A stretch of DNA of 64,000 bases from a virus. The position numbers and the translations under genes were made by a program. Each line of letters begins with the position of its first letter. Within the stretch, counting starts at the first letter, position 1. Below the pieces are notes generated by a model. The model was not told the origin of the DNA, did no database searches, and was given only the letters and a program-made list of their open reading frames with translations. The stretch lies in IMG/VR virus record IMGVR_UViG_3300009370_000003. The stretch is one strand, 5' to 3'. Positions 1-64,000 of this stretch are shown piece by piece.

Positions 1-24
1 AAATATAATTTATCTTTGTATTTT

Positions 25-252
25 CTACCATTCTTTGTAGAACCCTTCTTTTTCGTTATCGTTATAACCTTTCATGTAAATCTTTATTTCATATGGAGTT
101 AATTCTGTCACCCTAGGGCCGTTATAGGTTCCAAGGGGAAAGTAGTGAGGATTTATACCTCGTCTATAATAAGAGTCGCAAGTACCTCTATCGTAAAGAC
201 CACCATTGACTGTATGTTTTTCTGCAATTCCTTCTGTATTATATGGACTCAT
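25..252 (-). CDS. hypothetical early protein
   Basis: ORF with GGAG RBS before ATG at 252, directly downstream of an early promoter copy (283-315). Confidence 0.6.
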   Translation of the reverse strand: MSPYNTEGIAEKHTVNGGLYDRGTCDSYYRRGINPHYFPLGTYNGPRVTELTPYEIKIYMKGYNDNEKEGFYKEW

Positions 253-282
253 AATTACTCCTTTTTTCCCATTTCTACATAC

Positions 283-315
283 ATTATACTTAAAAATGGA
301 AGGCATTGTCAAGGC
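283..315 (-). promoter_or_regulatory. early sigma70-type promoter (copy 1 of 5)
   Basis: GCC-TTGACA-ATGCCTTCCATTTTTAAG-TATAAT; same extended motif at 21204, 45416, 48331, 48476. Confidence 0.85.
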
Positions 316-623
316 AAAAAGGGCTGTTTTTCGTAAATATATGCCTCATTTTCGTCTATTTTTCCGTCAATTAGCACCTGTTTTAGGTGCATCATCTCAT
401 GAGCAAGGGTTATTTCCTTCTCATCGTCCATTTTGATATAAATGTCAATATAAGTCCTTTTTCCTAGGACTCTAGGGTACTCTATAAGGCCCTTTTGGGA
501 CATAGATGGGGGTAACCTCTTGATATGGACTATAGCGTCCTTAGAATCGACGCTAAGTGCCTTAGAATGCATTACTGCAAGGTCAAGTAATCTGTCTTGT
601 TTACAGTAAATCTCCATTATCAT
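309..623 (-). CDS. small HExxH (zincin-like) protein
   Basis: ITLAHEMMHLKQ motif followed by E-x-E-A-Y. Confidence 0.55.
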   Translation of the reverse strand: MIMEIYCKQDRLLDLAVMHSKALSVDSKDAIVHIKRLPPSMSQKGLIEYPRVLGKRTYIDIYIKMDDEKEITLAHEMMHLKQVLIDGKIDENEAYIYEKQPFLP

Positions 624-774
624 ACTCTAGTTCTTCGACTTGGTCAGGGTCGACTTCACAACCACAAAATGGACAATGACATACAACATAATGGTGGATA
701 TCCATTTCATGTTCTATATCACACTCTGATTTGCAATTTGAACAATAACACTTAATTATTTGAGATTCAGTCAT
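601..774 (-). CDS. small zinc-ribbon protein, 57 aa (not in ORF track)
   Basis: hand translation MTESQIIKCYCSNC...CHCPFCGCEV..., two CxxC pairs, ATGA overlap with upstream gene. Confidence 0.7.
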   Translation of the reverse strand: MTESQIIKCYCSNCKSECDIEHEMDIHHYVVCHCPFCGCEVDPDQVEELEYDNGDLL

Positions 775-1016
775 GATAGTTTCTTTTCTCCTATCGCTTC
801 AGTGAATAAATTTTCCATACTTTTCTTCTTGCCGTTGATAGTCGCGTATGGAAGTGGGTGTGGACTATCACTTAAATAAAAATCTAGACCCTCTATATAG
901 ACACGAACTTCTGCACTTGTATTGTCTATGCGAATGCTTCTAAAGATATGCTGATACCTCATACATTCTACATCCCAATCCTTTTCTTTGGGAAGATATA
1001 ATTTAAATTTCTTCAC
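771..1016 (-). CDS. hypothetical protein
   Basis: ORF packed in the minus-strand operon. Confidence 0.6.
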   Translation of the reverse strand: MKKFKLYLPKEKDWDVECMRYQHIFRSIRIDNTSAEVRVYIEGLDFYLSDSPHPLPYATINGKKKSMENLFTEAIGEKKLS

Positions 1017-1188
1017 CTACATATCTCTCTTTAAGATACTTTTGCCATAACCAATCAGTATATTTAGCAACATAGGCTTCTCTATCTAATCTATTTGGTG
1101 CTGATAATGGGTCGTTGTGTTCGTCACAATAGTCTAACCACATTCTTGTGCAGAATGATCTAAACGGTGCTTCTGTTCTATCCACCAT
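1003..1188 (-). CDS. hypothetical protein
   Basis: likely start at 1188 (MVDRTE...) rather than 1293, which would overlap glutaredoxin. Confidence 0.55.
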   Translation of the reverse strand: MVDRTEAPFRSFCTRMWLDYCDEHNDPLSAPNRLDREAYVAKYTDWLWQKYLKERYVGEEI

Positions 1189-1462
1189 GACTTTCGTGAC
1201 TTGGCCAGATATTTTTGGGTCTACTGCTTGAAACATTACCCCTCTTCTCATGCCATTTTCTAAATTCATCATATCCGCCAATGGCTTCACCATTAACTCT
1301 TATTTGTGGGAATGTTCTTGCATTAGGGAACTGTTCAAGTAATTCCTCTCGTGTAAAATCTTCGTCTAATTGCTTGTATATAAATTGATACCGTTGTGTC
1401 TGACACAAGAACTTTGCTTTCTCACAAAATGGACATTGTGGTTTACCAAATATTTCAATCAT
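1178..1462 (-). CDS. nrdC: glutaredoxin
   Basis: CPFC active site, TFPQI, IGGY; GGAGG RBS; near nrdAB. Confidence 0.93.
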   Translation of the reverse strand: MIEIFGKPQCPFCEKAKFLCQTQRYQFIYKQLDEDFTREELLEQFPNARTFPQIRVNGEAIGGYDEFRKWHEKRGNVSSSRPKNIWPSHESHGG

Positions 1463-1562
1463 ATTCCCTCCAAAAATCATTTTCGAAGGCAACTTGAATT
1501 CCTACATGTATTGCACTATCAACAAGTATTAATACTCCAAACATAATCCAACCTGATATCAT
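1455..1562 (-). CDS. small hydrophobic protein, 35 aa (not in ORF track)
   Basis: MISGWIMFGVLILVDSAIHVGIQVAFENDFWREYD fills the gap with overlapping start/stop. Confidence 0.45.
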   Translation of the reverse strand: MISGWIMFGVLILVDSAIHVGIQVAFENDFWREYD

Positions 1563-1717
1563 CTTCCTTGTCCTCTGTATGCTTTGTGTGATTTCTTTTT
1601 TGATTTGTTCATCGTTGACATTGATATCTTAGTTTTTCTACCTCTACCACCTTGTCCAATAGAAGATGCTTTTGGTGTAGTATCTCTTACATGTCTGAAT
1701 AGTCCTGATTTTCTCAT
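1559..1717 (-). CDS. small very basic protein, 52 aa (not in ORF track)
   Basis: MRKSGLFRH...NKSKKKSHKAYRGQGR with AGGAG RBS. Confidence 0.7.
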   Translation of the reverse strand: MRKSGLFRHVRDTTPKASSIGQGGRGRKTKISMSTMNKSKKKSHKAYRGQGR

Positions 1718-1729
1718 TGCTCTCCTGTG

Positions 1730-1996
1730 TTAAAGTTTAATTGCTAATAGTATGAATATCCCAAGTAGTGTGATTTCAACTAAAAACATTAGGCCTGCAA
1801 GAATGGTATGATACCATATCCACCTAGTCGCATATGCATTTTCTATTGATACTTCATCAGGGTCAGGTGAATATCTGTAAGACGGTTCATCTGTTATATC
1901 TCCCATGCCATGTAGTTTCTCTTCTACTTCTTGAATTCTTGTAACGAGCTCATCTTCCTCTTTGCTTCCCCATAATATGTGATACCATTTTTTCAT
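1730..1996 (-). CDS. hypothetical membrane protein
   Basis: C-terminal hydrophobic helix. Confidence 0.6.
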   Translation of the reverse strand: MKKWYHILWGSKEEDELVTRIQEVEEKLHGMGDITDEPSYRYSPDPDEVSIENAYATRWIWYHTILAGLMFLVEITLLGIFILLAIKL

Positions 1997-3090
1997 AACT
2001 TAAAGTCCGTAAATGTGTCGTCATCGACATCTTGTTTAATTCCACCAATGACATACGATTCTATTTCGGTCTCTTGTGGTGCGTTCTGTAATCCTCTACT
2101 CGTAAACCAATGTTGTGTCCATGGTAAAGGGTTATTAACACTGGATATATCATAAAGTGGTGATAATCCTAGCATTCTTAGTCTTTTATTTGCAATGTAT
2201 TCTATATAGTTTCCCAGTAATGGAACTGATAGTCCAATCATTGAACCGTCTTTGAATAGGAACTCTGCCCATTCTTTCTCTTGTGTTACTGCGTCCTCAT
2301 ACATTTGATAAACTTCTTTCTCACAATCCTTCATAACCTTTGTCATGAGTTTATCCTTTTCGGTATTTTTATATGCTTTCAGGATATGCTGTGTTATGCC
2401 CAAATGTTGGCTCTCGTCTCTCGCTATCAACGAGATAATCTTTGCACTTCCTTCCATGAGTTTTAACTCACCAAATGCAAATGAACATGCAAAGGATACA
2501 AAGAATCTAATACCTTCTAAGATATTAACTGATATCAATGCAAGGTAAAGTGCCTTATATAAATCATAATCGTCTACTTTAAGGTTCAGTAATTTCCTTC
2601 TACCTAGAGCTATGAAATGGTCATACTTTGCAGTCACCATTTCTGCTCTCTTAACGATTGCCTCTTCTTGTAATATTGTATCAAAGATATCACTTGGGTC
2701 TGAATACACATTCTTGATAATGTGTGTATAAGACCTACTGTGTATCGTCTCCATAAAGTCCCAAGTGATAATACAAGATTCCAGTTCAGGGAGAGTCACA
2801 AAAGGTAGAAATGCTATGCTTGGAGCTCTACCCTGAACGGAATCCAGTAAGGTTTGATACCTCAAGTTTGAGGTAAATATATGTTTCTGTGCTTTGTTTA
2901 ATGTCGTATAATCAGCACGGTCTTTCTGTAAGGACACCTCTTCGGGTCTCCAAAAGAATCCTAATTGTTTCTGTGTTAGTTTATCAAACACTGGATATTT
3001 GAATTCATCAAATCGTTGGGTGTTAAGTGGTTCTCCAAAAAACATTTTCTGTTTCGTGAAGTCTACTTGATTTTTATTAAATACTGTCAT
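1993..3090 (-). CDS. nrdB: ribonucleotide reductase class Ia beta subunit
   Basis: FFWRPEEV, ETIHSRSY, EGIRF, RDESQH, APQETE motifs. Confidence 0.98.
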   Translation of the reverse strand: MTVFNKNQVDFTKQKMFFGEPLNTQRFDEFKYPVFDKLTQKQLGFFWRPEEVSLQKDRADYTTLNKAQKHIFTSNLRYQTLLDSVQGRAPSIAFLPFVTLPELESCIITWDFMETIHSRSYTHIIKNVYSDPSDIFDTILQEEAIVKRAEMVTAKYDHFIALGRRKLLNLKVDDYDLYKALYLALISVNILEGIRFFVSFACSFAFGELKLMEGSAKIISLIARDESQHLGITQHILKAYKNTEKDKLMTKVMKDCEKEVYQMYEDAVTQEKEWAEFLFKDGSMIGLSVPLLGNYIEYIANKRLRMLGLSPLYDISSVNNPLPWTQHWFTSRGLQNAPQETEIESYVIGGIKQDVDDDTFTDFKL

Positions 3091-4163
3091 TATGCTGGTG
3101 TCTGTCTCGGGGTTTTAACTATTTCAGCGTTCTTGTGTTGTGTCTCAAAGATATTAGGATCGTTTTCTACAACCTTTCCGTCCACTATTTGTTTAAATTC
3201 TTGATATCTATTAACGAAATCTGACTTTTGATGCACAGCCCATATTTCTTTATTGTGCCATACATCTGACATTAATTTCTCGTGTGATTTGAATTCCCAA
3301 CTGTCTACATCTTGAGGGTGATATCTAGACCGTCTTCCATCAAATCTACAAGGGAAAACTGGGTCATTTTGTGCTCTAATATGCTGGGGTTGAGTGTCTG
3401 CTACTCGGTCTGCGCCAGGCATTGAAAGCATGTTAGTGGTTTTGTTATAAAAATGTAAAAACATATGATAACTTTCATTACCTAAAAGATACTCTCTCCA
3501 GTGTGCAACATTTGGGCCTTGATACATTAATACATCACCAACCTCTAAATCTATTCTCTTTGCATTCTTTCTTTGTCTAATAGGAACTGCTTGAGTATTT
3601 TCCCAAATTTCATTTGGAGTATTAATCCAGTCTTTACTATTATCAACCCATATTGGCCATGGTCTATTGTCGTCTGTCTTATAATCTAGACAAATTGTTG
3701 CACTGACTTCACATGAAGGTCTATCAGCATGTGCTTTAAGATATGCACCTCTTTGATACTTTCTTGTGTACGAATATGTTTCTTGAAGGTTAAGGTCAAT
3801 TACATCTTTTAATGCTTCCCATAACCACCTATGTAATGCAACACCCATAGGTGAACACCACATACCATTTGATTTGTAAAATGAATCCTCGGGAGCTTTT
3901 TTATCAATGATTAACTCTTCTAACTCTAAATGTTGTGACATGTCAGGGTCGAGTTCCATTCTCTTCCATGCGTCCAAAGCCATGTTGATAATGTCTTTAG
4001 GAATGAAATCTCTTAATATGACATACCCCTCTTTCATGAATTTCCATGTTTCGGGATTAGTTGAACCAGCTAATACAGTCCCACCCTTACCTTTCTTAAT
4101 GTCTTCTGAGATTGCGCCTTCTACAATATACTGTATCGTTCTGTCTTCAAATTGAACAGGCAT
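3090..4163 (-). CDS. 2OG-Fe(II) oxygenase-like protein
   Basis: YTRKY..GAYLKAHADRPSCEVS (HxD), GDVLMYQG..AHWRE; start uncertain (4163 or 4187). Confidence 0.75.
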   Translation of the reverse strand: MPVQFEDRTIQYIVEGAISEDIKKGKGGTVLAGSTNPETWKFMKEGYVILRDFIPKDIINMALDAWKRMELDPDMSQHLELEELIIDKKAPEDSFYKSNGMWCSPMGVALHRWLWEALKDVIDLNLQETYSYTRKYQRGAYLKAHADRPSCEVSATICLDYKTDDNRPWPIWVDNSKDWINTPNEIWENTQAVPIRQRKNAKRIDLEVGDVLMYQGPNVAHWREYLLGNESYHMFLHFYNKTTNMLSMPGADRVADTQPQHIRAQNDPVFPCRFDGRRSRYHPQDVDSWEFKSHEKLMSDVWHNKEIWAVHQKSDFVNRYQEFKQIVDGKVVENDPNIFETQHKNAEIVKTPRQTPA

Positions 4164-6450
4164 CGCAGTCTTCCTCACTTTCTTCATTGAATGGGTCTCT
4201 AGGTAAATCTTCTAGAACCACATCTTCTACTTTACCGTCCATGGTGTTTTGGTAATAAGATGTTTTCCACCCATACTTATATGTAGTCAATAAATCTTTT
4301 GCCATAATAGATATTGGCACTTCATGATTATCATAGTTTTCGGGATTATATGACCAGTTTCCGCTGATTGCTTGGTCAAAGAACTTTTGCATGATTGCAA
4401 CTACTTTTATATAACCATCATTATCTTCCATGTCCCACAACAATGTATAAAAGTTTTTTAACATTGAATACTGAGGGACAACTTGTTTAAGGGTTCCTTT
4501 TTTACTCTTCTTAACAGACAAGTGGTCTCTAGGTGGTTCTACACCATTCGTTGCATTAGAAACGACGCTAGAACTCTCTGACGGCATTTGTGCAGTCAAG
4601 GTTGAGTGTCTTACACCATGTTCTTTTATGTCTTTTCTTAAGGTTTCCCAGTCCATATTGTATACTGGTTTAACTAACTCGTCTACCTCTTGTTTGTATG
4701 TGTCTATTGGTAATAGACTGTCTGCATACTTGGTTCTATGGAAGTATTCACATGCACCTTTCTCTTGTGCAAGTTGATTGCTTGCTTTTAGAAGATAGAA
4801 TTGGAACCGCTCTGTTAGTTCATGCACCAGTTTTAATGCTTCGGGGTCGTTATATTTAACCTTGTTTTTTGCAAGGTAATGTGCCAGTCCAATGTATCCT
4901 ATACCAAGACTTCGTCTTGCTTTAGTAGATACTTCTGCAGCTATAACTGGATACTCTTGAAAGTCTATCAGTTCTTCAAGTCCTCTCACTGCTAAGTCAC
5001 AAAGAGATTCCAGTTCTTCTTCTTTAACAATACCCACATTAATTGCACTTAATATACACAATGCAATTTCACCTTCTCCTTCTATATTTTGGATAGGGTC
5101 TGTGGGTAATGTTATCTCTTGACAAAGATTACTCATGTTTACTTTGTCTTTAAAACTACTGTGTGTATTACAGTGGTCTATATTCATAATGTAAATACGG
5201 CCAGTCTCTGCTCGTTCTTTTAATAAATCTGTTATGAGTTCTCTTGCACTAACCTTTTTCTGTGGGATAGAATATGCTCTCTCATACTTTTCATACAATT
5301 TGTCAAACTCTTCTGTCCCAAATGCTTCGTATAAGCCGGGCACTTCATGAGGTGAGAATAAAGTAATGTCTTCATTCTTTAAGAACCTTTCATAGAAGAG
5401 CTTACTGAATTGAATCGAGTAATCAAGTTTCCTAACACGGTTGTCTTCCGTGCCTTTGTTGTTCTTAAGGACAATAATGTCTTCAATCTCTTGGTGCCAG
5501 ATTGGGAAGTGGACAGTTGCCGATCCACCTCTAACACCATTCTGTGTGCAACATCTAACTGTGCTCTCAAATTTTTTAAGGAAAGGGATAAGTCCTGTAT
5601 GTTGGACTTCTCCACCTCTAATTTTGCTACCAATTCCTCGAATTCTTCCTGCGTTAATTCCGATACCCGCTCTCTGCGCAACATATTTTCCAATGGCATG
5701 GTCACTTGAGAAGATACTGTCGAGAGTATCGTCTGAATCGACAAGTACGCAGCTCGCAAATTGTCTAAGTGGTGTTCTAACTCCTGCCATAATTGGCGTC
5801 GGTATGTTAATTTTGAATTGACTGATCGCATCATAGTATCTTTTGACATAATCTAATCTTACCTCTTTGTCATAATTTTGAAATAGAGTCATTGCAATTA
5901 GCATATACATAAACTGTGGAGTCTCATAAACTTCTGCAGTTGACCTATCTTGAACCAAATACTTGTCTACTATCTGTTGAAGACCAGCATATGTAAAAGT
6001 TAAATCTCGTGCATGTTTAATATATGTGTTGCACTTCTCTATCTCTTCTTTTGTGTATTGATCTAATATATCTTTATCATATACACCCCATTCTATATTT
6101 CTCTGTATTATTTCATACAGTGGTGGATAGATTGTATTATCTTTCCACTTCGTATTAAACACCTGCTTTTGTATTGCAAACAATAAGAGTCTTGCAGCTA
6201 CAAATTGATAGTTAGGATTGTCTAATGTTATTAAGTCATGTGCTGACTTAATTAAAATCTGTTGAATTTCTTTTGTGGTTATTCCTTCATAGAATTGAAG
6301 ACCACTATTCATTTCTATCATTGACTCACTGACACCTGTGATGTGTCTACATGATTTTTCCACCATTACATGAATTTTATCTAAATTTATTGATACTTTT
6401 GACCCGTCTGCTTTGACAACCTTTATTCCACCATTCCCGTTATAACTCAT
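4147..6450 (-). CDS. nrdA: ribonucleotide reductase class Ia alpha subunit
   Basis: N-terminal ATP cone, SNLCQEI, PSESSS, KTSYY, C-terminal CDAC. Confidence 0.98.
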   Translation of the reverse strand: MSYNGNGGIKVVKADGSKVSINLDKIHVMVEKSCRHITGVSESMIEMNSGLQFYEGITTKEIQQILIKSAHDLITLDNPNYQFVAARLLLFAIQKQVFNTKWKDNTIYPPLYEIIQRNIEWGVYDKDILDQYTKEEIEKCNTYIKHARDLTFTYAGLQQIVDKYLVQDRSTAEVYETPQFMYMLIAMTLFQNYDKEVRLDYVKRYYDAISQFKINIPTPIMAGVRTPLRQFASCVLVDSDDTLDSIFSSDHAIGKYVAQRAGIGINAGRIRGIGSKIRGGEVQHTGLIPFLKKFESTVRCCTQNGVRGGSATVHFPIWHQEIEDIIVLKNNKGTEDNRVRKLDYSIQFSKLFYERFLKNEDITLFSPHEVPGLYEAFGTEEFDKLYEKYERAYSIPQKKVSARELITDLLKERAETGRIYIMNIDHCNTHSSFKDKVNMSNLCQEITLPTDPIQNIEGEGEIALCILSAINVGIVKEEELESLCDLAVRGLEELIDFQEYPVIAAEVSTKARRSLGIGYIGLAHYLAKNKVKYNDPEALKLVHELTERFQFYLLKASNQLAQEKGACEYFHRTKYADSLLPIDTYKQEVDELVKPVYNMDWETLRKDIKEHGVRHSTLTAQMPSESSSVVSNATNGVEPPRDHLSVKKSKKGTLKQVVPQYSMLKNFYTLLWDMEDNDGYIKVVAIMQKFFDQAISGNWSYNPENYDNHEVPISIMAKDLLTTYKYGWKTSYYQNTMDGKVEDVVLEDLPRDPFNEESEEDCDACSI

Positions 6451-7472
6451 GTTTTCTTATACTCCGTAAGTTTTGCTTTTGCTGAGAGGCCGTTGTAAGT
6501 ATTCGAAGTAATTATTTCAACTACATCATCTGTTGTCAATCCACCTTGAATCATGTCATTGATATCTTTAAATTCAGATACCCGTCTATCATTCCAAATA
6601 CAGACATTCCAACCGAGGTTAATAACTTCCTCTAGTTTTTTAATTATCTCTGTATTTCTTGGTTCGTTATCATAAATGATTATTGCGTTGTCTTTAAATT
6701 TAATATCTAATTTCTTAAAGTCACTACCACCAACTGCAATACTGTTGGGAAGGAATAAACTATCTATTGGCCCCTCTGTTACAAAGATAGTTTTTGAGTT
6801 GTCCACATTATTAATGTTATAGATGAGTGGAACATCATCTACGAATCTCATGGTTAAGTATCGTAATGGCGAGTCATTAATAGCACGACCACTTACACCA
6901 ATCAAATCACCTTTAGTATCATAGAAAGGTATGACTATGCGTGGGTCGTTTCCTAAAACTCTATCTTTATACTTTTCAGATAAGTTTCCAAGAGTTTGAG
7001 CTTGTCTAACGAACCACAATTTTTTGATTTCTTCCGTAGGAATTTTCCTAGATTCAAGGTATTCCCTAGACTCGTGGTTTTCGATTGCACGAAAACACAA
7101 TGCGGTTAAATCAACTTCCTTCATATTTAGAAGTTCTTTTCGCGGAGTAAACTTGAAATCGTTAGAACTTCTTGTCTTTTTTGCTCTTGGAGTTTTACCA
7201 CTTTCTTTTAACCATTCTTTAATGTATTCTTTGTGAATAACGGGAAAATGGTCTTTGAGAAAGTTCACACTTGAGGTAGATTTACCACAATTATGACACT
7301 TGTATATGAAGTTTTGTTCCACGGTAAAGTGGAATCCCCGAGCCTTGTATTGATTCTTCTGTGAATCTCCACAATAAGGACAACGGTGATTTAATGTGTT
7401 CTCATTCTTCCACTTCGCCTGATCCAGTGAGGATAGGACTTGGGAAAGATACTTTCTTTCCAACCATAGCAT
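6447..7472 (-). CDS. gp61: DNA primase (T4 gp61-like)
   Basis: CPYCGDS zinc motif, CHNC, TOPRIM EGPIDS and DNE. Confidence 0.95.
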   Translation of the reverse strand: MLWLERKYLSQVLSSLDQAKWKNENTLNHRCPYCGDSQKNQYKARGFHFTVEQNFIYKCHNCGKSTSSVNFLKDHFPVIHKEYIKEWLKESGKTPRAKKTRSSNDFKFTPRKELLNMKEVDLTALCFRAIENHESREYLESRKIPTEEIKKLWFVRQAQTLGNLSEKYKDRVLGNDPRIVIPFYDTKGDLIGVSGRAINDSPLRYLTMRFVDDVPLIYNINNVDNSKTIFVTEGPIDSLFLPNSIAVGGSDFKKLDIKFKDNAIIIYDNEPRNTEIIKKLEEVINLGWNVCIWNDRRVSEFKDINDMIQGGLTTDDVVEIITSNTYNGLSAKAKLTEYKKT

Positions 7473-7479
7473 ATATAAT

Positions 7480-7517
7480 ATTATACTATAAAAGGGTGGT
7501 TTCTACAAGGTGGTTTT
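7480..7517 (-). promoter_or_regulatory. AAAACC-box promoter for primase
   Basis: AAAACCACC-TTGTAG-N17-TATAAT. Confidence 0.65.
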
Positions 7518-8687
7518 CCTGATATCGTCCATTTTCTTTTTCGGCACCTGTAGTATATATCGTTGTTCTACTACCTTGGGCTTTTCCTCTTCTACCCTAC
7601 GAGCAATTAACCCAACAGAAGTGATTAGAAGAAGTATTGCCAGTGGGTCAAATACGAATATCAGAGCAAAAATGACAGCCCTAATGGCATTGTCAAGATA
7701 CTTGACACTCTCGTCTTGACCGTATATTACTTCTGCAATATACTTGATTGGGCCTACTTCCCTTTCAAATCCTAGTATTTCTTGGTCAAATACAAACTTT
7801 TCTTCCTTTAATTCTTCTATTGTATCATATATCTCATCGATTTGTCCAGTGTATTCTTCTGTGTCTGCAATTATATTATCTTGTGAATCTGTATTTTGTG
7901 TCTGCAGTCTTCTAATTTCTGCATTTGCTTCGTTGATAATCGTCTGTGCTTGAGCTCTATAATTATCAATGTTATCCTGTTGTTTGCTTATATCACTTGC
8001 AATTCGTTCTCGTTGGTCTCTTTGTTGTTCAAACAATTCGTTTGCCTGTGCAATATAATCAATCTTCTCTACCTCTCCAGCATCGAATATAGTAGCTTCC
8101 TCTAGTCTTATTATTTCAACACCTTTGTTTCTTAATTCATTTACGGCAGCGTCTAAGATAGTCAGCTGACTTCTAATACTTGTTATGTTTCCTTCTGCAT
8201 ACTCAATATCACCCTGAACTCTCTCCCATGCACCATCTCTTATGGCTATTTGAGCATTAACTGCGTCTGTTATATCATATTGTCCTGTCCCTAGAGATTC
8301 TATCCTGTTCTCTAGCGTGAGAATCTTATTTTCTTCTCGCTGAATAATGTTTTCTATTCGGGTAATCTCTGACTGTGCAACACCAGTTGCATATGAAGTG
8401 TCTGAACTAGCTTTGGCAAGGTATCCAAAAATACCTAATGAGGTGATTAACATGAGAACAAACACGGAGAGTGCAAGGTAGTATTTCATGAAACCTAACC
8501 TGTCCCATACTAAGTGTAAGTATGCAGCGGTGACTATCTTTCCAAATTCTAGAACAGATGCCATGACTACGACACCAAGATATGCTCCAGCAAATATGGT
8601 TGCGAGACCAAGAATACTAAAGTATGCAGCGATGCCTGCAATGCTTAGGCTTGTGAATAGTGCTAACAGATTCAATAATTTCATCAT
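7503..8687 (-). CDS. multi-TM protein with long coiled coil
   Basis: three N-terminal hydrophobic helices, long heptad-rich region, C-terminal TM (FVFDPLAILLL). Confidence 0.7.
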   Translation of the reverse strand: MMKLLNLLALFTSLSIAGIAAYFSILGLATIFAGAYLGVVVMASVLEFGKIVTAAYLHLVWDRLGFMKYYLALSVFVLMLITSLGIFGYLAKASSDTSYATGVAQSEITRIENIIQREENKILTLENRIESLGTGQYDITDAVNAQIAIRDGAWERVQGDIEYAEGNITSIRSQLTILDAAVNELRNKGVEIIRLEEATIFDAGEVEKIDYIAQANELFEQQRDQRERIASDISKQQDNIDNYRAQAQTIINEANAEIRRLQTQNTDSQDNIIADTEEYTGQIDEIYDTIEELKEEKFVFDQEILGFEREVGPIKYIAEVIYGQDESVKYLDNAIRAVIFALIFVFDPLAILLLITSVGLIARRVEEEKPKVVEQRYILQVPKKKMDDIRKTTL

Positions 8688-8721
8688 AAATTATGTTAGT
8701 TCTATGACATAGAGTTTCTCA

Positions 8722-9294
8722 TTAATATACATCTTCTGCACTCACAAAGACTCTGTTTGTTCCAACAAACCCTTCGTAAACAGAAATACCAAATACTTTA
8801 GTGACTTCACCTTTAATTTCTACTGCTGTTTTAGGTTTGTATAATGTTTCATCAAATTCATTCTTGAAACGGAGTCTATATGTCCCCTTGTGTAGGTTAG
8901 GTAAATCTAATGTCTCTGTAATAAGTTCAGGATTAAAGTTATCACTCTCCTTTAAATATCTGTAGAACTTTTCATAAAGTTCTTCAGCTTGTTCGTCAGA
9001 AAGTTCACAATGTTCCTTAAGTAATGCAAGTGCTACAGCGTATGAAGCAAACTGTGTTTTACCGAATGGAACTTTGTTGATAATCCTTTTTAAATTGAAA
9101 ACTAATCTATGCAACATAGTAAGAGAGCTCTTTTCTATCTTAGTCTTTGGAACATTCTTTGTCCCGTCTGCAAGTGTCTTAATTCTCTTTCCTTTTGCGT
9201 CAATAAACCCAAGTTGGTATGCCTTTTGTTTATTCCAAGGTGTTACCAATAATTTGAGTATGCGAAAGACTATTAGTGTATCTATAATTCTCAT
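8722..9294 (-). CDS. hypothetical protein typical of marine T4-like phages
   Basis: FRILKLLVTPW..AY..G.ID..G, HRLVFNLKR; CTAAATA late-type promoter upstream. Confidence 0.75.
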   Translation of the reverse strand: MRIIDTLIVFRILKLLVTPWNKQKAYQLGFIDAKGKRIKTLADGTKNVPKTKIEKSSLTMLHRLVFNLKRIINKVPFGKTQFASYAVALALLKEHCELSDEQAEELYEKFYRYLKESDNFNPELITETLDLPNLHKGTYRLRFKNEFDETLYKPKTAVEIKGEVTKVFGISVYEGFVGTNRVFVSAEDVY

Positions 9295-9312
9295 ACAACT
9301 ATTTAGGTATTT

Positions 9313-9684
9313 TTAGAGTTCTCTTAATCGAGATGCTAGAGGTTCGTCTATTTTTATATCAGTTTTCCATGATTCATCTATATACCCTAGGTATAATAAC
9401 ATGGTCTTTATTGAAGTCCAATATTTGTCGTCTTTGATTTTAAAGTCTAGCATTCTCATGCATGGATCATAGCCAAATACATTAAAGAGACAAATAAGGT
9501 GGTTTAACATGAGTCTTTCTCTCATTTCACCATTAGTATGATAACGGTGTAGTAATCGTTTGAGATATCTGAACCTTCTTAAGTCTTCTTGGAAGTCCTC
9601 AACCGACTCACATTGTGGGTCGTCATAATGCTTCATTGCATATGCTTGAAAGTTCTTTGCAGTGATTTTGTCAAATAGACTCAT
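9313..9684 (-). CDS. hypothetical protein typical of marine T4-like phages
   Basis: AMKHYDDPQC..EDF.EDL.RF.YLKRL; CTAAATA upstream. Confidence 0.75.
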   Translation of the reverse strand: MSLFDKITAKNFQAYAMKHYDDPQCESVEDFQEDLRRFRYLKRLLHRYHTNGEMRERLMLNHLICLFNVFGYDPCMRMLDFKIKDDKYWTSIKTMLLYLGYIDESWKTDIKIDEPLASRLREL

Positions 9685-9697
9685 AATATATTAATAT

Positions 9698-9845
9698 TTA
9701 GACACCCCGAAGGGATAAGATATACGACCTCTGACTTGGCCTTCACTATTAAGAAGTAGGGCCGTATCTCTACGGGACTCCTCTCTTCCCTAATTATCTC
9801 TTGGTATTAGTCTCACCCTTTCTTCAAAGTGGGTTTAGACTAATG
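9698..9845 (-). ncRNA. candidate structured intergenic RNA
   Basis: GC-enriched spacer with ATTAGTCT/AGACTAAT stem, CCGTA-GAGA-TACGG GNRA hairpin and CCC-TTCG-GGG hairpin. Confidence 0.4.
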
Positions 9846-10257
9846 AGCCGTATACCTTATAGCAACCATTTTCTAGTTGCTCGTATCTCACATGAAGTGA
9901 GACAACCTTCTCTTCCTTTTCGATTTCATCGATTTCTGAGTCAACAGTTTTACCGATAATCTCTCCATATCTAGAGAAGTTTAAATCGAACTCACCTGAT
10001 TCGGTGAATTCTAACTCGGCATCTGCAGACTGCCGATTTAAACCTAATTGACTAAGTTTTGCAGCCATTTGTTCAACTGCTGCTTGTGGGTTCATGTATT
10101 CTGATACTGCAGTATGTCCCAATATTGCATTAACCTTAGCCTTGACATCTGCATCATCGATGTCGTGAGGAATTTGCTCTGAACTTAGTCCAGCTGTGTC
10201 ATGGTAATCCGAAGAACCATGCATTTCACTAATAAATGTTTTAAATGATTTTGTCAT
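9835..10257 (-). CDS. hypothetical protein, possible internal head protein
   Basis: N-terminus MTKSFKTFISE resembles T4 internal-protein capsid targeting sequence. Confidence 0.65.
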   Translation of the reverse strand: MTKSFKTFISEMHGSSDYHDTAGLSSEQIPHDIDDADVKAKVNAILGHTAVSEYMNPQAAVEQMAAKLSQLGLNRQSADAELEFTESGEFDLNFSRYGEIIGKTVDSEIDEIEKEEKVVSLHVRYEQLENGCYKVYGSLV

Positions 10258-10261
10258 AACC

Positions 10262-10525
10262 TTACTCTATGTTTGCGACACCTACTCCTAAAACTTCTGC
10301 GTTAGCTGCAAAGATTTCATCTGATTGGGTTTTCCCAACAATCTCAACAGCACCACTCTTTAGAGTAAATGTTCCGATTAATACACCTGCTGAGGTTTCT
10401 ACTGATATTAATCTATCAGTTGTTCCACTGTTGCACAGCCTAACCGCGGTAGATTTACCGAAGTTTGAGCCGTTCGTTGTGGAAGTTCCACATGCAGCTT
10501 CTGTGCCTAAAACTTTAACTTTCAT
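10262..10525 (-). CDS. probable virion structural protein
   Basis: small G/T/A-rich beta-type protein. Confidence 0.55.
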   Translation of the reverse strand: MKVKVLGTEAACGTSTTNGSNFGKSTAVRLCNSGTTDRLISVETSAGVLIGTFTLKSGAVEIVGKTQSDEIFAANAEVLGVGVANIE

Positions 10526-10539
10526 GATTTAACTTCCTA

Positions 10540-11118
10540 TTATGCTACTACTGTAATTGTTCCAGCAGTTGTTCCGATTCCAGCAGAAGAAGTAATGGTT
10601 GCGTTTCCACCACCAACTGTATCTACTATTGTTGAACCACCTGCGTGAGCTACAGCATTTGCACCAAAACTCAATACATCATCAGCATTAGTCGCAGCGT
10701 TTGCAGCTCCGATTGCTAATGAGAAAGTGAGTTGGTTAGTTGTTGAACCTGAAGCGTATACTAATACATGTGGGCCTCTACCTGATCCACTACCTTGGTT
10801 TCCGTTAGTAACGGATAAAGTAGGTGAACCTGTAACGGTAACAGCTTCGTTATAACTTACTGTTGCAGATAATGTTCCACCAGCACTCTTATCGAATTCT
10901 GTTGATACCCAATCTATAGCAGTAATGTCTGCTTGGCCAATATCTGTTGCAAGACCAGTATTACTTCCGACTGCTACTAAAAGTTCCTCTTGGGTTCTAG
11001 ACCCTACAACTTTTCTTAGCACCCAACCGGCTGCACTTGCAAATGTATTAGATTTATCTGTTGCTGATAAGTATTTTGGTTTTGCTTCATCAGCGTCTGA
11101 TACTCCCCATAATGCCAT
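10540..11118 (-). CDS. probable virion protein with Ig-like domain
   Basis: MALWG N-terminus; VSYNEAVTVTGSPTL, YASGS..NQLTF beta-sandwich pattern. Confidence 0.65.
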   Translation of the reverse strand: MALWGVSDADEAKPKYLSATDKSNTFASAAGWVLRKVVGSRTQEELLVAVGSNTGLATDIGQADITAIDWVSTEFDKSAGGTLSATVSYNEAVTVTGSPTLSVTNGNQGSGSGRGPHVLVYASGSTTNQLTFSLAIGAANAATNADDVLSFGANAVAHAGGSTIVDTVGGGNATITSSAGIGTTAGTITVVA

Positions 11119-11133
11119 TTTATTTTCCTCTCT

Positions 11134-11709
11134 TTATGATGCGACTTTTAAAATATCTTTAAAAGTCTTTTTAAATGATTTTGCGTCTTTTTGCAATAGT
11201 CTAGTGTATTTATCACGAATGGGAGCCTTAAGAGTCATTAAAGCGTCATGAACTTTGATTGCATCTTTATATTTGACTTTAATCTTTTTCATGTCGTCTG
11301 TTCTGACTTCATCATTCCTTTTCGTGTCAGTAAACTTCCTTAATTGCATTAACATGTTTGCATCAGGTCTTAATTGCATTCCCTGTGCTTTACTGTTAAA
11401 TGCATCGATAGCTCTATCTATTACTTCGTCTTCTTGAGCTTCAGAATATTTATTTCCTCCACCCATATTAGCAATTTTATCTATCTTTGCAAGAAGGTCT
11501 TTCTCGTTCTTTGCCTTTGCAACTGCTCGGGCAATCTTCTTATTACCAGCATCGGACATCATTCCGAAGTCTGCAGTCTTTTCCATAACTGCATTGACTA
11601 ACTTAGCGTCCTTTACATAACCTAACTTCTTTAACTTTTCCTTAAAGAGCTTAGTTCTAGCGTCTGTAGTAAGAATTTTTTGAACTTCTGCTGCCGTCAA
11701 CTTATCCAT
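11134..11709 (-). CDS. hypothetical basic protein
   Basis: K-rich ORF in late block. Confidence 0.65.
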   Translation of the reverse strand: MDKLTAAEVQKILTTDARTKLFKEKLKKLGYVKDAKLVNAVMEKTADFGMMSDAGNKKIARAVAKAKNEKDLLAKIDKIANMGGGNKYSEAQEDEVIDRAIDAFNSKAQGMQLRPDANMLMQLRKFTDTKRNDEVRTDDMKKIKVKYKDAIKVHDALMTLKAPIRDKYTRLLQKDAKSFKKTFKDILKVAS

Positions 11710-11718
11710 GGTAGTTCC

Positions 11719-13512
11719 CTACTTGTATAAGTGTCCACCGTGATATGCACGAGGATATTTAGCAACATAGTCTATGTATCTTTGGTCTGTGACATTACCT
11801 CTTGCCCCTTTTGCTGGTGCTTTCCAGCCGGCTGGTTTAAATATGTCACCTGTTTCTATTTCTATAAATGCATGGATAGAACCTGCTCTGCCCATTTCAT
11901 GTTCTTCAACACGGTAATATTTACTAGCCTTTCTGGCTACTATTTTGGTTCCTCTTTCTTTATGCATCTTTGCAAACTCACCACTGTTGATCTGTTTGTT
12001 AATGGCATCTTCATACTTCTTAACACCATCTTCAATAGAATGGTCAGATTGCACTCCACCAGTCATTGTTGATGGTAATACTGGTGCTTCTTGGATACTC
12101 TGTATGGGTTTTTCCTCCCCAGCTTTCCAACTCTCTTCCTGTAAACTCATATTTCTGAAAGAATCCATAACATTTAACTGTTCTTGGTAAGGATAGCCCT
12201 TTTTCTTAAGTGGATTTTGGAATTTCTTTGCACCTAATGAATCGTCGCCTTCACTAATTGATTCTTCTTTAAATAAAGCACCGATATCTCCGCCTGAAAC
12301 ATAATCTGGCAACATTTTTTCTAAATCATTATGAGTGACTTTTTTCATCTTCTTAACTTTAGAAGCAAACCCTTTCATTGTTTTGGACTTCATCATCTTC
12401 TTAGCAATGTCTTGGCCATTATGAGGTGTGTCCATAGGGTCTTTCTTCTCAACGACTTTTCTTTGGTCTTTTTCTGCAACTCTTCGTCTTGCACCGTCTT
12501 TAGATATCCACTCGTTTTGTTCGTCTTCCTCTTTCATGCCCATAACTTTATGTGCAAGTTTAACTAGAGTTTCTAGAGGTGCCTTTTCGATTTTCTTTTT
12601 GTTTGAATCGTTGACTTTATCGTATGCTTTTACTACAACACTTGCAGTAAACATGTCAACCATGGTTCCTTTAATCTTTTGTGCTTGTTTGTTTTTAACT
12701 ATGTCTTGCATTACTGCAAATGCAGAAGCTTCCATTAAAGTTTTTCCGTCACCATAATCAAAACTGTTGTATTGAATCAATGATAACTTAGGCATATTCA
12801 TTAGTCTTCTTCCAGTAGACATTATCTTTCTCATACTATTGAGAACTTTATCAACATCTTTTTCTTTACCAACTACTATGAATGAGTCATTACCAACTAT
12901 TCCACCATGTTTCATTGGGCCATTATATCCTAATAGTCCTTTCTTTGCAGCTGCCTTTAACATTTTCTCTGCTTTTTCAGGGTCAGAAGAATTGAATTGA
13001 ATCTTAACTAATTGGTCTAGGAAAGGTTCTGCTCCTTCGGGAAGGGTATTATCTAACCACTGGTCAAATTCATCAGGGTCGTCTGTTTTGATTTCACCAT
13101 TTTTGATTGCCCAGTATGCAAATGCCATTGCAGCGTCTTGTGATAGACCTTTATTGTTGTTGTAATTCTTAATATCCTTTTTAAACATTTGGAATAATTG
13201 TTTGAGGGATTTTCCTTCATTGATTTCATAAGATTCGTTTGCATACTTCAATGCAAATTTAACTTCTTTGGAGTTTCTTACCTTTTTTCCGTAGAACTTT
13301 TGAATTTCTTTTCCAGCGACATCCATTGCTCCACCAAGGTCTAATGCAACCTCGACAGCCTTTCTAATTTCAGGGTCTTTAACTTTGTATTTACGGAAAT
13401 ATGCAGAAACTTCTTTACCCGAGAGTTTTGATTTACCCATAGGCCCTAGAGCATCGACTTTACCGTCTTTGTCTAGAATTTTTCTTTCTTTTAGGTCTTG
13501 CCAGATATTCAT
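11719..13512 (-). CDS. multi-domain hypothetical protein, possible internal-head polyprotein
   Basis: basic modules separated by acidic (I/L/V/M)xE linkers; C-terminal SIHAFIEIETGDIFKPAGWKAPAK module. Confidence 0.7.
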   Translation of the reverse strand: MNIWQDLKERKILDKDGKVDALGPMGKSKLSGKEVSAYFRKYKVKDPEIRKAVEVALDLGGAMDVAGKEIQKFYGKKVRNSKEVKFALKYANESYEINEGKSLKQLFQMFKKDIKNYNNNKGLSQDAAMAFAYWAIKNGEIKTDDPDEFDQWLDNTLPEGAEPFLDQLVKIQFNSSDPEKAEKMLKAAAKKGLLGYNGPMKHGGIVGNDSFIVVGKEKDVDKVLNSMRKIMSTGRRLMNMPKLSLIQYNSFDYGDGKTLMEASAFAVMQDIVKNKQAQKIKGTMVDMFTASVVVKAYDKVNDSNKKKIEKAPLETLVKLAHKVMGMKEEDEQNEWISKDGARRRVAEKDQRKVVEKKDPMDTPHNGQDIAKKMMKSKTMKGFASKVKKMKKVTHNDLEKMLPDYVSGGDIGALFKEESISEGDDSLGAKKFQNPLKKKGYPYQEQLNVMDSFRNMSLQEESWKAGEEKPIQSIQEAPVLPSTMTGGVQSDHSIEDGVKKYEDAINKQINSGEFAKMHKERGTKIVARKASKYYRVEEHEMGRAGSIHAFIEIETGDIFKPAGWKAPAKGARGNVTDQRYIDYVAKYPRAYHGGHLYK

Positions 13513-13521
13513 AGGGGTCTC

Positions 13522-14181
13522 CTAGTATCCGAACATCATATCGAATAGTTCAGGGTCATGTTTGTCTATGATTTGACCAATTTCTTCTCTAGGCATTGTT
13601 TCCATACCCATGAATAATTTGTCCATCAATTTGATAGACCTCTTACTAAGGATTTCCATGTCATCATACATTTCTGTCTCGATGCCTTTCTTGAATTCCT
13701 TAATAAATTGTTCGATCTCTTTAGTATCAAACCCTTCTTTCTTCTCTCTCTTTAAGATTTTGGTAGTATCTTGAACTATTTTATTTGCTTTCGGGGATTT
13801 GTATTTGCCTTTCTTAGCTTCATCTAAAGACTCGTCTTTTGTCCAATTCTTTTCAATGTAGTTATAGAATTCTTTTTCTTTATCACCTTTAAGTTCTGAT
13901 GGAGAACTAACACCAAACTTTTTCAGTGCAGCTTTAAAGAACTTTTGATATGCAGACTGGTCATCTTCTTCGATGCCCAATTTCTTCATTTCTTTTCCGA
14001 TTTTCTTATCGATTTTTAGGACTGATGCAGAAGTAGGTTTTTGACCATCTCCTATTAGTCTAGCTTTTTGTAGTAATAGGTCTGAATATTTAAGGTATTT
14101 ACCTTCATTCATTTCTTCTTGATATAGTAAGAGCTCCTTAACGGAATCAACTAATCCAGCTGGTAAATCTTTTATACTCAT
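13522..14181 (-). CDS. hypothetical protein, possible internal head protein
   Basis: YQKFFKAALKKFGVSSPSEL module with acidic linkers. Confidence 0.65.
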   Translation of the reverse strand: MSIKDLPAGLVDSVKELLLYQEEMNEGKYLKYSDLLLQKARLIGDGQKPTSASVLKIDKKIGKEMKKLGIEEDDQSAYQKFFKAALKKFGVSSPSELKGDKEKEFYNYIEKNWTKDESLDEAKKGKYKSPKANKIVQDTTKILKREKKEGFDTKEIEQFIKEFKKGIETEMYDDMEILSKRSIKLMDKLFMGMETMPREEIGQIIDKHDPELFDMMFGY

Positions 14182-14606
14182 TGTTGGAGTTCTCCTTTCT
14201 CAAAGTAGTTAAACATTTTCTGTTTACCTTCTTCATTGAGCTTTAATTGCTTTGCAAGACGGCCTAACATGTTTCTTTCTGTTAGTTTTTCGATAGTCTT
14301 TTCAACTGAAACTTTTTCTTCTTTTACTTGTTTATCAACACCGTCTGAATCAGGGTCAATACCGTCTGAATCTTTGTCGATTTCTTCTTCAACAGACTCT
14401 TCTTGTGCTTCTGCAACGATTTCCTGACCACATGACTCACATGTTTCGGGTTTTTCAGCTGCTTCAGCAAATGCAGTCTTTAACTCTTCTTCGATTTGAT
14501 CGTTTAAAATATCGTCTGCACTTTTCTCTACTGAACCTTCTTTTAGTGCGACATGATTTCTAACTTGTGCTAGTTTATCTTTCCAGTTTTCTGATTTGAA
14601 TGTCAT
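14178..14606 (-). CDS. hypothetical acidic protein
   Basis: acidic ORF with one CESC motif. Confidence 0.6.
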   Translation of the reverse strand: MTFKSENWKDKLAQVRNHVALKEGSVEKSADDILNDQIEEELKTAFAEAAEKPETCESCGQEIVAEAQEESVEEEIDKDSDGIDPDSDGVDKQVKEEKVSVEKTIEKLTERNMLGRLAKQLKLNEEGKQKMFNYFEKGELQQ

Positions 14607-14617
14607 AACAGTATTAT

Positions 14618-14896
14618 TTATATAATCTCCAACCTAACGACAAGATTTCCTTGACCTTTAAGGACACGGTAAAACTTGTTTTTAGGAATATTATATTGTT
14701 TTCCTATCTCCATGATTACTGGTTGGTCTTCACCTATCTGTAATTCCCAACCGTTGCTTGTAAATACTCTAACTCTTTTAGTGTCCTTTTCTTTAAACCA
14801 TAAGTCATCACATTCGTTTTCGAAAGTTCTAATTGTATAGGACTGGTTTGTCCCATGTTTTATAAAGCTCTCTTCTGTATATGGTTTCATGGTCAC
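14618..14896 (-). CDS. hypothetical cupin-like protein
   Basis: GWELQ...IPKNKFYRVLKG pattern; CTAAATA upstream. Confidence 0.55.
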   Translation of the reverse strand: MTMKPYTEESFIKHGTNQSYTIRTFENECDDLWFKEKDTKRVRVFTSNGWELQIGEDQPVIMEIGKQYNIPKNKFYRVLKGQGNLVVRLEII

Positions 14897-14914
14897 TAAA
14901 GTATTTAGTGTGGT

Positions 14915-15523
14915 CTATTTTACCTCTATATCCTCATTGTATGGATAGTCCTTTAAAGGATTGCCAAATACTTGAGAAAAATGTTTCTTAACCTTGTTCT
15001 TTTGTTCTTGAAAGAATTTTGTTTGCACTTCTATATACTCGTCCATGTCTTGGCCGGGCGTATCTTCTTGATAGGCTTTTCTTATCTCGTCTGTTCCCAT
15101 CTCATGGACTCCGTTATCGTGTTTATTACCGTATGATTCCCACCTCTTTCTAAGACCTTCGTCCTTCTTTTTCTTTTTCATTGTGGGAGGCATTGATATA
15201 CTTGGCCCTGTGGAATTCATTGGTGCTTCTTCTACCATATCACCTTCTTTACTTGAGGTGACCCATACCCTAGACCCTTTGGTCTCGTTATGTAGTTTCA
15301 GCATGTCTTCTTTAGACCCTGTTTTAACTACTTTGTTATCTACAACTAATGCATAGGTTATCTCATCAGAAGTTTTACCTATTGCGTCTTCACCTACTTT
15401 GATAGTTTTTGACTCTTTTTTAAATTGTTTCCAAAAGGCAGCTCTTACTTTTTTAGATATCCTTGCTCTACCTTCCCAATCAGAAGACCTCTGTTTCAAT
15501 CTATTTTCTCCAAATGACTTCAT
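14915..15523 (-). CDS. hypothetical protein
   Basis: ORF with E(M)GTD..RKAYQEDTPGQ motif. Confidence 0.6.
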   Translation of the reverse strand: MKSFGENRLKQRSSDWEGRARISKKVRAAFWKQFKKESKTIKVGEDAIGKTSDEITYALVVDNKVVKTGSKEDMLKLHNETKGSRVWVTSSKEGDMVEEAPMNSTGPSISMPPTMKKKKKDEGLRKRWESYGNKHDNGVHEMGTDEIRKAYQEDTPGQDMDEYIEVQTKFFQEQKNKVKKHFSQVFGNPLKDYPYNEDIEVK

Positions 15524-15849
15524 TCTATTTCCTCATGTTCGTCCACATGATCATCAAATTCTTCTTGTAATTTCTTAACATCGTCTTGTAGATATTCAAT
15601 ATTTAAATCTTGAACGGCATCATCAGGTAAAGCTCCCAGCTCACCTCTTGGCCATTTGATTCTAAATTCTTCATTCATTTCCACTGCATCTTGCATACGA
15701 ATTACATCTAACTGTAACTGAGCTATTTGACCTGTTAATGTGAAATAGACTCCAGCTATAGATAATATTACAGCAAGTATTCCTATTAGACTTTTTACAT
15801 CTATAGTTACTTGACTATTTTCTGTTATCGGTTTTACCTTGGGGCTCAT
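15520..15849 (-). CDS. single-TM membrane protein
   Basis: LIGILAVILSIAGVYFTL helix followed by coiled coil. Confidence 0.65.
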   Translation of the reverse strand: MSPKVKPITENSQVTIDVKSLIGILAVILSIAGVYFTLTGQIAQLQLDVIRMQDAVEMNEEFRIKWPRGELGALPDDAVQDLNIEYLQDDVKKLQEEFDDHVDEHEEIE

Positions 15850-16595
15850 TGTGCGTCCTTCCATGCAGCGAATGCCATTTGTCTAATCTTCTTATCAGAC
15901 TTACCTTTGAATTGTGGTGCGTCTGATTTCCTAAAATCTTTTATGTAATCTCCAACATCTGCATCTGCACCTAATGCCTCTGTTACTTTAAGTCCCAATT
16001 TCTTTTGATACTTATTAATCTGTTTTAATATTTTCTTTTTCTCGTTCTTATTCTTTGTATTAAGATACTTCTGCATAAGGTCAATCATTGCATCAGAATC
16101 GATACCTTCATTAACTTCTTCGTTCTGTGCAGCTTTTCTAGCGGATTCTCTCTCTGCTTCTATTGCCTTATTCTGTGCTTCTTTTTCTTTATCTAATGCA
16201 ATCTTCTCGTTTTCTCTTTCATGTCTCTCTTTCATAGCATCCATTTCTTCCACTTGTTTTCTCTTAAGTGCTTCCATTTCCTCTACTTGTTGTGCTTTTA
16301 ACTTTGCAGCTCTAACAGCAGCGTCTTCTTCGTTAAGTATTTCTTCGGTAAGGTTATCACCAAACTTAAGGAATAGTTTTCCTTGCTCTTGTTTCTTGTC
16401 TGTGACTTTGAAGTTAATCATTGCACCAATAGTATTAATATCTGCAATACCCCTCTCTCTATTCTTTTGAAAACTTTTCGTGAGTTTCTTTCCAAGGGTC
16501 TCCAAAAGAAACTTAAGAATCTTATTCCATTCCATAACAAGCTTACCCTCGTCTAAAGGGTTTTTGAACTCTTCTCTGTATCTTTTAGTAGCCAT
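15846..16595 (-). CDS. hypothetical protein, possible internal head protein
   Basis: coiled coil plus C-terminal YIKDFRKSDAPQFKGKS module; ATAAATA upstream. Confidence 0.65.
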   Translation of the reverse strand: MATKRYREEFKNPLDEGKLVMEWNKILKFLLETLGKKLTKSFQKNRERGIADINTIGAMINFKVTDKKQEQGKLFLKFGDNLTEEILNEEDAAVRAAKLKAQQVEEMEALKRKQVEEMDAMKERHERENEKIALDKEKEAQNKAIEAERESARKAAQNEEVNEGIDSDAMIDLMQKYLNTKNKNEKKKILKQINKYQKKLGLKVTEALGADADVGDYIKDFRKSDAPQFKGKSDKKIRQMAFAAWKDAQ

Positions 16596-16599
16596 AATA

Positions 16600-17889
16600 C
16601 TATTTATCCCCTTTCTTCCTTAATAACATGCGTTCACGCCATTTCAGTGCAAGTTTGTTTGAGGGAAACTTAGAAGTCCATGTCATTAATTTACCATATA
16701 ATGTGTTTGCTTTCTTATCTAAAGAAGCTAGGTCATCGTCATTCTTAATCTCTATGAAATCCTTTTTGAATATAGATTTATATTCGGCTGCATTCTTTTG
16801 TGCAGCGTCCCAGTCACCTTTAACAATTTCGGGTGGGAGTTTTCTTGCACGAAGTTGATTTCTTTTCTGTGCATTGTCGAGACTTGCATTTACAAATACC
16901 ATTTTGTATTCGTATCCTAACTTATCTAATAGTTTCTTATATCCTTTAATTTTAGATGATCTTGCACTGGTAGTATCAAAGATTAATCCTAACCTTCCAC
17001 CAATATAACTTTCTAAACTTTTCTTTGTAATTGCTTTTGCCTTTGCACGAATTGGGTCACGAAGGGCAGCGTCCATATCTCTTAAATCGAGACTAAGTCC
17101 AGCCTTCTTAAGTCCATTCTCAAATGCTTTATCAGTGTTGACCATTCTTAGTCCTAGTGCTTTCAGAGCTAACTTCTTAACAACTGCAGATTTACCACTG
17201 CCCGGCCCACCTGATAGGAATACTGCTTTGAATATACCTTGGTCATATACTCCTTCTTTAACTAAGTCTTCTAGGATATATGTGGGTAGGACTCCTTCAT
17301 TGATTCCCATACCCTTTCTAATTGCTTTGTATAGTGCCTCTTGGTCTCTCTTATTCTTAGAAGGGACTCCTTGTTTAAAGTTATCAAAGTCATCGTCTTC
17401 TGCATATGCTCTCATTTTACTTGCAGACATTCCTGATACATCATCTGCGTCAGGGTCACGCTCTCCAGCTGATACAATGTTAATTGATTTGAAGTTATAA
17501 AACCCGTGTCTTGCTTTTACATTATTGTATTTTGTTATAAGGTTCTGAAATTCTTTTACTCTATCTGAACCGACAACCATGTTAATTGAACTATATCCTT
17601 TTTCATGTAAGAAATTACAAATGTCAAATACAGTTCTTATAGCTGAATCATTAATCATAACTTTCTTACCAAAGAACTTCTTAAGATATTTTATCTTGTC
17701 TTTGTGTGTAAGAGGATTCTTTTTCTTATCATTAGAATGAGAAGTAAATAACATAATGTCATCTGCTCTAACCTTTCTTAGTTTCTCTACTAATTTTGCG
17801 TGTCCTGTGGTGGGTGGATTAAAGCGACCAAAAGTGAATGTCACACTTTTATCTTTTGCTTCTGTTAGCCATTTACCAAATTGTTTCAT
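16600..17889 (-). CDS. HIGH-type nucleotidyltransferase ('cytidyltransferase') fused to P-loop kinase
   Basis: FGRFNPPTTGH, VGSDR, GMSASKMR; then GGPGSGKS Walker A and LIFDTT. Confidence 0.85.
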   Translation of the reverse strand: MKQFGKWLTEAKDKSVTFTFGRFNPPTTGHAKLVEKLRKVRADDIMLFTSHSNDKKKNPLTHKDKIKYLKKFFGKKVMINDSAIRTVFDICNFLHEKGYSSINMVVGSDRVKEFQNLITKYNNVKARHGFYNFKSINIVSAGERDPDADDVSGMSASKMRAYAEDDDFDNFKQGVPSKNKRDQEALYKAIRKGMGINEGVLPTYILEDLVKEGVYDQGIFKAVFLSGGPGSGKSAVVKKLALKALGLRMVNTDKAFENGLKKAGLSLDLRDMDAALRDPIRAKAKAITKKSLESYIGGRLGLIFDTTSARSSKIKGYKKLLDKLGYEYKMVFVNASLDNAQKRNQLRARKLPPEIVKGDWDAAQKNAAEYKSIFKKDFIEIKNDDDLASLDKKANTLYGKLMTWTSKFPSNKLALKWRERMLLRKKGDK

Positions 17890-18629
17890 ACGCCCTCCAT
17901 GATTAATGTAGGGTGAAAATCTTGTTTAAAAAACATGTTATATTTTCTAAAATTTGCTCTGACTATTCCTCTTTTATGAAAAAAGAATGCAAAAATACTT
18001 TTAAAGGTTTTCCCTTTCCATAGTTGTTTATCGTGTTTTAACATCATAAGTGAAATAACAAATGCAGTATAAAAGAGACCTAAACTTTTCCTTAACATGA
18101 TTCTCTTTCTTGATTTTGAATCTCCTGACACCTGATTATAAACATCAAATGCAACTGACTTGTGTTCGATTTCTTCTGTAGCATGCCATTCCCAAAGTTT
18201 TGCTACGGGATTTTTATTATAACGGGAAAGGTTTAAATAATAATAACTCTGTAATGCAGTTAAGTGTTCCATGCCTACAGTGGTTGCTAACTTAGTAAGT
18301 TTATCTTCATTTGCAAAGAGTCTTTGATATTTCTTTTCAAATTTTTCTTGGTCATATCCTCTAAGGTCACATAATAGTTTATTATACTTTGTATGTTCTC
18401 GAATATGCATGGCTTCTTGTTTGCAAAAGAGGTCTATATCTTTTAATAATTTTTTGTCTGTAATATCATTTCTGTATGCTCTTACTGACGCAATAAATGA
18501 TTTCTCACCTTCGGGAAAACTAAGACTTATTGCATTATAGAATGCAGTGAAAAATTTATTATTAAAATTCCAATCCTTTAATAACCAATCTTCTAAATCA
18601 AACTTCATGTCTCTAACTACCATTGTCAT
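17886..18629 (-). CDS. ferritin-like diiron protein ('metal-dependent hydrolase' family)
   Basis: FPEGE..F, QEAMH..EH, MEHLTA, WHATEEIEHKSVAFDVY. Confidence 0.85.
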   Translation of the reverse strand: MTMVVRDMKFDLEDWLLKDWNFNNKFFTAFYNAISLSFPEGEKSFIASVRAYRNDITDKKLLKDIDLFCKQEAMHIREHTKYNKLLCDLRGYDQEKFEKKYQRLFANEDKLTKLATTVGMEHLTALQSYYYLNLSRYNKNPVAKLWEWHATEEIEHKSVAFDVYNQVSGDSKSRKRIMLRKSLGLFYTAFVISLMMLKHDKQLWKGKTFKSIFAFFFHKRGIVRANFRKYNMFFKQDFHPTLIMEGV

Positions 18630-19838
18630 TTACTTGTCCCAACTCTTGATTGCAGTAAAGTTATTATAGGCAAACTCCATTCTGTCAACGAGTTTAACTG
18701 CTTTGCCTTTCCTATCGATTGCAACATAACCTTCGGGGTTGACAACTTCAAACCCAGTTGCAGTCTTTTTAAAGGTTCCTATGCTCTTTACTCTATTTAG
18801 GGCAACGATAATAATCTGCTTTGCTATAACCAACTGTTCCATGAACTTGGTAAGGTTGGTTATGAATTTTTTAAGTGAAAGTAGTTCGCTGAATATTTGT
18901 TCACCAATTTCTCTTTTAATTTCTTTTGTCTTTTCCATTTTAACTTTACCAACTACTTTATCTCTCCAGTAGTTTTCAAAATGTTTTAAATACCCGTCAG
19001 CTGTGGGTTTATAATTACCAGCACGGATTAATGAATTTGTGTATGTTTTATATGAAGCACCAGCAGCTCCCTTTGCACCCATAGCAGTTTGTAATTCCTG
19101 AAACTTTTTCAAGTCATTCTTCTTGATACCATGAAATGCTTTACCTACTAGAGATAATGTTTTACTTAATTTAACACTCTCCTTTGCAGTCATAGTAGAA
19201 TTACCACTCACATCTTTATAGGTTGCATCGTCAACCCACACATCATTATTGTGTCCTAGTTTAGATATATTTGCACCAAAAGAAGCACCAAGGTCTTCTA
19301 TGGTTGAACCTGTATATGAGGTATGAAATACTATGCCTAGTTTTGCATTTGCAATCTTAGCTCCTAGGTCTGACTCTATGTCTACTGCATAAAGAATAGT
19401 ATTGGGTTGGAATGTAACATAAGATTTACCGTCTATTGTCTGCATTTTCTTATCAGAAGAGGTAAACATTAGGTCACCTTGTAGTATCTTGTCAAATGAT
19501 AACTTTGAAAGATACTTAAAGGATTGTAGGAACTTATCTTGTAGGTCACCCGAGAGTTCAGGTGCGTCTTTTATTGCTTTTTCAGAAGTGTAATGTAGTT
19601 GTTGTTTGGTGAATAATGATTTCTTTGCAACAAAGAATTGTCCAGTCTCGGGGTGTTTGCCTGCCCAAATTGCTGGAGCTCCGTCCCATTTTACAGTCAT
19701 GTTGACTTTACTATTGGAATTCCCTTTCATCATGTCTCTAAGACCTTGAAGAAAGTTTATTGCACCACGACCACCATCAATACCTTGATTGATAATTTCG
19801 TCTTCTAAATGCTCTAAATGTAGATTTTTCGCTGCCAT
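18630..19838 (-). CDS. conserved T4-like protein with ligase-type KxDG motif
   Basis: TVKWDGAP, ILQGDLMF, PEGYV, KLVDR resemble covalent nucleotidyltransferase motifs I, III, IV, V. Confidence 0.7.
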   Translation of the reverse strand: MAAKNLHLEHLEDEIINQGIDGGRGAINFLQGLRDMMKGNSNSKVNMTVKWDGAPAIWAGKHPETGQFFVAKKSLFTKQQLHYTSEKAIKDAPELSGDLQDKFLQSFKYLSKLSFDKILQGDLMFTSSDKKMQTIDGKSYVTFQPNTILYAVDIESDLGAKIANAKLGIVFHTSYTGSTIEDLGASFGANISKLGHNNDVWVDDATYKDVSGNSTMTAKESVKLSKTLSLVGKAFHGIKKNDLKKFQELQTAMGAKGAAGASYKTYTNSLIRAGNYKPTADGYLKHFENYWRDKVVGKVKMEKTKEIKREIGEQIFSELLSLKKFITNLTKFMEQLVIAKQIIIVALNRVKSIGTFKKTATGFEVVNPEGYVAIDRKGKAVKLVDRMEFAYNNFTAIKSWDK

Positions 19839-19896
19839 AATAGTATTCTATCACAAATGTTGTGGAATACTACTATTTATGCTTTTTTATAATTTA

Positions 19897-20313
19897 CTAA
19901 AGTGCGATATCGGGTGCATCGTTATCGATGTTATCTTGTAGATTATCAGAATCCGCTTGGTAAACTGCCAAGTCTGCCTTTAGTTTGGTCAGAGCAGCTG
20001 CACCTTCTTGAGCTGCGACATCTTCACCATTGTCACTCCAATTTTTCCACACCTTATAGACTCCCCTAACTAAGGAAGTTGCTCTAGTGCTACCACCAGT
20101 TGTGGTTTCATCAGCTGTCGGAAATTGAGTTCTCCACCATGCAAAATACGCATCACCACCACCCGTTGTTGTAGTTGTGTGTGCTAATGCCTCCGCATCA
20201 GTATCTCCATTTGGGCCAAAGGTATTTGAATTAACACCTTCTATCCAGTCAATGGCTCTTTGGATTCCTAAAATTTTTTCATCTACACTTGCTTTTTCAT
20301 CTGCATATGCCAT
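19897..20313 (-). CDS. hypothetical protein
   Basis: GGAGG RBS, intact ORF. Confidence 0.65.
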   Translation of the reverse strand: MAYADEKASVDEKILGIQRAIDWIEGVNSNTFGPNGDTDAEALAHTTTTTGGGDAYFAWWRTQFPTADETTTGGSTRATSLVRGVYKVWKNWSDNGEDVAAQEGAAALTKLKADLAVYQADSDNLQDNIDNDAPDIAL

Positions 20314-20339
20314 ATGCTTCCTCCTAAATATAGAACTAT

Positions 20340-20519
20340 TTAGGTTTTCGAAAGGGGTGAGGAGTGAAGTTTATCTTCTAATTGATCTATTTTTAGCTGA
20401 ATAAGTTGAACCTTGCGTTCTTCCCCATTAGTCTTAGCTTCTTTCAATTTTTTCTTGAGCGCAATTTTATGTGTTATCGTTTCAATAACTTCGTCTGATT
20501 TTAAAGTCTTTCTTATCAT
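20340..20519 (-). CDS. small basic coiled-coil protein
   Basis: ORF packed in operon. Confidence 0.55.
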   Translation of the reverse strand: MIRKTLKSDEVIETITHKIALKKKLKEAKTNGEERKVQLIQLKIDQLEDKLHSSPLSKT

Positions 20520-20734
20520 CACGCCACCATTATGCACGATTCTAATTGCTCTTCTAAAGACTCTAATGGATTACATAGTGGTTCCTCAATAGGCTCTTGA
20601 ATTGGTATCTCTTCTAGTTCAGGTGGACATAGAAATGTCCCTTCTCTGTCATTATAACAAAGTCCGTCCAATACTTCCATAGAACCACATGCAAATAACG
20701 ATGCTGTCAGAAATAATATAGTCAAAATTCTCAT
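20519..20734 (-). CDS. small putative lipoprotein
   Basis: signal peptide with LFAC lipobox. Confidence 0.55.
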   Translation of the reverse strand: MRILTILFLTASLFACGSMEVLDGLCYNDREGTFLCPPELEEIPIQEPIEEPLCNPLESLEEQLESCIMVA

Positions 20735-20753
20735 AATACTATTTAGGGTTACT

Positions 20754-21197
20754 TTAGAAGTCTCCATCTGCAACTTGAACTACAGTGGTTCCTCTTGCTC
20801 TCCACATATCAACGACTTTGTTCCTATCGTCAAATACAAGGTCAATTTTACCACCAATTTCTTCAAACTTGTCAGCAAGTTCTGCTTTGAATACTTCATC
20901 AGGGTCATATGAACCATCAGGTCTAAGAAAAAGACCTTGATGACCATCACCAATCCACTCATGAATTTGTGATTCGGTAACAGCTCTTTCTGACTCATTC
21001 CTTGCTGAAAAGAATGCAACTTGGTCACCAGCTGCAATGAATCTTTTTGCAATGTTACAAACCCATTCAACTGGTGTATCGAAGGCTGTTTGCCTCCTAA
21101 ATTCATTCCAATCTTTAGGCTGAGAACCGTCTACCAAATGTCTCCTATGTTCACAATCGGCAATAGTTCCGTCTACATCAAAAATTACTGTTTTCAT
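20754..21197 (-). CDS. HAD-family phosphatase (PseT phosphatase-domain-like)
   Basis: DVDGT, SAR, FDDR motifs. Confidence 0.88.
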   Translation of the reverse strand: MKTVIFDVDGTIADCEHRRHLVDGSQPKDWNEFRRQTAFDTPVEWVCNIAKRFIAAGDQVAFFSARNESERAVTESQIHEWIGDGHQGLFLRPDGSYDPDEVFKAELADKFEEIGGKIDLVFDDRNKVVDMWRARGTTVVQVADGDF

Positions 21198-21203
21198 ACC
21201 TAT

Positions 21204-21236
21204 ATATTATCAAAAAATGACACCCATTGTCAAGGC
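21204..21236 (-). promoter_or_regulatory. early promoter (copy 2 of 5)
   Basis: GCC-TTGACA-ATGGGTGTCATTTTTTGA-TATAAT. Confidence 0.85.
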
Positions 21237-22618
21237 TAAATCTTAAAATCGGAGTATCTATCTCGTCCTCTATCTGCTACTGGAACTGAATCGTCAAAAT
21301 CTTCTTCAGCTGAATCTATCAACTCTTCTTGTGCTTCTTGTTCACAATCATAAAGTTTCATGCGACTTCTATCTACACCTATAACAAATCGTTTAAATAT
21401 TGTAGGGTCATTGTATCTGTTCTTTAATTGTTTGACTACTAACTGGTCTAAATCTTCTAGTTCGTCACTGGTAATCAGTGCAAACATTAAATCTGCAGTT
21501 GCAGGCAGTCCAAAAGATTCCGAAGTGTCTTCGAGTCCAATATCTGTGGAACCATAGCCACTTCGGGTTGTCTGTGTTGCACTCACAATAGGAACATCAT
21601 ATTCCACTGCAAGTCCTCTTAATTCTTCTGCGATACTCTTAACTAATGTGTAAGAGTTTGCACCAGCTCCCGGCCGAATTCTATGTGATGCACATATATT
21701 TAGATAATCAATGAAGATAATGTCGGGCTGAAAGTCTTTTTTAATATTCAACTCTTGTAATAAATGTCTGAAATGACCAGCGTGAGCAGCTGCAGTAGGA
21801 TATTCTTTTACAATAAGTTTACCCTTGGTTTTGTTTTTAAGTTTATCAATCTTCTTATCAAACATTTTCTTTGATAAGTCAGGCAATTCCTTCATGGGAA
21901 TATTCAAGGTATTTGCGTCAATCCTTTCTGCAATTCTTTCTTCACTCATTTCAAGTGTGATATACAATACATTCTTATTCATCATAAGATTTGCAGCTGC
22001 ACAATGACACATGAATAATGATTTACCAACACCAGTTCCAGCAAGACAAATGTTTAATGTCTTGTTAGGTAATCCACCCTTGGTAATCTTATTAAAATAC
22101 TCTAAGTCAAATGGAATCTTCTCTTCTTCCGTATGATAGAATTCAAATCTATCGTCTGAATCCTCTATCACATCATGACCAATATGGGTATCAAAGGACA
22201 CGGAGAGTGCATCTTTAAGAAGTTCAGGTATTTCACCAGTGGAGCGTTGGGACTTCTTGTCTATGACTTCGATAGAATCCATGACTGCAATATAGATTGC
22301 TCTATCTTTGCACCATTTCTCTGTCTCGTCTACCAACCACTCTTGTGGAGTGTCATCTCCACCGAAACCTTTAACAATAGTTTTTGCGTCCTTGAGAGTC
22401 TTCTCATTAAGGGAAGTGCTATTCTCAAGATTTATGAGAAGTGCTTCTACTGTTGGTGGTTTAGTATATTTCTGAAAGTAATCGTATGAGAATTCATAGA
22501 TTGTTTTTTCAGATATATCTGTGAAATACTCTGGCTTCAGAAAAGGTATGCACTTCCGTGTAAACTCTTCATTCTGAATCAGATTCTTGAGTATCGTCTG
22601 TTCTAGTCTCGTTTCCAT
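21236..22618 (-). CDS. gp41: replicative DNA helicase (T4 gp41-like)
   Basis: [35 protein letters not shown]. Confidence 0.97.
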
Positions 22619-23621
22619 ATTTAAAATAATCTCTCACTACTACCTCAAGCCTTTCCATTACATCAGGTGTAAAGAACTTCTCGGGGTTATTATTAATCGT
22701 TTTTGCAAATTCAGTTTTACCGTTTGGTAATTCCACTCGTGTTGAGGACTTCTTGAATATTTCACTTGCAAGAGCAAGGTCAAGTAATCCGTAGTATCTA
22801 TCCAAACCAGTTTCATAGTTTAGTCGGACATCAACCATTCGGTTTTCCACTGTAAGTCTTGACTTTGCATTTTTACAGTGAATAATATTTCCGATAACTG
22901 TTGTCCCTTCCTTCTCTTTTTTCTTGGACAGATAGATAATAGTTGAAGCTGCATACTTCAATCCACTACCACCACCCATTTCTTTTTGAGGGAACATAGA
23001 ACCAATAACATCATAAGTGTGATTCGTAACTATTAATGGGACGCCTGTCCTTCCTAGTTTGAGAGTCAATACTCTGAATGTGCCTTTAACAATTTGAGCA
23101 CGAGTCATGTCTCGGGTTTCTTTACCCTCTGCAGTGTCCTCGATTTCTTTTGTAGTAGATAACATACCCAAAGAGTCAAGACACATCATCATTGGTGGTC
23201 TTTTATCTTTTGGGGTTTCTAGATATTTGTCTAATATAGAAATTGCCTGTTGTCTGAATTCTTGAACGGTCACTACAGGCACAATGATCATTCTCTTTGA
23301 ATCAATACCTCTATCTTCAATCATTTCTCTGCTGATTGCAGATTCAGATTCAAAAAAGATTACAGCTGCGTCTTTATTATCCTCAAGGAATTGTCTAACC
23401 ATTCCAAGTGCAAAATAAGTTTTACCAGTTGCTGATTCTCCTGCGATTGCAGTAATTTTGTTTGTTGGTAGTCCACCATATAATGAACCACTCAATAATG
23501 CATTGAAAACATAACTACCCGTATCAACGAATGAGTCAACATCTCCAGCACTTACACCGTCAGAAACGACACTTGCATATTCGTTTCCTGATGATTTAAC
23601 TAAGTCTTTAATAAATGACAT
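22569..23621 (-). CDS. uvsX: RecA-like recombinase
   Basis: [20 protein letters not shown]. Confidence 0.95.
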
Positions 23622-23648
23622 AAACACTCCTCATAAATGTATACTACT

Positions 23649-23686
23649 ATTATACTATTTATGTGGAGTGTTGTAAAGGTGGTTTT
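23649..23686 (-). promoter_or_regulatory. AAAACC-box promoter for uvsX
   Basis: AAAACCACC-TTTACA-N17-TATAAT. Confidence 0.7.
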
Positions 23687-24685
23687 TTAACTTTCTTCTA
23701 AGCTTTCTTCGTCATCGTCTGTTATGCCAATGGCTCTGATAAGTGAATGAACTTCATCACCACCATCATTGTATAGTTTTTGAAGTCCTCGTCTCAATAG
23801 GTTTCTAGCTACTGATTCGATTTTCTTACCAGCAATCAAAGGTTTGATAAAGTCTGCTTGTGGTGTATTACCACCGTTTGTCATTTCTGCAAATGTGTTT
23901 TTGATTTCAGTGATAGACGCAGTGTTAACTGTCACCTCATTTTCATTTGCACTTAAGAGTGCAGCCATACCTAATAATAGATTTACTGACATAGTTTTCA
24001 CATTTGGATATGCTTTCCTGATAACTTCGGAAGCTTCAACCATAAACCTTGAATCTACAGATTCCCAGTTTTTGTCGAACATTCCAAAACCACCTAGGTC
24101 ATATGCATCTGTATCAAGGTTGGTATTACCGACATTCAATTTACATCTTTTTAGTAATGCAAGTTGATCCATTGCAGTTGAGTCTCTAAAGACAACCTTT
24201 GCTCTAAAGATTTCATCAGGTGCCATTGAGGTTTGATCTGCATTACGAGTTTTAAACATTTTTGCTTCGATTCTTTGACACTTAGCTTCTGAATGAGTAA
24301 TGTCATGTGTAAATATAGAAGTTTTAATACCTAAAAGACCAACGATTGCAGCCATGATACTTCTGTGGAATCCGTCCCATACGAACTTTCTTCCATCAGG
24401 TCTGACTGCAAGGTCAACATGACCTGCTACTGCTTTATCAAAACCACCGCTGTCAATCAAACGATTGATTAGTCTTTGGATTTTGAGTTTTCTTTGGTAA
24501 GTCAAATCAACATAGATATCAGACAAAGGAATTAAATCCTCACCTGTATATGGTGATGCTGGTTTGAGTTTTTTAAGAGTGTCAAATTTGAAATTATCTA
24601 TTTGCAAGATAATCATTATGATATCCGAAAGTTTGACGACTTCCGACATTGCACCGATTTGTGCAAACGCTTGTGACTTCTTCAT
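23687..24685 (-). CDS. ParB/Srx-like domain protein
   Basis: VDLTYQR...RPDG.KFVWDGFHR motif. Confidence 0.7.
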   Translation of the reverse strand: MKKSQAFAQIGAMSEVVKLSDIIMIILQIDNFKFDTLKKLKPASPYTGEDLIPLSDIYVDLTYQRKLKIQRLINRLIDSGGFDKAVAGHVDLAVRPDGRKFVWDGFHRSIMAAIVGLLGIKTSIFTHDITHSEAKCQRIEAKMFKTRNADQTSMAPDEIFRAKVVFRDSTAMDQLALLKRCKLNVGNTNLDTDAYDLGGFGMFDKNWESVDSRFMVEASEVIRKAYPNVKTMSVNLLLGMAALLSANENEVTVNTASITEIKNTFAEMTNGGNTPQADFIKPLIAGKKIESVARNLLRRGLQKLYNDGGDEVHSLIRAIGITDDDEESLEES

Positions 24686-24746
24686 AAGTCTTTCTCCTTG
24701 TTGTTTCCAACAGTTGTTATTAACATATTCCGCTAGGAATACTACT

Positions 24747-24784
24747 ATTATATAGTGTGCTTGGGAGTTTGACTAGAGGGTTTT
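24747..24784 (-). promoter_or_regulatory. AAAACC-box promoter for ParB-like gene
   Basis: AAAACCCTC-TAGTCA-N17-TATAAT. Confidence 0.7.
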
Positions 24785-24961
24785 TCTCTTTTCTTTTCTT
24801 TCTTTTCTTTCTTGTCTGATGTCTTTAATAGTGTCGTTTCTTGCTAAAGACTTCTCTATCATAGTTTTGATTAGATAGATTTGACATTCCAAATGAATAA
24901 TAAAACCAAAGATAACCGCTATCATGGCAATGTAGAAACAGTCTAGAAATTCAATAACCAT
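24773..24961 (-). CDS. small membrane protein
   Basis: N-terminal TM, basic tail. Confidence 0.6.
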   Translation of the reverse strand: MVIEFLDCFYIAMIAVIFGFIIHLECQIYLIKTMIEKSLARNDTIKDIRQERKERKEKRKTL

Positions 24962-25425
24962 TATGATACCTCGTCAATTTGTTCTTGGGTGACTGTTCCT
25001 TTTTCTATAAGAAGCTTGCGGTGGATTAAATGTTGTTCTTGGATTTCTTCTTTATTACCACCAGCATAATCAACTGCATGGTGGTCTGCAATCATTTGTT
25101 GATTTATACTAACTTTACCTTTCACATGACCATCTCTTAAATTTGCTTCATGTTTAACAAATAACTCACCAAGAATTCTACCAAACTTCCCTTTATCATG
25201 AGAGATAAGGGTGACATCTTGTTCTTCTAACAAGTGTTGTAAGTGGTATTTTGATGCCTTGCCAAAGAGCTTTTCGACTTTATCTCGTGTGCGAGATTCA
25301 GGGGTATCTATACCCTTTAGCCTCACTCTTTGTTTCTTATAAACCATTCCGAATCCTAAATCGATATCTACATCAACTGTGTCACCATCAACCACGCGGG
25401 TAACATTTACATTATATTCGTACAT
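24961..25425 (-). CDS. thermonuclease (SNase-like)
   Basis: VVDGDT, RVRLKGIDTPE, KFGRILG. Confidence 0.92.
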   Translation of the reverse strand: MYEYNVNVTRVVDGDTVDVDIDLGFGMVYKKQRVRLKGIDTPESRTRDKVEKLFGKASKYHLQHLLEEQDVTLISHDKGKFGRILGELFVKHEANLRDGHVKGKVSINQQMIADHHAVDYAGGNKEEIQEQHLIHRKLLIEKGTVTQEQIDEVS

Positions 25426-25449
25426 ACCCTTATTTAGGATATTCTTGAA

Positions 25450-25878
25450 TTATAGGTTACTTTTATTGTGGTTTCTATGTTCGATTTTTGATTCCCAGTC
25501 CTTTACTGCTTGTGAAATTGAATCTTCTGCAAGAACTGAACAGTGAAGTTTAATTGGTGGGAGCTCTAGTTTTTCTGCAATGTCCTTATCTTCGATAAGT
25601 TTTGCTTGTTCTATTGTTAATCCCATTAACATATCAACAAATAATGAAGAGGAAGCGATTGCACTACCACAACCATAAGTTTTAAACTTAACATCTTCTA
25701 TAACATCTGTTTCGGGATTAATTTTTAAATCAAGTTTCATGACATCGCCACAAGCTGGTGCTCCAGTCATTCCTGTTGCAACATTTGGGTCTTTGGGGTC
25801 GAATCTACCTACACCGTGTTTATCGGGGTTGTTGAGGACATTGTTGAATCTATCTACAACCTTTTTACTGTATGCCAT
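25450..25878 (-). CDS. iscU: Fe-S cluster scaffold IscU
   Basis: APACGD, KTYGCGSAIAS, LPPIKLHCS (HscA-binding LPPVK-like). Confidence 0.96.
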   Translation of the reverse strand: MAYSKKVVDRFNNVLNNPDKHGVGRFDPKDPNVATGMTGAPACGDVMKLDLKINPETDVIEDVKFKTYGCGSAIASSSLFVDMLMGLTIEQAKLIEDKDIAEKLELPPIKLHCSVLAEDSISQAVKDWESKIEHRNHNKSNL

Positions 25879-25895
25879 ACTCTATATAGGTAAAC

Positions 25896-28400
25896 TTATC
25901 CAAAAAATGAGTCAAGACTAGCAACTGGTTCAACATTCCAGCCAATTAAACTAATAACAACCTTCAAAGGGTCTACGAATGCTTTATCAAATTGCATATC
26001 GTAATCTATAAATCTATGTAAATCTAATTCTCTAGGTAATACATTAAGGAATGCAATGACATTCTCATTAATAGGATTAGGGGTTGACAAATAACTGAAA
26101 TGTATCTTCTCACCATTCTTAACCATTTCATATCTTCTATCGATATTCTTCTTCTTAAGGTGGTGGTTATATAACAAGGAACCTCTTACATGAATCGGAG
26201 TTCCTTTTGAATAGATATGTGTTGGGTCTGCATACTGAACTAATCCTTTACACCCTCTAGGAAATGCAACTTCCTCGGGTGGTAAATTCCTAAACTCTTT
26301 TCGGGCATTCTCAACAAACTCCCACAAGTCTGTTTCTTCACCATTCATAACAACTTGAAAAGCCTCTGTGAGTTTTCCTCTAACCCATTGTGGTGTTGAA
26401 CTCTTTGCAGTTTCAATACCCATCATTTTAAGTTTAGGAGTTTTTAATCTGACCCCTTCGTTATCATGCACATTAAGAATATATCGTTTCTTTGCAGTCC
26501 AAATACCACGGTCTGCAATAATCTCTCTGCCCATTTCCATTTTGTTTTGATATGCATTTGTATATTCTGCAAGTTCGTCAAACCCTTCAGCAAGAACTTT
26601 CTCAATCAAACCTTCGGAGCTGTTTAAGAAGTCTACAATCTTACCCTTGTTTGTTTCTTCGGGAAGAACTCTTTGAACTAATTTATCCATAGTAATATAA
26701 AGTGAATCAGTATCCATTGCAATTACATAATCTTCATTATCAGTTTCAAGAGTTTTGTTTAAGAATTCGTTTATGGTTTTCTCAGCCCACTGAATGATTA
26801 GTTGCCCGCTAGTGGTGATTGCTTCTGCAAGGTCGACACTAAAGAAAGCAAAGTATTGATTTGCAAGAGCTCCGTATGCTGAATTGAGTGCAATCTTTCG
26901 AACCATTTGATTGTTATTAGCTCTCTTAATTAAAGTATCGAGTTCTTTTCGTCTTGGTTTATCTGCACTCTGATATTCAATTTGATAGTCAATCATTTTC
27001 CTCTTCCAAGCCTTTCTCTCGTCATAGAACTTCTCCATGAGTTCGGGAAGAAAACCTTGTCGGTTTCGTGTAAACTTTGCACCGTTAGGACAAACAGTAT
27101 TATTCTCTTTCTTTAAATGACTAAGGTCAACTTCTCTATTGAGTAAAGACTTAATAGAAACCTCTTCCTTTGCAGACTTAACCATTTTCTCGGGTGAGAT
27201 ATTATGTTGCATAATGATATGTGGGTATAGAGAATTTAAATCAAAACTCACAACCCAATCATGTCCACCAACTAATGGTTCTTTAACATATGCACCTATG
27301 ATACGACTTGTCTTCTCACGAGACATTTTTTGTGGTGGTGTTTGGATATTCTGTTCTTTTAAGAAGTTATAGATTATGGTTTCCCAATACTTAACCATAC
27401 CAAATGTATCATTATAATTACACTTTGCATTATAAGACATTGTTTGAACCAACTCAATCAGTCCAAGTTTCTCTTCTAGTTCTTCAACTAATACAGCGTC
27501 AACAACATTATACTCTAAAAACTTTTCATAATCTTGTCGATAAAGTGTGTGTAAGTTTCCATACTCTGAATAATCTAACTTACCTTTACCAAGTTCAATG
27601 TGTGAAATATGGTTTAATGAATAGGATTCTTGATTTACAAAAGTATGTTTCCTATAGAGCTCGAGATAATCAAGAACATTAATCCCATAAAGATTGAATA
27701 CTTGTTGTTTTTGATATCCTTGTGAAACGAATTCTCTAACATCTGACATTCCCCATGGAGATAATTTCTTATGTTCGTCTTCTCCAATAATTTTATCAAT
27801 ACGATTACAAAGATAAGTTATATCAAAAGAGTTTACATTCCAACCAGTGATAATATCGAATGATTCCTTTCTCCAGTATTTGATAAACTGCATTAAAAGG
27901 TCTGCTTCATTTGTGCAAGGACGATAATCATAATTCTTACCATGATTCCATTCACCAAGACCGAATACTACTGGAGGTTTACCAAATGGTTTCATAGTGA
28001 TTGCATTAACCTTCTCGCCTGCAATCATAGGCTCAGGAAATCCGTCTTCACACTCACACTCAATATCGAGTGAAGCTGTCTTAATTAATTTTGGATTGAA
28101 TTCTATATCACCTTGAAACTTATCTGCAATATAGGTGTAGATATATTTGTCGTATCCGTGGATTTCAAATCCGTCAACGGCATTATATCTTTCTCGAAAC
28201 TTTCTTGCACCACCCATGGAGTTAAGATTAACTGCCTCAAGGGGTCTTCCGTCTAATGCACGGAATGCTGTTTCTCCTTTTTTTGAGGGTATGTAATGGT
28301 TGGGACGATATGCAACGGAAAGTTTTAATTGTTTCTTTCCTTTGTATCCCTTGACTAAAATTTTATCTCGTGTGCGACAAACATTTGTATAAAAATCCAT
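25896..28400 (-). CDS. gp43: family B DNA polymerase (T4 gp43-like)
   Basis: DIECE exonuclease, DLNSLYP, KIALNSAYG, DTDS, KKRY; C-terminal SLDSFF clamp motif. Confidence 0.98.
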   Translation of the reverse strand: MDFYTNVCRTRDKILVKGYKGKKQLKLSVAYRPNHYIPSKKGETAFRALDGRPLEAVNLNSMGGARKFRERYNAVDGFEIHGYDKYIYTYIADKFQGDIEFNPKLIKTASLDIECECEDGFPEPMIAGEKVNAITMKPFGKPPVVFGLGEWNHGKNYDYRPCTNEADLLMQFIKYWRKESFDIITGWNVNSFDITYLCNRIDKIIGEDEHKKLSPWGMSDVREFVSQGYQKQQVFNLYGINVLDYLELYRKHTFVNQESYSLNHISHIELGKGKLDYSEYGNLHTLYRQDYEKFLEYNVVDAVLVEELEEKLGLIELVQTMSYNAKCNYNDTFGMVKYWETIIYNFLKEQNIQTPPQKMSREKTSRIIGAYVKEPLVGGHDWVVSFDLNSLYPHIIMQHNISPEKMVKSAKEEVSIKSLLNREVDLSHLKKENNTVCPNGAKFTRNRQGFLPELMEKFYDERKAWKRKMIDYQIEYQSADKPRRKELDTLIKRANNNQMVRKIALNSAYGALANQYFAFFSVDLAEAITTSGQLIIQWAEKTINEFLNKTLETDNEDYVIAMDTDSLYITMDKLVQRVLPEETNKGKIVDFLNSSEGLIEKVLAEGFDELAEYTNAYQNKMEMGREIIADRGIWTAKKRYILNVHDNEGVRLKTPKLKMMGIETAKSSTPQWVRGKLTEAFQVVMNGEETDLWEFVENARKEFRNLPPEEVAFPRGCKGLVQYADPTHIYSKGTPIHVRGSLLYNHHLKKKNIDRRYEMVKNGEKIHFSYLSTPNPINENVIAFLNVLPRELDLHRFIDYDMQFDKAFVDPLKVVISLIGWNVEPVASLDSFFG

Positions 28401-28406
28401 TATATA

Positions 28407-28435
28407 ATTATACTACGGAAGGTCTATTCTGTCAA
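28407..28435 (-). promoter_or_regulatory. consensus sigma70 promoter for gp43
   Basis: TTGACA-N17-TATAAT. Confidence 0.75.
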
Positions 28436-28645
28436 TGTAGTTCTTGTTGGGTGTAAGAGGTTTTTTACTGTTTCTAGTTTATCTTCTGCGTCAGCAAGTT
28501 TTGTAACTTCCATATCCATTGCAGCGACAACATCAGGGTGTTCTCCAATTCCTACTGGGTTTGATTGATAAACTTCAATATTTGCAGTTGCAGCTGCAAT
28601 ATCACCTTCGTATCTCTTCACTAATGCTCTTAATAAATCAGTCAT
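28424..28645 (-). CDS. small conserved phage protein
   Basis: NPVGIGEHPD motif in coiled-coil protein. Confidence 0.7.
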   Translation of the reverse strand: MTDLLRALVKRYEGDIAAATANIEVYQSNPVGIGEHPDVVAAMDMEVTKLADAEDKLETVKNLLHPTRTTLTE

Positions 28646-29086
28646 TTATACTCCTAAAACTTGTTCTTGTAATTCTTTAGACCTACGGCCTACTTGTCTA
28701 AACCAACGGCTATCTTCCATTTGAGCTGCCATTTCTTTCCAGTCTCTAATCTCAACTGCATGAAGCATATTTTTAAATTTACCTAATCTGTTTGCACCAA
28801 GATTAAAACACATATTCACTAATACATGTTGTATGTTTTCGGGTAAAGTATCAAAATCTGATACTAAGTGTTTTGCTTCAATTACATGTTTGTCAAAGTC
28901 GTCATCATAATATATGTCAACTACTTCTTGACTAACTGGGGTTCCTGCTGGTTTTCCGTATTCGGGGTCAGACTTCTGTATCAAATGTCCAACACCAAGT
29001 GTAAGGTATCCAAGGGAGTCTTCATATATTTCTAAGACCTCGCCTTCGTGTCTCTTAATCTGTTCCTTCAATACTTCTCTGTTCAT
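28646..29086 (-). CDS. T4-type lysozyme (GH24-like)
   Basis: HEG...YEDSLGYLTLGVGH (E-D-T triad), NMCFNLG, DSRW..QVGRR. Confidence 0.9.
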   Translation of the reverse strand: MNREVLKEQIKRHEGEVLEIYEDSLGYLTLGVGHLIQKSDPEYGKPAGTPVSQEVVDIYYDDDFDKHVIEAKHLVSDFDTLPENIQHVLVNMCFNLGANRLGKFKNMLHAVEIRDWKEMAAQMEDSRWFRQVGRRSKELQEQVLGV

Positions 29087-29369
29087 TTTTGTCCCTCTCG
29101 ACTTGTTCCTCTAGGAGTTCCACTAGGATATCTCCCATAAGCTTTTCTAATGTATCATTATTTAGTAGTTCGTCCATTGTCAAATTTTCATCGTTAGGAA
29201 GTCTACGAATTGTTCGTTGAAAATTTAAATGTGGTTTACCTTCAACAAACTCCACATTACCATACTGATACACTAACCCTTCAAATTCTCCACTGACTAT
29301 TTCTATGCCAGCATCTTTCTCATGTGGATTTTCTACCACTTGAAATACATTTTTAAATAATTTTGACAT
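29055..29369 (-). CDS. hypothetical protein
   Basis: G.FEGLVYQYG.V pattern; coupled to TET gene. Confidence 0.65.
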   Translation of the reverse strand: MSKLFKNVFQVVENPHEKDAGIEIVSGEFEGLVYQYGNVEFVEGKPHLNFQRTIRRLPNDENLTMDELLNNDTLEKLMGDILVELLEEQVERDKNEQRSIEGTD

Positions 29370-30385
29370 TAGTCTCCTAAGAAACTATCTAAGCTACCAT
29401 GTTTGTCTCTATGATGGTGTCCGATAGGATTCTCTGTTTTACCTCTTACACCTTTTGTTGCAACATCACTTCCACAATATGCAACACATGTATGTCTGAC
29501 ACCTTCACCTTTAATTTGAGTCACACCATGCAATTCATTTGAATCTGCAATAATAACATCACCATCATCTGCATCGATACCAATTCCATATCTTGGGAAT
29601 GATAGATATGCGCCTTCAAAATCTCCACAACGAAATACACACATTGTTGTCATTCCAAAATCTAAATCGTCACCGTCAATATGTGCAGACATTTTTCCAG
29701 CACCTTCAACATATGAATATTTGTTTGCAGATATAGAAGTGAACGGAGCTCCTTGCAACCAGTATTTTTCTTCAACACACTCATCACAAAAATCTCTTTG
29801 TTTTTTCCAAACTTCGGGGGCCCCTATTTTTAATGCTTGTTCATTTAGAACTGCTATCTCTTGCATGCTTTCCCACTTCTCTTGGTTTCTTTTTAGTTTT
29901 GCCCAACCACTTAAACCAATCATTCCCGTAAATCTTCCTCTCTTATGTCCCATAAAAATAGAATGAATAGGGTTTGCTTCTGCAATTCGATTGAACTCAC
30001 CATTTTTCTTTAGTGGATAGTATGAGTTTGCAGTTCTTAATTTATAATGAACTCCCTCTATCATACCTTTCTTTGCCATTTCATCTTTATCAATAGGGCC
30101 AGCTGCATTTGCACGAAGTGTAGATACATCTTCAATAGATTGAACTGTTGACCTTAATTCTTCTAACTTCTCACCTTCGTATACGCCTTTAACAATACAT
30201 GCAAGTAGAGGTGGTTCCTCTCCAAGTGTAGATACTGGTTTATAAATCTTGGTTAACTCGTGGTCTGTTCCCACGGTAGATACTAGGTCTGTGACTTCAC
30301 TTCCGTCTAACCACTGACCGTTATACTTCTCCATAGTTTCTTTAAAACCATGGTCAACTGTTGGTGTGTGTGTTCTAATTGACAT
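29369..30385 (-). CDS. TET/JBP-family 2OG-Fe(II) dioxygenase
   Basis: SAHIDGDD (HxD), GDFEGAYLSFPRY, GDVIIAD..ELHGVT, RHTCVAY; overlaps the C5-MTase stop. Confidence 0.85.
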   Translation of the reverse strand: MSIRTHTPTVDHGFKETMEKYNGQWLDGSEVTDLVSTVGTDHELTKIYKPVSTLGEEPPLLACIVKGVYEGEKLEELRSTVQSIEDVSTLRANAAGPIDKDEMAKKGMIEGVHYKLRTANSYYPLKKNGEFNRIAEANPIHSIFMGHKRGRFTGMIGLSGWAKLKRNQEKWESMQEIAVLNEQALKIGAPEVWKKQRDFCDECVEEKYWLQGAPFTSISANKYSYVEGAGKMSAHIDGDDLDFGMTTMCVFRCGDFEGAYLSFPRYGIGIDADDGDVIIADSNELHGVTQIKGEGVRHTCVAYCGSDVATKGVRGKTENPIGHHHRDKHGSLDSFLGD

Positions 30386-31616
30386 TATACTTCTCCAAAA
30401 TATTTTCTAAGACACTTTCAACTAATGCCTTAAGACAAAGTGGTGCGACCATTAATCCTATTCTTGCACCCTTGTCGTTATAATCTCCCGTACTCCTATA
30501 GTCATCGGGAAGAGTCATAATCCTTTGTAATTCCTTTGGAGTATATATCCTTTCTCCACTGGGGTGAAAATGATTACCACCCATAAACTTTGGTTGACAC
30601 CCTTGTTCAGTTAATGAATGTGCAGCTTGAGTCCAAGGTACAATCCTTGACATGTAATAAGAATGTTTTTCATCTTCGGGGTCAATGATACCCCTTGCAA
30701 TTTGTTCTTTGAACCACGGGCCAACGATATCGTCTCCAATACTAACAACCCTTTCCATATTATTTATGCCCCTCATACCTAAGCATGGGCCCGAGTTGGG
30801 ATAGTCAGGGTGAGTATCAAATCCAAATACCCAATGAGCCTTTGAAGAATGTCTCAAAGATTCTTCTAGGTATTTTGCATCGGTTATGTTTTGTTCGTCA
30901 TCTTGTAAGTCTTCTATTGCATCTCTTACAGTCCATTCTTTTTGAGAAGGTTCAGGAAATACACTTCCTAAAACCATCCATGGCATTCCAATTTTATCTA
31001 ATACATCATTACGAACTGCAAGTATAAATGTTCTTTCTCTTTTTTGTGGAACTCCATGTTGGGCTGCATTCATAACTTTATAAACTGCAGAATATCCTTG
31101 TGCTTCAAAGTCTGTAATCATTCTATTCAAATGGTCTCTTGCATAGTCCATTGTAAGACCTTTTACATTTTCACAAATAACAATCTTGGGTTGGAGTTCA
31201 CCAGTAATTCTAATTACTTCCCAAGTTAAATCTTCAATGTTTTCTTGCTTCATTCCATATGCAATCTTCTCTTTGTTCCAACCTTCTCGTTTTGATCCAG
31301 CCATTGAAAATGGCGGACAAGGTGGACTTGCATCTAGAATATCTATTTCACCAACTCCTAGTCCACTAAGTTCCATGATATCTTTACCAGTAACTTTTTT
31401 AATGTCTTTACATTCGTGAACTGTGTTTGGGAAATTTAAAAGGTAGGTATCAACATGAAGTTGTTGAAATTCATTCATGTATTTACAATCTCCACCTAAG
31501 AGTTTGTATGCACATGAAGAACCGCCTCCGCCAGCAAAGAAAGTTATATAATTAAACTTCTTTGTTGAAGCACCTTCTTCAAGGTCTGATAATCTATATC
31601 TAAAATATTCGTTCAT
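30375..31616 (-). CDS. DNA (cytosine-5) methyltransferase
   Basis: FAGGGG (I), SPPCPPFS (IV), ENVKG (VI), Q.RER (VIII), R..T..E..RIMTLPD (IX). Confidence 0.95.
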   Translation of the reverse strand: MNEYFRYRLSDLEEGASTKKFNYITFFAGGGGSSCAYKLLGGDCKYMNEFQQLHVDTYLLNFPNTVHECKDIKKVTGKDIMELSGLGVGEIDILDASPPCPPFSMAGSKREGWNKEKIAYGMKQENIEDLTWEVIRITGELQPKIVICENVKGLTMDYARDHLNRMITDFEAQGYSAVYKVMNAAQHGVPQKRERTFILAVRNDVLDKIGMPWMVLGSVFPEPSQKEWTVRDAIEDLQDDEQNITDAKYLEESLRHSSKAHWVFGFDTHPDYPNSGPCLGMRGINNMERVVSIGDDIVGPWFKEQIARGIIDPEDEKHSYYMSRIVPWTQAAHSLTEQGCQPKFMGGNHFHPSGERIYTPKELQRIMTLPDDYRSTGDYNDKGARIGLMVAPLCLKALVESVLENILEKYNVN

Positions 31617-31636
31617 AAAAAAATCCCACTAAACAT

Positions 31637-31674
31637 ATTATATTATATTTAGCGAGATTTGACTAGAGGGTTTT
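31637..31674 (-). promoter_or_regulatory. AAAACC-box promoter for MTase-TET operon
   Basis: AAAACCCTC-TAGTCA-N17-TATAAT. Confidence 0.7.
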
Positions 31675-31675
31675 A

Positions 31676-32185
31676 CTATCCAACGAAGTCCTCGCCTTCG
31701 TTCCATGCACAACCAGTTAGTCCACCAGCTTGTAGTGCCCTTACAGTTCTTAGAACTTCTTGTGGGTTTCTACCAGTGTCTAATGCATTGCTTGATGCAT
31801 GTTGGATTACTCCATCAGGGTCGATAATAAATGTTGCTCTATAGCATACACCATTTTCTATATCTACCACACCAAGGTCGCTTGATAATCTAAGTCCAGT
31901 GTCAGCTGCAAGCGTATGTTGAATATTACCTATCAACTCATTATCTTGTTTCCATGCTAATTTACAAAACTCGTTATCACCACTGATACCGATAACTGAT
32001 ACACCCGCGTCTACCAATGCATCAAATCCAGCAATCTCTGTTGGACAGATAAAAGTAAAGTCTTTTGGATAAAAGTAAACCACTGACCAACCTTGAAGCC
32101 AGTCATTGTCTGCTGTCACAAATTCATTAAACTTATTAATCCCCTCTAATGAGAAGTCGGGGAATTGTTCACCTACTGTTTTCAT
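31676..32185 (-). CDS. ahpC: peroxiredoxin (AhpC-type)
   Basis: FYPKDFTFICPTE, RATFIIDP, GRN..E..R. Confidence 0.95.
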   Translation of the reverse strand: MKTVGEQFPDFSLEGINKFNEFVTADNDWLQGWSVVYFYPKDFTFICPTEIAGFDALVDAGVSVIGISGDNEFCKLAWKQDNELIGNIQHTLAADTGLRLSSDLGVVDIENGVCYRATFIIDPDGVIQHASSNALDTGRNPQEVLRTVRALQAGGLTGCAWNEGEDFVG

Positions 32186-32376
32186 AACATCTCCCTTAAA
32201 GGATTCCAACTATAATCGTAAGTGGAGAGTGTTCTAGTCCCACCTTGACTTGCTATAGTATTACATAACTTAATCATTTCTCTATCTGTCAAATCATTAA
32301 GATATTTGTTTAGGTCTGCTTCTATTGCGACTCTGTCATTTTTTGCACACTCTTGTATGCCCTCTTCTTTTTTCAT
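32182..32376 (-). CDS. hypothetical protein
   Basis: GGAG RBS, promoter at 32405-32442. Confidence 0.6.
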   Translation of the reverse strand: MKKEEGIQECAKNDRVAIEADLNKYLNDLTDREMIKLCNTIASQGGTRTLSTYDYSWNPLREML

Positions 32377-32442
32377 AATTACTCCATAATAAAATGATAC
32401 CACCATTATATCACATAACAGTGGTATCTGTATAGTGGGTTT

Positions 32443-32853
32443 CTATGAAATTTTGATAGAAACTGGTTTGTCTTCTTCGGGAATGACTCTCTCTAAGTTG
32501 ACACTCAATATACCGTTTTTATACACTGCACTGGCGATTTCTACATCGTCTGCAAGTGTAAATCTACGGTTGAATGCTCTAGAAGCTAATCCTTTATGGA
32601 CAAAGTCCTTCTCAGAATCTTCTGAACTACCCTCGATAACAAGAATGTTTTTCTCTTTAGTAACAGAAATTTCCTTCTTATCGAATCCAGCAACAGCAAG
32701 TTCAACGGTGAAATTTTCATCGTCTACTTTTACCACATTGTATGGTGGATAGTTTGATTGTGAGATTGTAGACATTCTTTCGAGGTCTTCGAAATATCTA
32801 TCAAATCCTATTGCGAACGGTCTGAATTGACCAAATATATCTAAATGCGTCAT
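32443..32853 (-). CDS. hsp20: small heat shock protein Hsp20
   Basis: NYPPYN, ELAVAGF, HKGLASRAF.R.F.L, NGIL. Confidence 0.95.
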   Translation of the reverse strand: MTHLDIFGQFRPFAIGFDRYFEDLERMSTISQSNYPPYNVVKVDDENFTVELAVAGFDKKEISVTKEKNILVIEGSSEDSEKDFVHKGLASRAFNRRFTLADDVEIASAVYKNGILSVNLERVIPEEDKPVSIKIS

Positions 32854-32960
32854 ATTTTTCTCCTTTAATTAAGCAAGTTAATATATGTAATCCTCTATTG
32901 AGCAATTACTAAAGTATTTATAATACTTATATACCTATTATATGGGTTTTTTCAAAAATT

Positions 32961-34838
32961 TCAAGAGGGTTTTTGTAATTTTCTTAATTTCCTATCAATT
33001 AAAGGTGCATATATCTTAACTGGAATTTCCTTTCCTTTAACATTTATTTCGTCAAGATACTGCCATTCACAATCAACTTGTTTCTTTGTGAACTCTGACA
33101 TTATAATTGGAGTGTCATATTGCCTTGTTTGGACTTCGAGTCTAGCTGCAAGGTTAACAGCGTCACCGACAACTGAATAATCGAATCGTGCTTCACTTCC
33201 CATGTTTCCGACAATGCATGGGCCTGTATTAATTCCCGTGCCAATGACTACTGGTGGTAAATCTAATCCTTCCCTTTCTATATCTATATTCATTTGTTCT
33301 GTTAATAGTTCTATTTCTATTGCAGATTTCAAAGCCATTTGTGCATGGTCAGGGCAATCAAGAGGAGCTCCCCAAAATGCCATCAAGCAGTCACCCATAT
33401 ATTTGTCGATGGTTCCACCATTTGCTAGGACAATTTTAGACATACCGTCTAGGAATCTATTAATTAGTTCCACTAATCCTTCGGGGTCGTCATTCTTCAT
33501 GTATGCTTCTGATATTGGAGTGAACCCAACTATGTCTGCGAAGAGGAATGAAAGTTCTCTTCTATCTCCACCAAGTTTCAATAATTCAGGGTTTTTTTGG
33601 AGTTCTTCAACCATGTCAGGAGATAAATATTTTTGAAACTGCTTCTTAATAAGTTCTTTGAGTTGATAAGTTGTATAGTATTTGTTGAAGGAAGCATGTC
33701 CGAAAACTATAATGGAGGCAATCGATGAGTAGAAAGTATCGAAAAGAACGAGAGATGAAGACCACCAATAGAGAGACCCACCCACCTGAAATCCAACGAA
33801 GACTAGAGAAGCTATCCCCGCAACGGCTGTGGGAAGTGTGTAGACCATTACCAATATTCCTAGAAGGACTGTCAGCAGAAGAGCGAGAGATAAGAATTCA
33901 AGATAGTAGGATTGTTGTATTCGAACATCTTGCAAAACGGTTTGGAGAAGTGAGGCTTGAACTTTATGAGGATACATTACACCCACTGGGGTTGAAACTG
34001 GATTATTAAGTCCCTCTGCAGTTAATCCCCAAATCAGTATCTTACCTTCAAGGTCTGAGTTGGGTAAATCCATTGCAGATATTCTCTCAAAATCGAACCA
34101 GTATCCAATTTGAACATCTGCAGTTGAGGTTGTTTCTATGGGAGGGCTCCTACCCATTCGAATCCACTCGATTCCAGCTTCTTCCGTGACTCGTGTTTGA
34201 TAATTCTTATGGTCACCAAATGCACGAAGAACCTCTAGTGCAACCGAAGGATATACAACATCATTTGCAGATACTATTAATGGTGCTGAACGGATTGTCC
34301 CGTCAAAGTTTGGTGTTCCTGAAATACTAGGTGTTGTGACTGTCACTCCTGAACCATACGAATTCTGTTTCAGGATATCAACTGGTGAAGCAATGCCAGA
34401 GAAGCTCCAAATATGGTCTTTTATCTCGCCGTCACCGAACACCGAAGTCTTAACAAATGGTGCAGACCCAGTATCTAATTGAGTTGTGGGTGCAGCTGAT
34501 AAAATCGATAGCCGATTAACTAATCCTTCTGCAAAAGCTTCGTCCCCTGAAAACCTATCAGGGTTTTTAAACAACTGGGTAAATACATGAGTGTTGGTAT
34601 AATGTGATTCCAACATTATATCTGCATAGATATTTCTCGGCCATGGGTATTGACCATACTTCTGTAGTGACTTCTCGTCTATGTCTACTAGAACTATGTT
34701 ATCGGTTTGTTCTATTTCTTTTGATTGGTGTAGGAAGTCAAACCAAGACCATGTAACATTCTCAATAAGATATGGATTCCATACCTTAAGTCCGAATAAT
34801 AACGAGACAGTTATTAATACTGTCTTCCACGAGTACAT
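32961..34838 (-). CDS. CHASE2-domain class III adenylate cyclase
   Basis: N-terminal TM, IVLVDIDE.SL..YGQYPWPR (CHASE2), 3 TMs, FADIVGFT, IDKYMGD, GDAVNLAARLE. Confidence 0.95.
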   Translation of the reverse strand: MYSWKTVLITVSLLFGLKVWNPYLIENVTWSWFDFLHQSKEIEQTDNIVLVDIDEKSLQKYGQYPWPRNIYADIMLESHYTNTHVFTQLFKNPDRFSGDEAFAEGLVNRLSILSAAPTTQLDTGSAPFVKTSVFGDGEIKDHIWSFSGIASPVDILKQNSYGSGVTVTTPSISGTPNFDGTIRSAPLIVSANDVVYPSVALEVLRAFGDHKNYQTRVTEEAGIEWIRMGRSPPIETTSTADVQIGYWFDFERISAMDLPNSDLEGKILIWGLTAEGLNNPVSTPVGVMYPHKVQASLLQTVLQDVRIQQSYYLEFLSLALLLTVLLGILVMVYTLPTAVAGIASLVFVGFQVGGSLYWWSSSLVLFDTFYSSIASIIVFGHASFNKYYTTYQLKELIKKQFQKYLSPDMVEELQKNPELLKLGGDRRELSFLFADIVGFTPISEAYMKNDDPEGLVELINRFLDGMSKIVLANGGTIDKYMGDCLMAFWGAPLDCPDHAQMALKSAIEIELLTEQMNIDIEREGLDLPPVVIGTGINTGPCIVGNMGSEARFDYSVVGDAVNLAARLEVQTRQYDTPIIMSEFTKKQVDCEWQYLDEINVKGKEIPVKIYAPLIDRKLRKLQKPS

Positions 34839-35002
34839 TATGTTATCCAACAAACTGGATATACACACCAGTAAGGATTAGCTACTCCTAAAAGCCACAA
34901 TATAAAAATCCATAAGGGAATCTGTATCCAAGTTTTTCCTTTAGACCATTCCCTGAACCTGATGGCGTGCGGAACCATCTTATTAAACAACCATTGTTTC
35001 AT
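34838..35002 (-). CDS. small Trp-rich membrane protein
   Basis: WIQIPLWIFILWLLG helix, CVYPVC; start uncertain. Confidence 0.5.
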   Translation of the reverse strand: MKQWLFNKMVPHAIRFREWSKGKTWIQIPLWIFILWLLGVANPYWCVYPVCWIT

Positions 35003-35112
35003 TAGGAGACCAGTCGATAAAACGACAGTGCTAATCCAACCAATAAGGTTCCTAATACTATAAAAACCCATTTGATATGAAATTTATAATTTATTATTTT
35101 ATCCCACATAAT

Positions 35113-35973
35113 TTAATCTTGTGTTACTGTAATTGTGCAACCGCCGACTGTATAACAAGCTTGAGACAAAGTATATGACTGAGCTGAGCCTGCGTGTTGC
35201 GTTAAATCTAAAGTAGTTCCATAAGTACCATTCAAAGTAATATTTGCAGTATGTTGAGCATTACCGTCTTGAAGATAGTCAACAATATTAGAGTCATTAT
35301 GAACTGTTAAGTTTAATGTCTTTGAACTGTCTCCTTTCTGTTTTCCAAACACATCATTGTCATCTCCATAGAGATAGATTCTTGCTGAATGTCCGTCACA
35401 ATTATTGTTTGCACAATTCCTTTGCTGTCCTTTTATTGAATTATCACTACCATGGATATCTATGGTGACAGTATGATTACCGCCGTCATTATTATCTATT
35501 GACCATGTAGTGTCGTTACGGTTTGAGAATTCATATCCTTGGGCCCACCAAAGTGTATTGTCATCTCCATATGCTATGTGGAACTGAATGTCGTTTTTAC
35601 CGCAGGACGAATTTTTCGTGCAGTTTTGGTAGAGTTTAAGTGATTGTCTTTCTCCGTCAATATCGCCACCCCAACCATAACCTGAGCCCCAGCTGGGGGA
35701 ATCATTTGCGTATCCAATTTCATTATTGTTTCCTTTTTGTAAGATTTCTATATCGTAATCGTCTCCGTCTCCAAGTGAGAAAAAGATATTGTTGTTGAAT
35801 CCTTCTTGGTCGATAGTTAGGTCGAGATTATCTCCACCCGCTGTGACCTGATTAATATTGATACGGTTATCATCATCAGCAAATGCTTTAATTGCTGAAA
35901 ATAACACCATGAGTGTAAAACACCCTATGAATAATTTTGCTGACCAGTCCAATTTTCCCTCAGTTTGTTTCAC
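35113..35973 (-). CDS. curlin-like (CsgA/CsgB-like) secreted repeat protein
   Basis: signal peptide AFA|DDDN; repeats I-x-Q-x-G-x-x-N (IDQEGFNN, ILQKGNNN, IHGSDN, LQDGNA); likely GTG start. Confidence 0.75.
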   Translation of the reverse strand: MKQTEGKLDWSAKLFIGCFTLMVLFSAIKAFADDDNRININQVTAGGDNLDLTIDQEGFNNNIFFSLGDGDDYDIEILQKGNNNEIGYANDSPSWGSGYGWGGDIDGERQSLKLYQNCTKNSSCGKNDIQFHIAYGDDNTLWWAQGYEFSNRNDTTWSIDNNDGGNHTVTIDIHGSDNSIKGQQRNCANNNCDGHSARIYLYGDDNDVFGKQKGDSSKTLNLTVHNDSNIVDYLQDGNAQHTANITLNGTYGTTLDLTQHAGSAQSYTLSQACYTVGGCTITVTQD

Positions 35974-36119
35974 CCACAAATCCACCAAACAAGTAAAACA
36001 AGAATTACACCTTCAGCCCATGCTATCCAAAGTGCTTGGTAATCTGTAAGGTTGAATCTATCGATAAACTTCCAACAAAGTCTTTCGTGCCATTCTAAAA
36101 AGTCCTTTAAATATTTCAT
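35970..36119 (-). CDS. small membrane protein, 49 aa (not in ORF track)
   Basis: MKYLKDFLEWHERL...GVILVLLVWWICG with AGGAG RBS. Confidence 0.65.
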   Translation of the reverse strand: MKYLKDFLEWHERLCWKFIDRFNLTDYQALWIAWAEGVILVLLVWWICG

Positions 36120-36141
36120 ATTTACTCCTAATGTCTTTTAT

Positions 36142-37284
36142 TTAGTTAGTTTGCCTGATTACAATTTCAATATTGGTGTCTCCTTGACCGAAATCAATAA
36201 TCCCTTCATACCCGTCTAAAGTTAAATCTAAGTATCCTAAACCTCCAGCTGCAATGATTATCTCAATCTTTCCATTCACATCTCTATAGAGATATAGGTC
36301 TCCGTCTTGGACAAATACATTAAACTGTGAGTCTTTATTGAATCCTTGGACTGCACCTTTAATATTGAATTGTCCTAGGGTTGCTCCACCACCAGTTGAG
36401 CCTGACCCTTTAATCTTTTTATCTAGTGCTTCTACCACATCTAATAAATCTGTCAAGAAGTCAACTCCAAGCATATCTATATCAAGCTCAGTGAAATCAT
36501 CTTCCATGGTATCTTCGAGTTCGTCTGACTCTAAATCATTGAACTCTAAAAAGTCTACATCTAGTATTCCAGTATCGTCATTTTGGTCGTCAGCGACAGC
36601 GTCTTCTATTGCTTGTTTAACTTCCGCAGGTGGAGAAACAATAAACATGTTATCAATCATTGAAGGTGTTATGTTTTGAATAATAACATTTTGTGTTGGA
36701 GGAGATTCCAAAGTAGAAACCATAGTTGCCTGATATGGAAGATTGAGTAAGGTTTCTCCACCCTCATTAAATACTTTTATCTCACCACTAGAACCACCTG
36801 TTTCATCAGGTAGCAGAATCACGAGTGTTCTCCCGAGCTCGTCAATAGTAGTTGTAAAATCTGTGCCGTTGATTGCTATTTGAGCTGTCGGCGTTGAAAT
36901 ATCTATGTTTGCTTTCTTTATTTTTTTCCCTTTCCCTGAAGCAAACCTTGCTGTTCCTTGAACCATTCTCAAGGACATTTTTGATAATGAGGGATTAGGG
37001 TCATAGTATACTTCGTCTATGTATACTACTGTGTGTTCGATTAAATCAAGTTCCTCTTCGTCTAAGAACTCAATCTTCATTCTGCCGTTTACTGTTTCGG
37101 CTTCGTCATACAAAAAAATGTCACCACCGACATTATTCTGTTGCACTTCATTGTTTCTAACTATCTGGCCTATACCAGTAGACTCAACAATGTCTCCAAT
37201 GGGGTCTGCAAATGCGACCCCACTGAATAACAATATATTAAGAATCGTTAGCTGCGTCTTTCTGATTGATTTGAATAACTGCAT
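36142..37284 (-). CDS. secreted FecR-domain protein
   Basis: signal peptide AFA|D; ETVNGRMKIEF.D, L..GTARF, TPTAQIAINGTDF FecR signature; acidic C-terminal region. Confidence 0.85.
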   Translation of the reverse strand: MQLFKSIRKTQLTILNILLFSGVAFADPIGDIVESTGIGQIVRNNEVQQNNVGGDIFLYDEAETVNGRMKIEFLDEEELDLIEHTVVYIDEVYYDPNPSLSKMSLRMVQGTARFASGKGKKIKKANIDISTPTAQIAINGTDFTTTIDELGRTLVILLPDETGGSSGEIKVFNEGGETLLNLPYQATMVSTLESPPTQNVIIQNITPSMIDNMFIVSPPAEVKQAIEDAVADDQNDDTGILDVDFLEFNDLESDELEDTMEDDFTELDIDMLGVDFLTDLLDVVEALDKKIKGSGSTGGGATLGQFNIKGAVQGFNKDSQFNVFVQDGDLYLYRDVNGKIEIIIAAGGLGYLDLTLDGYEGIIDFGQGDTNIEIVIRQTN

Positions 37285-37984
37285 TATCACTTGTTATATC
37301 TAATGTAATTAAAGCATTTGGAGTTGCACAACTGTTTCCAGCTCCACTTACACATGTTCCTGATATCTGATTGATATCCACATCTGCACTATCTCCTGTT
37401 AATTCAACCGTCATTTCGTTTGCACCATCTTTCTGTAATGTATTAACATTATTTGAGTCACCAGTTATATCCCAGTTCCAAACAACATCATCGGATTCAA
37501 AATCCAAATCAAATACATTCGAAGAACCCACTAAGACTAAATCTGCATTTAATCTTTCTGCTCCTAAACCATATCCTTGGTCAATGTCAAAGATGTTTGA
37601 ATCTCCTTGAACAGTGAAAAGATAATCAGTAGCATCTGCTGACCCTACATTACCAATGTTCCAGTCTATCTTGTTCGAATCACCTGTGAAGGTTAATGTA
37701 TATTTCGAACTGTCTGCAACAACGGGCCCGAATAAGACATTCTGATTACCAGTAAAGTCTAAATCGAACTCCAAAGTTTGTCCTGTAATAAGCATGGCGG
37801 TTATGCTTCCGCTGGAACCATCGTTACCACCTATCTTATTACCAAAACCTATTTGGTCAATGTATATTTTTAATGTATCACCCGTTTGGGTAATCTTAAT
37901 TTCATTGTCATCAGTGGCTGCTCCGAAAACGATAGGCGAAGCCAATAATAATATTGCTCCTAATAAACTAATTAGTTTCTTCAT
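37238..37984 (-). CDS. curlin-like (CsgA/CsgB-like) secreted repeat protein
   Basis: signal peptide; ITQTGD, IDQIGFGN, GDSNKI, QGDSNIF, GSSNVF, GDSNNV repeats; immediately after csgG. Confidence 0.8.
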   Translation of the reverse strand: MKKLISLLGAILLLASPIVFGAATDDNEIKITQTGDTLKIYIDQIGFGNKIGGNDGSSGSITAMLITGQTLEFDLDFTGNQNVLFGPVVADSSKYTLTFTGDSNKIDWNIGNVGSADATDYLFTVQGDSNIFDIDQGYGLGAERLNADLVLVGSSNVFDLDFESDDVVWNWDITGDSNNVNTLQKDGANEMTVELTGDSADVDINQISGTCVSGAGNSCATPNALITLDITSDNAVIQINQKDAANDS

Positions 37985-38897
37985 TTTCGTTATACCCCTC
38001 GGGGAACTTTTCGTCATACCCCGTTATGTTCCAAAAACCTCTTTCGTGTCCTTGGTATACTAATTCCAGCACTCCAGCTTCAATAGCTGTTCGCACTGCG
38101 TAAGTCACTGACTCATTATTTCCAATGCCATCCTCTATCTCTATTAATTGAGTTCCTTGTTCTACGAAACGGAAAACATCGCCTCCCGTTCCATAACTCA
38201 ATATAGTCTTTCGAGTTTGGACATTTAATAAAACCTCTCCAGTAAGAACTGATACAGCTCTTATTGAAATGGTCACGACATCTTGACGATATCGTTTACT
38301 ATAACCAATACCTAGTGTCCGTGCGCCTCGTCCACCTGTTCTTATATTGGTATCATAACCAATTACTCCACCCTCTATTATCATACCCGCAAAGAGTAGT
38401 GGTTGTATTCCTTCGGCTTCGTCTTTACCTTCAGCCTTAGCAAATTCTGTTCTTGCAGACCTAATAATCTGCCTTTCTCTAACTAAGTGGTCTATACCAC
38501 TTCGTTCTACTACCCTAAACCAAGTACCATTTCCAGCCGTTTTAAGAGCGTCTATGACCATTTCTTGTCCACCTTGGGTCACTGCAGTAGAGAAGCTTGC
38601 AATGTTGTCTACGGACTTCCTCTGTCCAGTCTTATCTAAGAACTGATAAACTGCAACTACTGGCATCTCTTCTGCTGGTGGTAATCTTAATAGTTCAAGA
38701 AATGAGGGTAGTCTTACTACTTCGGGGTCTTCCACACAAATATATTTTCGTGCAAACTGTTTCTTTACCCCAGTGTATACATCTTTCTTAAACCCTTCGT
38801 CCCAGCGACCACAATTTTGTGGGTCGTCTGTCCACTTAGGAATTGAAGCACAGCTACTCAATACTAAAAGTAATGCTAATGAAAGAACCTTAATCAT
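37968..38897 (-). CDS. csgG: curli secretion channel lipoprotein CsgG
   Basis: lipobox LSSC; VAVYQFLDKTGQRK, FSTAVTQG, WFRVVER, ERQIIR, IEGGVIGYD. Confidence 0.95.
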   Translation of the reverse strand: MIKVLSLALLLVLSSCASIPKWTDDPQNCGRWDEGFKKDVYTGVKKQFARKYICVEDPEVVRLPSFLELLRLPPAEEMPVVAVYQFLDKTGQRKSVDNIASFSTAVTQGGQEMVIDALKTAGNGTWFRVVERSGIDHLVRERQIIRSARTEFAKAEGKDEAEGIQPLLFAGMIIEGGVIGYDTNIRTGGRGARTLGIGYSKRYRQDVVTISIRAVSVLTGEVLLNVQTRKTILSYGTGGDVFRFVEQGTQLIEIEDGIGNNESVTYAVRTAIEAGVLELVYQGHERGFWNITGYDEKFPEGYNENEETN

Positions 38898-39433
38898 TAG
38901 GTTCCTCCGTCGCCACCCCCGCCATCGACAGGAATCGCGTCAGGGTCTTGTGCAAAATTACCAGTTCCTATAGGTATTTCAATAATGGTTGATGTTCCGT
39001 CTTCACCTATAATGGTCATTCGTATGAACTCAACCCCTGCTTCATCTGTTAATACTTCCCAAGTAATAGTGTTTCCTTCTAGAATAAATGAACCAAATGA
39101 ACTTGAATTATCATTTGAGAACATAGATTCAACTAACTGTTTTGCAAGTGTAGCATAAATTCTGCTTTCTAAGTTTCTAATAAATTTTGCAAGAACCGTA
39201 TTGTCTGCTTCTCTTTCTGCAGCTTTCCTAGCTGACTCCAAAGCATCTTCGATTTGTTTCTTCCGAGAAAATTCCTGATTCTCGATAGTTAAATAATGAG
39301 CACCCTGACCCTGTTTACTAAACGATGGATTTCCAAATTTATGAACAATCTCATCTGCGTAAACATTCGTTGCATGTAGAAATAAAACCCCTACAATGAT
39401 AATGCTACTTACGACTTTTTTTATTACTGACAT
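38897..39433 (-). CDS. csgF: curli assembly protein CsgF
   Basis: signal peptide then EIVHKFGNPSFS (CsgF F.NP.F motif), F..NLESRI; adjacent to csgG. Confidence 0.85.
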   Translation of the reverse strand: MSVIKKVVSSIIIVGVLFLHATNVYADEIVHKFGNPSFSKQGQGAHYLTIENQEFSRKKQIEDALESARKAAEREADNTVLAKFIRNLESRIYATLAKQLVESMFSNDNSSSFGSFILEGNTITWEVLTDEAGVEFIRMTIIGEDGTSTIIEIPIGTGNFAQDPDAIPVDGGGGDGGT

Positions 39434-39683
39434 TCTTTTCCTCTTGTTCTTGCTGTTCCTTATATTCTAGCACTGTGTTAACCTTCTGCTGTAAACGAAT
39501 CAAGTCGTTATCTAACATTCTAATTTGGTCAAGAAGTCTTATAAGGATTGTATTAGATTTTCCTAGAGCAGGTTTTAGTTCTTGTGTGACAAATTTCCAC
39601 ACAAAAAATATAAAATACCCCATGCCCAGTGCGAGAACCACGGGAAAACCGAATTCTGCAATCATCTGAGCTATGGTATTCAT
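39405..39683 (-). CDS. small membrane protein (paralog of 39683-39976)
   Basis: EFGFP TM, QIRMLDNDLIR coiled coil. Confidence 0.75.
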   Translation of the reverse strand: MNTIAQMIAEFGFPVVLALGMGYFIFFVWKFVTQELKPALGKSNTILIRLLDQIRMLDNDLIRLQQKVNTVLEYKEQQEQEEKNVSNKKSRK

Positions 39684-39976
39684 TAGTCCCTACGAGAATC
39701 TATCTTCTCATCTTCTATAAAATTCTCTGCACGAGCAATTCTATCAATGTCTGGCTTTAAATCTAAAGCCGAAGAAACCAATAAGTCAATCTTAATCATA
39801 TCATTGTTCATCATTCGAACACGATTCTCTAAAGATTCCATAATACCAGCCAATCCTTTTACTTGTCCTACCACTGACTCTAAAATATACTTCAAAGTCA
39901 GGAATATAAAGAAGGCCATAATCACTGCACTTCCTATAGGAATGCCCACTTCACTCAAAAATGTTAATATATCCAT
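39683..39976 (-). CDS. small membrane protein (paralog of 39405-39683)
   Basis: EVGIP TM, RVRMMNNDMIK coiled coil. Confidence 0.75.
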   Translation of the reverse strand: MDILTFLSEVGIPIGSAVIMAFFIFLTLKYILESVVGQVKGLAGIMESLENRVRMMNNDMIKIDLLVSSALDLKPDIDRIARAENFIEDEKIDSRRD

Positions 39977-39981
39977 ACCAT

Positions 39982-39988
39982 TATTTAT
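39982..39988 (-). promoter_or_regulatory. late-type promoter heading the curli operon
   Basis: ATAAATA just upstream of ATG 39976. Confidence 0.6.
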
Positions 39989-40030
39989 GAAAATGAGCTC
40001 TGCTTTGGAACAAATATTCCAAAATTGAAC

Positions 40031-40060
40031 AAAAAAAAGGAGACCGAAGCCTCCTTTTTA
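40031..40060 (-). terminator. intrinsic terminator
   Basis: GGAGGC-TTCG-GTCTCC followed by T8. Confidence 0.85.
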
Positions 40061-40077
40061 GTTCTTGTAAATAAGAT

Positions 40078-40341
40078 TTATTTCAGTTGTGAATGTATTT
40101 CACTAATGACAGCAGCTTTATTACCTGACTTTTTAACCTTTAGAGAGCGTTTCTCTGCGAAATCAAAAAGTTGACCCTTAGTTAGTTTTCCAAGTTCTGC
40201 TTTAGAGACAACACCATTGTTGTTCCTGTCAGCAGTCACTACTGGTTTGGAAGTTTGGGTCTTCTTAGAACCCTGTTCCTTCCATACTAGAAAAGCAACT
40301 ACGGCTACGATAATTAAAACTACGATACTTGAAGTTTCCAT
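40078..40341 (-). CDS. membrane-anchored small protein with EF-hand-like loop and HeH/Rho_N-like tail
   Basis: N-terminal TM; DRNNNGVVSKAE; LTKGQLFDFAE..L.V..SGNKAAVI. Confidence 0.6.
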   Translation of the reverse strand: METSSIVVLIIVAVVAFLVWKEQGSKKTQTSKPVVTADRNNNGVVSKAELGKLTKGQLFDFAEKRSLKVKKSGNKAAVISEIHSQLK

Positions 40342-40379
40342 AATCTATTTCCTCATAATTAATTAATTAATACTCTTAT

Positions 40380-40553
40380 TTAGTCCTTAGCTTTACCAAC
40401 ATTTATTGCTACCCAGTCTATTACTTTATAGCACTTTTTAACGATGCCGTCATCTACTGGTGTTGGAGTTAAAGCTGCAACTAATGAAGCACCCATAACT
40501 AACCAAGGTATCACTTGAATCCATGCTATAATCCATTGTAGGAATTCTAACAT
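40380..40553 (-). CDS. small membrane protein, 57 aa, holin-like (not in ORF track)
   Basis: MLEFLQWII...ASLVAALTPTPVDD..., AGGAG RBS. Confidence 0.7.
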   Translation of the reverse strand: MLEFLQWIIAWIQVIPWLVMGASLVAALTPTPVDDGIVKKCYKVIDWVAINVGKAKD

Positions 40554-40595
40554 ATTTTCTCCTTCGAAAGAAATAAAAGTCTTTCGTAGGTATAT

Positions 40596-41006
40596 TTAGG
40601 AGTTATTACTACCTATTGAGTATTTAGTAGTTAACTTCCAATTAGATTTTTCCTTGAACGGAATGATTTTTATCTGTGAAAGTGGAGCTCTTGGTTCTGC
40701 TATTTGTTGTGTATTCACGACAGAAACTAACTTCCATTGTTCTAATAAAGAAACAATAGTGTTCCTTCGTCCTATATCGGACTCATCAATGTTGGTAGGT
40801 TTACCATCTAATTTGAATAGTTCTTTGAAATGGGTAATGTAATACTTACCGCGTTTGTGTAATATATGACACGACTGGAAAAGTTCTTGCTCTCTTCTAG
40901 AGGCAACACCTATGCGTGAGAGAGTCTCTCTTATCTTGAGAAAGTCGTCTTTTTCAGGGAATGTGACCTCGACTAGGTCTTTGACTATAGCTTCTTGGCT
41001 ATCCAT
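40596..41006 (-). CDS. regA: translational repressor RegA
   Basis: DDFLKIRETLSRIG, QSCHILHKRG.YYI.HFKE. Confidence 0.97.
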   Translation of the reverse strand: MDSQEAIVKDLVEVTFPEKDDFLKIRETLSRIGVASRREQELFQSCHILHKRGKYYITHFKELFKLDGKPTNIDESDIGRRNTIVSLLEQWKLVSVVNTQQIAEPRAPLSQIKIIPFKEKSNWKLTTKYSIGSNNS

Positions 41007-41391
41007 TATCCTTACCACCAATATTCATTCTGTTTTTCAATTCTCGAATCTGTTTATCAGACAATAGATTAACATACTCTTTAGCCTCTTTTGTTGATAT
41101 CTGATAATATTGTTTTACAGTATCGATTTTCTTACTAATATATGGTTTAGACCACTGTGAAAATCTTTGTCTTTTCCTAAGAGTATTTAGGAAAAAGACA
41201 TATTGGAGGCGGGTATCGACTCCGTGTCTCACATTCATTTCGTTAGTAAGGAAAACAGAATCTTGGTGATAAGATAATGCTTTGTTGATTAAAAATGGTT
41301 GATATGCTTTTTCTTCGACCTCATCAACCATGAGGTCTTTTTTTGTATACGAAACTGACTTAACAAAGTCAAATGGATTTCGTTTGGTCAT
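40999..41391 (-). CDS. gp62: clamp loader small subunit
   Basis: Y.PFLINKALS, NEMN, LRKRQRFS.W; upstream of regA. Confidence 0.92.
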   Translation of the reverse strand: MTKRNPFDFVKSVSYTKKDLMVDEVEEKAYQPFLINKALSYHQDSVFLTNEMNVRHGVDTRLQYVFFLNTLRKRQRFSQWSKPYISKKIDTVKQYYQISTKEAKEYVNLLSDKQIRELKNRMNIGGKDNG

Positions 41392-41678
41392 TACTGGGTA
41401 TTGGGTGAACCATGGCGAATCCACTCGCTTAAGAGTTCGTCACCTTTGAGTTGGTCACCCATAACAACAATCTCTCCAGTATCTAATTCTCTACGGATTA
41501 CACCATTGTTATATTGGGTATCTACGACTCTTCTCGTGCCGTTAGCAGTGTCTTCGGGTCTTTGGTCATACCAACATGAATCTAATGAATGTGCATGATA
41601 TGCTTTAATACCTTTAGCCCATTTCTCGGCAACTAACATACTTCTTTGTTTCTCCACTCGGTCTTCATATTGTGTCAT
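41391..41678 (-). CDS. hypothetical protein
   Basis: packed ORF. Confidence 0.6.
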   Translation of the reverse strand: MTQYEDRVEKQRSMLVAEKWAKGIKAYHAHSLDSCWYDQRPEDTANGTRRVVDTQYNNGVIRRELDTGEIVVMGDQLKGDELLSEWIRHGSPNTQ

Positions 41679-41848
41679 TTTTTCTCCACTGGTTTATATA
41701 ATGCTTTCAAAATTGCATTATGTTTTTTCTTATCTTCTTCCTCTTGTCCTTGAGTTAAATTAACTAGAGCTTCTCGTTGTCTCTCTTCTTGTATCATATC
41801 TGCATACCTCAATCGGTAAATAAAATTCCACCCTATTGAATCGTTCAT
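41675..41848 (-). CDS. hypothetical protein
   Basis: likely start 41848 (ATGA overlap). Confidence 0.5.
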   Translation of the reverse strand: MNDSIGWNFIYRLRYADMIQEERQREALVNLTQGQEEEDKKKHNAILKALYKPVEKK

Positions 41849-42066
41849 CTGGCTAACTGCTCCAGTATACTTCTTTGTTCTCTCCATTCTAAGCATACAC
41901 AAGTCATAGTTGACCTTTGTCTTCCTTCACAAAAAGCAAAATAACCAACGGGACATGAGAACCTATCGGGGTGCCTATAATATCTATCATTCACTGCATT
42001 ATAATTGCCATAACTTTGACAACCACTTAGACCACAAAATAGTAATCCCATTAAAAATTTATTCAT
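41845..42066 (-). CDS. small Cys-rich lipoprotein
   Basis: LSGC lipobox, four further Cys. Confidence 0.65.
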   Translation of the reverse strand: MNKFLMGLLFCGLSGCQSYGNYNAVNDRYYRHPDRFSCPVGYFAFCEGRQRSTMTCVCLEWREQRSILEQLAR

Positions 42067-43004
42067 TTAAATTTACACTCGCTCATAATTTCTGTTAAAC
42101 ATGCAACGAAATTGATTTCACTATCCATTGCAAATGCTGATTTGTATTGATAGTCAGCAATGAACAAGACAGCAGCTGGAACAGAAGTCGGTTCTAATCT
42201 CAACTCAAGTGCGTTAAATAACTTTCGATACAAAGTATTAAAGTCGTTATCGGAATTCTTACCAACCCATTTCCTCATACCAGTCCAATTCTTTTCTTTA
42301 ATCATATCGATTAATGGTGTTAACTTCTCTTCGTTTAAAGTGGTGAGAAGCCCACTATCGATTACACCACTTACACCATATCTTTGGACTTCGTTTATAC
42401 ACCTTCTATAATCAGGAAAGAATTTAATAACCAGTTCAACTAGAACTTTTTGGTCATATGTAATTCCTTCGGTTGTGCATATCTCCATAAGTCTTGCAAG
42501 AAACACTGACGCAAGTCTTTGTTTCTCATCAGGTGTCATGGTAAAATCTATGACTGTAGTTCTAGAATGTAATGGTGGAATAATCCTATTCTTATAATTA
42601 CAAGTAAAAATGAATCTACAGTTAGAAGAAAACTCTTCTATAAAATTTCTAAGTGCTGGTTGAACTGAATCTGCAGATATGTAATCGGCCTCGTCCAGTA
42701 TAACCACCTTTGGTGCATCTGACAATGAAACTGTCGATGCAAAGTTCTTTATCTTCGTTCTAAGGGTATCTATGAGTCTCCCCTCGTCACTACCATTGAT
42801 TACGATAAAGTCGGCCCCTAGCTCGTTACAGAGTGCCTTAGCGACCGTTGTTTTACCTACACCAGCAGACCCACACAACATCAAGTTAGGGACTTCCCCT
42901 TGTTTTACAAACTCTTGGAATGTGGATTTTAGGTGAACTGGTAGTATCGTGTCCTCAATAGTTTGAGGTCTATACTTTTCAACGAATAAATATTCTTCTT
43001 TCAT
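42063..43004 (-). CDS. gp44: clamp loader large subunit
   Basis: EKYRP, GSAGVGKT, DEAD, SR motif. Confidence 0.97.
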   Translation of the reverse strand: MKEEYLFVEKYRPQTIEDTILPVHLKSTFQEFVKQGEVPNLMLCGSAGVGKTTVAKALCNELGADFIVINGSDEGRLIDTLRTKIKNFASTVSLSDAPKVVILDEADYISADSVQPALRNFIEEFSSNCRFIFTCNYKNRIIPPLHSRTTVIDFTMTPDEKQRLASVFLARLMEICTTEGITYDQKVLVELVIKFFPDYRRCINEVQRYGVSGVIDSGLLTTLNEEKLTPLIDMIKEKNWTGMRKWVGKNSDNDFNTLYRKLFNALELRLEPTSVPAAVLFIADYQYKSAFAMDSEINFVACLTEIMSECKFK

Positions 43005-43011
43005 AATTAAG

Positions 43012-43110
43012 GTTGTAGATTCCCCGCCGAGTCTACAGTGCAATCCACCCTTGAAGATTGATGAGATTGGATTACTCCCGAAAATATTGCAGAGACTGGC
43101 ACAATATTAA
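43012..43110 (-). ncRNA. candidate three-hairpin leader RNA of gp44
   Basis: three consecutive stems, two with G-U pairs that form only on the mRNA strand. Confidence 0.45.
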
Positions 43111-43124
43111 CACTAATATATAGG

Positions 43125-43793
43125 TCAAGCATTGTAATTTGAGTCAGGCTCCAACGCAATAAAATACTCTAAATCGATATCTGTATTGTTAAAATGAGAT
43201 ATTCCTTTAGAAGAAACTGAAACTGTATAGTTTCCGTCTAGAACTTTAAGATTTTCCATTTTAAAATTCATTGTATATGTAGAACCATTACCTTCACCTA
43301 CAATTCTTGAGAATGTATTTGAAGTCGTATTCTTCTTATCAGTTACTTCTAACTTGATAGTGGTTCCGTCACTGGATAAAACTAAATCATTCACTCCAAG
43401 AACACTTCCAGCTTTCTGTAATTCAGAAAGAAGAGTAGAACTAATATCAAGAGTGATTTCTGCTTCAGGCATTGTTATCATTTTATCAGGTGCGGTGACC
43501 ATACCTTCGCTTGCATAGAAATATGCAAGACTTGAATCGTCATCTGCAACAGTCAAACTTGCGTCTCCAAATGTAAACTCGGGGTCAGACAACAAAGATG
43601 TTGCACCCAAAAATTCAGGCAAGTTATATATACTAAAATCTTGAGGGAACGATTCATCTACCGTTGCCACTGCAAGAATGTTTTTCATATTGGAAATAGT
43701 TTCTAATTTATTTCCAGTCTTAACTCGGATACCCGAATTAATAGTTGAGAAATTTTTTAAGACATTCCTCGTGTCATTACTAATTTTCATCAC
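43125..43793 (-). CDS. gp45: sliding clamp
   Basis: LKNFSTINSGI, FSIYNL.EFL, YFIALE. Confidence 0.95.
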   Translation of the reverse strand: MMKISNDTRNVLKNFSTINSGIRVKTGNKLETISNMKNILAVATVDESFPQDFSIYNLPEFLGATSLLSDPEFTFGDASLTVADDDSSLAYFYASEGMVTAPDKMITMPEAEITLDISSTLLSELQKAGSVLGVNDLVLSSDGTTIKLEVTDKKNTTSNTFSRIVGEGNGSTYTMNFKMENLKVLDGNYTVSVSSKGISHFNNTDIDLEYFIALEPDSNYNA

Positions 43794-44086
43794 TTGTTAG
43801 CCTCCTTTATATGCGTGTCGTGATTATATAAAGCAAGGAACCCATAATGTATGACTTTTAATAAGTCTGCACGATTGTATCCGTCTTTCTTACCGTAGCG
43901 TTGTGCATACTTTAAGATATTTCCGATACAGAATCCCTCTCCATGTCCACCGTCCATGATAAATTCAGTTGCCTGAAACTTATCCTTGGAATAGTGTTGT
44001 TCATAGGTCTTATCTACATACTTCATGAATTCACTTAATAGTTCCTTCTCATTGTATTTGTAGTTAATTCCAGTCATTGTTACCAT
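43790..44086 (-). CDS. DUF3310-like (T7 gp1.7-like) protein
   Basis: QHY...EGFCIGNILKYAQRYGKKDG...DLLKVIHY. Confidence 0.8.
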   Translation of the reverse strand: MVTMTGINYKYNEKELLSEFMKYVDKTYEQHYSKDKFQATEFIMDGGHGEGFCIGNILKYAQRYGKKDGYNRADLLKVIHYGFLALYNHDTHIKEANK

Positions 44087-44122
44087 TATACTCTATCTTA
44101 TCTTTCCTGACAATAGGGTTTT
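44085..44122 (-). promoter_or_regulatory. AAAACC-box promoter for the gp45 operon
   Basis: AAAACCCTA-TTGTCA-N17-TATAAT. Confidence 0.7.
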
Positions 44123-44132
44123 TGTAGATTTC

Positions 44133-45386
44133 TTAGTAGTCGGTGTCTGAGTCTAAGATGTCATCTTCAATGACCGTGTCTTCTTCGACTTCAGCATTAA
44201 GGTCAACACCAGCGTCAACCTTAGTGTAGAGGTCAAGGATTGAAGCCCTTGTTTCCTCATCGAACCTTGAGATACACATGGTGATTGATTTGATTTTGTC
44301 GTTAAACATTCTAAATGCATTCACTATGTGAACCAGTCTTCTAGTGGTGACAACATCATCAATACCACCTTCGTAGTATGTTTTTCTGATTATGTCAGCC
44401 CAGTCAACAAGCTTCTCACAAAACTCATCATCAACTTCACCAGTCAGAGCCATTTCTTTTTTAAGAATGGTTCTTTCAGTTTTCACTGGTGGATATTCTT
44501 GACCCATTGTGATTGCAAACCTTTCCAACATGGCTTCATTCATGATTTGAGTTCCAATGAACTTTCCATCTTCGGAACCTTGTCCTTTAGTGTTTGCAGT
44601 AGCAAGGATAGTGAAACCAGCTTTAGGACTCACCCACTCACCAGTTTTCTTGATTAGGTAACCTTTACCTTCAAGAACTGATTGTAAGCACATTAATTTG
44701 TTTGAACCCAAGTCAACTTCGTCAAGAAGAAGGACAGCTCCTTTCCTCATTGCTTTGATAACTGGGCCTTCTCTAAAGACAATGTTTCCATTGACCAGTG
44801 AATGTCCACCCATTAAATCATCTTCGTCAGTCTCAATCGTAATGTTGACTCTGTAAAGCTCTCTTTTTAATTGGGCACAAACTTGTTCAACCATTAAGGT
44901 TTTACCGTTACCACTCAAACCAGTTACAAAAACTGGGAAAAAGATTTTAGATTTAATGATGTTTTTCACATCTTTGAAATGACCAAATGGAACATAGTTA
45001 ACCATTTTCTCGGGAATGATTTTCACATTCTCATCAAGAAGATTAACACTTTCAGTTGCAGCAGCAACTGGCATGTTCATGGGGTCTGCTGTTGCCCTTA
45101 CTGGGACAACTTTAACTGGTGTCTCACCACCGTGAGAATAACCACCGTTATAACCCTCGATAACTTGGGTAATATTATAAAGAAGAGGGCCAGAACTCTG
45201 TTCCTCTTTGAACCCAAATTTGTTATCTTTCAACCATGAAGGGAAATATCCACCCATAGCTTCTTTGATTTCAGCCCTAGTAAAACTGGTCTGTGAACCA
45301 AATTTAGAAACCAGTTCGTCTAAAAACTCCGTCCTATCGGGAGTGTAGGTGAACTTATTTCCGTTAATTTCTGTCGAATCTGTCAT
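44133..45386 (-). CDS. MoxR-type AAA+ ATPase (phage 'CobS'-like)
   Basis: GLSGNGKT, LLLDEVD, TANTKG, NEAMLERF, TRRL. Confidence 0.92.
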   Translation of the reverse strand: MTDSTEINGNKFTYTPDRTEFLDELVSKFGSQTSFTRAEIKEAMGGYFPSWLKDNKFGFKEEQSSGPLLYNITQVIEGYNGGYSHGGETPVKVVPVRATADPMNMPVAAATESVNLLDENVKIIPEKMVNYVPFGHFKDVKNIIKSKIFFPVFVTGLSGNGKTLMVEQVCAQLKRELYRVNITIETDEDDLMGGHSLVNGNIVFREGPVIKAMRKGAVLLLDEVDLGSNKLMCLQSVLEGKGYLIKKTGEWVSPKAGFTILATANTKGQGSEDGKFIGTQIMNEAMLERFAITMGQEYPPVKTERTILKKEMALTGEVDDEFCEKLVDWADIIRKTYYEGGIDDVVTTRRLVHIVNAFRMFNDKIKSITMCISRFDEETRASILDLYTKVDAGVDLNAEVEEDTVIEDDILDSDTDY

Positions 45387-45415
45387 TTTGTCTCCTTATT
45401 TCTCATCATATATAC

Positions 45416-45448
45416 ATTTTATCAAAAAGCGAGAGGCATTGTCAAGGC
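45416..45448 (-). promoter_or_regulatory. early promoter (copy 3 of 5)
   Basis: GCC-TTGACA-ATGCCTCTCGCTTTTTGA-TAAAAT. Confidence 0.85.
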
Positions 45449-45449
45449 C

Positions 45450-45716
45450 TTATTTAATAGGTTCAAGATATGTTCCCATCTTTTTGATACATTTAATCTC
45501 ACCTTTTGCACTCTTTTCGGTCAAATATTTCTCACCATTATTGACCCATGTTCTAAATGCAAAACATTCTACTTCTTTTTCTTTACAATTATCGTATTGT
45601 GGACACTTATGGAATACACAAGGACTTGGCCCTACATCCATAACTGCGTCAGCAAACTTACTGTAATCAGGATTTACCGTATGGTAATATGCTGGGTCTA
45701 CTTTAAGATGTGGCAT
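45450..45716 (-). CDS. small Cys-rich protein
   Basis: SPC...C....C......C.AF pattern. Confidence 0.6.
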   Translation of the reverse strand: MPHLKVDPAYYHTVNPDYSKFADAVMDVGPSPCVFHKCPQYDNCKEKEVECFAFRTWVNNGEKYLTEKSAKGEIKCIKKMGTYLEPIK

Positions 45717-45903
45717 TTTTATATGTCTCCGTCCATTTAATGAACACGAGGTTCGATTGTTCTCTACTTAATCCCATGTTGTCTCTCAACCACTTGGGGG
45801 CTGCATACATATTCATCACACCCATTTCTCTTATCGTATCGAGTGTATCAAAATATTCAGACGGTTCGAATTCTATGCCGTCAACATTTATTGTTTCATC
45901 CAT
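45703..45903 (-). CDS. small hypothetical protein
   Basis: LDTIREMGVMNMY motif. Confidence 0.65.
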   Translation of the reverse strand: MDETINVDGIEFEPSEYFDTLDTIREMGVMNMYAAPKWLRDNMGLSREQSNLVFIKWTETYKNATS

Positions 45904-48324
45904 TTATGCTATCTCCTTTATGAATTCATTAGTTAAGAACCTAGATGTTGATTTTGCATTTTGGTTCTTTTTAAATCTTGCAGTCAGTGTTGCTTTCTTT
46001 GCACCGATTAATTCATCGTCCAAAGTCTCTTCACCGTCAGTTCCAATCGCTGAACTCGCTGTCAAGAATAATTTATTGTAGCCATGAACTTTGTAGACTG
46101 CTCCTTCTTTTCTAGCTTTTTTCCATTCAGTAGTATAATCCAACCAACCAACATCACTTTGAACTTCGTAGAGAAGTTGAGACATATCGCTCTTTCTTCC
46201 ACAAACAAAGTATCCAGTAACTATAACCCCAGTCTCTTCTGATAACCAGTGTAAAAGATTTTGGGTTTTTCTAAAATACTGTCCACCACTTCTTCCTTCG
46301 TAAGGATAAACTCTTCCACTAATCGGGTCGATTAATTCTCTTTCTTTTTTGTAGTTCCAGCTCTCACCTTCACTTTGTTCTTTAATTTCTTTGGTCTCTT
46401 CATCACTATGTCTAAGAATGTTTGCACTGTGAGAATACCCATCAGTGATTACTGTTAAGATTGATTTCTCAACTGCATATCTTTTGTTAAACTCGGGAAG
46501 GATTTTTCTCAATGCAACCAAAGTAGTATCCAGTGGAGTTCCACCTAGTCCGTATCTTTGAGGATAATACTCATCAGGAAGGTCAATGTATCCACCTTGA
46601 GAGCCGTCAACATATTCACAACCACTGAACCATTCATTCCAAACCGCAAGGTTCTTTTGAAAATGTCTGCCCCACCTAGTAACTGATTCACCAAAGTAAC
46701 AGTTCCAAATGTTCATGACATATTTGAATGCTTCTCTATAATCCTTGGTGTTCATTTCATTAGAGAAGATTTCGATTAGGTTACCGTCACTACCCCAGCT
46801 ATCATTAAATCTATCAGAAAATAAGTAAACTCTATGAGGGATACCAACTTTTCTACAGAACATGGTAAGGATAATTGATTGTTCTAAAAGGTCTCTTACT
46901 TCCTTATAAATTGAACCACTCCAGTCAATCATGATATTCACACCATGGTTTTCACCTTCTGGCATGTAAGTCACTCTCTTAAATACATCTTCAACAATCT
47001 GATACTTGGCAAGTCTGTTCATATCTAATTTACCAGTCTTACCAGTGAATGCATGTTTTGACAACATTGCAGATTGTCTCATTTCAAATTCTTTTGCCAT
47101 GTGGTTAACAATGGCTTTATTTTTTCTTTCCATTTTTTTCATTGAGTGCATAGCTCTCAATGCTTGTTGTGGAAATTTTGCAACCATAAATTTGTTAAGG
47201 TCACTACCGTCTTCATATTTACCGTCATTAAAAAAGTTTCTAAAATCATTAATGAAAGTTTTGTAAGGAATGATAGTTTTATCAGCATGTTCATTGAACC
47301 CTTTATTCTTTAAATCGATTTGAGTTCTGATTATGTTAGTATCTGAAATGAACTGCTCTTCGTTGTTGTGTGCAGCGTGTTCTGTAATAGACTCCCTTGC
47401 ACCATCTTCATCATCATAATCTTCGGGTCTTTCAGGCATGTCATTAGATTTACCACCAGTAGTTTTTTTACCAGCACCTTGATTTTCACCGTCTTCGTCT
47501 GACTCACCTTCTTCACTTTCAGATTCTTCACCACCTTCACTAGGAGCTTCTTCTTCCTCTACATCAGGAAGAGAGTCTTCATCTTCGTCTGACTCTTCAC
47601 CTTGGTCACCTTTGGCACCGTCACCTTCTTCTTCGGAAGTTTCGGATTCACCCCATGAAATCTCTTCCATGTCTTCACCGTCTTCATCTTCGTCTTCTTC
47701 TTCGTCACCAACATCAAACATTTGTGGAACTAACTTTTCGTCAGCTTCAGTTCTTGTTTCATTAGTCTTAGACCACTCATAAATTGCAGTAGCACATTCT
47801 TCAACTTCGTCCCAAGACTCACACCTTTCGGCCCAGTCTAAAAAGACTTGTTCTTCTTTTGAAAGTTTGATTTGAATTCTAGAACCACATTTAGTGATAA
47901 GGTTAATTTTATCAATCAATGATAAATCTTTATTAAGGTCTCTATCTTTAACACCAAAAAAGTCCATTCCCATTAACTCATTATAAGCAGTGTAGAATGA
48001 TTTTCTCAATCCTTGGTATTTGTTTCTAATATTTTTTTCAATCCTAACATCTTCTATAACATTAAGATATCCTTTAAGTGTTTTGTTCTTAGTCACTGCA
48101 GAGTGAACACCCTCATATGGAGTCCATAATGCATGACCAACTTCATGACCCATGAAAAGGTCATAGAGTTCGGAAGAAATGTCGTCCTTAAATATAGGAC
48201 AACAAAGTAATCTATTCTTTAAATCAAAATATGCAGTAGGAGTTTTCCTATGCACTATAGTGAGATTTTCAGACGCCATTAATTTGGCAAGATTGTCTTT
48301 TTGGTTCTTTAATTTCTCACTCAT
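45904..48324 (-). CDS. zincin + acidic linker + vWA protein (phage 'CobT'-like)
   Basis: HEVGH, NVIEDVRIE, D/E-rich linker, MIDAS DWSGS...GGTP...ITDG. Confidence 0.88.
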   Translation of the reverse strand: MSEKLKNQKDNLAKLMASENLTIVHRKTPTAYFDLKNRLLCCPIFKDDISSELYDLFMGHEVGHALWTPYEGVHSAVTKNKTLKGYLNVIEDVRIEKNIRNKYQGLRKSFYTAYNELMGMDFFGVKDRDLNKDLSLIDKINLITKCGSRIQIKLSKEEQVFLDWAERCESWDEVEECATAIYEWSKTNETRTEADEKLVPQMFDVGDEEEDEDEDGEDMEEISWGESETSEEEGDGAKGDQGEESDEDEDSLPDVEEEEAPSEGGEESESEEGESDEDGENQGAGKKTTGGKSNDMPERPEDYDDEDGARESITEHAAHNNEEQFISDTNIIRTQIDLKNKGFNEHADKTIIPYKTFINDFRNFFNDGKYEDGSDLNKFMVAKFPQQALRAMHSMKKMERKNKAIVNHMAKEFEMRQSAMLSKHAFTGKTGKLDMNRLAKYQIVEDVFKRVTYMPEGENHGVNIMIDWSGSIYKEVRDLLEQSIILTMFCRKVGIPHRVYLFSDRFNDSWGSDGNLIEIFSNEMNTKDYREAFKYVMNIWNCYFGESVTRWGRHFQKNLAVWNEWFSGCEYVDGSQGGYIDLPDEYYPQRYGLGGTPLDTTLVALRKILPEFNKRYAVEKSILTVITDGYSHSANILRHSDEETKEIKEQSEGESWNYKKERELIDPISGRVYPYEGRSGGQYFRKTQNLLHWLSEETGVIVTGYFVCGRKSDMSQLLYEVQSDVGWLDYTTEWKKARKEGAVYKVHGYNKLFLTASSAIGTDGEETLDDELIGAKKATLTARFKKNQNAKSTSRFLTNEFIKEIA

Positions 48325-48330
48325 GTATAC

Positions 48331-48363
48331 ATTATCTCAAAAAGCGAGGGGCATTGTCAAGGC
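48331..48363 (-). promoter_or_regulatory. early promoter (copy 4 of 5)
   Basis: GCC-TTGACA-ATGCCCCTCGCTTTTTGA-GATAAT. Confidence 0.8.
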
Positions 48364-48378
48364 CTGATTTATAGGGAT

Positions 48379-48453
48379 TGGCGGTCTGTAAGGGAATCGA
48401 ACCCTTCTCTCCACCGTGACAGGGTGGCATACTTACCGATATACTAACAGACC
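48379..48453 (-). tRNA. tRNA-Asp (GTC)
   Basis: GGTCTGT acceptor stem, CCACC-CTGTCAC-GGTGG anticodon arm, GGTTCGATTCC T arm, encoded CCA. Confidence 0.95.
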
Positions 48454-48475
48454 GATTTTTCCAATTCATACAACC

Positions 48476-48508
48476 ATTATATCAAAAAGCTGAAGGCATT
48501 GTCAAGGC
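48476..48508 (-). promoter_or_regulatory. early promoter (copy 5 of 5), drives tRNA-Asp
   Basis: GCC-TTGACA-ATGCCTTCAGCTTTTTGA-TATAAT. Confidence 0.85.
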
Positions 48509-48524
48509 CCGTGTTTACTGGGTT

Positions 48525-49292
48525 TTAGGAGTTTTTAGAGATTTTCTTCCATTCTGCCCACGAGCGTGGGTCTCGGGTAGGGTCTTTTCCTTCGAATATT
48601 ATATCGTCTAAAGTGTATTGAAGTTCGGGTTTTATGGTGTTTTCATTAAAACCGAGGTCACTGACTGGTCTTTGGGTCATTGCTTTACCTAGGTCTTCTG
48701 TAAACCACAATGCAATGGTATGTCTTTCAGTTCTTCTTACTTTAAATACACCATGAGCATGATATATTCCTTGGAAAATTAGACCGTCACCAACTTCCTT
48801 TTCGATTTGGTGGCCAAATGGATAGTAATCAGACGGTGGAAAATAGGTTTCACCACCTGTGTATTGGTCATTTAAATATAGAATACAAGTCCATTCCCTT
48901 GAAGGTTGCTCTTCACCACTCTCAACTCTCTGTTCTATATTAGGGTCTATGTGTTGTTCTTGATTTGAATAAGTATCTAAATGTGGGTCTTGATATCCAC
49001 CATTCCACCATCTACATATAGTAGACATTTCAGTGTAAAATGGTTTACCAGTCGCTTTATAGATTTCACCTATACAAGTATTTTCGACCTTTTGAAATAG
49101 CGAACGGACATACTCATTATTAATATGTAATTTTCTGATACCTTGGTAGTCTGTATCAGACCCTACGGTTTCTAAATGCCTATGACTGTTGTGCCATCGT
49201 ATCAGGCTCTGACACTCTTCCTTCGTTAGTATCGGAATCACTTTGTGATTGAACACTTTGGAGTTGTCTAGCAATTTCCATTCTTCGCTCAT
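48525..49292 (-). CDS. 2OG-Fe(II) oxygenase (prolyl hydroxylase-like)
   Basis: PHLD, ILYLND.YTGGETYF, HGV..V...RHTI. Confidence 0.9.
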   Translation of the reverse strand: MSEEWKLLDNSKVFNHKVIPILTKEECQSLIRWHNSHRHLETVGSDTDYQGIRKLHINNEYVRSLFQKVENTCIGEIYKATGKPFYTEMSTICRWWNGGYQDPHLDTYSNQEQHIDPNIEQRVESGEEQPSREWTCILYLNDQYTGGETYFPPSDYYPFGHQIEKEVGDGLIFQGIYHAHGVFKVRRTERHTIALWFTEDLGKAMTQRPVSDLGFNENTIKPELQYTLDDIIFEGKDPTRDPRSWAEWKKISKNS

Positions 49293-49794
49293 AATCTAAT
49301 CGTTTTCTTCTCTCTTTTGGTCTGGCTTTTAATGCTCTTTCTATCTTGAATTGAGATGCTCTTTGTAAAAATATGATACCATTCAAATGGTCTATTTCAT
49401 GTTGAACACATCTTGCACCAATGCCGTCTAATTGTAATGTATGTTTCTCTCCATCAGAATCTATAAAGTCAAACTCAATAACTTTTGCTCGCTTTATCAT
49501 TAAGTATATATCGGGGAAAGAAAGGCAGCCTTCTTTAAGTAACTCTGTTTCTTGGGATACTTTTGTAAGTTCGGGATTAAAGAATGCCATAGTCCCTTTA
49601 TCTGCAGTTCTCATTACAAAACACCTGTATTTCAATCCTAATTGATTTGCAGACAAACCTAGACCACCAAACCTTCCCATTACCTCAGCAAGGTTCTTTT
49701 CTATCTCTTTGGGGTCTTCGGGTGGGTTTTCAAAGTCGAATAAGTCTGTGGGTTCTCGTAAGACCTTAGAGGCTTCTTCTATCAATTTGTGCAT
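49180..49794 (-). CDS. def: peptide deformylase
   Basis: GLGLSANQ, EGCLS, QHEIDHLNG. Confidence 0.96.
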   Translation of the reverse strand: MHKLIEEASKVLREPTDLFDFENPPEDPKEIEKNLAEVMGRFGGLGLSANQLGLKYRCFVMRTADKGTMAFFNPELTKVSQETELLKEGCLSFPDIYLMIKRAKVIEFDFIDSDGEKHTLQLDGIGARCVQHEIDHLNGIIFLQRASQFKIERALKARPKERRKRLDYERRMEIARQLQSVQSQSDSDTNEGRVSEPDTMAQQS

Positions 49795-49798
49795 AATT

Positions 49799-51301
49799 CT
49801 AAGCTAATAAGTGGAAGTCGGGACTACTTATACCATGTGTATCTTTAACATTGTCAATTTCTATTCCAAAAAACTTTAATAATTCCCTGAAAAATTTTCT
49901 ACCCATACTAGCAATCTTCTTTAACCAAGACCATATCTTTTTCATTGCAGCCTTCAATGCCTTTTCAAAGGCTTTCCATGCCTTTTGTCCCATTTCTTTT
50001 GCCCAATCTCCAGCTCTTTTTATAGTATCAAATACACCTTCTTCTAACATGTCTTCTGTTAGGAACTGTGCAAACCCGTCTATATTATTTAATTCACTTA
50101 ATATAATACTTGTTGCAGTTGTTGGTGTATATTCATCTTTTAATGCAAGTTGGAATGCAGAATAAGCTGCAGAACCACCACCACCTTTCTTAAATGAAAC
50201 ATACGGTTTTAATCTTTCTGCATTTTTTGCTATAACAGGTGAATCAGGATTCTTCATTTCATGATATTCAACTTTCCCACTTAAACTAAATTTTGCAAGT
50301 CTGTTTGCAGCTGGGTGTTTGTCTCTACCATCAAACTTTGCAGCCCCAGTAGAAGCTTCATAAAGAACACATCTTGCAAATGTTCCACCTATTTTTTTAT
50401 CTTTTGCAAATATATCGGTAAGTTCTTGAGATAATTCTCTATTTGCATCGTCTACCTTCTTCCAATTTTGAGTGGCTGCATCTCTGTCACCGTCCTTATA
50501 TCTTGCCTTTAAGGAACTTGCATTCTCTTTAGAGATTAAGTGTTCCATTTTATTACCCATATTGGTAACAAGAGATTTTGCCCAAGTCTTATCCTCTTCT
50601 CCAGCTAATTCAAGTGCAGCGTTGACTATTGCTATTGCTTCTTTCTTTTCAGGAGTAGCTGATCTAGAACCACCTTCTTTCTTTAGTGAAATTCTTTCGG
50701 AAAAGCTAGAGTTTGCAATATCAGTTTTTGGTGTAGTATTAGATGCACCAGCATTTTTCCAGTGTTTACCTAATTTTTTAGATAAACCACCCTGACCAGT
50801 ATGAACTAATTGATTACCACCTACTTTTCCATTAAAACTTTTTGCAACTTTCTTTGCTATGTCATGGTGTTGAGTTCCAAATTTTTCGTAGGTTTCAATA
50901 ACTTTAGGGTGTGTATCTGTTTTATTTAAATCATTATATTCTTTAATAATTAATTCTTCCCATTCTGCCCCACTTGGTGGTGACCCACTTTCTTTAACAT
51001 GAGTGAAACTTCCTACACTGGTTGTGTCTGCTTTGATATGTAAAATCTTACCATTCGGCCCTCGTAGATATGCTTCATATTCTGAACCGCGGTCTTCTAC
51101 TCCAGCTGGGTTTTTAACTGGGTTTACCTTTTCTACTACAGTGCCCTCTTTCCACTCTAGACCAAATGCTTGAATTTGTTTTGATAGTCCACCCTTATAA
51201 TAAAACTTATGCCCAACGACATAATCCAGTTTTAATACTGAACCCTCTAATAATAAGTTCTCTCTTCTTTCTTTTATAAGTCTGTGGATTGTTTCTGACA
51301 T
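49799..51301 (-). CDS. hypothetical protein with possible PD-(D/E)xK-like nuclease core
   Basis: GAEWEE...TPKTDI...ISLKK; amphipathic C-terminus; ATAAATA upstream. Confidence 0.55.
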   Translation of the reverse strand: MSETIHRLIKERRENLLLEGSVLKLDYVVGHKFYYKGGLSKQIQAFGLEWKEGTVVEKVNPVKNPAGVEDRGSEYEAYLRGPNGKILHIKADTTSVGSFTHVKESGSPPSGAEWEELIIKEYNDLNKTDTHPKVIETYEKFGTQHHDIAKKVAKSFNGKVGGNQLVHTGQGGLSKKLGKHWKNAGASNTTPKTDIANSSFSERISLKKEGGSRSATPEKKEAIAIVNAALELAGEEDKTWAKSLVTNMGNKMEHLISKENASSLKARYKDGDRDAATQNWKKVDDANRELSQELTDIFAKDKKIGGTFARCVLYEASTGAAKFDGRDKHPAANRLAKFSLSGKVEYHEMKNPDSPVIAKNAERLKPYVSFKKGGGGSAAYSAFQLALKDEYTPTTATSIILSELNNIDGFAQFLTEDMLEEGVFDTIKRAGDWAKEMGQKAWKAFEKALKAAMKKIWSWLKKIASMGRKFFRELLKFFGIEIDNVKDTHGISSPDFHLLA

Positions 51302-51313
51302 AATACTATTTAT

Positions 51314-53029
51314 CTAATCTGCGATACGACTAAAGTTTTTATACTTCTCAAACCTAACAACATTCTCAAATTTATCATATAATATGTCACCTTTGTGAGA
51401 TATAATGAATGCATTTGTGTTTTCTGTCAAGGTATTTAGCATTTTCATAAATTCATCTGTTCCAGCTGCGTCTAATGAACTATCAAACACTTCGTCTAAT
51501 ACTAATAGATTTGTATTCACGGAGTTCTTCATTCTTGCAACTGCTCTCCATGTGAAGAGTAATGCAAGGTCAATTCTCATTTTCTCACCTTGAGAGAAGT
51601 TTTCATATTTAAATACATCTCTAAATCTAGATTTGATTGTCTCGTCAAACGATTCGTCCAGTTCGAACCCAACATAGAATTCTAATTGTGCAAGATACTT
51701 ATTAATAAGTTTATTCATAATAGGAACATACTGTTTAATAATCTTTTCCTTAACACCTTGGTCTCTTAATAAGAGAGTTGCAATTTCTAGATAATGACCA
51801 TGGTCGGATAAGTGTTCCTTCTTCTTTAACAGTGTAGATAAATCGTCTTCGGCCTTATTAACTTGTTCGTGTGCGTCAGTATTACCTTCTTGTTCTTCTT
51901 CAAGGTCTTTGATTTCACCTTGTAGTTTATTGATATACTTTTGATTCGATACAATTTCAGTTTGTTTTAATCCAATTTCTTTTTGGATTCCTTCGATTGT
52001 GTCTTGGATTTTTCTGATTCTTTCGAGCTCGTCATGAAGTCCTCTAATTTGAGAGTCAATAGTTGCGACCGCTTCCTTGATCTCCTTTGCCTTAGCAGTT
52101 TTTTCCTCAATGTGTTTCTTCTTGTGTTTTTCATCTAATCCTTGTTTGCATGTGGGACAGTTGTCGTTGTTCTCATAGAATTCAATATCTTTAATTGCTT
52201 TATTTCGAGCTGTCTCCAGTTGTTTCTCCAACTCAACCGTTTGTTTGAGTCGATTTTCCGTATCATCTTTATCCTTGATAAGTCGTGTTTGCGCCACCAC
52301 ATCTTTCGTCTTTTCATCAACCTCTCCTAATAAGTTGTCAATGTTAGTTTGAGTTTGATTAATAGTGCCTTCAAATTTAGAAATCTTTTCATCTCTATTC
52401 TCACGAAGTGCATTGATTTGTGAATTAAGACCATTAATCCTTTCTTCAAGAATTGCAATCTCATGTTGATTTTCCTTAATGTCTAATGCATGATTAGATT
52501 TTCGTTTTCTCAACAATAGCATCATAGTTGTAAAAATAGTTATATCCAAAAGGTCTTCCACTAACTTTCTTCTATCCTTTGCTTTTAATTGCATGAATGG
52601 AGTGAAGTTTGCTGACCCTAGAATTGCCACCTGTGTGAATGAACGATAGCTCATTTTGAGTATATTATTCTCTAGGTGGTCTTGGTAATCCCTGACACTT
52701 GCATCTTGATTAATCAAAATGTCATTACACCAAATTTCAAATTTATTTGGTTTTGCGCCACGGACTAATTTATAGTCCTTCTTACCAATAGTAAAGTCCA
52801 ACTCTACGAGCAGTTCTTTTTGATTGATTGAATTGATTAGAAGGTCTTTCTTAAGATTTCGAAACCCACGGCCATACAATGCATAACATAATGCATCTAA
52901 TAATGTTGATTTACCAGCACCGTTTTCACCCAAGATTAGGGTTGTTTGATGAGAGTCAAGTAGTATCTTTGTAAACTTGTTTCCCGATGATAGTAAATTC
53001 TTATATCTTACTTCCTTGAATTTTATCAT
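51314..53029 (-). CDS. gp46: recombination exonuclease ATPase subunit (Rad50-like)
   Basis: GENGAGKS, CPTC zinc hook, FSQGE, LDEVFD. Confidence 0.97.
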   Translation of the reverse strand: MIKFKEVRYKNLLSSGNKFTKILLDSHQTTLILGENGAGKSTLLDALCYALYGRGFRNLKKDLLINSINQKELLVELDFTIGKKDYKLVRGAKPNKFEIWCNDILINQDASVRDYQDHLENNILKMSYRSFTQVAILGSANFTPFMQLKAKDRRKLVEDLLDITIFTTMMLLLRKRKSNHALDIKENQHEIAILEERINGLNSQINALRENRDEKISKFEGTINQTQTNIDNLLGEVDEKTKDVVAQTRLIKDKDDTENRLKQTVELEKQLETARNKAIKDIEFYENNDNCPTCKQGLDEKHKKKHIEEKTAKAKEIKEAVATIDSQIRGLHDELERIRKIQDTIEGIQKEIGLKQTEIVSNQKYINKLQGEIKDLEEEQEGNTDAHEQVNKAEDDLSTLLKKKEHLSDHGHYLEIATLLLRDQGVKEKIIKQYVPIMNKLINKYLAQLEFYVGFELDESFDETIKSRFRDVFKYENFSQGEKMRIDLALLFTWRAVARMKNSVNTNLLVLDEVFDSSLDAAGTDEFMKMLNTLTENTNAFIISHKGDILYDKFENVVRFEKYKNFSRIAD

Positions 53030-54093
53030 AGATAAGTGTGTTCGTCTAATGCTTCATTATACAACGAAGTCATTAAATCGGTAAGTGGCTTTTTCTTACC
53101 TTGTATCTCCATACCCTCAACATACTTGTTTAATATCGTTAATGTATCTTCTACATTTTCAACATCACTATCGTCCATTAAGTCCATATGTTTATGGTCA
53201 TCTACTACTTGTAAATGTAATGGAGCTGCAGTATGTATCTTGTCTAGAAATGAATCGAACCAATATGGATTATCCTTATTAACAACAATTACTTTTGTAA
53301 ATTTCCCAGTGACATTACTATAGTCTTTATTACTAATGGTTTCAAAATTTTCCTTTGTATCGTCATAGAAAACTTTTTCAAAAATTCTAATCGGGTTGTG
53401 AACTGGTAACATTTCTTGTGTATCAGTATCATAGATATGGAAGTATTTTGTATCCCCATAATCCGACCAAGTGAATTCCATTTGGGAACCGAGATAAACT
53501 ATATTTGCAAACGCAGATTTTTGGTGGAAGTGACCACTATAACATACATCAAATCTTTTTACATATGAATGGTCAAGGCCATGTTGACATGTCATATTAG
53601 GCATCATTAATGCACCTTCAAATTCAAAGTGTCCCATACAAATAGGTGCATTTGCAGACATAAGAAACTCAACTGAGTCTGCATAGTTATCACTATTAAT
53701 CCATGGACTCAATGCAATATTTGCCCCGTCATATTCCTTTACTATAGGTTCAGTAATAATATTAATATTATCATGCTCGAATAATAATAATTCAGGTGCA
53801 TTTACATCGTTAGTGTTCTTATAATAGGTGTCGTGATTACCAATAACTAAATCCATTGTCATGTTATTATCTAACATAGGCTGAATAAAGTGTTCTCGAT
53901 TTGCTTTTAAAGAAGAGAAATTGATATATTTCCTACGGTCAAAGTAATCACCCAAATGTAGAATATGGGTTATACCATGCTCTATTAGATAAGGGAAAAA
54001 CACTTCCGTATAAAATCGTCCTTGATAATCTGCCATTGCCTGCATATCACCACGGACACCTGCGTGTGTGTCGTTAAGAATTGCTATCTTCAT
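53026..54093 (-). CDS. gp47: recombination exonuclease subunit (Mre11-like)
   Basis: DTH, GDYFD, GNHD, GHFH. Confidence 0.97.
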   Translation of the reverse strand: MKIAILNDTHAGVRGDMQAMADYQGRFYTEVFFPYLIEHGITHILHLGDYFDRRKYINFSSLKANREHFIQPMLDNNMTMDLVIGNHDTYYKNTNDVNAPELLLFEHDNINIITEPIVKEYDGANIALSPWINSDNYADSVEFLMSANAPICMGHFEFEGALMMPNMTCQHGLDHSYVKRFDVCYSGHFHQKSAFANIVYLGSQMEFTWSDYGDTKYFHIYDTDTQEMLPVHNPIRIFEKVFYDDTKENFETISNKDYSNVTGKFTKVIVVNKDNPYWFDSFLDKIHTAAPLHLQVVDDHKHMDLMDDSDVENVEDTLTILNKYVEGMEIQGKKKPLTDLMTSLYNEALDEHTYL

Positions 54094-54650
54094 TCAGAAA
54101 ATTTTTCTAGGTTTGTTTCTTTTTTTACTTTTTTTGTTCGTTTTGATTTTCGAGGTTCATAGACAACACGATTCATGTTCTCTTGCATCCACTCAACATT
54201 GGTGTTTGTAAGAGTCGGGTCGTGTTCACCGTCTATAGTTGTGTATGAGTCCATTGTAATATTTGATTCTTCGATTTGTTTTTGTTTGATAAAAACTTGT
54301 TTCTTCTCCTTTTGTATCCTTCGAAGAAATGCATAATAACAAATTTGGGTTACATATGCAAACGCATTGTTTGACTTTTCGGTATTGAAGTTGCCTATGT
54401 ATTGGATACAATTCTCTATTGCATCACATATCATTTCATCACGGTATGTGTAATTAATGAAGTTAGGACGAGTGGATAATCGGGTTGCAATCTTATAGAT
54501 ACACTCCCCAATGTATTCAGTCATTCTAGGCGGTTCCTTACCTTTTGATTCTGCGAGTTTACATGCTTTGTTATACTCGGAGACTGCTAATGTGAACTCT
54601 TTGTTGTTAACATAGTGTTCTGCTTTTTTACGGTCTTTTTTAGTAGTCAT
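54090..54650 (-). CDS. gp55: late-transcription sigma factor
   Basis: HYVNNKEF, RPNFINYTY, AFAYVTQI.YYAFLRRI.KEKKQ. Confidence 0.97.
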   Translation of the reverse strand: MTTKKDRKKAEHYVNNKEFTLAVSEYNKACKLAESKGKEPPRMTEYIGECIYKIATRLSTRPNFINYTYRDEMICDAIENCIQYIGNFNTEKSNNAFAYVTQICYYAFLRRIQKEKKQVFIKQKQIEESNITMDSYTTIDGEHDPTLTNTNVEWMQENMNRVVYEPRKSKRTKKVKKETNLEKFSE

Positions 54651-54656
54651 GGTAAT

Positions 54657-54693
54657 ATTATACTAGAAGTACCCCTATTTAGCAAGAGGCTTT
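54657..54693 (-). promoter_or_regulatory. promoter for gp55
   Basis: AAAGCCTC-TTGCTA-N17-TATAAT. Confidence 0.7.
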
Positions 54694-54839
54694 CTAATAT
54701 TTATTTTTTTATATTTTTTAGCAAAACCCTCTTGCGTTTTGAGAATTTTGTGGTAAAATGATATTGTATCCAAGGGATACTATAATATATAACATATATC
54801 TCTTTAGGTATACTTCCTTTGTATATATTTATTGCGTCT

Positions 54840-54953
54840 TTAGAAGTATATTACACCGATCATATATCCGCAGAAAAAGAAAGCTGCAGCCCAAACGGGT
54901 TCTTGCTTTGCAAATTCCCAAACATTTAACCAATATTCGATAAAAAATTTCAT
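54840..54953 (-). CDS. small membrane peptide
   Basis: GGAGA RBS before MKFFIEYW... Confidence 0.55.
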   Translation of the reverse strand: MKFFIEYWLNVWEFAKQEPVWAAAFFFCGYMIGVIYF

Positions 54954-54991
54954 GACATCTCCTGTCTGTGGAGTTGCCATAATCACTCTGG

Positions 54992-55192
54992 CTACATTGG
55001 ATAGTTGGCGTTGACCGTAATCCAAATTAAGCCAAATGGTAATAGTATTGGAAGAGACAGTAGTATGACAAATTCTACGACTTCACAAGTTCTCTGATAT
55101 GCATCAGTCCTTCTTAGGTTTTCGAGATGTTTCCCTATGCTCTTCGCAAATTGTAAAACTGCTGTGGTCATGGGTTCCTTAATATTAAACAT
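54992..55192 (-). CDS. small membrane protein
   Basis: C-terminal TM helix. Confidence 0.55.
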   Translation of the reverse strand: MFNIKEPMTTAVLQFAKSIGKHLENLRRTDAYQRTCEVVEFVILLSLPILLPFGLIWITVNANYPM

Positions 55193-55245
55193 TCATAGGT
55201 GTTATACCGTTATATAACACTGATTTATTTATATAAGAAATAATC

Positions 55246-55770
55246 CTAGTGGATTTTTTTCTTGTCGGTAGGTTGTACCATGTGTTCAAAGTCTGCCATC
55301 TGTTCATCAAACTCATCCCACTCTTCTTCTTCAATTCTCTCTAACATTCTTTGTTCCCTTGGAGTAATAGGCCCGCCTGTTTGTTCCATTAGGTCTTGGA
55401 TAATTCTATCCATATATGCTCTGTGTAATTCCTTTCTATCTTTTGTTAAAGGGATTGTTCCATTTTCAACCATGTCGAACCATCTAGAAGAAGCTTCATC
55501 ATAAAAAGGAACGAACTGTTGATTCAATAAATTTCTGTGTGCAACCATATCATGAGGTATGATTACGGTTGGGTCAGAAGACATTGGTGAATAGGGATAG
55601 AAAGTTGCAAGTGTTTGTTGCTGAGCTGTAATAAGTTCTAGTTTACATATCATAGGTAAAGTAACTGCAATACCGTTTTGATTTTCTTTAGTCATGCCTA
55701 CAATCTCTTGACCAGTCTTAAGTTTTAAGACTTCGTATTTGGTAGGAGAGACTAAGTCGTTAGGGTTCAT
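55246..55770 (-). CDS. conserved protein downstream of uvsW (Sm-like fold possible)
   Basis: VLKLKTGQEIVG N-terminal pattern. Confidence 0.6.
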   Translation of the reverse strand: MNPNDLVSPTKYEVLKLKTGQEIVGMTKENQNGIAVTLPMICKLELITAQQQTLATFYPYSPMSSDPTVIIPHDMVAHRNLLNQQFVPFYDEASSRWFDMVENGTIPLTKDRKELHRAYMDRIIQDLMEQTGGPITPREQRMLERIEEEEWDEFDEQMADFEHMVQPTDKKKIH

Positions 55771-57175
55771 TTAAATCAAATTGTTTAATTTCGTAAGAAA
55801 AATTTTCCTCGTTGTATATATTTATACGATCTTTAAGGTGACTAAGGGTATAATTCTTATATTGAAGGTCGTCTGCGATATCAAATAACCTCATGTTTTC
55901 CTTACCTTCCACTTTACGAAGGCCTCTACCAATCGATTGTAGATTCCGTATTCTAGATTTAGAAGGACTTGCAAAAACAATATTATCGATTCTTTTTATA
56001 TTAACTCCAGTTGAGAAAGTTCCATATGAAGCTAGTATAACACTCTCTTTAGCTTTCTCTACTAATTCTCTAACCTGTTCTCTATCTTCTGTATCTGTTC
56101 CACCATAGACATAATGTAATTTCTCTCCTAGTCTTTTAAACATTTTCTTATGAAGTAAGACACCGTGCTTCTCAACGAACTGAAATAAGACTAAGGTGTT
56201 TCCTTTTAGACTATAAACAAGATTACATATGAATTCATTTCTTGCTTCACTACCTACAAGGTAATCCATCTCATCTTGGTAAGACATTTTCTTTTGTTTA
56301 GTATGACGAAGTATGACACAATCGATATCAATTTTAGCAATAGTCCCATCGTCCATTAACTCTTTCGAAGAAACTACTTTCTTGACTGGGCCGAACATTC
56401 CTTCCAGCTGAAGTCTATGACATTCTGAACCGTCAAGTGTTCCTGTAGTTCCAATACGAATTGCAGTCTTACTCATTTTTTCAAGTATACCTTTTAGTGT
56501 TTGTGCTTTGAATAAATGAGCTTCGTCTCCAACAACAACATCAAATGATTGCATTACATTCTTGGGTGCTTTACTAAATGACTGCCATGTAGTAACTGTT
56601 ATTTCTGAATCGAATACTTCCTTTCCACTATAGATTTTACATATGGGTTTATCGTATCCATAGTCTGCAAAGTCTTTAGCCATTTGCTCAACCAAAGCAG
56701 TTGTAGGAACAATGATAACCGTTTTCTTATTGTAATATCTTGCAAGTAAATAAATGATTAAAGACTTACCACTTGCAGTAGGTGAAAGTAAGAGTTGCCT
56801 ACCATACTGAACAGCTGTTCTGAATGCGTCTAATTGATAGTCTCTTGGTGCGAAGGGTAAGTTTAATTCTTTAATAAAGTTTTCATCAGGTTCTCTTTCC
56901 TTGTCGCCAATGATATCACTTATACCATTTATTTCGTATCCTCTTTCTCTGCAGAACTCATCTACATAAGGGAGCAATCCAATATAAATTTTATTTGTTT
57001 TGATTGAGAAGAGCCTGACCTTACCGTCCCAGTATCTATTTCTTACCGAGGGCATGAACTTTGCATTAGGAACAGTGAACGAGAAAAAATCGAAGAGGTC
57101 TCTTTTTAACCCATCGTCACATTGAACTTGCATGAAGACTTCGTCTGTCTTCTTGAGAGTTATTTCAGAGGCCAT
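55760..57175 (-). CDS. uvsW: SF2 DNA/RNA helicase UvsW
   Basis: PTASGKS, DEAH, TGT, QSIGRGLR; start probably 57175. Confidence 0.96.
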   Translation of the reverse strand: MASEITLKKTDEVFMQVQCDDGLKRDLFDFFSFTVPNAKFMPSVRNRYWDGKVRLFSIKTNKIYIGLLPYVDEFCRERGYEINGISDIIGDKEREPDENFIKELNLPFAPRDYQLDAFRTAVQYGRQLLLSPTASGKSLIIYLLARYYNKKTVIIVPTTALVEQMAKDFADYGYDKPICKIYSGKEVFDSEITVTTWQSFSKAPKNVMQSFDVVVGDEAHLFKAQTLKGILEKMSKTAIRIGTTGTLDGSECHRLQLEGMFGPVKKVVSSKELMDDGTIAKIDIDCVILRHTKQKKMSYQDEMDYLVGSEARNEFICNLVYSLKGNTLVLFQFVEKHGVLLHKKMFKRLGEKLHYVYGGTDTEDREQVRELVEKAKESVILASYGTFSTGVNIKRIDNIVFASPSKSRIRNLQSIGRGLRKVEGKENMRLFDIADDLQYKNYTLSHLKDRINIYNEENFSYEIKQFDLNEP

Positions 57176-57858
57176 CCAGTATTCCAAACAACTAAAGATT
57201 TTCTTGTTCCGTGTGTGACTGGAGTCACTTGGTGGTGTAACCATGAAGGAAATACTATCATTGAACCTAAAGTTTTTCCACTAAAGGGAGTAGTATGAAT
57301 TAACTCATCGGGTCTTATTGCCGAATCCCTTGTTTTTAAACTATCAAAAACACGCATAGATTCTAACCATTGAAAATGTCCACCCTCATATTCTTCGGGA
57401 TTTGATAATTGAACTGAACAAGATATCTTTCTAGTTCTACCATCTTTGTAAGTGTCGGCACCTGCGTCTGTATGCCAAGTATAGAAGTCTCCAGTTGGTC
57501 TATCAGGTTGAGCTTCGTATATAGTATACTGCCATGCCTCCATACCATCTACTTCGTAATTCCAACCCGCCACTTGATTTGCATGAACCATTCCGTCAAA
57601 TATTTTTTGTTTTAACACTTGGTCAAAATCACCTAGTTCGGCACCGTGTTCTAACCACTTATTAGTAGACTGTCTTATTGAATGATCTTGACTACCACTC
57701 TTACCTTCTGTTCGGTGCTGTATTCCGTCTTTGTCTTTTCCACCAAAACCCAACCTTCCCTCTTGGACGGGAAGCTTAAAAGCATATCCATGGATATAAT
57801 CTACTTCTTCTTGAGTTAGAAACCCCTCAAGAATAACTACATATTGTTTATATAACAT
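57160..57858 (-). CDS. 2OG-Fe(II) oxygenase (PKHD-type)
   Basis: WHTD, RKISCSVQLS, YEGG, FPSW..HQVTPV..G.RKSLV.W. Confidence 0.92.
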   Translation of the reverse strand: MLYKQYVVILEGFLTQEEVDYIHGYAFKLPVQEGRLGFGGKDKDGIQHRTEGKSGSQDHSIRQSTNKWLEHGAELGDFDQVLKQKIFDGMVHANQVAGWNYEVDGMEAWQYTIYEAQPDRPTGDFYTWHTDAGADTYKDGRTRKISCSVQLSNPEEYEGGHFQWLESMRVFDSLKTRDSAIRPDELIHTTPFSGKTLGSMIVFPSWLHHQVTPVTHGTRKSLVVWNTGWPLK

Positions 57859-58301
57859 TAGGAACCCGCCATAAACTTACGCCATTCAATGGTATTCTTA
57901 ATAGTTTGGTGTCTCCATGTTATATTTTCCATACACCTCTTTAAGAAATCAATCGTTATCTGTGCATACTCGGTCTGTGCATTTATAGTTTGCAAGTCTT
58001 TATCTGCATTAAAGAATATCTGCATATCGTTTTTCATAATTTTAAGTCCGTCAAATGGGTCGTCTGACCAACCAAGTTCTTTGATTCTGTCTTCGTCCAT
58101 TTTACCATTGAACCATAACCATTTATCTTTAAGAAGTATAGAATATCTAAGGTTTAGATTCTTATGCCTAATAACAGCGTCAGTTAAGAGTTCGGAGTAT
58201 TTTGCGTGGAGTCTTGGAAGTTCTAAAGACGACTTATCTAGTTCGATATCGTCAATTTCACAATCCTTCTTCCACTCTTCTTTCAATTCATCTAGAGTCA
58301 T
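57858..58301 (-). CDS. uvsY: recombination mediator UvsY
   Basis: W..D..ID..ELD, P.LHAKY, IKN.IEWRKF. Confidence 0.92.
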   Translation of the reverse strand: MTLDELKEEWKKDCEIDDIELDKSSLELPRLHAKYSELLTDAVIRHKNLNLRYSILLKDKWLWFNGKMDEDRIKELGWSDDPFDGLKIMKNDMQIFFNADKDLQTINAQTEYAQITIDFLKRCMENITWRHQTIKNTIEWRKFMAGS

Positions 58302-58346
58302 AATATACCTATTATACCATATTTATGGTCTTTAGGGAAGGGGATT

Positions 58347-58892
58347 TTAGGAAGTGGTAGCTATGTCGTAATATGTAAATCTGAATTCAACGGTTGCAAC
58401 AACGGTCTCACCGTCTGCACCTGATTCTAATTCTATACCACTTAAGGATATGGGGAATGCGTCATGGAATCTAAAGTATCTATTTGGTATATTTTTGTTT
58501 GTGTTTGTAACCAATGTGATATCTGAATACTGATTAACATCTGCATCAATAGAACTTAACTCCCCTGTAGTAGTTTTCTGAGCTTGAACTAAGTCACGAA
58601 ACTTAGTTGGGTCGGAAACTGGAACAATTTGATCCATCCAATCGAAAATTTCTTTGAAGTTTGTAAGGTCTTCGTCTACTAAGAATCCAACTGATAATGA
58701 ATCAAAGGTAATCTTATCGCCGGGAAAATATGCGTCTAAACCAATTCCCGCTGCAAGAACTGTCTCGGTAAATTGAAGGCCGGGAATATTTACAGTCTTA
58801 ACAAAGAATTCTGTATTAGGAACCTTATCAATAAGTAACCTAAAGTTATTCTTACTTAATAATGATTTATTAATTAGTGAAGTATCAGCCAT
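58347..58892 (-). CDS. gp3: tail tube terminator / completion protein
   Basis: F.L.IDKVPN.EFFV..VNIPG, FLVDEDL.N, DAFPISLS; gp23-gp3-uvsY order. Confidence 0.88.
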   Translation of the reverse strand: MADTSLINKSLLSKNNFRLLIDKVPNTEFFVKTVNIPGLQFTETVLAAGIGLDAYFPGDKITFDSLSVGFLVDEDLTNFKEIFDWMDQIVPVSDPTKFRDLVQAQKTTTGELSSIDADVNQYSDITLVTNTNKNIPNRYFRFHDAFPISLSGIELESGADGETVVATVEFRFTYYDIATTS

Positions 58893-59022
58893 CTTTTTTC
58901 TCTAAATGATAGGGTATATCGTTATACCTGTAAAATTTCCTAGTCGGCCAAAACCAAAACCAACCCCTATACTTGTGTTGGTCTAAAGGTATTTTCGATT
59001 CTACATAATTTTTTCGTTCCAT
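58885..59022 (-). CDS. small aromatic-rich protein, 45 aa (not in ORF track)
   Basis: MERKNY...YRGWFWFWPTRKFYRYND..., ATAAATA upstream. Confidence 0.55.
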   Translation of the reverse strand: MERKNYVESKIPLDQHKYRGWFWFWPTRKFYRYNDIPYHLEKKDG

Positions 59023-59039
59023 AGAACTATTTATGTAAA

Positions 59040-59057
59040 GTGGGGCCGAAGCCCCAC
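59040..59057 (-). terminator. hairpin terminator
   Basis: GTGGGGC-TTCG-GCCCCAC, short T tail. Confidence 0.7.
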
Positions 59058-59068
59058 AATCTCGACAC

Positions 59069-59284
59069 TTACTTCTCGTTTACAAACTCGTTAAGTTGTC
59101 TAGCAGTCGCAATGACTTCTTCCGTAGAAACGAATTGGTCACCTAATGGTTTCTTATCGTTTGGGAAGTTTTCATTATGAATACCAACGGACTCATTGAT
59201 TCTGTAGATGTTTCCTTCTAACAGACCTTGAGCTTGAGATAGTAAGTCGGCTCGGATTTCGAACCCTGATTTTGTTGTTGACAT
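59069..59284 (-). CDS. small conserved protein downstream of gp23
   Basis: KSGFEIRADLL..A, EVIA.A..L..FV; AGGAGG RBS. Confidence 0.75.
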   Translation of the reverse strand: MSTTKSGFEIRADLLSQAQGLLEGNIYRINESVGIHNENFPNDKKPLGDQFVSTEEVIATARQLNEFVNEK

Positions 59285-59386
59285 AATTTCCTCCTGTGTG
59301 TGTGTTTTCTGTCAATAATAAGGGGCATCCTGTTGTGATGCTCGGAAATATTGTGGTAACTTTAGCAATGTCACCCCCCTGTATTA

Positions 59387-59394
59387 TATTTATA
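59387..59394 (-). promoter_or_regulatory. T4-type late promoter
   Basis: exact TATAAATA. Confidence 0.8.
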
Positions 59395-59396
59395 GC

Positions 59397-59425
59397 AAAA
59401 AAAAGGTCTCCGAAGAGACCTTTTT
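59397..59425 (-). terminator. intrinsic terminator after gp23
   Basis: AAAAAGGTCTC-TTCG-GAGACCTTTTTTTT. Confidence 0.9.
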
Positions 59426-59444
59426 CACTCGAAACGAAATTCGA

Positions 59445-60749
59445 TTACAGAATATTGCTTACTGCCATTTTTCTGTAGTATTGATTTGTTCCTGCCGTAG
59501 CCATTCCATTTGATGGAGTAGAGCCAACGAAAGGATTACTAACCATACCGTAACGGGTTTTGAAACCAATTTTTGGTTGGAAAGTGTTTTCGCCAACTGC
59601 TCTCACCATTTGAAGTGGAACATATGGGCAATAGAACATACCAGCGTCATAAGGATTTGAACCCCTGTAACCAACTGTCATATAATCAACACCAGCATAT
59701 GGGTCGATGTATACTTTAACTCTTCCGTTAAGAACTCCAGCAAATGTATTGCCAGTGTCATCAACATTAAGTCCAGTTGATAGAGCAGGTGCATAATCCA
59801 ATACTCCACTCATAGAAAGAGCAGATGCAACATCACTAGAACAAAGAATAAAGTTACCTTTACCTCTTCGTGTTTCTTGTGCTATTGTATTAGCTTCTCT
59901 TTCGATTTGGAATAATAGACCTTTGAATTTCTCAACAGACCATCTACCGTTGGCATCAACATCTAAGTTGAAAGTTCCAGCAGTAGCAGTGTCAGCAGCA
60001 CCAGTCTTCGCTTGAAGATTGACATTACGGACTACTTCTCTGTTGATTTCAGCCAGAATCTCACTTGAAAGAATATTTGCAAGTTCTGATTCTGCGTCAA
60101 GACCGTGGATTGCTTTGAGGTCTTGTGCTAATTCTAATGTGTACTCTGCTTTGAGTGCTCTTGACTTCGCTGTCACAGTTGCTTTCTCAATAGTGAAAGA
60201 CATCTGTGCAAAGTGATTACCCGCTGCGTCACCTAGACTTTCTGCAGCTGCAGTGGTCATACCACTACCAGTTGTATCTGCATAAGAAGGTGAAGAAGTG
60301 TCGAATGGATCACTTATTGGGTCTGAACCAGCTGGGCCAGCTGTTGGGTCTGCACCACTTGAATAAGCTGAACGAGCTTCACCGTGTAGGGCTTCACTGT
60401 TATTCAGTCTAGTTTCAGTTGGATAATCGTTGTATCTTGCTTTCATAGCAAAGATAAGACCTGTAGGGCCTGTCATTGGTTGAACACCGCAAATGTCGTA
60501 TGCAACGAGATTTGGCATAGCTCTACGCACTAATGAGATCAAAATTGGATCCCAGTTAGATATAGAACTACCAGTAGAGTTTAAAGGTGCAGCTTCCTCA
60601 AGAGTTGCTCTGTCTTCGTTAAGAGCTTTCTCTTGGTTTTCAAGTATTACTGCAGTGACGGCCTTCTTGTAGTTGTCTTCGATCTTAGGTAGATCGGAGT
60701 GCTCTAGAATTGGCTCCCACTTCTCTTGTAAGTTTTCTGATAAAAACAT
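59445..60749 (-). CDS. gp23: major capsid protein
   Basis: LVRRAMPNL, GVQPMTGPTGLIFAM, SRALKAEYT.ELAQDLKAIHGLDAE, FQPKIGFKTRYG. Confidence 0.99.
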   Translation of the reverse strand: MFLSENLQEKWEPILEHSDLPKIEDNYKKAVTAVILENQEKALNEDRATLEEAAPLNSTGSSISNWDPILISLVRRAMPNLVAYDICGVQPMTGPTGLIFAMKARYNDYPTETRLNNSEALHGEARSAYSSGADPTAGPAGSDPISDPFDTSSPSYADTTGSGMTTAAAESLGDAAGNHFAQMSFTIEKATVTAKSRALKAEYTLELAQDLKAIHGLDAESELANILSSEILAEINREVVRNVNLQAKTGAADTATAGTFNLDVDANGRWSVEKFKGLLFQIEREANTIAQETRRGKGNFILCSSDVASALSMSGVLDYAPALSTGLNVDDTGNTFAGVLNGRVKVYIDPYAGVDYMTVGYRGSNPYDAGMFYCPYVPLQMVRAVGENTFQPKIGFKTRYGMVSNPFVGSTPSNGMATAGTNQYYRKMAVSNIL

Positions 60750-60768
60750 ACTGTTATACCCCTTAAAT

Positions 60769-62145
60769 TTAACCTAATGGTTTTAGTTTAGTTAATGCCT
60801 CGGAATACCTAGCAATAGTTGGGTCAAGGACTTCTTCTACAGTAGTAGAGAATTCACCTGTTCCTTCCTCTTCCTTGGTTTCTTCCGAGATGGATTCACC
60901 GTCAACACCGAAATAAGCTTCTTTGATTTCTGCAACTTTCTCTTCGAAATCTGCTTCGTCAGTGAAATCTATTCCATTTGATAATGATTCCATTTTCTCT
61001 TTTTGTGATTCAGACAAGTCTTCACATGCCTTTCTCACAACATTTTGTCTTTTAAGACCACCAATCTCTTCTGTTATTTCCATATTCTTGGAAACTTCAG
61101 CATCAAGTTTGGATTCCATCTCGTCAAGACGATTTGCGAGTTCGTCAACGACATTATACTTATCTTCGGGAACTTCAACATAATGTTCTACGAACAATTT
61201 TTTGAGTCCTTCAATAAAGTTTTCAGTCATTTCTGATCTCAAACCCCTTTCTATTGCGAGTTCGTTTTCTTTCGACCACTCTTCAGCACAATATGTTAAG
61301 TATTTGTCAACAGAACCAGTTAGTTCTTCTTTGACAGTCTCAACTTGGGTTTTTAAATTCTCTGAATACTGCTCTTCTAGCTCTTTCTTGACTTCGTCAA
61401 CTTTGCTATGAACTGCAGCTTTGAAGATAGTTTTTGCTTTTTCAGCATTCTCTTCTGATAAATCTAGTGATTCCGAGATTTTAGATAGGTCGTCATCTAT
61501 TTCAATCTCAACTAATGAAGATTCTACTTCAGCGGAAGCTTCTTCTTTGACGGATTCTTCTTTCTCGTCTTCTTCATCTTTTGATTCAGTTTGTTCTGCA
61601 GAAAGTGATTCTACAAACTTTTTAACTTCTTCTTGAGATGAAGCCTTTAATGCTTCTACTATTTTTCGTGCAACTTCTGCCTTAGTCAAGGATTCATCGA
61701 CCTCGTCTTCTGACAATGAAGCGAACAACTTGTTCATTTCTTCTTTGTTCAGACCTTTCATACTGTCGACTGCAGCCTTGATTAGTTCCATTTTAGATTC
61801 AACTGGAGCTTCTTCTTCTTTAGTTTCTGCTACAACCTCGTCTTCTTCTGAACTTTCCTCATCTTCTTTGAGTTTCTCGGGCTTCTCTGCTTTGCCAGCA
61901 TTCTTGTTTACTGCATCTTTAGCTTCTTTCGAACCTTTTTCTGCAGCTTTAATACTTGCAACAGCTTTGTCAACAGGATTTTCATCAGGTTTGACGACTT
62001 CGCCTTTACCGCTTTCGATTTTCTCTTCAGCAGACGAACCTTGTTTGTGAGCAGACTTGTCACCCTTTTCGGCACCTTTAGTAGGTTCTTCCACGATGGA
62101 ATCAACCTCTTCGGTGTTCTCTACTTGGTTTTCTAAATCTGACAT
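60769..62145 (-). CDS. gp22: prohead core scaffolding protein
   Basis: acidic coiled coil, AKTIFKAAV, VDKYL.Y.AEEW..EN..AIE.GLR.E. Confidence 0.93.
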   Translation of the reverse strand: MSDLENQVENTEEVDSIVEEPTKGAEKGDKSAHKQGSSAEEKIESGKGEVVKPDENPVDKAVASIKAAEKGSKEAKDAVNKNAGKAEKPEKLKEDEESSEEDEVVAETKEEEAPVESKMELIKAAVDSMKGLNKEEMNKLFASLSEDEVDESLTKAEVARKIVEALKASSQEEVKKFVESLSAEQTESKDEEDEKEESVKEEASAEVESSLVEIEIDDDLSKISESLDLSEENAEKAKTIFKAAVHSKVDEVKKELEEQYSENLKTQVETVKEELTGSVDKYLTYCAEEWSKENELAIERGLRSEMTENFIEGLKKLFVEHYVEVPEDKYNVVDELANRLDEMESKLDAEVSKNMEITEEIGGLKRQNVVRKACEDLSESQKEKMESLSNGIDFTDEADFEEKVAEIKEAYFGVDGESISEETKEEEGTGEFSTTVEEVLDPTIARYSEALTKLKPLG

Positions 62146-62192
62146 AAATTTCTCCTGTTTATGTAATAATTGATTACTTTTTTATTTATATG

Positions 62193-62846
62193 TTACAGGC
62201 TTTCAACAAACCTTTTCCATAGTTCCAATTTGGTTTCTTCCAACTGATTTAGCTTTGCAGTCCTCAATTCTGACTGCATTTTGTCTAAATCCTTTGCTTT
62301 TAAGATACCACTCTCATAGACCCATTCAACTCCTTCCATTATTCCTTCAACGAAGGCTTCAGGTGCAGAAGGGTCTGCTACGATATCAGCAGCAGTTGCT
62401 AACTGAAAATCGTCTTTTACATACTGAGCATTTCCTTTAGACTCTAGTGAACCTAGTCCTCTAGAAGAAACTCCCAGTTTAGCACCATCATCAATCAAGT
62501 TTTTAACTATCTGTCCGTTTGGTGTTGATAAAATCTTTGCTCTTCCCACATAGTTGTTTCCATCTTCTTCCAACTTGGTTATCATGTGAGATACTTTGTC
62601 AAGATTGATCGTTGGGCCTTCGGGGTGTCCTAGTTCTCCAAACGCTCTATCTTCTTTTATGAATTCTTTGTTATACCTTTTAACTTCTGTTTGTATAACT
62701 TCTTTGGGGTATATGCGGCCATTACGATTCTTAATTTCAGCTTGCATAAAGATACCTTCGATAAAGTAATCTTTCTTACCGTCTTTGTTTTCTTCTACAA
62801 TTACAGGACTAACCCCGTAATCTTGAAATTCAGATATTAATTTCAT
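62193..62846 (-). CDS. gp21: prohead protease
   Basis: NRNGRIYP, GELGHP, GVSSRGLGS, DIVADPS. Confidence 0.97.
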   Translation of the reverse strand: MKLISEFQDYGVSPVIVEENKDGKKDYFIEGIFMQAEIKNRNGRIYPKEVIQTEVKRYNKEFIKEDRAFGELGHPEGPTINLDKVSHMITKLEEDGNNYVGRAKILSTPNGQIVKNLIDDGAKLGVSSRGLGSLESKGNAQYVKDDFQLATAADIVADPSAPEAFVEGIMEGVEWVYESGILKAKDLDKMQSELRTAKLNQLEETKLELWKRFVESL

Positions 62847-63123
62847 TCGTAATTTCCTCTATTGATATACCTTCTTCGGACATGTCTTGCAATATTTGCT
62901 TCACACTCTGCATACCAATTTTTAAGGACTCTTCGTCCCCGAAGGTTTCTTGTATTTCATGTCCGTTAAGAAATACTGAAATACCCTCTTTACACTCGGT
63001 GTAATATATATTTATAGCTTCTGCACCAAGTTTTAAACTTTCTGTTCGAATCAACTCATGCCCATCGGGACAAACAAACTTTGCCTCATGGAGCTCCTGA
63101 GCCAACTCCTTAAAATCTTTCAT
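62830..63123 (-). CDS. probable prohead core protein
   Basis: position between gp20 and gp21; MKDFKELAQELHE leader. Confidence 0.6.
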   Translation of the reverse strand: MKDFKELAQELHEAKFVCPDGHELIRTESLKLGAEAINIYYTECKEGISVFLNGHEIQETFGDEESLKIGMQSVKQILQDMSEEGISIEEITNEINI

Positions 63124-63317
63124 TAAGACTCCTCTGTTTCAGAAGGTTCGGGTTGATTATCTGCCCAATTAACAGACTTCTCAACTCGTTTCATATCAAC
63201 AACTTCTGCAGCTTTCTGTTTGATTCCGTCAAAAACATCTGTCTTTGCTTGTTCTAACTTTCCTGCTTCAATTCCGTCAACTATCTTTCTTGATATGTTT
63301 TCTTCGCTCATTACCAT
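63123..63317 (-). CDS. probable prohead core protein
   Basis: small protein directly after portal. Confidence 0.6.
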   Translation of the reverse strand: MVMSEENISRKIVDGIEAGKLEQAKTDVFDGIKQKAAEVVDMKRVEKSVNWADNQPEPSETEES

Positions 63318-64000
63318 CCCCCGTCATCTTGAGAACTATCGTCACCGCCTTCCGCTTCACCTTCACTGGCAATTTGTTTGTCGATGAGTTTAATATCCTC
63401 TTCGGTTTGTCTTAACACATACTTTCTAATGTACTCATTAGAGTAGTATTTACCAACATAGTCTCCTATGGTTGAAAGAGTATCTAATCTCTCTCTTAAA
63501 ATTTCTGCTTCTTTCAACTCTGTAAAGTGGTTGTCAGTCGCAAAATCAAACTGTATGAAGTCTTTGACTTTATCAAACTCTTCACCAGTTAAAATTTCCT
63601 TAAGAACCAAATGTGTCTTAAGGACATCTGTAAAAATTCTTGCAAACTTCTTTTGAAGTCTGTTTGTGAACTTATTAAACTTAAGTTCATCTCTTGAGAT
63701 TTCAGAAGCACGACCCATATTGAATCCGTTATCTGCTTCCATTCTCGTTGCAGGCACATTTAAAGATTGATATAACTTCTTCTTGAAGTATTCAATATCA
63801 TCTATGTCTGCAAGGTTTTGACCGCCTGGCAAAGTGGTAATCTCTGTTCCTCTACCACCTTCTCTCCTAGGTAACCAAAAGTCCTCTAGCATTGACATGT
63901 GTTTTCTATCGTCCTTGATTTCACCTGTCTCTGCATTATACACGAGTTTATTTCTATACTTGTGCATAACATCTGTAAGGTATTGTTCTGCCTTTGCTTT
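63311..64000 (-). CDS. gp20: portal protein (C-terminal part; 5' end outside window)
   Basis: MLEDFWLPRREGGRGTEITTLPGG, EISRDELKF. Confidence 0.97.
   Translation of the reverse strand, partial: KAKAEQYLTDVMHKYRNKLVYNAETGEIKDDRKHMSMLEDFWLPRREGGRGTEITTLPGGQNLADIDDIEYFKKKLYQSLNVPATRMEADNGFNMGRASEISRDELKFNKFTNRLQKKFARIFTDVLKTHLVLKEILTGEEFDKVKDFIQFDFATDNHFTELKEAEILRERLDTLSTIGDYVGKYYSNEYIRKYVLRQTEEDIKLIDKQIASEGEAEGGDDSSQDDGGW

Follow-up and report, generated by a model that had tools for sequence, protein, structure and literature searches.

Restriction-site avoidance with a GpC exception in a marine T4-like phage encoding a C5-methyltransferase and a TET dioxygenase

Does the DNA of an uncultured phage record which of its own cytosines are modified? 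The question is raised by a 64-kb stretch (the window) of a marine pelagimyophage-type T4-like phage, which encodes a C5-cytosine DNA methyltransferase (MTase) overlapping a TET-type dioxygenase gene (Table 1). The original prediction, made by eye, held that restriction-type motifs had been purged from this genome unless one of their cytosines lies in GpC, where the phage's own modification would protect it. We compared motif counts with a codon-preserving null of 200 synonymous-codon shuffles over the 90 genes of the window, sorting the counts by GpC context and setting each class against the null. In addition, an unbiased scan covered all 4-6-mers with all four flank bases. Contigs with the MTase/TET cassette are referred to as MT+ and relatives without the MTase as MT-.

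Table 1. Genes of the cassette region and surviving copies of C-leading motifs in the window
Feature	Position	Strand	Remarks
C5-cytosine DNA methyltransferase	30375..31616	minus	PF00145 (1e-49), TIGR00675
TET/JBP-type 2OG-Fe(II) 5mC dioxygenase	29369..30385	minus	PF12851 (1.3e-11); 11-nt overlap with MTase gene
Peroxiredoxin	31676-32209	minus	Directly upstream of MTase; Pfam
HSP20	32443-32853	minus	Upstream of MTase; Pfam
CCAGA/TCTGG, all survivors	1205..60057	both orientations	n = 15, all GCCAGA/TCTGGC
CCAGA	1205, 5497, 13501, 34396, 45190, 60053		All GCCAGA
TCTGG	11932, 12305, 22530, 37164, 39750, 41848, 46958, 49321, 54987		All TCTGGC
CCGG	5336, 11027, 11828, 15054, 17202, 21670, 58720, 58780		n = 8; GCCGG on at least one strand each
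CCWGG	3415, 63825		n = 2; both GCCWGGC, GpC on both strands
CGWCG	548, 4563, 5797, 12243, 38908		n = 5; all GCGWCG on one strand
CCTGCA	1794, 8635, 28018, 54039		All GCCTGCA
TGCAGG	21500, 63749		All GCCTGCA on the other strand

Depleted motifs and the GpC exception

About a dozen short restriction-type motifs are lost from the window unless a motif cytosine follows G. The main motifs have z scores of -5 to -15 under the codon-preserving null, a depletion beyond composition and codon usage. HCCAGA is absent where 75.5 copies are expected, while GCCAGA occurs 15 times against 11.3 expected (P(15/15) = 5e-14). Unflanked CCGG is likewise absent (25.4 expected), and its flanked form is found at the neutral level (8 vs. 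8.2). For CCWGG with none, one or both strands flanked, the counts are 0, 0 and 2 against 18.3, 5.5 and 0.3 expected. No unflanked copy was found of CGWCG (35.3 expected; survivors flanked 5/5) or of CCTGCA (23.4 expected), the latter being flanked in 6/6 survivors against 3.4 expected. CTCAG is strongly depleted, with a partial GpC rescue. In the unbiased scan, G before C accounts for six of the eight rescue events in the window. The positions given in the original prediction all hold, as do its observations that CCAGA/TCTGG, CCGG and CCWGG are seen only next to GC; its lists of seven CCAGA/TCTGG and six CCGG sites are completed here, 11828 and 17202 having been missed. Its central claim is also supported: the motifs are far below expectation, the survivors overlap GpC almost exclusively, and the enzyme encoded alongside falls in a clade with GpC-directed characterised members.

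Other motifs are depleted without any such rescue. The predicted absence of GGACC/GGTCC extends to the whole window (0 GGWCC vs. 39.7 expected, the lowest of 200 shuffles being 29), and the predicted bias in Gly-Pro codons is confirmed: 82% of Gly codons overall are GGA/GGT, but those before Pro are GGC/GGG in 23/23 cases (P ~1e-17). GATC, already suspected to be scarce, occurs 31 times against 173 expected. Counting added the unprotectable motifs ACGT (0 vs. 107) and GTAC (14 vs. 120), as well as GGATG/CATCC (13 vs. 76), CAATTG (0 vs. 25) and ACTAGT (0 vs. 11), none of these three being rescued by GpC; CGWCG, CCTGCA and CTCAG are also new relative to the prediction, as is the non-exemption of GCA described below. 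We also observed a depletion of GGAGG/GAGGAG on the coding strand, which probably reflects Shine-Dalgarno avoidance and not restriction, and a depletion of GCAGCA, which was counted as not restriction-related.

The exemption firmly covers GCC. It covers GCG and GCT on weaker evidence, each being rescued in one motif in the window. Flanked CGWCG survivors are found neither in the closest relatives nor in the cultured phage Melnitz, and two counts in the window speak against an exemption: GCGC (8 vs. 22.7) despite its GCG, and AGCGC (1 vs. 13.7) despite the GCG/GCT inside. GCA gets no exemption. GCATCC (3 vs. 14.9) and GCAATTG (0 vs. 11.4) are not rescued in the window, and GTGCAC is absent from it and from ~1.3 Mb of MT+ DNA, where 232 copies are expected. 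The chlorovirus enzyme M.CviPI is a virus-encoded GpC C5-MTase that methylates every GpC; pan-GpC protection of this type is not what these three motifs show, GCA being unexempt here.

The methyltransferase/TET cassette

The MTase shows the C5-MTase fold with motifs I, IV, VI and VIII and the catalytic Cys; FFAGGGGSS, SPPC(Cys100)PPFS (SPPC being S97-P98-P99-C100), ENVKGL and QKRER do not vary among 12 relatives. In the TET protein, the HxD...H motif is present, and H235-x-D237, H286 and R297, the 2OG-binding Arg position, are each kept by 97% or more of 74 orthologues, that of Melnitz among them. TET adjoins the MTase in 78 of 80 related loci. The gene order HSP20-redoxin-MTase-TET is characteristic of clade I/A of the C5-MTase/TET (5mYOX) hypermodification clusters, which is defined by MTase-TET pairs with HSP and redoxin neighbours (Burke et al., 2021; PMC8256090). 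The tested members of this clade, C5-MT43/88, methylate GpC[C/T/G] and not GpCA (PMC8256090), which the non-exemption of GCA in the genome matches. The MTase of the window is thus predicted to be GpC[C/T/G]-specific, a deduction from the clade neighbourhood and the signature itself that is partly circular. Like C5-MT43/TET43 (contig 14 of TMED261), the pair is intact, adjacent and of marine metavirome origin. In clade I/A a glycosyltransferase or P-loop kinase lies next to TET, whereas in the window neither is found beside it and a 104-aa ORF (phrog_3998, function unassigned) and then a lysozyme gene follow; some relatives carry an extra 1-1.7 kb at the position after TET.

The closest solved structure to the MTase is that of SpCmoX from the Synechococcus phage S-B43 (PDB 8yf3; E 4e-67, ~35% identity), a GC-specific cytosine C5-carboxymethyltransferase that marks the C of GpC (PMC12783734). 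Both enzymes have the SPPC catalytic motif. The carboxymethyl-binding Arg350 of CmoX, however, aligns with an invariant Leu388 in the window enzyme, and no CmoA or amide-ligase genes adjoin it. These differences, together with the TET partner, indicate that the window enzyme is a methyltransferase and not a carboxymethyltransferase.

The signature in relatives and cultured phages

The signature follows the cassette in ~80 related contigs and is missing from MT- relatives. Of 52 MT+ loci with a length of 8 kb or more, 51 contain no unflanked CCWGG or CCGG, as compared to 6/27 and 3/28 in MT- groups, counts that are not fully independent replicates, the related contigs having a common ancestry. 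Per Mb, MT+ sets contain 0-4 unflanked CCWGG sites and MT- sets 320-760. In the window, the 80 MTase loci, Melnitz and the contig G002 described below, unbiased k-mer/flank scans yielded hardly any rescue other than that by G before C, and in gp23-only relatives they yielded none. A dose-response is seen in that 75-84% of survivors overlap GpC for depleted motifs, but 17-23% for non-depleted ones; in distant MT+ contigs, CCAGA is not avoided and its copies have no G bias. Of the sixteen 4-bp palindromes, the only ones above expectation in MT+ loci are those with GpC (AGCT 1.41, GCGC 1.36, GGCC 1.79, TGCA 1.13, CGCG 1.30), whereas MT- relatives and HTVC008M show a depletion of these.

Cultured phages show related patterns. 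Melnitz, an OM43 phage with both MTase and TET, has GGWCC at 0/61, unflanked CCWGG at 0/68 and unflanked CCGG at 0/15. For S-B43, GC modification of the DNA by CmoX, a homologue of the window MTase, has been shown by experiment (PMC12783734); CCGG is its only deeply avoided tetramer (8/120) and all survivors are GCCGG (8/8). HTVC008M shows a "GGA exemption," with a 5' G on 83/83 GATC and 43/43 GANTC sites, which co-occurs with a DruA-like protein and a 328-aa partner.

The source of the selection and of the protection

Which nucleases exerted the selection? It is unlikely that they were something other than host restriction-modification (R-M), either phage-encoded enzymes for host-DNA degradation, as chloroviruses use their own nucleases, or those of competing phages or mobile elements, so that the avoided set would not be the host's. 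R-M systems are reported to be scarce in the presumed hosts, SAR11 and OM43 (PMC7029224, PMC9516812), and avoidance of GATC, GGWCC, CCWGG, CCGG and CGWCG is common to the OM43 phage Melnitz and the phages presumed to infect SAR11, suggesting that this core set tracks the cassette more than the host taxon. However, no restriction-endonuclease domain was found among the 40 annotated ORFs of the window, the sole nuclease there being a non-specific SNase homologue, and at least 10 specificities per phage are implausible. HTVC008M, without the cassette, still avoids many sites, and avoidance of ACGT, CAATTG, GGATG and CCAGA varies between close relatives, as strain-variable host defences would give. 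If the avoided set is read as a record of host R-M, its ~12 specificities would more plausibly be those of a pan-population repertoire.

The signature can also arise without the cassette. G002 (151 kb, 83% complete) shows it in full but encodes neither a PF00145 nor a PF12851 protein; the MTase/TET slot is taken by a methyltransferase of 482 aa with an SPPY motif, probably an N4-cytosine enzyme. Five near-identical contigs have the same signature and SPPY-type enzyme and lack the C5-MTase/TET. As G002 is only 75-80% identical in nucleotide sequence to its MT+ relatives, the signature is actively maintained and not inherited. One could therefore argue that the GpC protection is real but stems from a host factor or a further phage enzyme beside or instead of the C5-MTase/TET, with which it merely co-occurs. 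We regard this as distinctly improbable: the G002 enzyme was not found in the window or the other MT+ DNA examined, 78 of the 80 signature-bearing loci carry both MTase and TET, the rule on the +1 base agrees with the published MTase specificity, and the GpC exception is not seen with distant relatives of the SPPY MTase. The simplest reading of G002 and the cassette is that of two enzymes with convergent targets.

An explanation without modification, in which the G flank would come from composition, codon-pair constraint, mutation bias or flank-reading nucleases, is very hard to sustain even though some depleted words, GGAGG/GAGGAG and GCAGCA, are clearly not restriction-related. The codon-preserving null reproduces the GCCAGA and flanked CCGG counts and not the unflanked ones, and at least five unrelated motifs obey one flank rule. 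Deamination of 5mC should make GpC sites rarer and not spare them, MT- relatives of equal composition lack the pattern, and we know of no enzymes that read HCCWGGD or HCCAGA.

We thus favor, with a probability of roughly 0.8, GpC marking by the phage MTase/TET combined with purging of unmarkable sites. Judging from family and neighbourhood, the C5-MTase would methylate the C of GpC after replication, in GCC, probably in GCG and GCT and not in GCA, and the adjacent TET would then oxidise 5mC to 5hmC. The selection pattern suggests that restriction-type endonucleases in the host population would be unable to cut sites with a marked recognised cytosine. Selection purged the unmarkable sites, namely GGWCC, ACGT and most GATC and GTAC, along with unmarked CCAGA, CCGG, CCWGG, CGWCG and CCTGCA, whose G-preceded copies remain at neutral frequency. 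The phage would in this way combine two anti-restriction strategies, modifying the sites that a dinucleotide enzyme can reach and purging the others. T-even phages also direct cytosine modification against restriction; in T4, all cytosines have been replaced (glucosyl-hmC) by the time the DNA replicates and sites need not be avoided, whereas here about a quarter are markable and purging handles the remainder.

As in the avoidance described by Rusinov et al. (2018; PMC6286503), the depleted sites are 4-6 bp, mostly palindromic and Type II-like. That study took no account of flank, context or overlap, while avoidance here is flank-dependent, a new form of restriction-site avoidance from which the modification of phage DNA can be read in the sequence alone. 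Phage genome composition was left unstudied both in PMC8256090 and in a follow-up preprint that doubted restriction protection by GpC-limited marks (10.1101/2023.12.21.572611). The signature argues against that doubt: recurring in ~80 contigs and in two cultured phages, it provides evidence from evolution that marks as sparse as these do block restriction in nature. As a by-product, the sequence would record the phage's own modification specificity and the recognition sites of nucleases met in the past. Whether flank-conditional avoidance is a general fingerprint, revealing the modification motif of uncultured phages, its efficacy against restriction and the specificities circulating in the supposedly R-M-poor SAR11/OM43, we consider an even bet. 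If it is, two uncharacterised systems would be indicated, the SPPY-type MTase of G002, which would uphold the GCC exemption in place of the C5-MTase/TET, and the GGA exemption of HTVC008M.

Depletion of restriction-type motifs and the GpC exception

Motif counts in the window were compared with those of 200 null genomes in which synonymous codons were shuffled within each of 90 genes, keeping the proteins and the codon usage. The motif ranking was the same under a maximal-order Markov model.

Motif counts in the window and under the codon-preserving null
Motif	Observed	Null mean
GGWCC	0	39.7
ACGT	0	107
GTAC	14	120
GATC	31	173
CCGG	8	33.5
CCWGG	2	24.1
CCAGA	15	86.7
GGATG	13	76.4
CGWCG	5	45
CTCAG	24	66
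CAATTG	0	25
ACTAGT	0	11

The original prediction held that GGWCC is missing, that GATC is scarce, and that CCWGG, CCGG and CCAGA survive only next to GC. All of this was borne out over the whole window. Every coordinate was correct, and the rules extend beyond the sites listed: all 15 CCAGA sites (7 listed) read GCCAGA, all 8 CCGG sites (6 listed) lie beside GC, and both CCWGG sites have GpC on both strands. As also claimed, glycine codons before proline are GGC or GGG in 23/23 cases, vs 18% overall.

When the counts were split by overlap with GC, as had been proposed, the survivors of five motifs were found to be GpC-overlapping throughout. GCCAGA is seen 15 times vs 11.3 expected, and HCCAGA (H = A, C or T) 0 times vs 75.5 (P = 5e-14). 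CCGG with GpC on at least one strand is at expectation (8 vs 8.2) and without it absent (0 vs 25.4), while CCWGG gives 2 vs 0.3 with GpC on both strands, 0 vs 5.5 with one and 0 vs 18.3 with none. The flanked and unflanked counts are 5 vs 9.7 and 0 vs 35.3 for CGWCG, and 6 vs 3.4 and 0 vs 23.4 for CCTGCA. GCTCAG is also retained (11 vs 9.6), and fully unflanked CTCAG falls to 8 vs 44. No rescue is seen in the GCA context (GCATCC 3 vs 14.9, GCAATTG 0 vs 11.4). GGWCC, ACGT, GATC and GTAC, in which no cytosine is able to follow G, are absent or the most depleted, and no flank pattern was found among the window's GATC and GTAC survivors. A scan of all 4-6-mer cores with all flank bases identified 8 cases of rescue, of which 6 have G before C. 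GpC is contained in just 1 of 12 strongly depleted 4- and 5-mers, and palindromes with GpC reach or exceed expectation (GGCC 1.54, TGCA 1.44, GAGCTC 2.3).

Other features of the counts are noted separately. GCGC (8 vs 22.7 expected) and AGCGC/GCGCT (1 vs 13.7) are depleted despite their GCG/GCT content, which protection at GpC does not account for; possibly, sites with dense modification are selected against where methyl-directed nucleases recognise them. GATC survivors are unevenly distributed: 0-25 kb holds 17 against a null of 77, 50-64 kb holds 13 against 34, and 25-50 kb holds a single site against 62, located within the MTase gene (31294). For GGAGG (15 vs 62) and GAGGAG (3 vs 20) the shortfall is chiefly on the coding strand, probably through avoidance of internal Shine-Dalgarno-like sequences and not restriction. 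CATCC at first seemed strand-asymmetric (13 plus-strand sites, no GGATG), but the difference vanished under strand-specific expectations of 56.8 and 19.6.

The MTase/TET cassette and its relatives

The window has 36.6% G+C and is ∼94% coding, entirely on the minus strand. It encodes T4-type replication and head genes, with a gp23 ∼75% identical in nucleotides to that of the cultured Pelagibacter phage HTVC008M. Its curli-like operon, previously described as a pelagimyophage marker (PMC7029224), is also present in HTVC008M and in the related IMG/VR genomes G002 and G003.

Features of the window and of related genomes
Feature	Genome	Coordinates	Strand	Remark
CHASE2-adenylate cyclase, two curlin-repeat proteins, FecR-domain protein, CsgG	window	32961-39433		curli-like operon
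HSP20, peroxiredoxin, C5-MTase, TET/JBP	window	29369-32853		cassette region; next come a 104-aa ORF, lysozyme and DNA polymerase B
Cytidylyltransferase fused to AAA/zeta-toxin-like kinase domain	window	16600-17889		replication module
Staphylococcal-nuclease homologue	window	24961-25425		replication module
NifU-like protein	window	25450-25878		replication module
482-aa SAM methyltransferase, TSPPY motif IV, marginal PF01555	G002	L168:9387-10835	-	replaces C5-MTase+TET in syntenic slot
DruA-like protein and 328-aa protein	HTVC008M	84548-85540 and 99535-100659		
DruA-like protein and 328-aa protein	G003	L171:2838-5337		slot

The MTase has a complete set of catalytic motifs and the TET protein has HxD...H...R, both conserved among relatives. 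The cassette recurs in marine and seawater metagenomes from several studies (sequencing-run look-up); RNA runs contained no more than small shares of its words and do not bear on expression. Two scans of genome contigs found no close cellular homologue of the MTase (best 39%).

Phage MTases linked to TET are GpC-directed (Burke et al., PMC8256090). Clade I/A, with HSP and redoxin neighbours, methylates GpC[C/T/G] and not GpCA; clade II/B, with polB upstream, methylates GpC[C/T] (PMC8256090). The window shares the clade I/A gene neighbourhood, and its signature exempts GCC and probably GCG and GCT, but not GCA. The cultured OM43 phage Melnitz shares the clade II/B arrangement (polB-MTase-TET); here GCC is exempt, flanked CGWCG survivors are none, and GCA-context sites are avoided (CTGCAG 14/59, GTGCAC 0/24). 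Across all cassette-bearing (MT+) DNA, GTGCAC is found 0 times vs 232 expected. The Melnitz record (MZ577097.1, L281-L288) labels the MTase 'HhaI methylase' and the TET protein hypothetical.

The closest solved structure to the window MTase is SpCmoX (8yf3), a GC-specific carboxymethyltransferase (PMC12783734). As Leu replaces Arg350, which defines CmoX, we take the window enzyme to be a methyltransferase. In Synechococcus phage S-B43, whose DNA is experimentally GC-modified (PMC12783734), CCGG is the only deeply avoided site (8/120), and the survivors are GCCGG in 8/8.

More than 100 relatives of the MTase (60-95% identity) were found in IMG/VR, and 78 of the 80 loci fetched also carry TET. 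In 70 more distant loci (797 kb) GGWCC occurs 7 times vs 492 expected, and survivors are GpC-flanked at 121/124 CCWGG and 46/49 CCGG sites; CCAGA is not avoided there and has no G bias. Apart from G002 (below), the signature was absent from relatives lacking the MTase-TET pair (MT-), the comparison that the original prediction had called for. Of the MT+ loci measuring 8 kb or more, 51/52 contain no unflanked CCWGG/CCGG; in two groups of MT- loci this holds for 6/27 and 3/28. The one MT+ exception, L050 (IMGVR_UViG_3300000168_000002), has 5/11 such sites unflanked and may be a chimera or the product of recent recombination.

The density of CCWGG follows how many of its strands can be protected: per Mb, MT+ and MT- sets hold 0-4 and 320-760 sites with no GpC-flanked strand, 0-367 and 156-338 with one, and 31-123 and 7-45 with both. 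GpC overlap among survivors is 75-84% where a motif is depleted and 17-23% where it is not. The only 4-bp palindromes above expectation in MT+ loci contain GpC, an excess found in 96% of these loci and in 44% and 4% of those in the two groups without the cassette. Among whole genomes, the MT+ phages G006, G007 and Melnitz have the signature; it was not seen in G003 and HTVC008M, which are MT- by a cassette search with positive controls. GGCC is depleted in both of these, and HTVC008M additionally depletes AGCT, TGCA and GCGC.

The signature in G002 and other flank-conditional patterns

G002 (IMGVR_UViG_3300020055_000005) shows the signature, with GGWCC at 0/87, CCAGA G-flanked at 15/16 and unflanked CCWGG at 0/51. 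C5-MTase and TET were not found in its 151-kb contig, which has polB and from which 17% of the genome is missing. Between redoxin and lysozyme/polB, the slot of the cassette, lies the gene for a 482-aa protein. PDB sequence search, NCBIfam and PHROGs yielded nothing decisive for its product, and Foldseek matches of the AF2 model (pLDDT 70) are generic class-I SAM methyltransferases only. Judging from the SPPY motif, the marginal PF01555 match and synteny, it is probably an N4-cytosine MTase. Its distant relatives (54-61% identity, 74 loci) lack the GpC exception, so a link to GpC does not extend across the SPPY-MTase family. A passive legacy was ruled out: the flanking genes are just 75-80% identical in nucleotides to MT+ relatives, which argues that the signature is actively maintained. 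Two explanations are offered: that the SPPY enzyme likewise marks GCC, or that the missing 17% contains the cassette. G002 also specifically avoids GGATC (5′ G at 2/265 GATC sites).

Other flank rules were observed. In HTVC008M (NC_020484.1; L263/L264/L289-L291), G precedes 83/83 GATC and 43/43 GANTC sites on one strand or both (none/one/both strands: 0/55/28 and 0/33/10; unflanked baselines 57% and 45%), and in G003 (L090, L169-L173) it precedes 16/16 GATC sites. These counts hint at a modification within GGA/TCC that is not yet characterised. Common to both genomes, and absent from six GpC-exemption genomes, are a DruA-like protein (PF14236, phrog_19197) and a 328-aa protein, whose genes in G003 occupy, with a small cytidylyltransferase, the slot holding MTase+TET in the window. 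A QueC-like gene was rejected as a candidate, since it does not follow this GGA exemption. In Melnitz, GTCTTC (GAAGAC) survivors are GGTCTTC in 15/15, with no GpC overlap, and GGAACC (0/57), AACGTT (0/43) and CGTCTC (0/23) are absent. Contigs carrying the 54-61% SPPY-MTase relatives (L189-L262; GC 32.5%) have a CGCG O/E of 0.02, with all 8 strand-instances CCGCG, and GTGCAC survivors that are GGTGCAC in 16/16; these are candidates for further flank-conditional patterns under another rule.

Proposed selecting nucleases and protection by the predicted mark

The avoided words resemble what we take to be Type II specificities. The sets vary between close relatives, and we infer that they reflect a pan-population repertoire. 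The GpC exemption points to selection by a nuclease that a cytosine mark can block. No restriction-endonuclease domain was found among 40 annotated window ORFs. SAR11 is reported to be almost without R-M (PMC7029224, PMC9516812), and GANTC depletion in pelagiphages was noted earlier, unexplained.

Phages are already known both to avoid sites and to carry protective MTases. Avoidance that depends on whether a site overlaps the short motif modified by the phage itself is not described in PMC6286503, PMC8256090, 10.1101/2023.12.21.572611, PMC9004378 or PMC12783734. The discoverers of the phage MTase/TET pathways asked whether GpC-limited modification can protect a genome and whether phage or host DNA is the target, and in their 2023 preprint they express explicit doubt that such marks protect (10.1101/2023.12.21.572611). 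In >1 Mb of DNA from natural phages, restriction-type sites persist only at positions open to the mark. On evolutionary grounds this argues that the predicted mark is carried by the phage's DNA and prevents cleavage in nature; the phage would purge every site beyond the enzyme's reach.

Taken together, the signature offers an evolutionary answer to the question of protection by a GpC-limited mark, and makes the genome sequence a predictor of modification specificity, to the +1 base. It also sharpens a puzzle, as site avoidance among the deepest known is found in phages that infect the most abundant marine bacteria, hosts thought to be R-M-free.

What the first reader, a model, noticed from the sequence alone, without database searches (positions are those of the whole stretch)
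32961..39988. Phage curli secretion operon coupled to a FecR protein and a CHASE2 adenylate cyclase: candidate trans-envelope signalling system
Seen: one co-oriented, largely overlapping gene run, insulated by a terminator (40031-40060) and headed by a late-type ATAAATA. Order: two membrane paralogs, csgF, csgG, curlin-like A, secreted FecR-domain protein, small TM protein, curlin-like B, small TM protein, CHASE2-3TM-class III cyclase. No csgE, csgC, csgD, ECF sigma or TonB receptor is recognisable. Known: CsgG/CsgF form the outer-membrane channel for curlin; csg genes have been reported in some marine T4-like phages; FecR and CHASE2-cyclase genes co-occur in bacteria. Inference: the phage builds a full relay in the infected cell (surface curlin, CsgG/F pore, periplasmic FecR, inner-membrane CHASE2 cyclase, cAMP). 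It could sense cell contact, superinfecting particles or envelope damage to tune lysis timing or host CRP metabolism, rather than only making adhesive amyloid.
Basis: partly seen in the sequence, partly recalled or inferred. Interest (0 to 1): 0.9.

Follow-up and report, generated by a model that had tools for sequence, protein, structure and literature searches.

The report
Phage curli–FecR–CHASE2 cyclase gene cluster
A T4-like marine phage carries a compact gene set for an outer-membrane curli-type secretion pore, two secreted curlin-like fibre proteins, a periplasmic FecR-like protein and a membrane-bound cAMP-making sensor; the gene set is real, is conserved in many phages and was published for pelagiphages in 2022, but whether the parts form one signalling relay is still untested.

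Summary
Ten co-oriented genes at 32961-39976 (minus strand) encode two small membrane paralogs, CsgF, CsgG, curlin-like A, a secreted FecR-domain protein, a 49-aa membrane protein, curlin-like B, a 77-aa ORF and a CHASE2 class III adenylate cyclase. A terminator and an ATAAATA motif precede the run.

The gene content is already published. HTVC008M gp011-gp019 has the same order, and Zaragoza-Solas 2020 and Wittmers 2022 described the pelagiphage module with FecR and the cyclase. This window is a new member of a known kind.

What I add:
- The cyclase carries a CHASE2 sensor and all six catalytic residues (Lys/Asp pair, ATP-specific), invariant in 75 homologues.
- The FecR protein is a soluble periplasmic protein, not an anti-sigma factor. 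Its closest bacterial relatives are a curli-linked FecR gene and the N-terminal domains of giant RTX adhesins.
- The "histidine kinase" label for the small membrane paralogs is unsupported.
- The same seven gene families also occur in complete 338-364 kb T4-like jumbo phages, in three different gene orders. That argues they form one functional unit.
- No phage genome searched encodes a cNMP-binding protein.

The trans-envelope relay is plausible by analogy but not shown.

The parts
40034..40059 (-). Intrinsic terminator ending the upstream gene (40078-40341) and insulating the 5' side of the cluster
   Evidence: 11-bp stem, 4-nt loop and a T-run. A hairpin plus T-run is conserved in 25 distinct related loci.
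39982..39988 (-). ATAAATA late-promoter-like motif, ending 5 nt before the memA ATG
   Evidence: (C/T)ATAAATA is kept in 25/25 distinct upstream regions, mostly with the same 5-nt spacing. If it works as a T4-type late promoter, the mRNA would be leaderless or nearly so (inference).
39683..39976 (-). memA: 97-aa bitopic membrane protein, paralog of memB
   Evidence: phrog_18771, E 8e-27. One hydrophobic helix at residues 10-28. No Pfam family at E<=0.1. The nearest ESM Atlas clusters are viral and carry no Pfam family.
39405..39683 (-). memB: 92-aa bitopic membrane protein, paralog of memA
   Evidence: phrog_18771, E 9e-30. A weak Rz-like spanin match (phrog_89, E 6e-4). No HisKA or HATPase_c domain.
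38897..39433 (-). csgF homologue (178 aa) with a Sec signal peptide
   Evidence: PF10614, 41.1 bits against a cut-off of 25.8. Signal peptide ending VYA. The mature N-terminus carries an F-G-N-P-S-F motif like the NPNF region of E. coli CsgF (by inspection; the E. coli motif is from my own knowledge).
37968..38897 (-). csgG homologue (309 aa), outer-membrane lipoprotein channel
   Evidence: PF03783, E 1.3e-50. E. coli CsgG structure 4uv3, E 9e-45, with the pore-loop Phe (F102) aligned to F56. Lipobox Cys16 and F102 are invariant in 10 phage homologues.
37238..38017 (-). Curlin-like A (probable start at 37984): secreted beta-solenoid repeat protein
   Evidence: Curlin_rpt, 25.8 bits. G-x-x-N repeats every 22-26 residues are invariant across 17 homologues. 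The AF2 model is all-beta with pLDDT 74. Its best structural match is the curli subunit CsgA 8c50, Z 16.4, tied with SufD-type beta-helices. Homologous to curlin B, hhalign E 3.7e-38.
36142..37290 (-). Secreted FecR-domain protein (382 aa): signal peptide, FecR/CJM-like beta domain (~30-215), conserved acidic LDVDFL-type motifs (~240-295), C-terminal beta region
   Evidence: PF04773, E 1.2e-7. AF2 pLDDT ~88 over residues 30-210. Structural matches: PupR CCSSD 6ovk Z 15.4, BDI_1681 Z 13.9, MpIBP anchoring domain 5ix9 Z 9.9. Alignment A2.
35970..36119 (-). sTM1: 49-aa tail-anchored small membrane protein
   Evidence: 36 distinct homologues conserve length, the W-H-E motif and a C-terminal hydrophobic helix. 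Found between FecR and curlin B in nearly all loci of this lineage.
35113..35988 (-). Curlin-like B (291 aa) with Cys-pair loops
   Evidence: Curlin_rpt, 21.0 bits against a cut-off of 20.7. Homologous to curlin A. Signal peptide ending AFA.
34838..35071 (-). sTM2: 77-aa ORF, status uncertain
   Evidence: Detected only in close relatives, at 75-87% identity. No family match. In other lineages this interval is empty or holds unrelated genes.
32961..34868 (-). CHASE2 - transmembrane - class III adenylate cyclase (probable start at 34838)
   Evidence: CHASE2 at residues 24-339 and cyclase at 438-614. D445, K489, D493, D563, N572 and R576 are present and invariant in 75 viral homologues. The Lys sits where the engineered adenylate cyclase 6fht has Lys and the parent chain 2w01 has Glu. 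The CHASE2 domain is as conserved as the cyclase domain (71% versus 69% identity).
32443..32853 (-). Downstream hsp20 gene with its own TATAAATA (32915-32922) and a terminator (32396-32428); marks the 3' boundary and is not part of the cluster proper
   Evidence: phrog_432, E 7e-43. Motif and terminator. Syntenic downstream of the cyclase in this lineage, but not in the other lineages.

Best explanation
This is a copy of the published T4-like phage envelope module, the pelagiphage T8SS-FecR-adenylate cyclase cluster. It probably acts as one late-expressed unit.

Shown by sequence and fold:
- The infected cell would receive an outer-membrane CsgG lipoprotein channel capped by CsgF.
- It would receive two Sec-exported curlin-like beta-solenoid proteins as cargo.
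- It would receive a soluble periplasmic FecR/CJM-fold protein.
- It would receive three small inner-membrane proteins.
- It would receive an inner-membrane receptor cyclase whose periplasmic CHASE2 domain controls a catalytically complete, ATP-specific class III domain.

Inferred:
- The FecR-like protein is the periplasmic adaptor. In every known context this fold docks on the periplasmic side of an outer-membrane protein or channel, and it is the habitual gene neighbour of CHASE2 sensors.
- It would therefore report the state of the CsgG/CsgF-curlin apparatus, or a cue entering through it, to CHASE2.
- That would set cAMP synthesis in the infected cell, acting on a host-encoded receptor.
For: - Domains and compartments.
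- Catalytic residues are invariant in 75 homologues, and CHASE2 is under the same constraint as the cyclase domain.
- Same order in HTVC008M gp011-gp019 and in all 80 cyclase-selected IMG/VR loci that have enough flank.
- CsgG-selected loci keep FecR and the cyclase in 16/16 and 13/13 cases.
- In a distant lineage that includes complete 338-364 kb T4-like genomes with terminal repeats, 38/38 loci keep CsgF, CsgG, FecR and the cyclase. 30/38 show all seven families. Three gene orders occur, with the cyclase or the mem pair inverted. Pfam confirms the domains in one of these genomes.
- FecR and CHASE2 genes are adjacent in 4/4 cases in two Rhizobium genomes, and two of those cyclases are full-length homologues of the phage cyclase at E 1e-80.
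- Literature precedents: a LysM-FecR protein plus a CHASE2 kinase in Burkholderia (PMC5192318); the outer-membrane protein NsrA plus the CHASE2 cyclases CyaK and CyaD1/D2 in S. meliloti (PMC7529298); PupR bound to its outer-membrane partner is the best fold match.
- A conserved terminator and ATAAATA motif head the unit.
- Expression of the module in ocean metatranscriptomes is reported (PMC9599517).
Against: - No interaction was tested.
- The phage FecR profile scores higher on a curli-linked bacterial FecR with no CHASE2 gene nearby (89 bits) and on RTX-adhesin N-termini (65-80 bits) than on CHASE2-linked Rhizobium FecR proteins (40-44 bits).
- Unrelated genes sit inside the cluster in some phages: radical-SAM-like, IscU-like and ferredoxin-like.
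- Some podophage copies are reported without the cyclase (PMC9599517).
- SMc02177, the FecR-domain neighbour of cyaD1, was not needed for signal perception (PMC5498481).
- No cNMP-binding protein is found in HTVC008M, four further complete or near-complete genomes and four partial records. Host receptors were not examined.
- Melnitz infections showed no clumping (PMC9004378).
Confidence: 0.4

Rival explanations
1. There are two independent modules that only share an address. One is a curli-type secretion system, including the FecR-like protein as a T8SS accessory: a periplasmic gate, a plug replacing the missing CsgE, or a fibre anchor like the retention domain of RTX adhesins. It would make fibres for adhesion or 'sibling capture'. 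The other is a CHASE2 cyclase that senses an unrelated periplasmic cue.
For: - The bacterial cluster curlin-CsgF-CsgG-curlin-like x2-FecR in Ca. Salivita marina is flanked by housekeeping genes, and its only CHASE2 gene lies about 170 kb away.
- The FecR domain is most like the N-termini of giant RTX proteins encoded next to type I secretion genes and like the MpIBP anchoring domain 5ix9, Z 9.9.
- No CsgE is present.
- Foreign genes separate curlin B from the cyclase in some loci.
- Podophage copies lacking the cyclase are reported (PMC9599517).
Against: - The cyclase stays within 6-12 kb of csgG in every myophage locus with enough flank (16/16, 13/13, 38/38), even when it is inverted.
- FecR and CHASE2 adjacency is the rule in the bacteria examined.
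Confidence: 0.3
2. The CsgG/CsgF pore is used as a gated channel or pinholin-like device that times lysis or lets molecules pass, as proposed for phage Melnitz. The curlin-like proteins, FecR and the cyclase would be modulators or unrelated.
For: - Melnitz showed no cell clumping, and its authors argued from structure models and synteny for a role in release timing (PMC9004378).
- The cluster has a late-type motif.
- memB weakly resembles Rz-like spanins, E 6e-4.
- The cluster holds several small membrane proteins.
Against: - Two curlin-like cargo proteins with signal peptides, Cys pairs and conserved repeats are under clear constraint across all lineages. A bare pore would not need them.
- The spanin match is weak.
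- The charge distribution around the mem helices suggests cytoplasmic C-termini, unlike Rz (inspection).
Confidence: 0.15
3. FecR, the cyclase and the small membrane proteins are transcriptional-type regulators of curli expression, as suggested in the 2022 paper: an iron-responsive FecR, a histidine kinase, and cAMP acting on a CsgD-like route.
For: This is the interpretation offered in PMC9599517. In E. coli, cAMP-CRP affects csgD (statement in that paper).
Against: - The FecR protein has a signal peptide and then the FecR domain. It lacks the cytoplasmic anti-sigma domain and membrane anchor, and no ECF sigma or TonB-dependent transducer lies nearby.
- The 92-97 aa mem proteins have no HisKA or HATPase_c domain and are too short to be kinases.
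- No CsgD and no cNMP-binding regulator is found in the phage genomes.
Confidence: 0.08

Closest known systems
Pelagiphage T8SS (curli) module with FecR and adenylate cyclase (HTVC008M gp011-gp019; Zaragoza-Solas 2020, PMC7029224; Wittmers 2022, PMC9599517; Melnitz, PMC9004378)
   Same: Same gene families in the same order: two small membrane proteins (called HK there), CsgF, CsgG, curlin, FecR, second curlin, cyclase. Same kind of phage. HTVC008M proteins are 32-50% identical to those of the window.
   Different: Nothing essential differs; this is another member. Those papers do not mention the CHASE2 domain, the secreted, non-anti-sigma nature of the FecR protein, the 49-aa gene, or copies outside pelagiphages and Melnitz (text searches).
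E. coli curli system CsgG/CsgF/CsgA/CsgB/CsgE
   Same: CsgG is homologous (E 9e-45) with the pore-loop Phe kept. A CsgF family member is present. The cargo has curlin repeats and a beta-solenoid model whose best match is a CsgA structure.
   Different: No CsgE, CsgC or CsgD. Pore-loop Tyr51 and Asn55 are replaced. The cargo is 230-290 aa with 22-26-residue repeats and Cys pairs. FecR, CHASE2 cyclase and small membrane proteins are added.
FecA-FecR-FecI / PupB-PupR cell-surface signalling
   Same: The periplasmic beta domain of the phage protein superposes on the PupR C-terminal signalling domain (Z 15.4, rmsd 2.5 A, 136 residues). That domain binds an outer-membrane transducer.
   Different: No cytoplasmic anti-sigma domain, no membrane anchor, no detected STN subdomain, no ECF sigma and no TonB-dependent receptor.
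S. meliloti NsrA - CyaK/CyaD1/CyaD2 - Clr cascade
   Same: An outer-membrane beta-barrel protein is required for signal perception by CHASE2 adenylate cyclases (nsrA lies just upstream of cyaK, from my own knowledge). A FecR-domain gene (smc02177) lies in the cyaD1 region (PMC7529298, PMC5498481). Rhizobium CHASE2 cyclases are full-length homologues of the phage enzyme.
   Different: NsrA is not CsgG. The FecR-domain protein was not needed for perception there. A Clr receptor is known there and none is known here.
Burkholderia BiofilmReg operon / P. aeruginosa PA4035-type pair (LysM-FecR protein plus CHASE2 histidine kinase)
   Same: A secreted FecR-domain protein is encoded next to a CHASE2 sensor (PMC5192318).
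   Different: The output there is a histidine kinase and response regulator, not a cyclase. There is no secretion system, and the FecR protein carries LysM.
N-terminal retention/anchoring domain of giant RTX adhesins (MpIBP 5ix9; LapA-type, type I secretion)
   Same: The phage FecR profile finds the N-termini of 1,100-9,900-aa open frames at E 1e-20 to 1e-33. The two examined in full are RTX proteins next to TolC-like, ABC and HlyD genes. 5ix9 superposes on residues 28-122 (Z 9.9).
   Different: The phage protein is 382 aa, has no RTX repeats and sits with a type VIII system, not a type I system.

Membership tests
Type VIII (curli) secretion system | CsgG-family outer-membrane lipoprotein channel | tested here: met
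   PF03783, 172 bits. E 9e-45 to E. coli CsgG structures. Lipobox Cys and pore-loop Phe are invariant.
Type VIII (curli) secretion system | CsgF-family partner | tested here: met
   PF10614, 41.1 bits against a cut-off of 25.8. There was no direct sequence hit to a solved CsgF.
Type VIII (curli) secretion system | Secreted subunits with curlin repeats and a beta-solenoid fold | tested here: met
   PF07012 lies just above its cut-off in both proteins. Regular G-x-x-N repeats. AF2 model is all-beta, and its top match is CsgA 8c50 at Z 16.4, tied with other beta-helices.
Type VIII (curli) secretion system | Amyloid fibres formed on the cell surface | not testable with these tools
   Needs Congo red or ThT staining and electron microscopy of infected or expressing cells.
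Type VIII (curli) secretion system | CsgE periplasmic gate (gammaproteobacterial systems) | tested here: not met
   No PF10627 match in five related phage genomes; the E. coli control was positive. No cluster protein matches it. Reported to be lacking in alphaproteobacterial curli systems too (PMC9599517).
FecR-type anti-sigma regulator | Periplasmic FecR (CJM-like) domain | tested here: met
   PF04773, 32.5 bits. PupR 6ovk, Z 15.4.
FecR-type anti-sigma regulator | N-terminal cytoplasmic anti-sigma domain and one transmembrane helix | tested here: not met
   Residues 1-29 form a cleavable-type signal peptide ending AFA. The FecR domain starts at about residue 30.
FecR-type anti-sigma regulator | Partner ECF sigma factor and TonB-dependent transducer | tested here: not met
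   None in the cluster. The only Sigma70_r2-like match in HTVC008M is about 67 kb away.
FecR-type anti-sigma regulator | C-terminal STN subdomain | tested here: inconclusive
   The structural alignment covers PupR residues 111-265 only. The C-terminal third of the model has low confidence.
CHASE2 receptor adenylate cyclase (class III) | Periplasmic CHASE2 domain between membrane helices | tested here: met
   PF05226, 100 bits, residues 24-339. Hydrophobic segments follow at 325-390.
CHASE2 receptor adenylate cyclase (class III) | Two metal-binding Asp, transition-state Asn and Arg, and a Lys/Asp pair for ATP | tested here: met
   D445, D493, N572, R576, K489 and D563 are invariant in 75 homologues. 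Alignment to Cya2-derived chains. The role of each residue is assigned from my own knowledge of class III cyclases.
CHASE2 receptor adenylate cyclase (class III) | cAMP synthesis regulated through CHASE2 | not testable with these tools
   Needs an enzyme or reporter assay.
Histidine kinase (label given to memA/memB in PMC9599517) | HisKA/DHp and HATPase_c domains | tested here: not met
   No Pfam match at E<=0.1 for memA, and only chance-level hits for memB. phrog_18771 has unknown function. The Atlas neighbours have no Pfam family. The proteins are only 92-97 aa long.
Published pelagiphage T8SS-FecR-AC module | Gene families and order, T4-like phage context | tested here: met
   with the text of PMC9599517.

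The most novel reading that the evidence does not exclude
The FecR-like protein is a tether across the outer membrane.
- Its folded N-terminal domain stays in the periplasm under the CsgG/CsgF channel, like the retention domain of RTX adhesins.
- Its conserved acidic segment threads the pore.
- Its C-terminal beta region joins or nucleates the curlin fibre outside.
- Load on the fibre, or blockage of the pore (cell contact, another phage, envelope damage), would then move the periplasmic head and switch the CHASE2 cyclase.

This would be the first virus-encoded outside-in second-messenger relay. It would be carried by T4-like phages from 140 kb pelagimyophages to 360 kb jumbo phages.
Probability: 0.2. 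Interest if true: 0.85.

Novelty: new member of a known kind. Interest (0 to 1): 0.45.

Why it matters
Phages of SAR11 and OM43, two of the most abundant marine bacterial groups, give their hosts an envelope machine that those hosts are reported not to have, together with a sensor that makes cAMP.

If the parts are coupled, this would be a case of a lytic virus installing its own sensory pathway across both membranes of the infected cell. It could affect lysis timing, superinfection or aggregation in the ocean.

I found the same seven gene families in complete jumbo T4-like phages with GC from 32 to 56%, kept together through rearrangements. This suggests the module is a general accessory of this phage group rather than a pelagiphage curiosity.

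Two cultured phage-host pairs carry it (HTVC008M with HTCC1062, and Melnitz with H5P1), so the question can be tested at the bench.

Tried and rejected
- **FecR C-terminus as a curlin repeat.** hhalign of the last 95 residues of FecR against the curlin A and B alignments gave E 0.2. The negative control (FecR N-domain against curlin A) gave E 0.15. There is no statistical support.
- **memA/memB as histidine kinases.** Rejected; see the membership test.
- **Foldseek on the curlin A model.** No match with E<=0.001. Only the VIA-align wide search put CsgA on top.
- **A phage-encoded cAMP receptor.** No PF00027 match in HTVC008M or in eight IMG/VR records, four of them complete or near-complete genomes.
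- **A cAMP receptor in SAR11.** Two literature searches gave nothing usable. No SAR11 genome handle was available.
- **P0266.** This protein is labelled "FecR family protein [Paracoccaceae bacterium]". It was not found in 401 genomes of that family or in viral contigs, so its context stays unknown.
- **Bacterial copies of the whole seven-family cluster.** None was found. The 20 CsgG loci from species genomes were phage contigs binned into MAGs (L082-L091, and probably L093), the Salivita cluster, or plain csgF/csgG loci. The FecR profile matched over its full length in only 1 of 401 Pseudomonadota genomes, and that one was the seed genome.

Full report
**What the window is.** All long ORFs lie on the minus strand. 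They include T4-type DNA polymerase, ribonucleotide reductase, a DnaB-like helicase, the major head protein and a scaffold protein. The only DNA-level match among isolated phages is Pelagibacter phage HTVC008M (Kyanoviridae), at 67% identity over part of the cyclase gene. GC is 36.6%. The window is therefore a T4-like pelagimyophage-type genome. No whole genome is held for it.

**Check of the observation.**
- Pfam confirms CsgF, CsgG, one curlin repeat above the cut-off in each of two proteins, a FecR domain, and CHASE2 plus a class III cyclase domain, at the stated coordinates.
- The two leading 92-97 aa proteins are paralogs; both hit phrog_18771.
- Genes overlap or are 22-41 nt apart.
- The terminator at 40034-40059 is real. 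ATAAATA lies at 39982-39988, 5 nt before the first ATG.
- In 25 distinct related loci a hairpin with a T-run and (C/T)ATAAATA are always kept, although the sequence between them is unrelated. This is good evidence that both are functional.
- With T4-type spacing, the transcript would start at or next to the A of the ATG (inference).
- There is no terminator right after the cyclase. A perfect TATAAATA (32915-32922) precedes hsp20, and the next terminator is at 32396-32428.

**The parts.**
- *CsgG.* It aligns to E. coli CsgG structures at E 9e-45. The pore-loop Phe is kept and invariant. The Tyr and Asn of that loop are replaced.
- *Curlins.* Curlin A and B are homologous to each other (E 3.7e-38). 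Curlin A shows invariant G-x-x-N pairs every 22-26 residues. Its AF2 model is an all-beta solenoid (pLDDT 74). Its top structural match is the curli subunit CsgA of Pontibacter (8c50, Z 16.4, 18% identity), tied with SufD-type beta-helices.
- *Export signals.* CsgF, both curlins and the FecR protein have Sec-type signal peptides. CsgG has a lipobox.
- *Cyclase.* It has both metal-binding Asp, the Asn and Arg, and a Lys/Asp pair, all invariant in 75 viral homologues. At the Lys position the engineered adenylate cyclase 6fht has Lys and the parent chain 2w01 has Glu. The CHASE2 domain is as conserved as the catalytic domain.
- *sTM1.* The 49-aa ORF is a conserved gene.
- *sTM2.* The 77-aa ORF is detected only in close relatives.

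**The FecR protein.** It has a signal peptide and then directly the FecR domain. It has no anti-sigma domain and no membrane anchor.
- The AF2 model is confident for residues 30-210.
- It superposes on the PupR cell-surface signalling domain (Z 15.4), on BDI_1681 (Z 13.9) and, over its first half, on the cell-surface anchoring domain of the RTX adhesin MpIBP (5ix9, Z 9.9). The next match has Z 5.1.
- Two conserved acidic LDVDFL-type motifs follow, and then a C-terminal beta region of low model confidence.
- Both the acidic motifs and the C-terminal region are conserved in all lineages.

**What is already known.**
- HTVC008M gp011-gp019 has the same order and carries CsgF, CsgG, curlin and cyclase annotations.
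- Zaragoza-Solas et al. 2020 described the curli operon of pelagimyophages and proposed pore or "sibling capture" roles.
- Wittmers et al. 2022 described HK, CsgF, CsgG, CsgA/B, FecR, a second CsgA/B and an adenylate cyclase in myo- and podo-pelagiphages. They reported conservation, ocean-wide abundance, metatranscriptome expression and an alphaproteobacterial origin, and they suggested regulatory roles for FecR and the cyclase.
- Buchholz et al. 2022 found the operon in the OM43 phage Melnitz, saw no clumping and proposed a gated pore for lysis timing.
- None of these texts mentions CHASE2. The 2020 paper and the Melnitz paper mention neither the cyclase nor FecR.
- Among 50,697 phage records, only HTVC008M and Melnitz carry phage-type CsgG together with this cyclase.

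**Conservation tests.**
- Selected by the cyclase: all 80 IMG/VR loci with enough flank keep the full order.
- Selected by CsgG (unbiased for the cyclase): 16/16 loci of the window's lineage and 13/13 of a second T4-like lineage keep FecR and the cyclase.
- A profile of the FecR protein finds 209 clusters (at 50% identity) with E<=1e-30.
- One of these, P0202, leads to 254 further viral contigs with GC 32-56%. They include complete 338-364 kb genomes with terminal repeats and a T4-type major capsid gene.
- In that lineage, 38/38 loci with enough flank have CsgF, CsgG, FecR and the cyclase. 30/38 show all seven families.
- Three gene orders occur there: the pelagiphage order (14 loci); the mem pair moved behind the cyclase on the other strand (32 loci); and the mem pair behind FecR with the cyclase inverted (15 loci).
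- Pfam confirms the domains in a complete 344 kb genome.
- L093 shows a fourth order, with three mem paralogs upstream and the cyclase inverted.
- Staying together through rearrangements is the strongest computational evidence that all seven families belong to one system. I found no paper in the held library that reports the module in jumbo phages.

**Bacterial context.**
- Of 20 CsgG loci from species genomes, L082-L091 and probably L093 are phage contigs binned into MAGs.
- A 773-kb contig of Ca. Salivita marina (Gammaproteobacteria) carries curlin-CsgF-CsgG-two curlin-like genes-FecR between acyl-CoA dehydrogenase and pyruvate phosphate dikinase genes. Its only CHASE2 gene lies about 170 kb away on the same contig. 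So a bacterial curli cluster can include this FecR type without a cyclase.
- In two Rhizobium genomes all four CHASE2 genes have a FecR-domain neighbour. Two of those cyclases match the phage cyclase over its full length at E 1e-80.
- The phage-only FecR profile scores 89 bits on the Salivita protein, 65-80 bits on N-termini of giant open frames, and 40-44 bits on the CHASE2-linked Rhizobium proteins. The two giant frames examined in full are RTX proteins encoded beside TolC-like, ABC and HlyD genes.

**Reading.** The FecR fold recurs as a periplasmic domain that works beneath an outer-membrane protein (PupR-PupB, RTX adhesin retention) and as the neighbour of CHASE2 sensors. S. meliloti offers a precedent: the outer-membrane protein NsrA passes signals to CHASE2 cyclases (PMC7529298).
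- It is not demonstrated. The FecR type here is closer to secretion-associated relatives. Foreign genes interrupt the cluster in some phages. Podophage copies without the cyclase are reported. The S. meliloti FecR-domain protein was dispensable for perception (PMC5498481).
- No phage genome searched encodes a cNMP-binding protein, so any receptor must be the host's. I could not test that.

**Odds.** I put the coupled-relay reading at about 0.4. The two-module reading, with FecR as a secretion accessory, is at about 0.3. A pore or lysis-timing role is at about 0.15. The published transcription-type regulator reading is below 0.1.

**Verdict.** This report adds four things: the CHASE2 and secreted-FecR reading, the correction of the kinase label, a bacterial curli-FecR cluster, and the spread of the module into jumbo T4-like phages with shuffled gene order.

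Noticed in passing
window 59034, 51313, 39988, 16607 (minus strand): NATAAATA followed after exactly 5 nt by an ATG that opens an ORF occurs four times among 19 ATAAATA sites. Two of these sites read GATAAATAGTATTATG and lie at gene junctions, about 10 nt below the end of the ORF listed upstream. This is either a leaderless late start or a junction/translation signal.
   Followed up: partly
window 32443-32853, with TATAAATA at 32915-32922 and terminator at 32396-32428: An Hsp20-family small heat-shock gene lies directly downstream of the cyclase and has its own canonical late motif. It is syntenic in this lineage. It is present within 9 kb in 27/80 loci of the jumbo-phage lineage, absent from the second pelagimyophage lineage, and found in only 3/23 CsgG-selected loci. 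A chaperone next to amyloid-type genes may or may not be meaningful.
   Followed up: partly
L034 4307-5224, L060 4855-5703; L013 9428-9925, L047 7445-7936, L049 9508-10005, L077 9540-9983; L153 7186-7620: Unrelated genes are inserted inside the cluster in some phages. A radical-SAM-like gene (CxxxCxxC) sits between memB and csgF. An IscU/NifU-like gene sits between curlin B and the cyclase. A ferredoxin-like gene occurs in another lineage. All were identified by motif inspection only.
   Followed up: no
L092 8536-14093 (Ca. Salivita marina MAG, 773-kb contig): A chromosomal bacterial cluster curlin-CsgF-CsgG-two curlin-like genes-FecR is flanked by housekeeping genes. CsgF is split into two frames at 9337-9833, which could be a frameshift or an assembly error. 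The FecR protein's cluster has 108 members in marine metagenomes.
   Followed up: partly
L145 3247-17505 and L146 5418-9683: Giant RTX proteins (4752 and 1421 aa) have a FecR-like N-terminal domain and lie next to TolC-like, ABC and HlyD genes. One also lies next to a TPR-CHAT protein. The FecR profile finds such N-termini in many of 401 Pseudomonadota genomes.
   Followed up: partly
L082-L091, L093: Phage contigs carrying this cluster are binned into MAGs labelled Rhodobacterales, Sphingobacteriales, Synechococcus, Flavobacteriales, Saprospirales and Luteolibacter. Taxon labels of such hits, including 'FecR family protein [Paracoccaceae bacterium]', should not be read as hosts or donors.
   Followed up: partly
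window 40078-40341 and 40380-40553: Two small membrane proteins (87 and 57 aa) lie just upstream of the terminator. They are syntenic with the cluster in most loci of this lineage. Their function is unknown.
   Followed up: no
window 29369-31616: A DNA methyltransferase (phrog_116, 30375-31616) overlaps a 338-aa ORF (29369-30385). I did not examine it.
   Followed up: no
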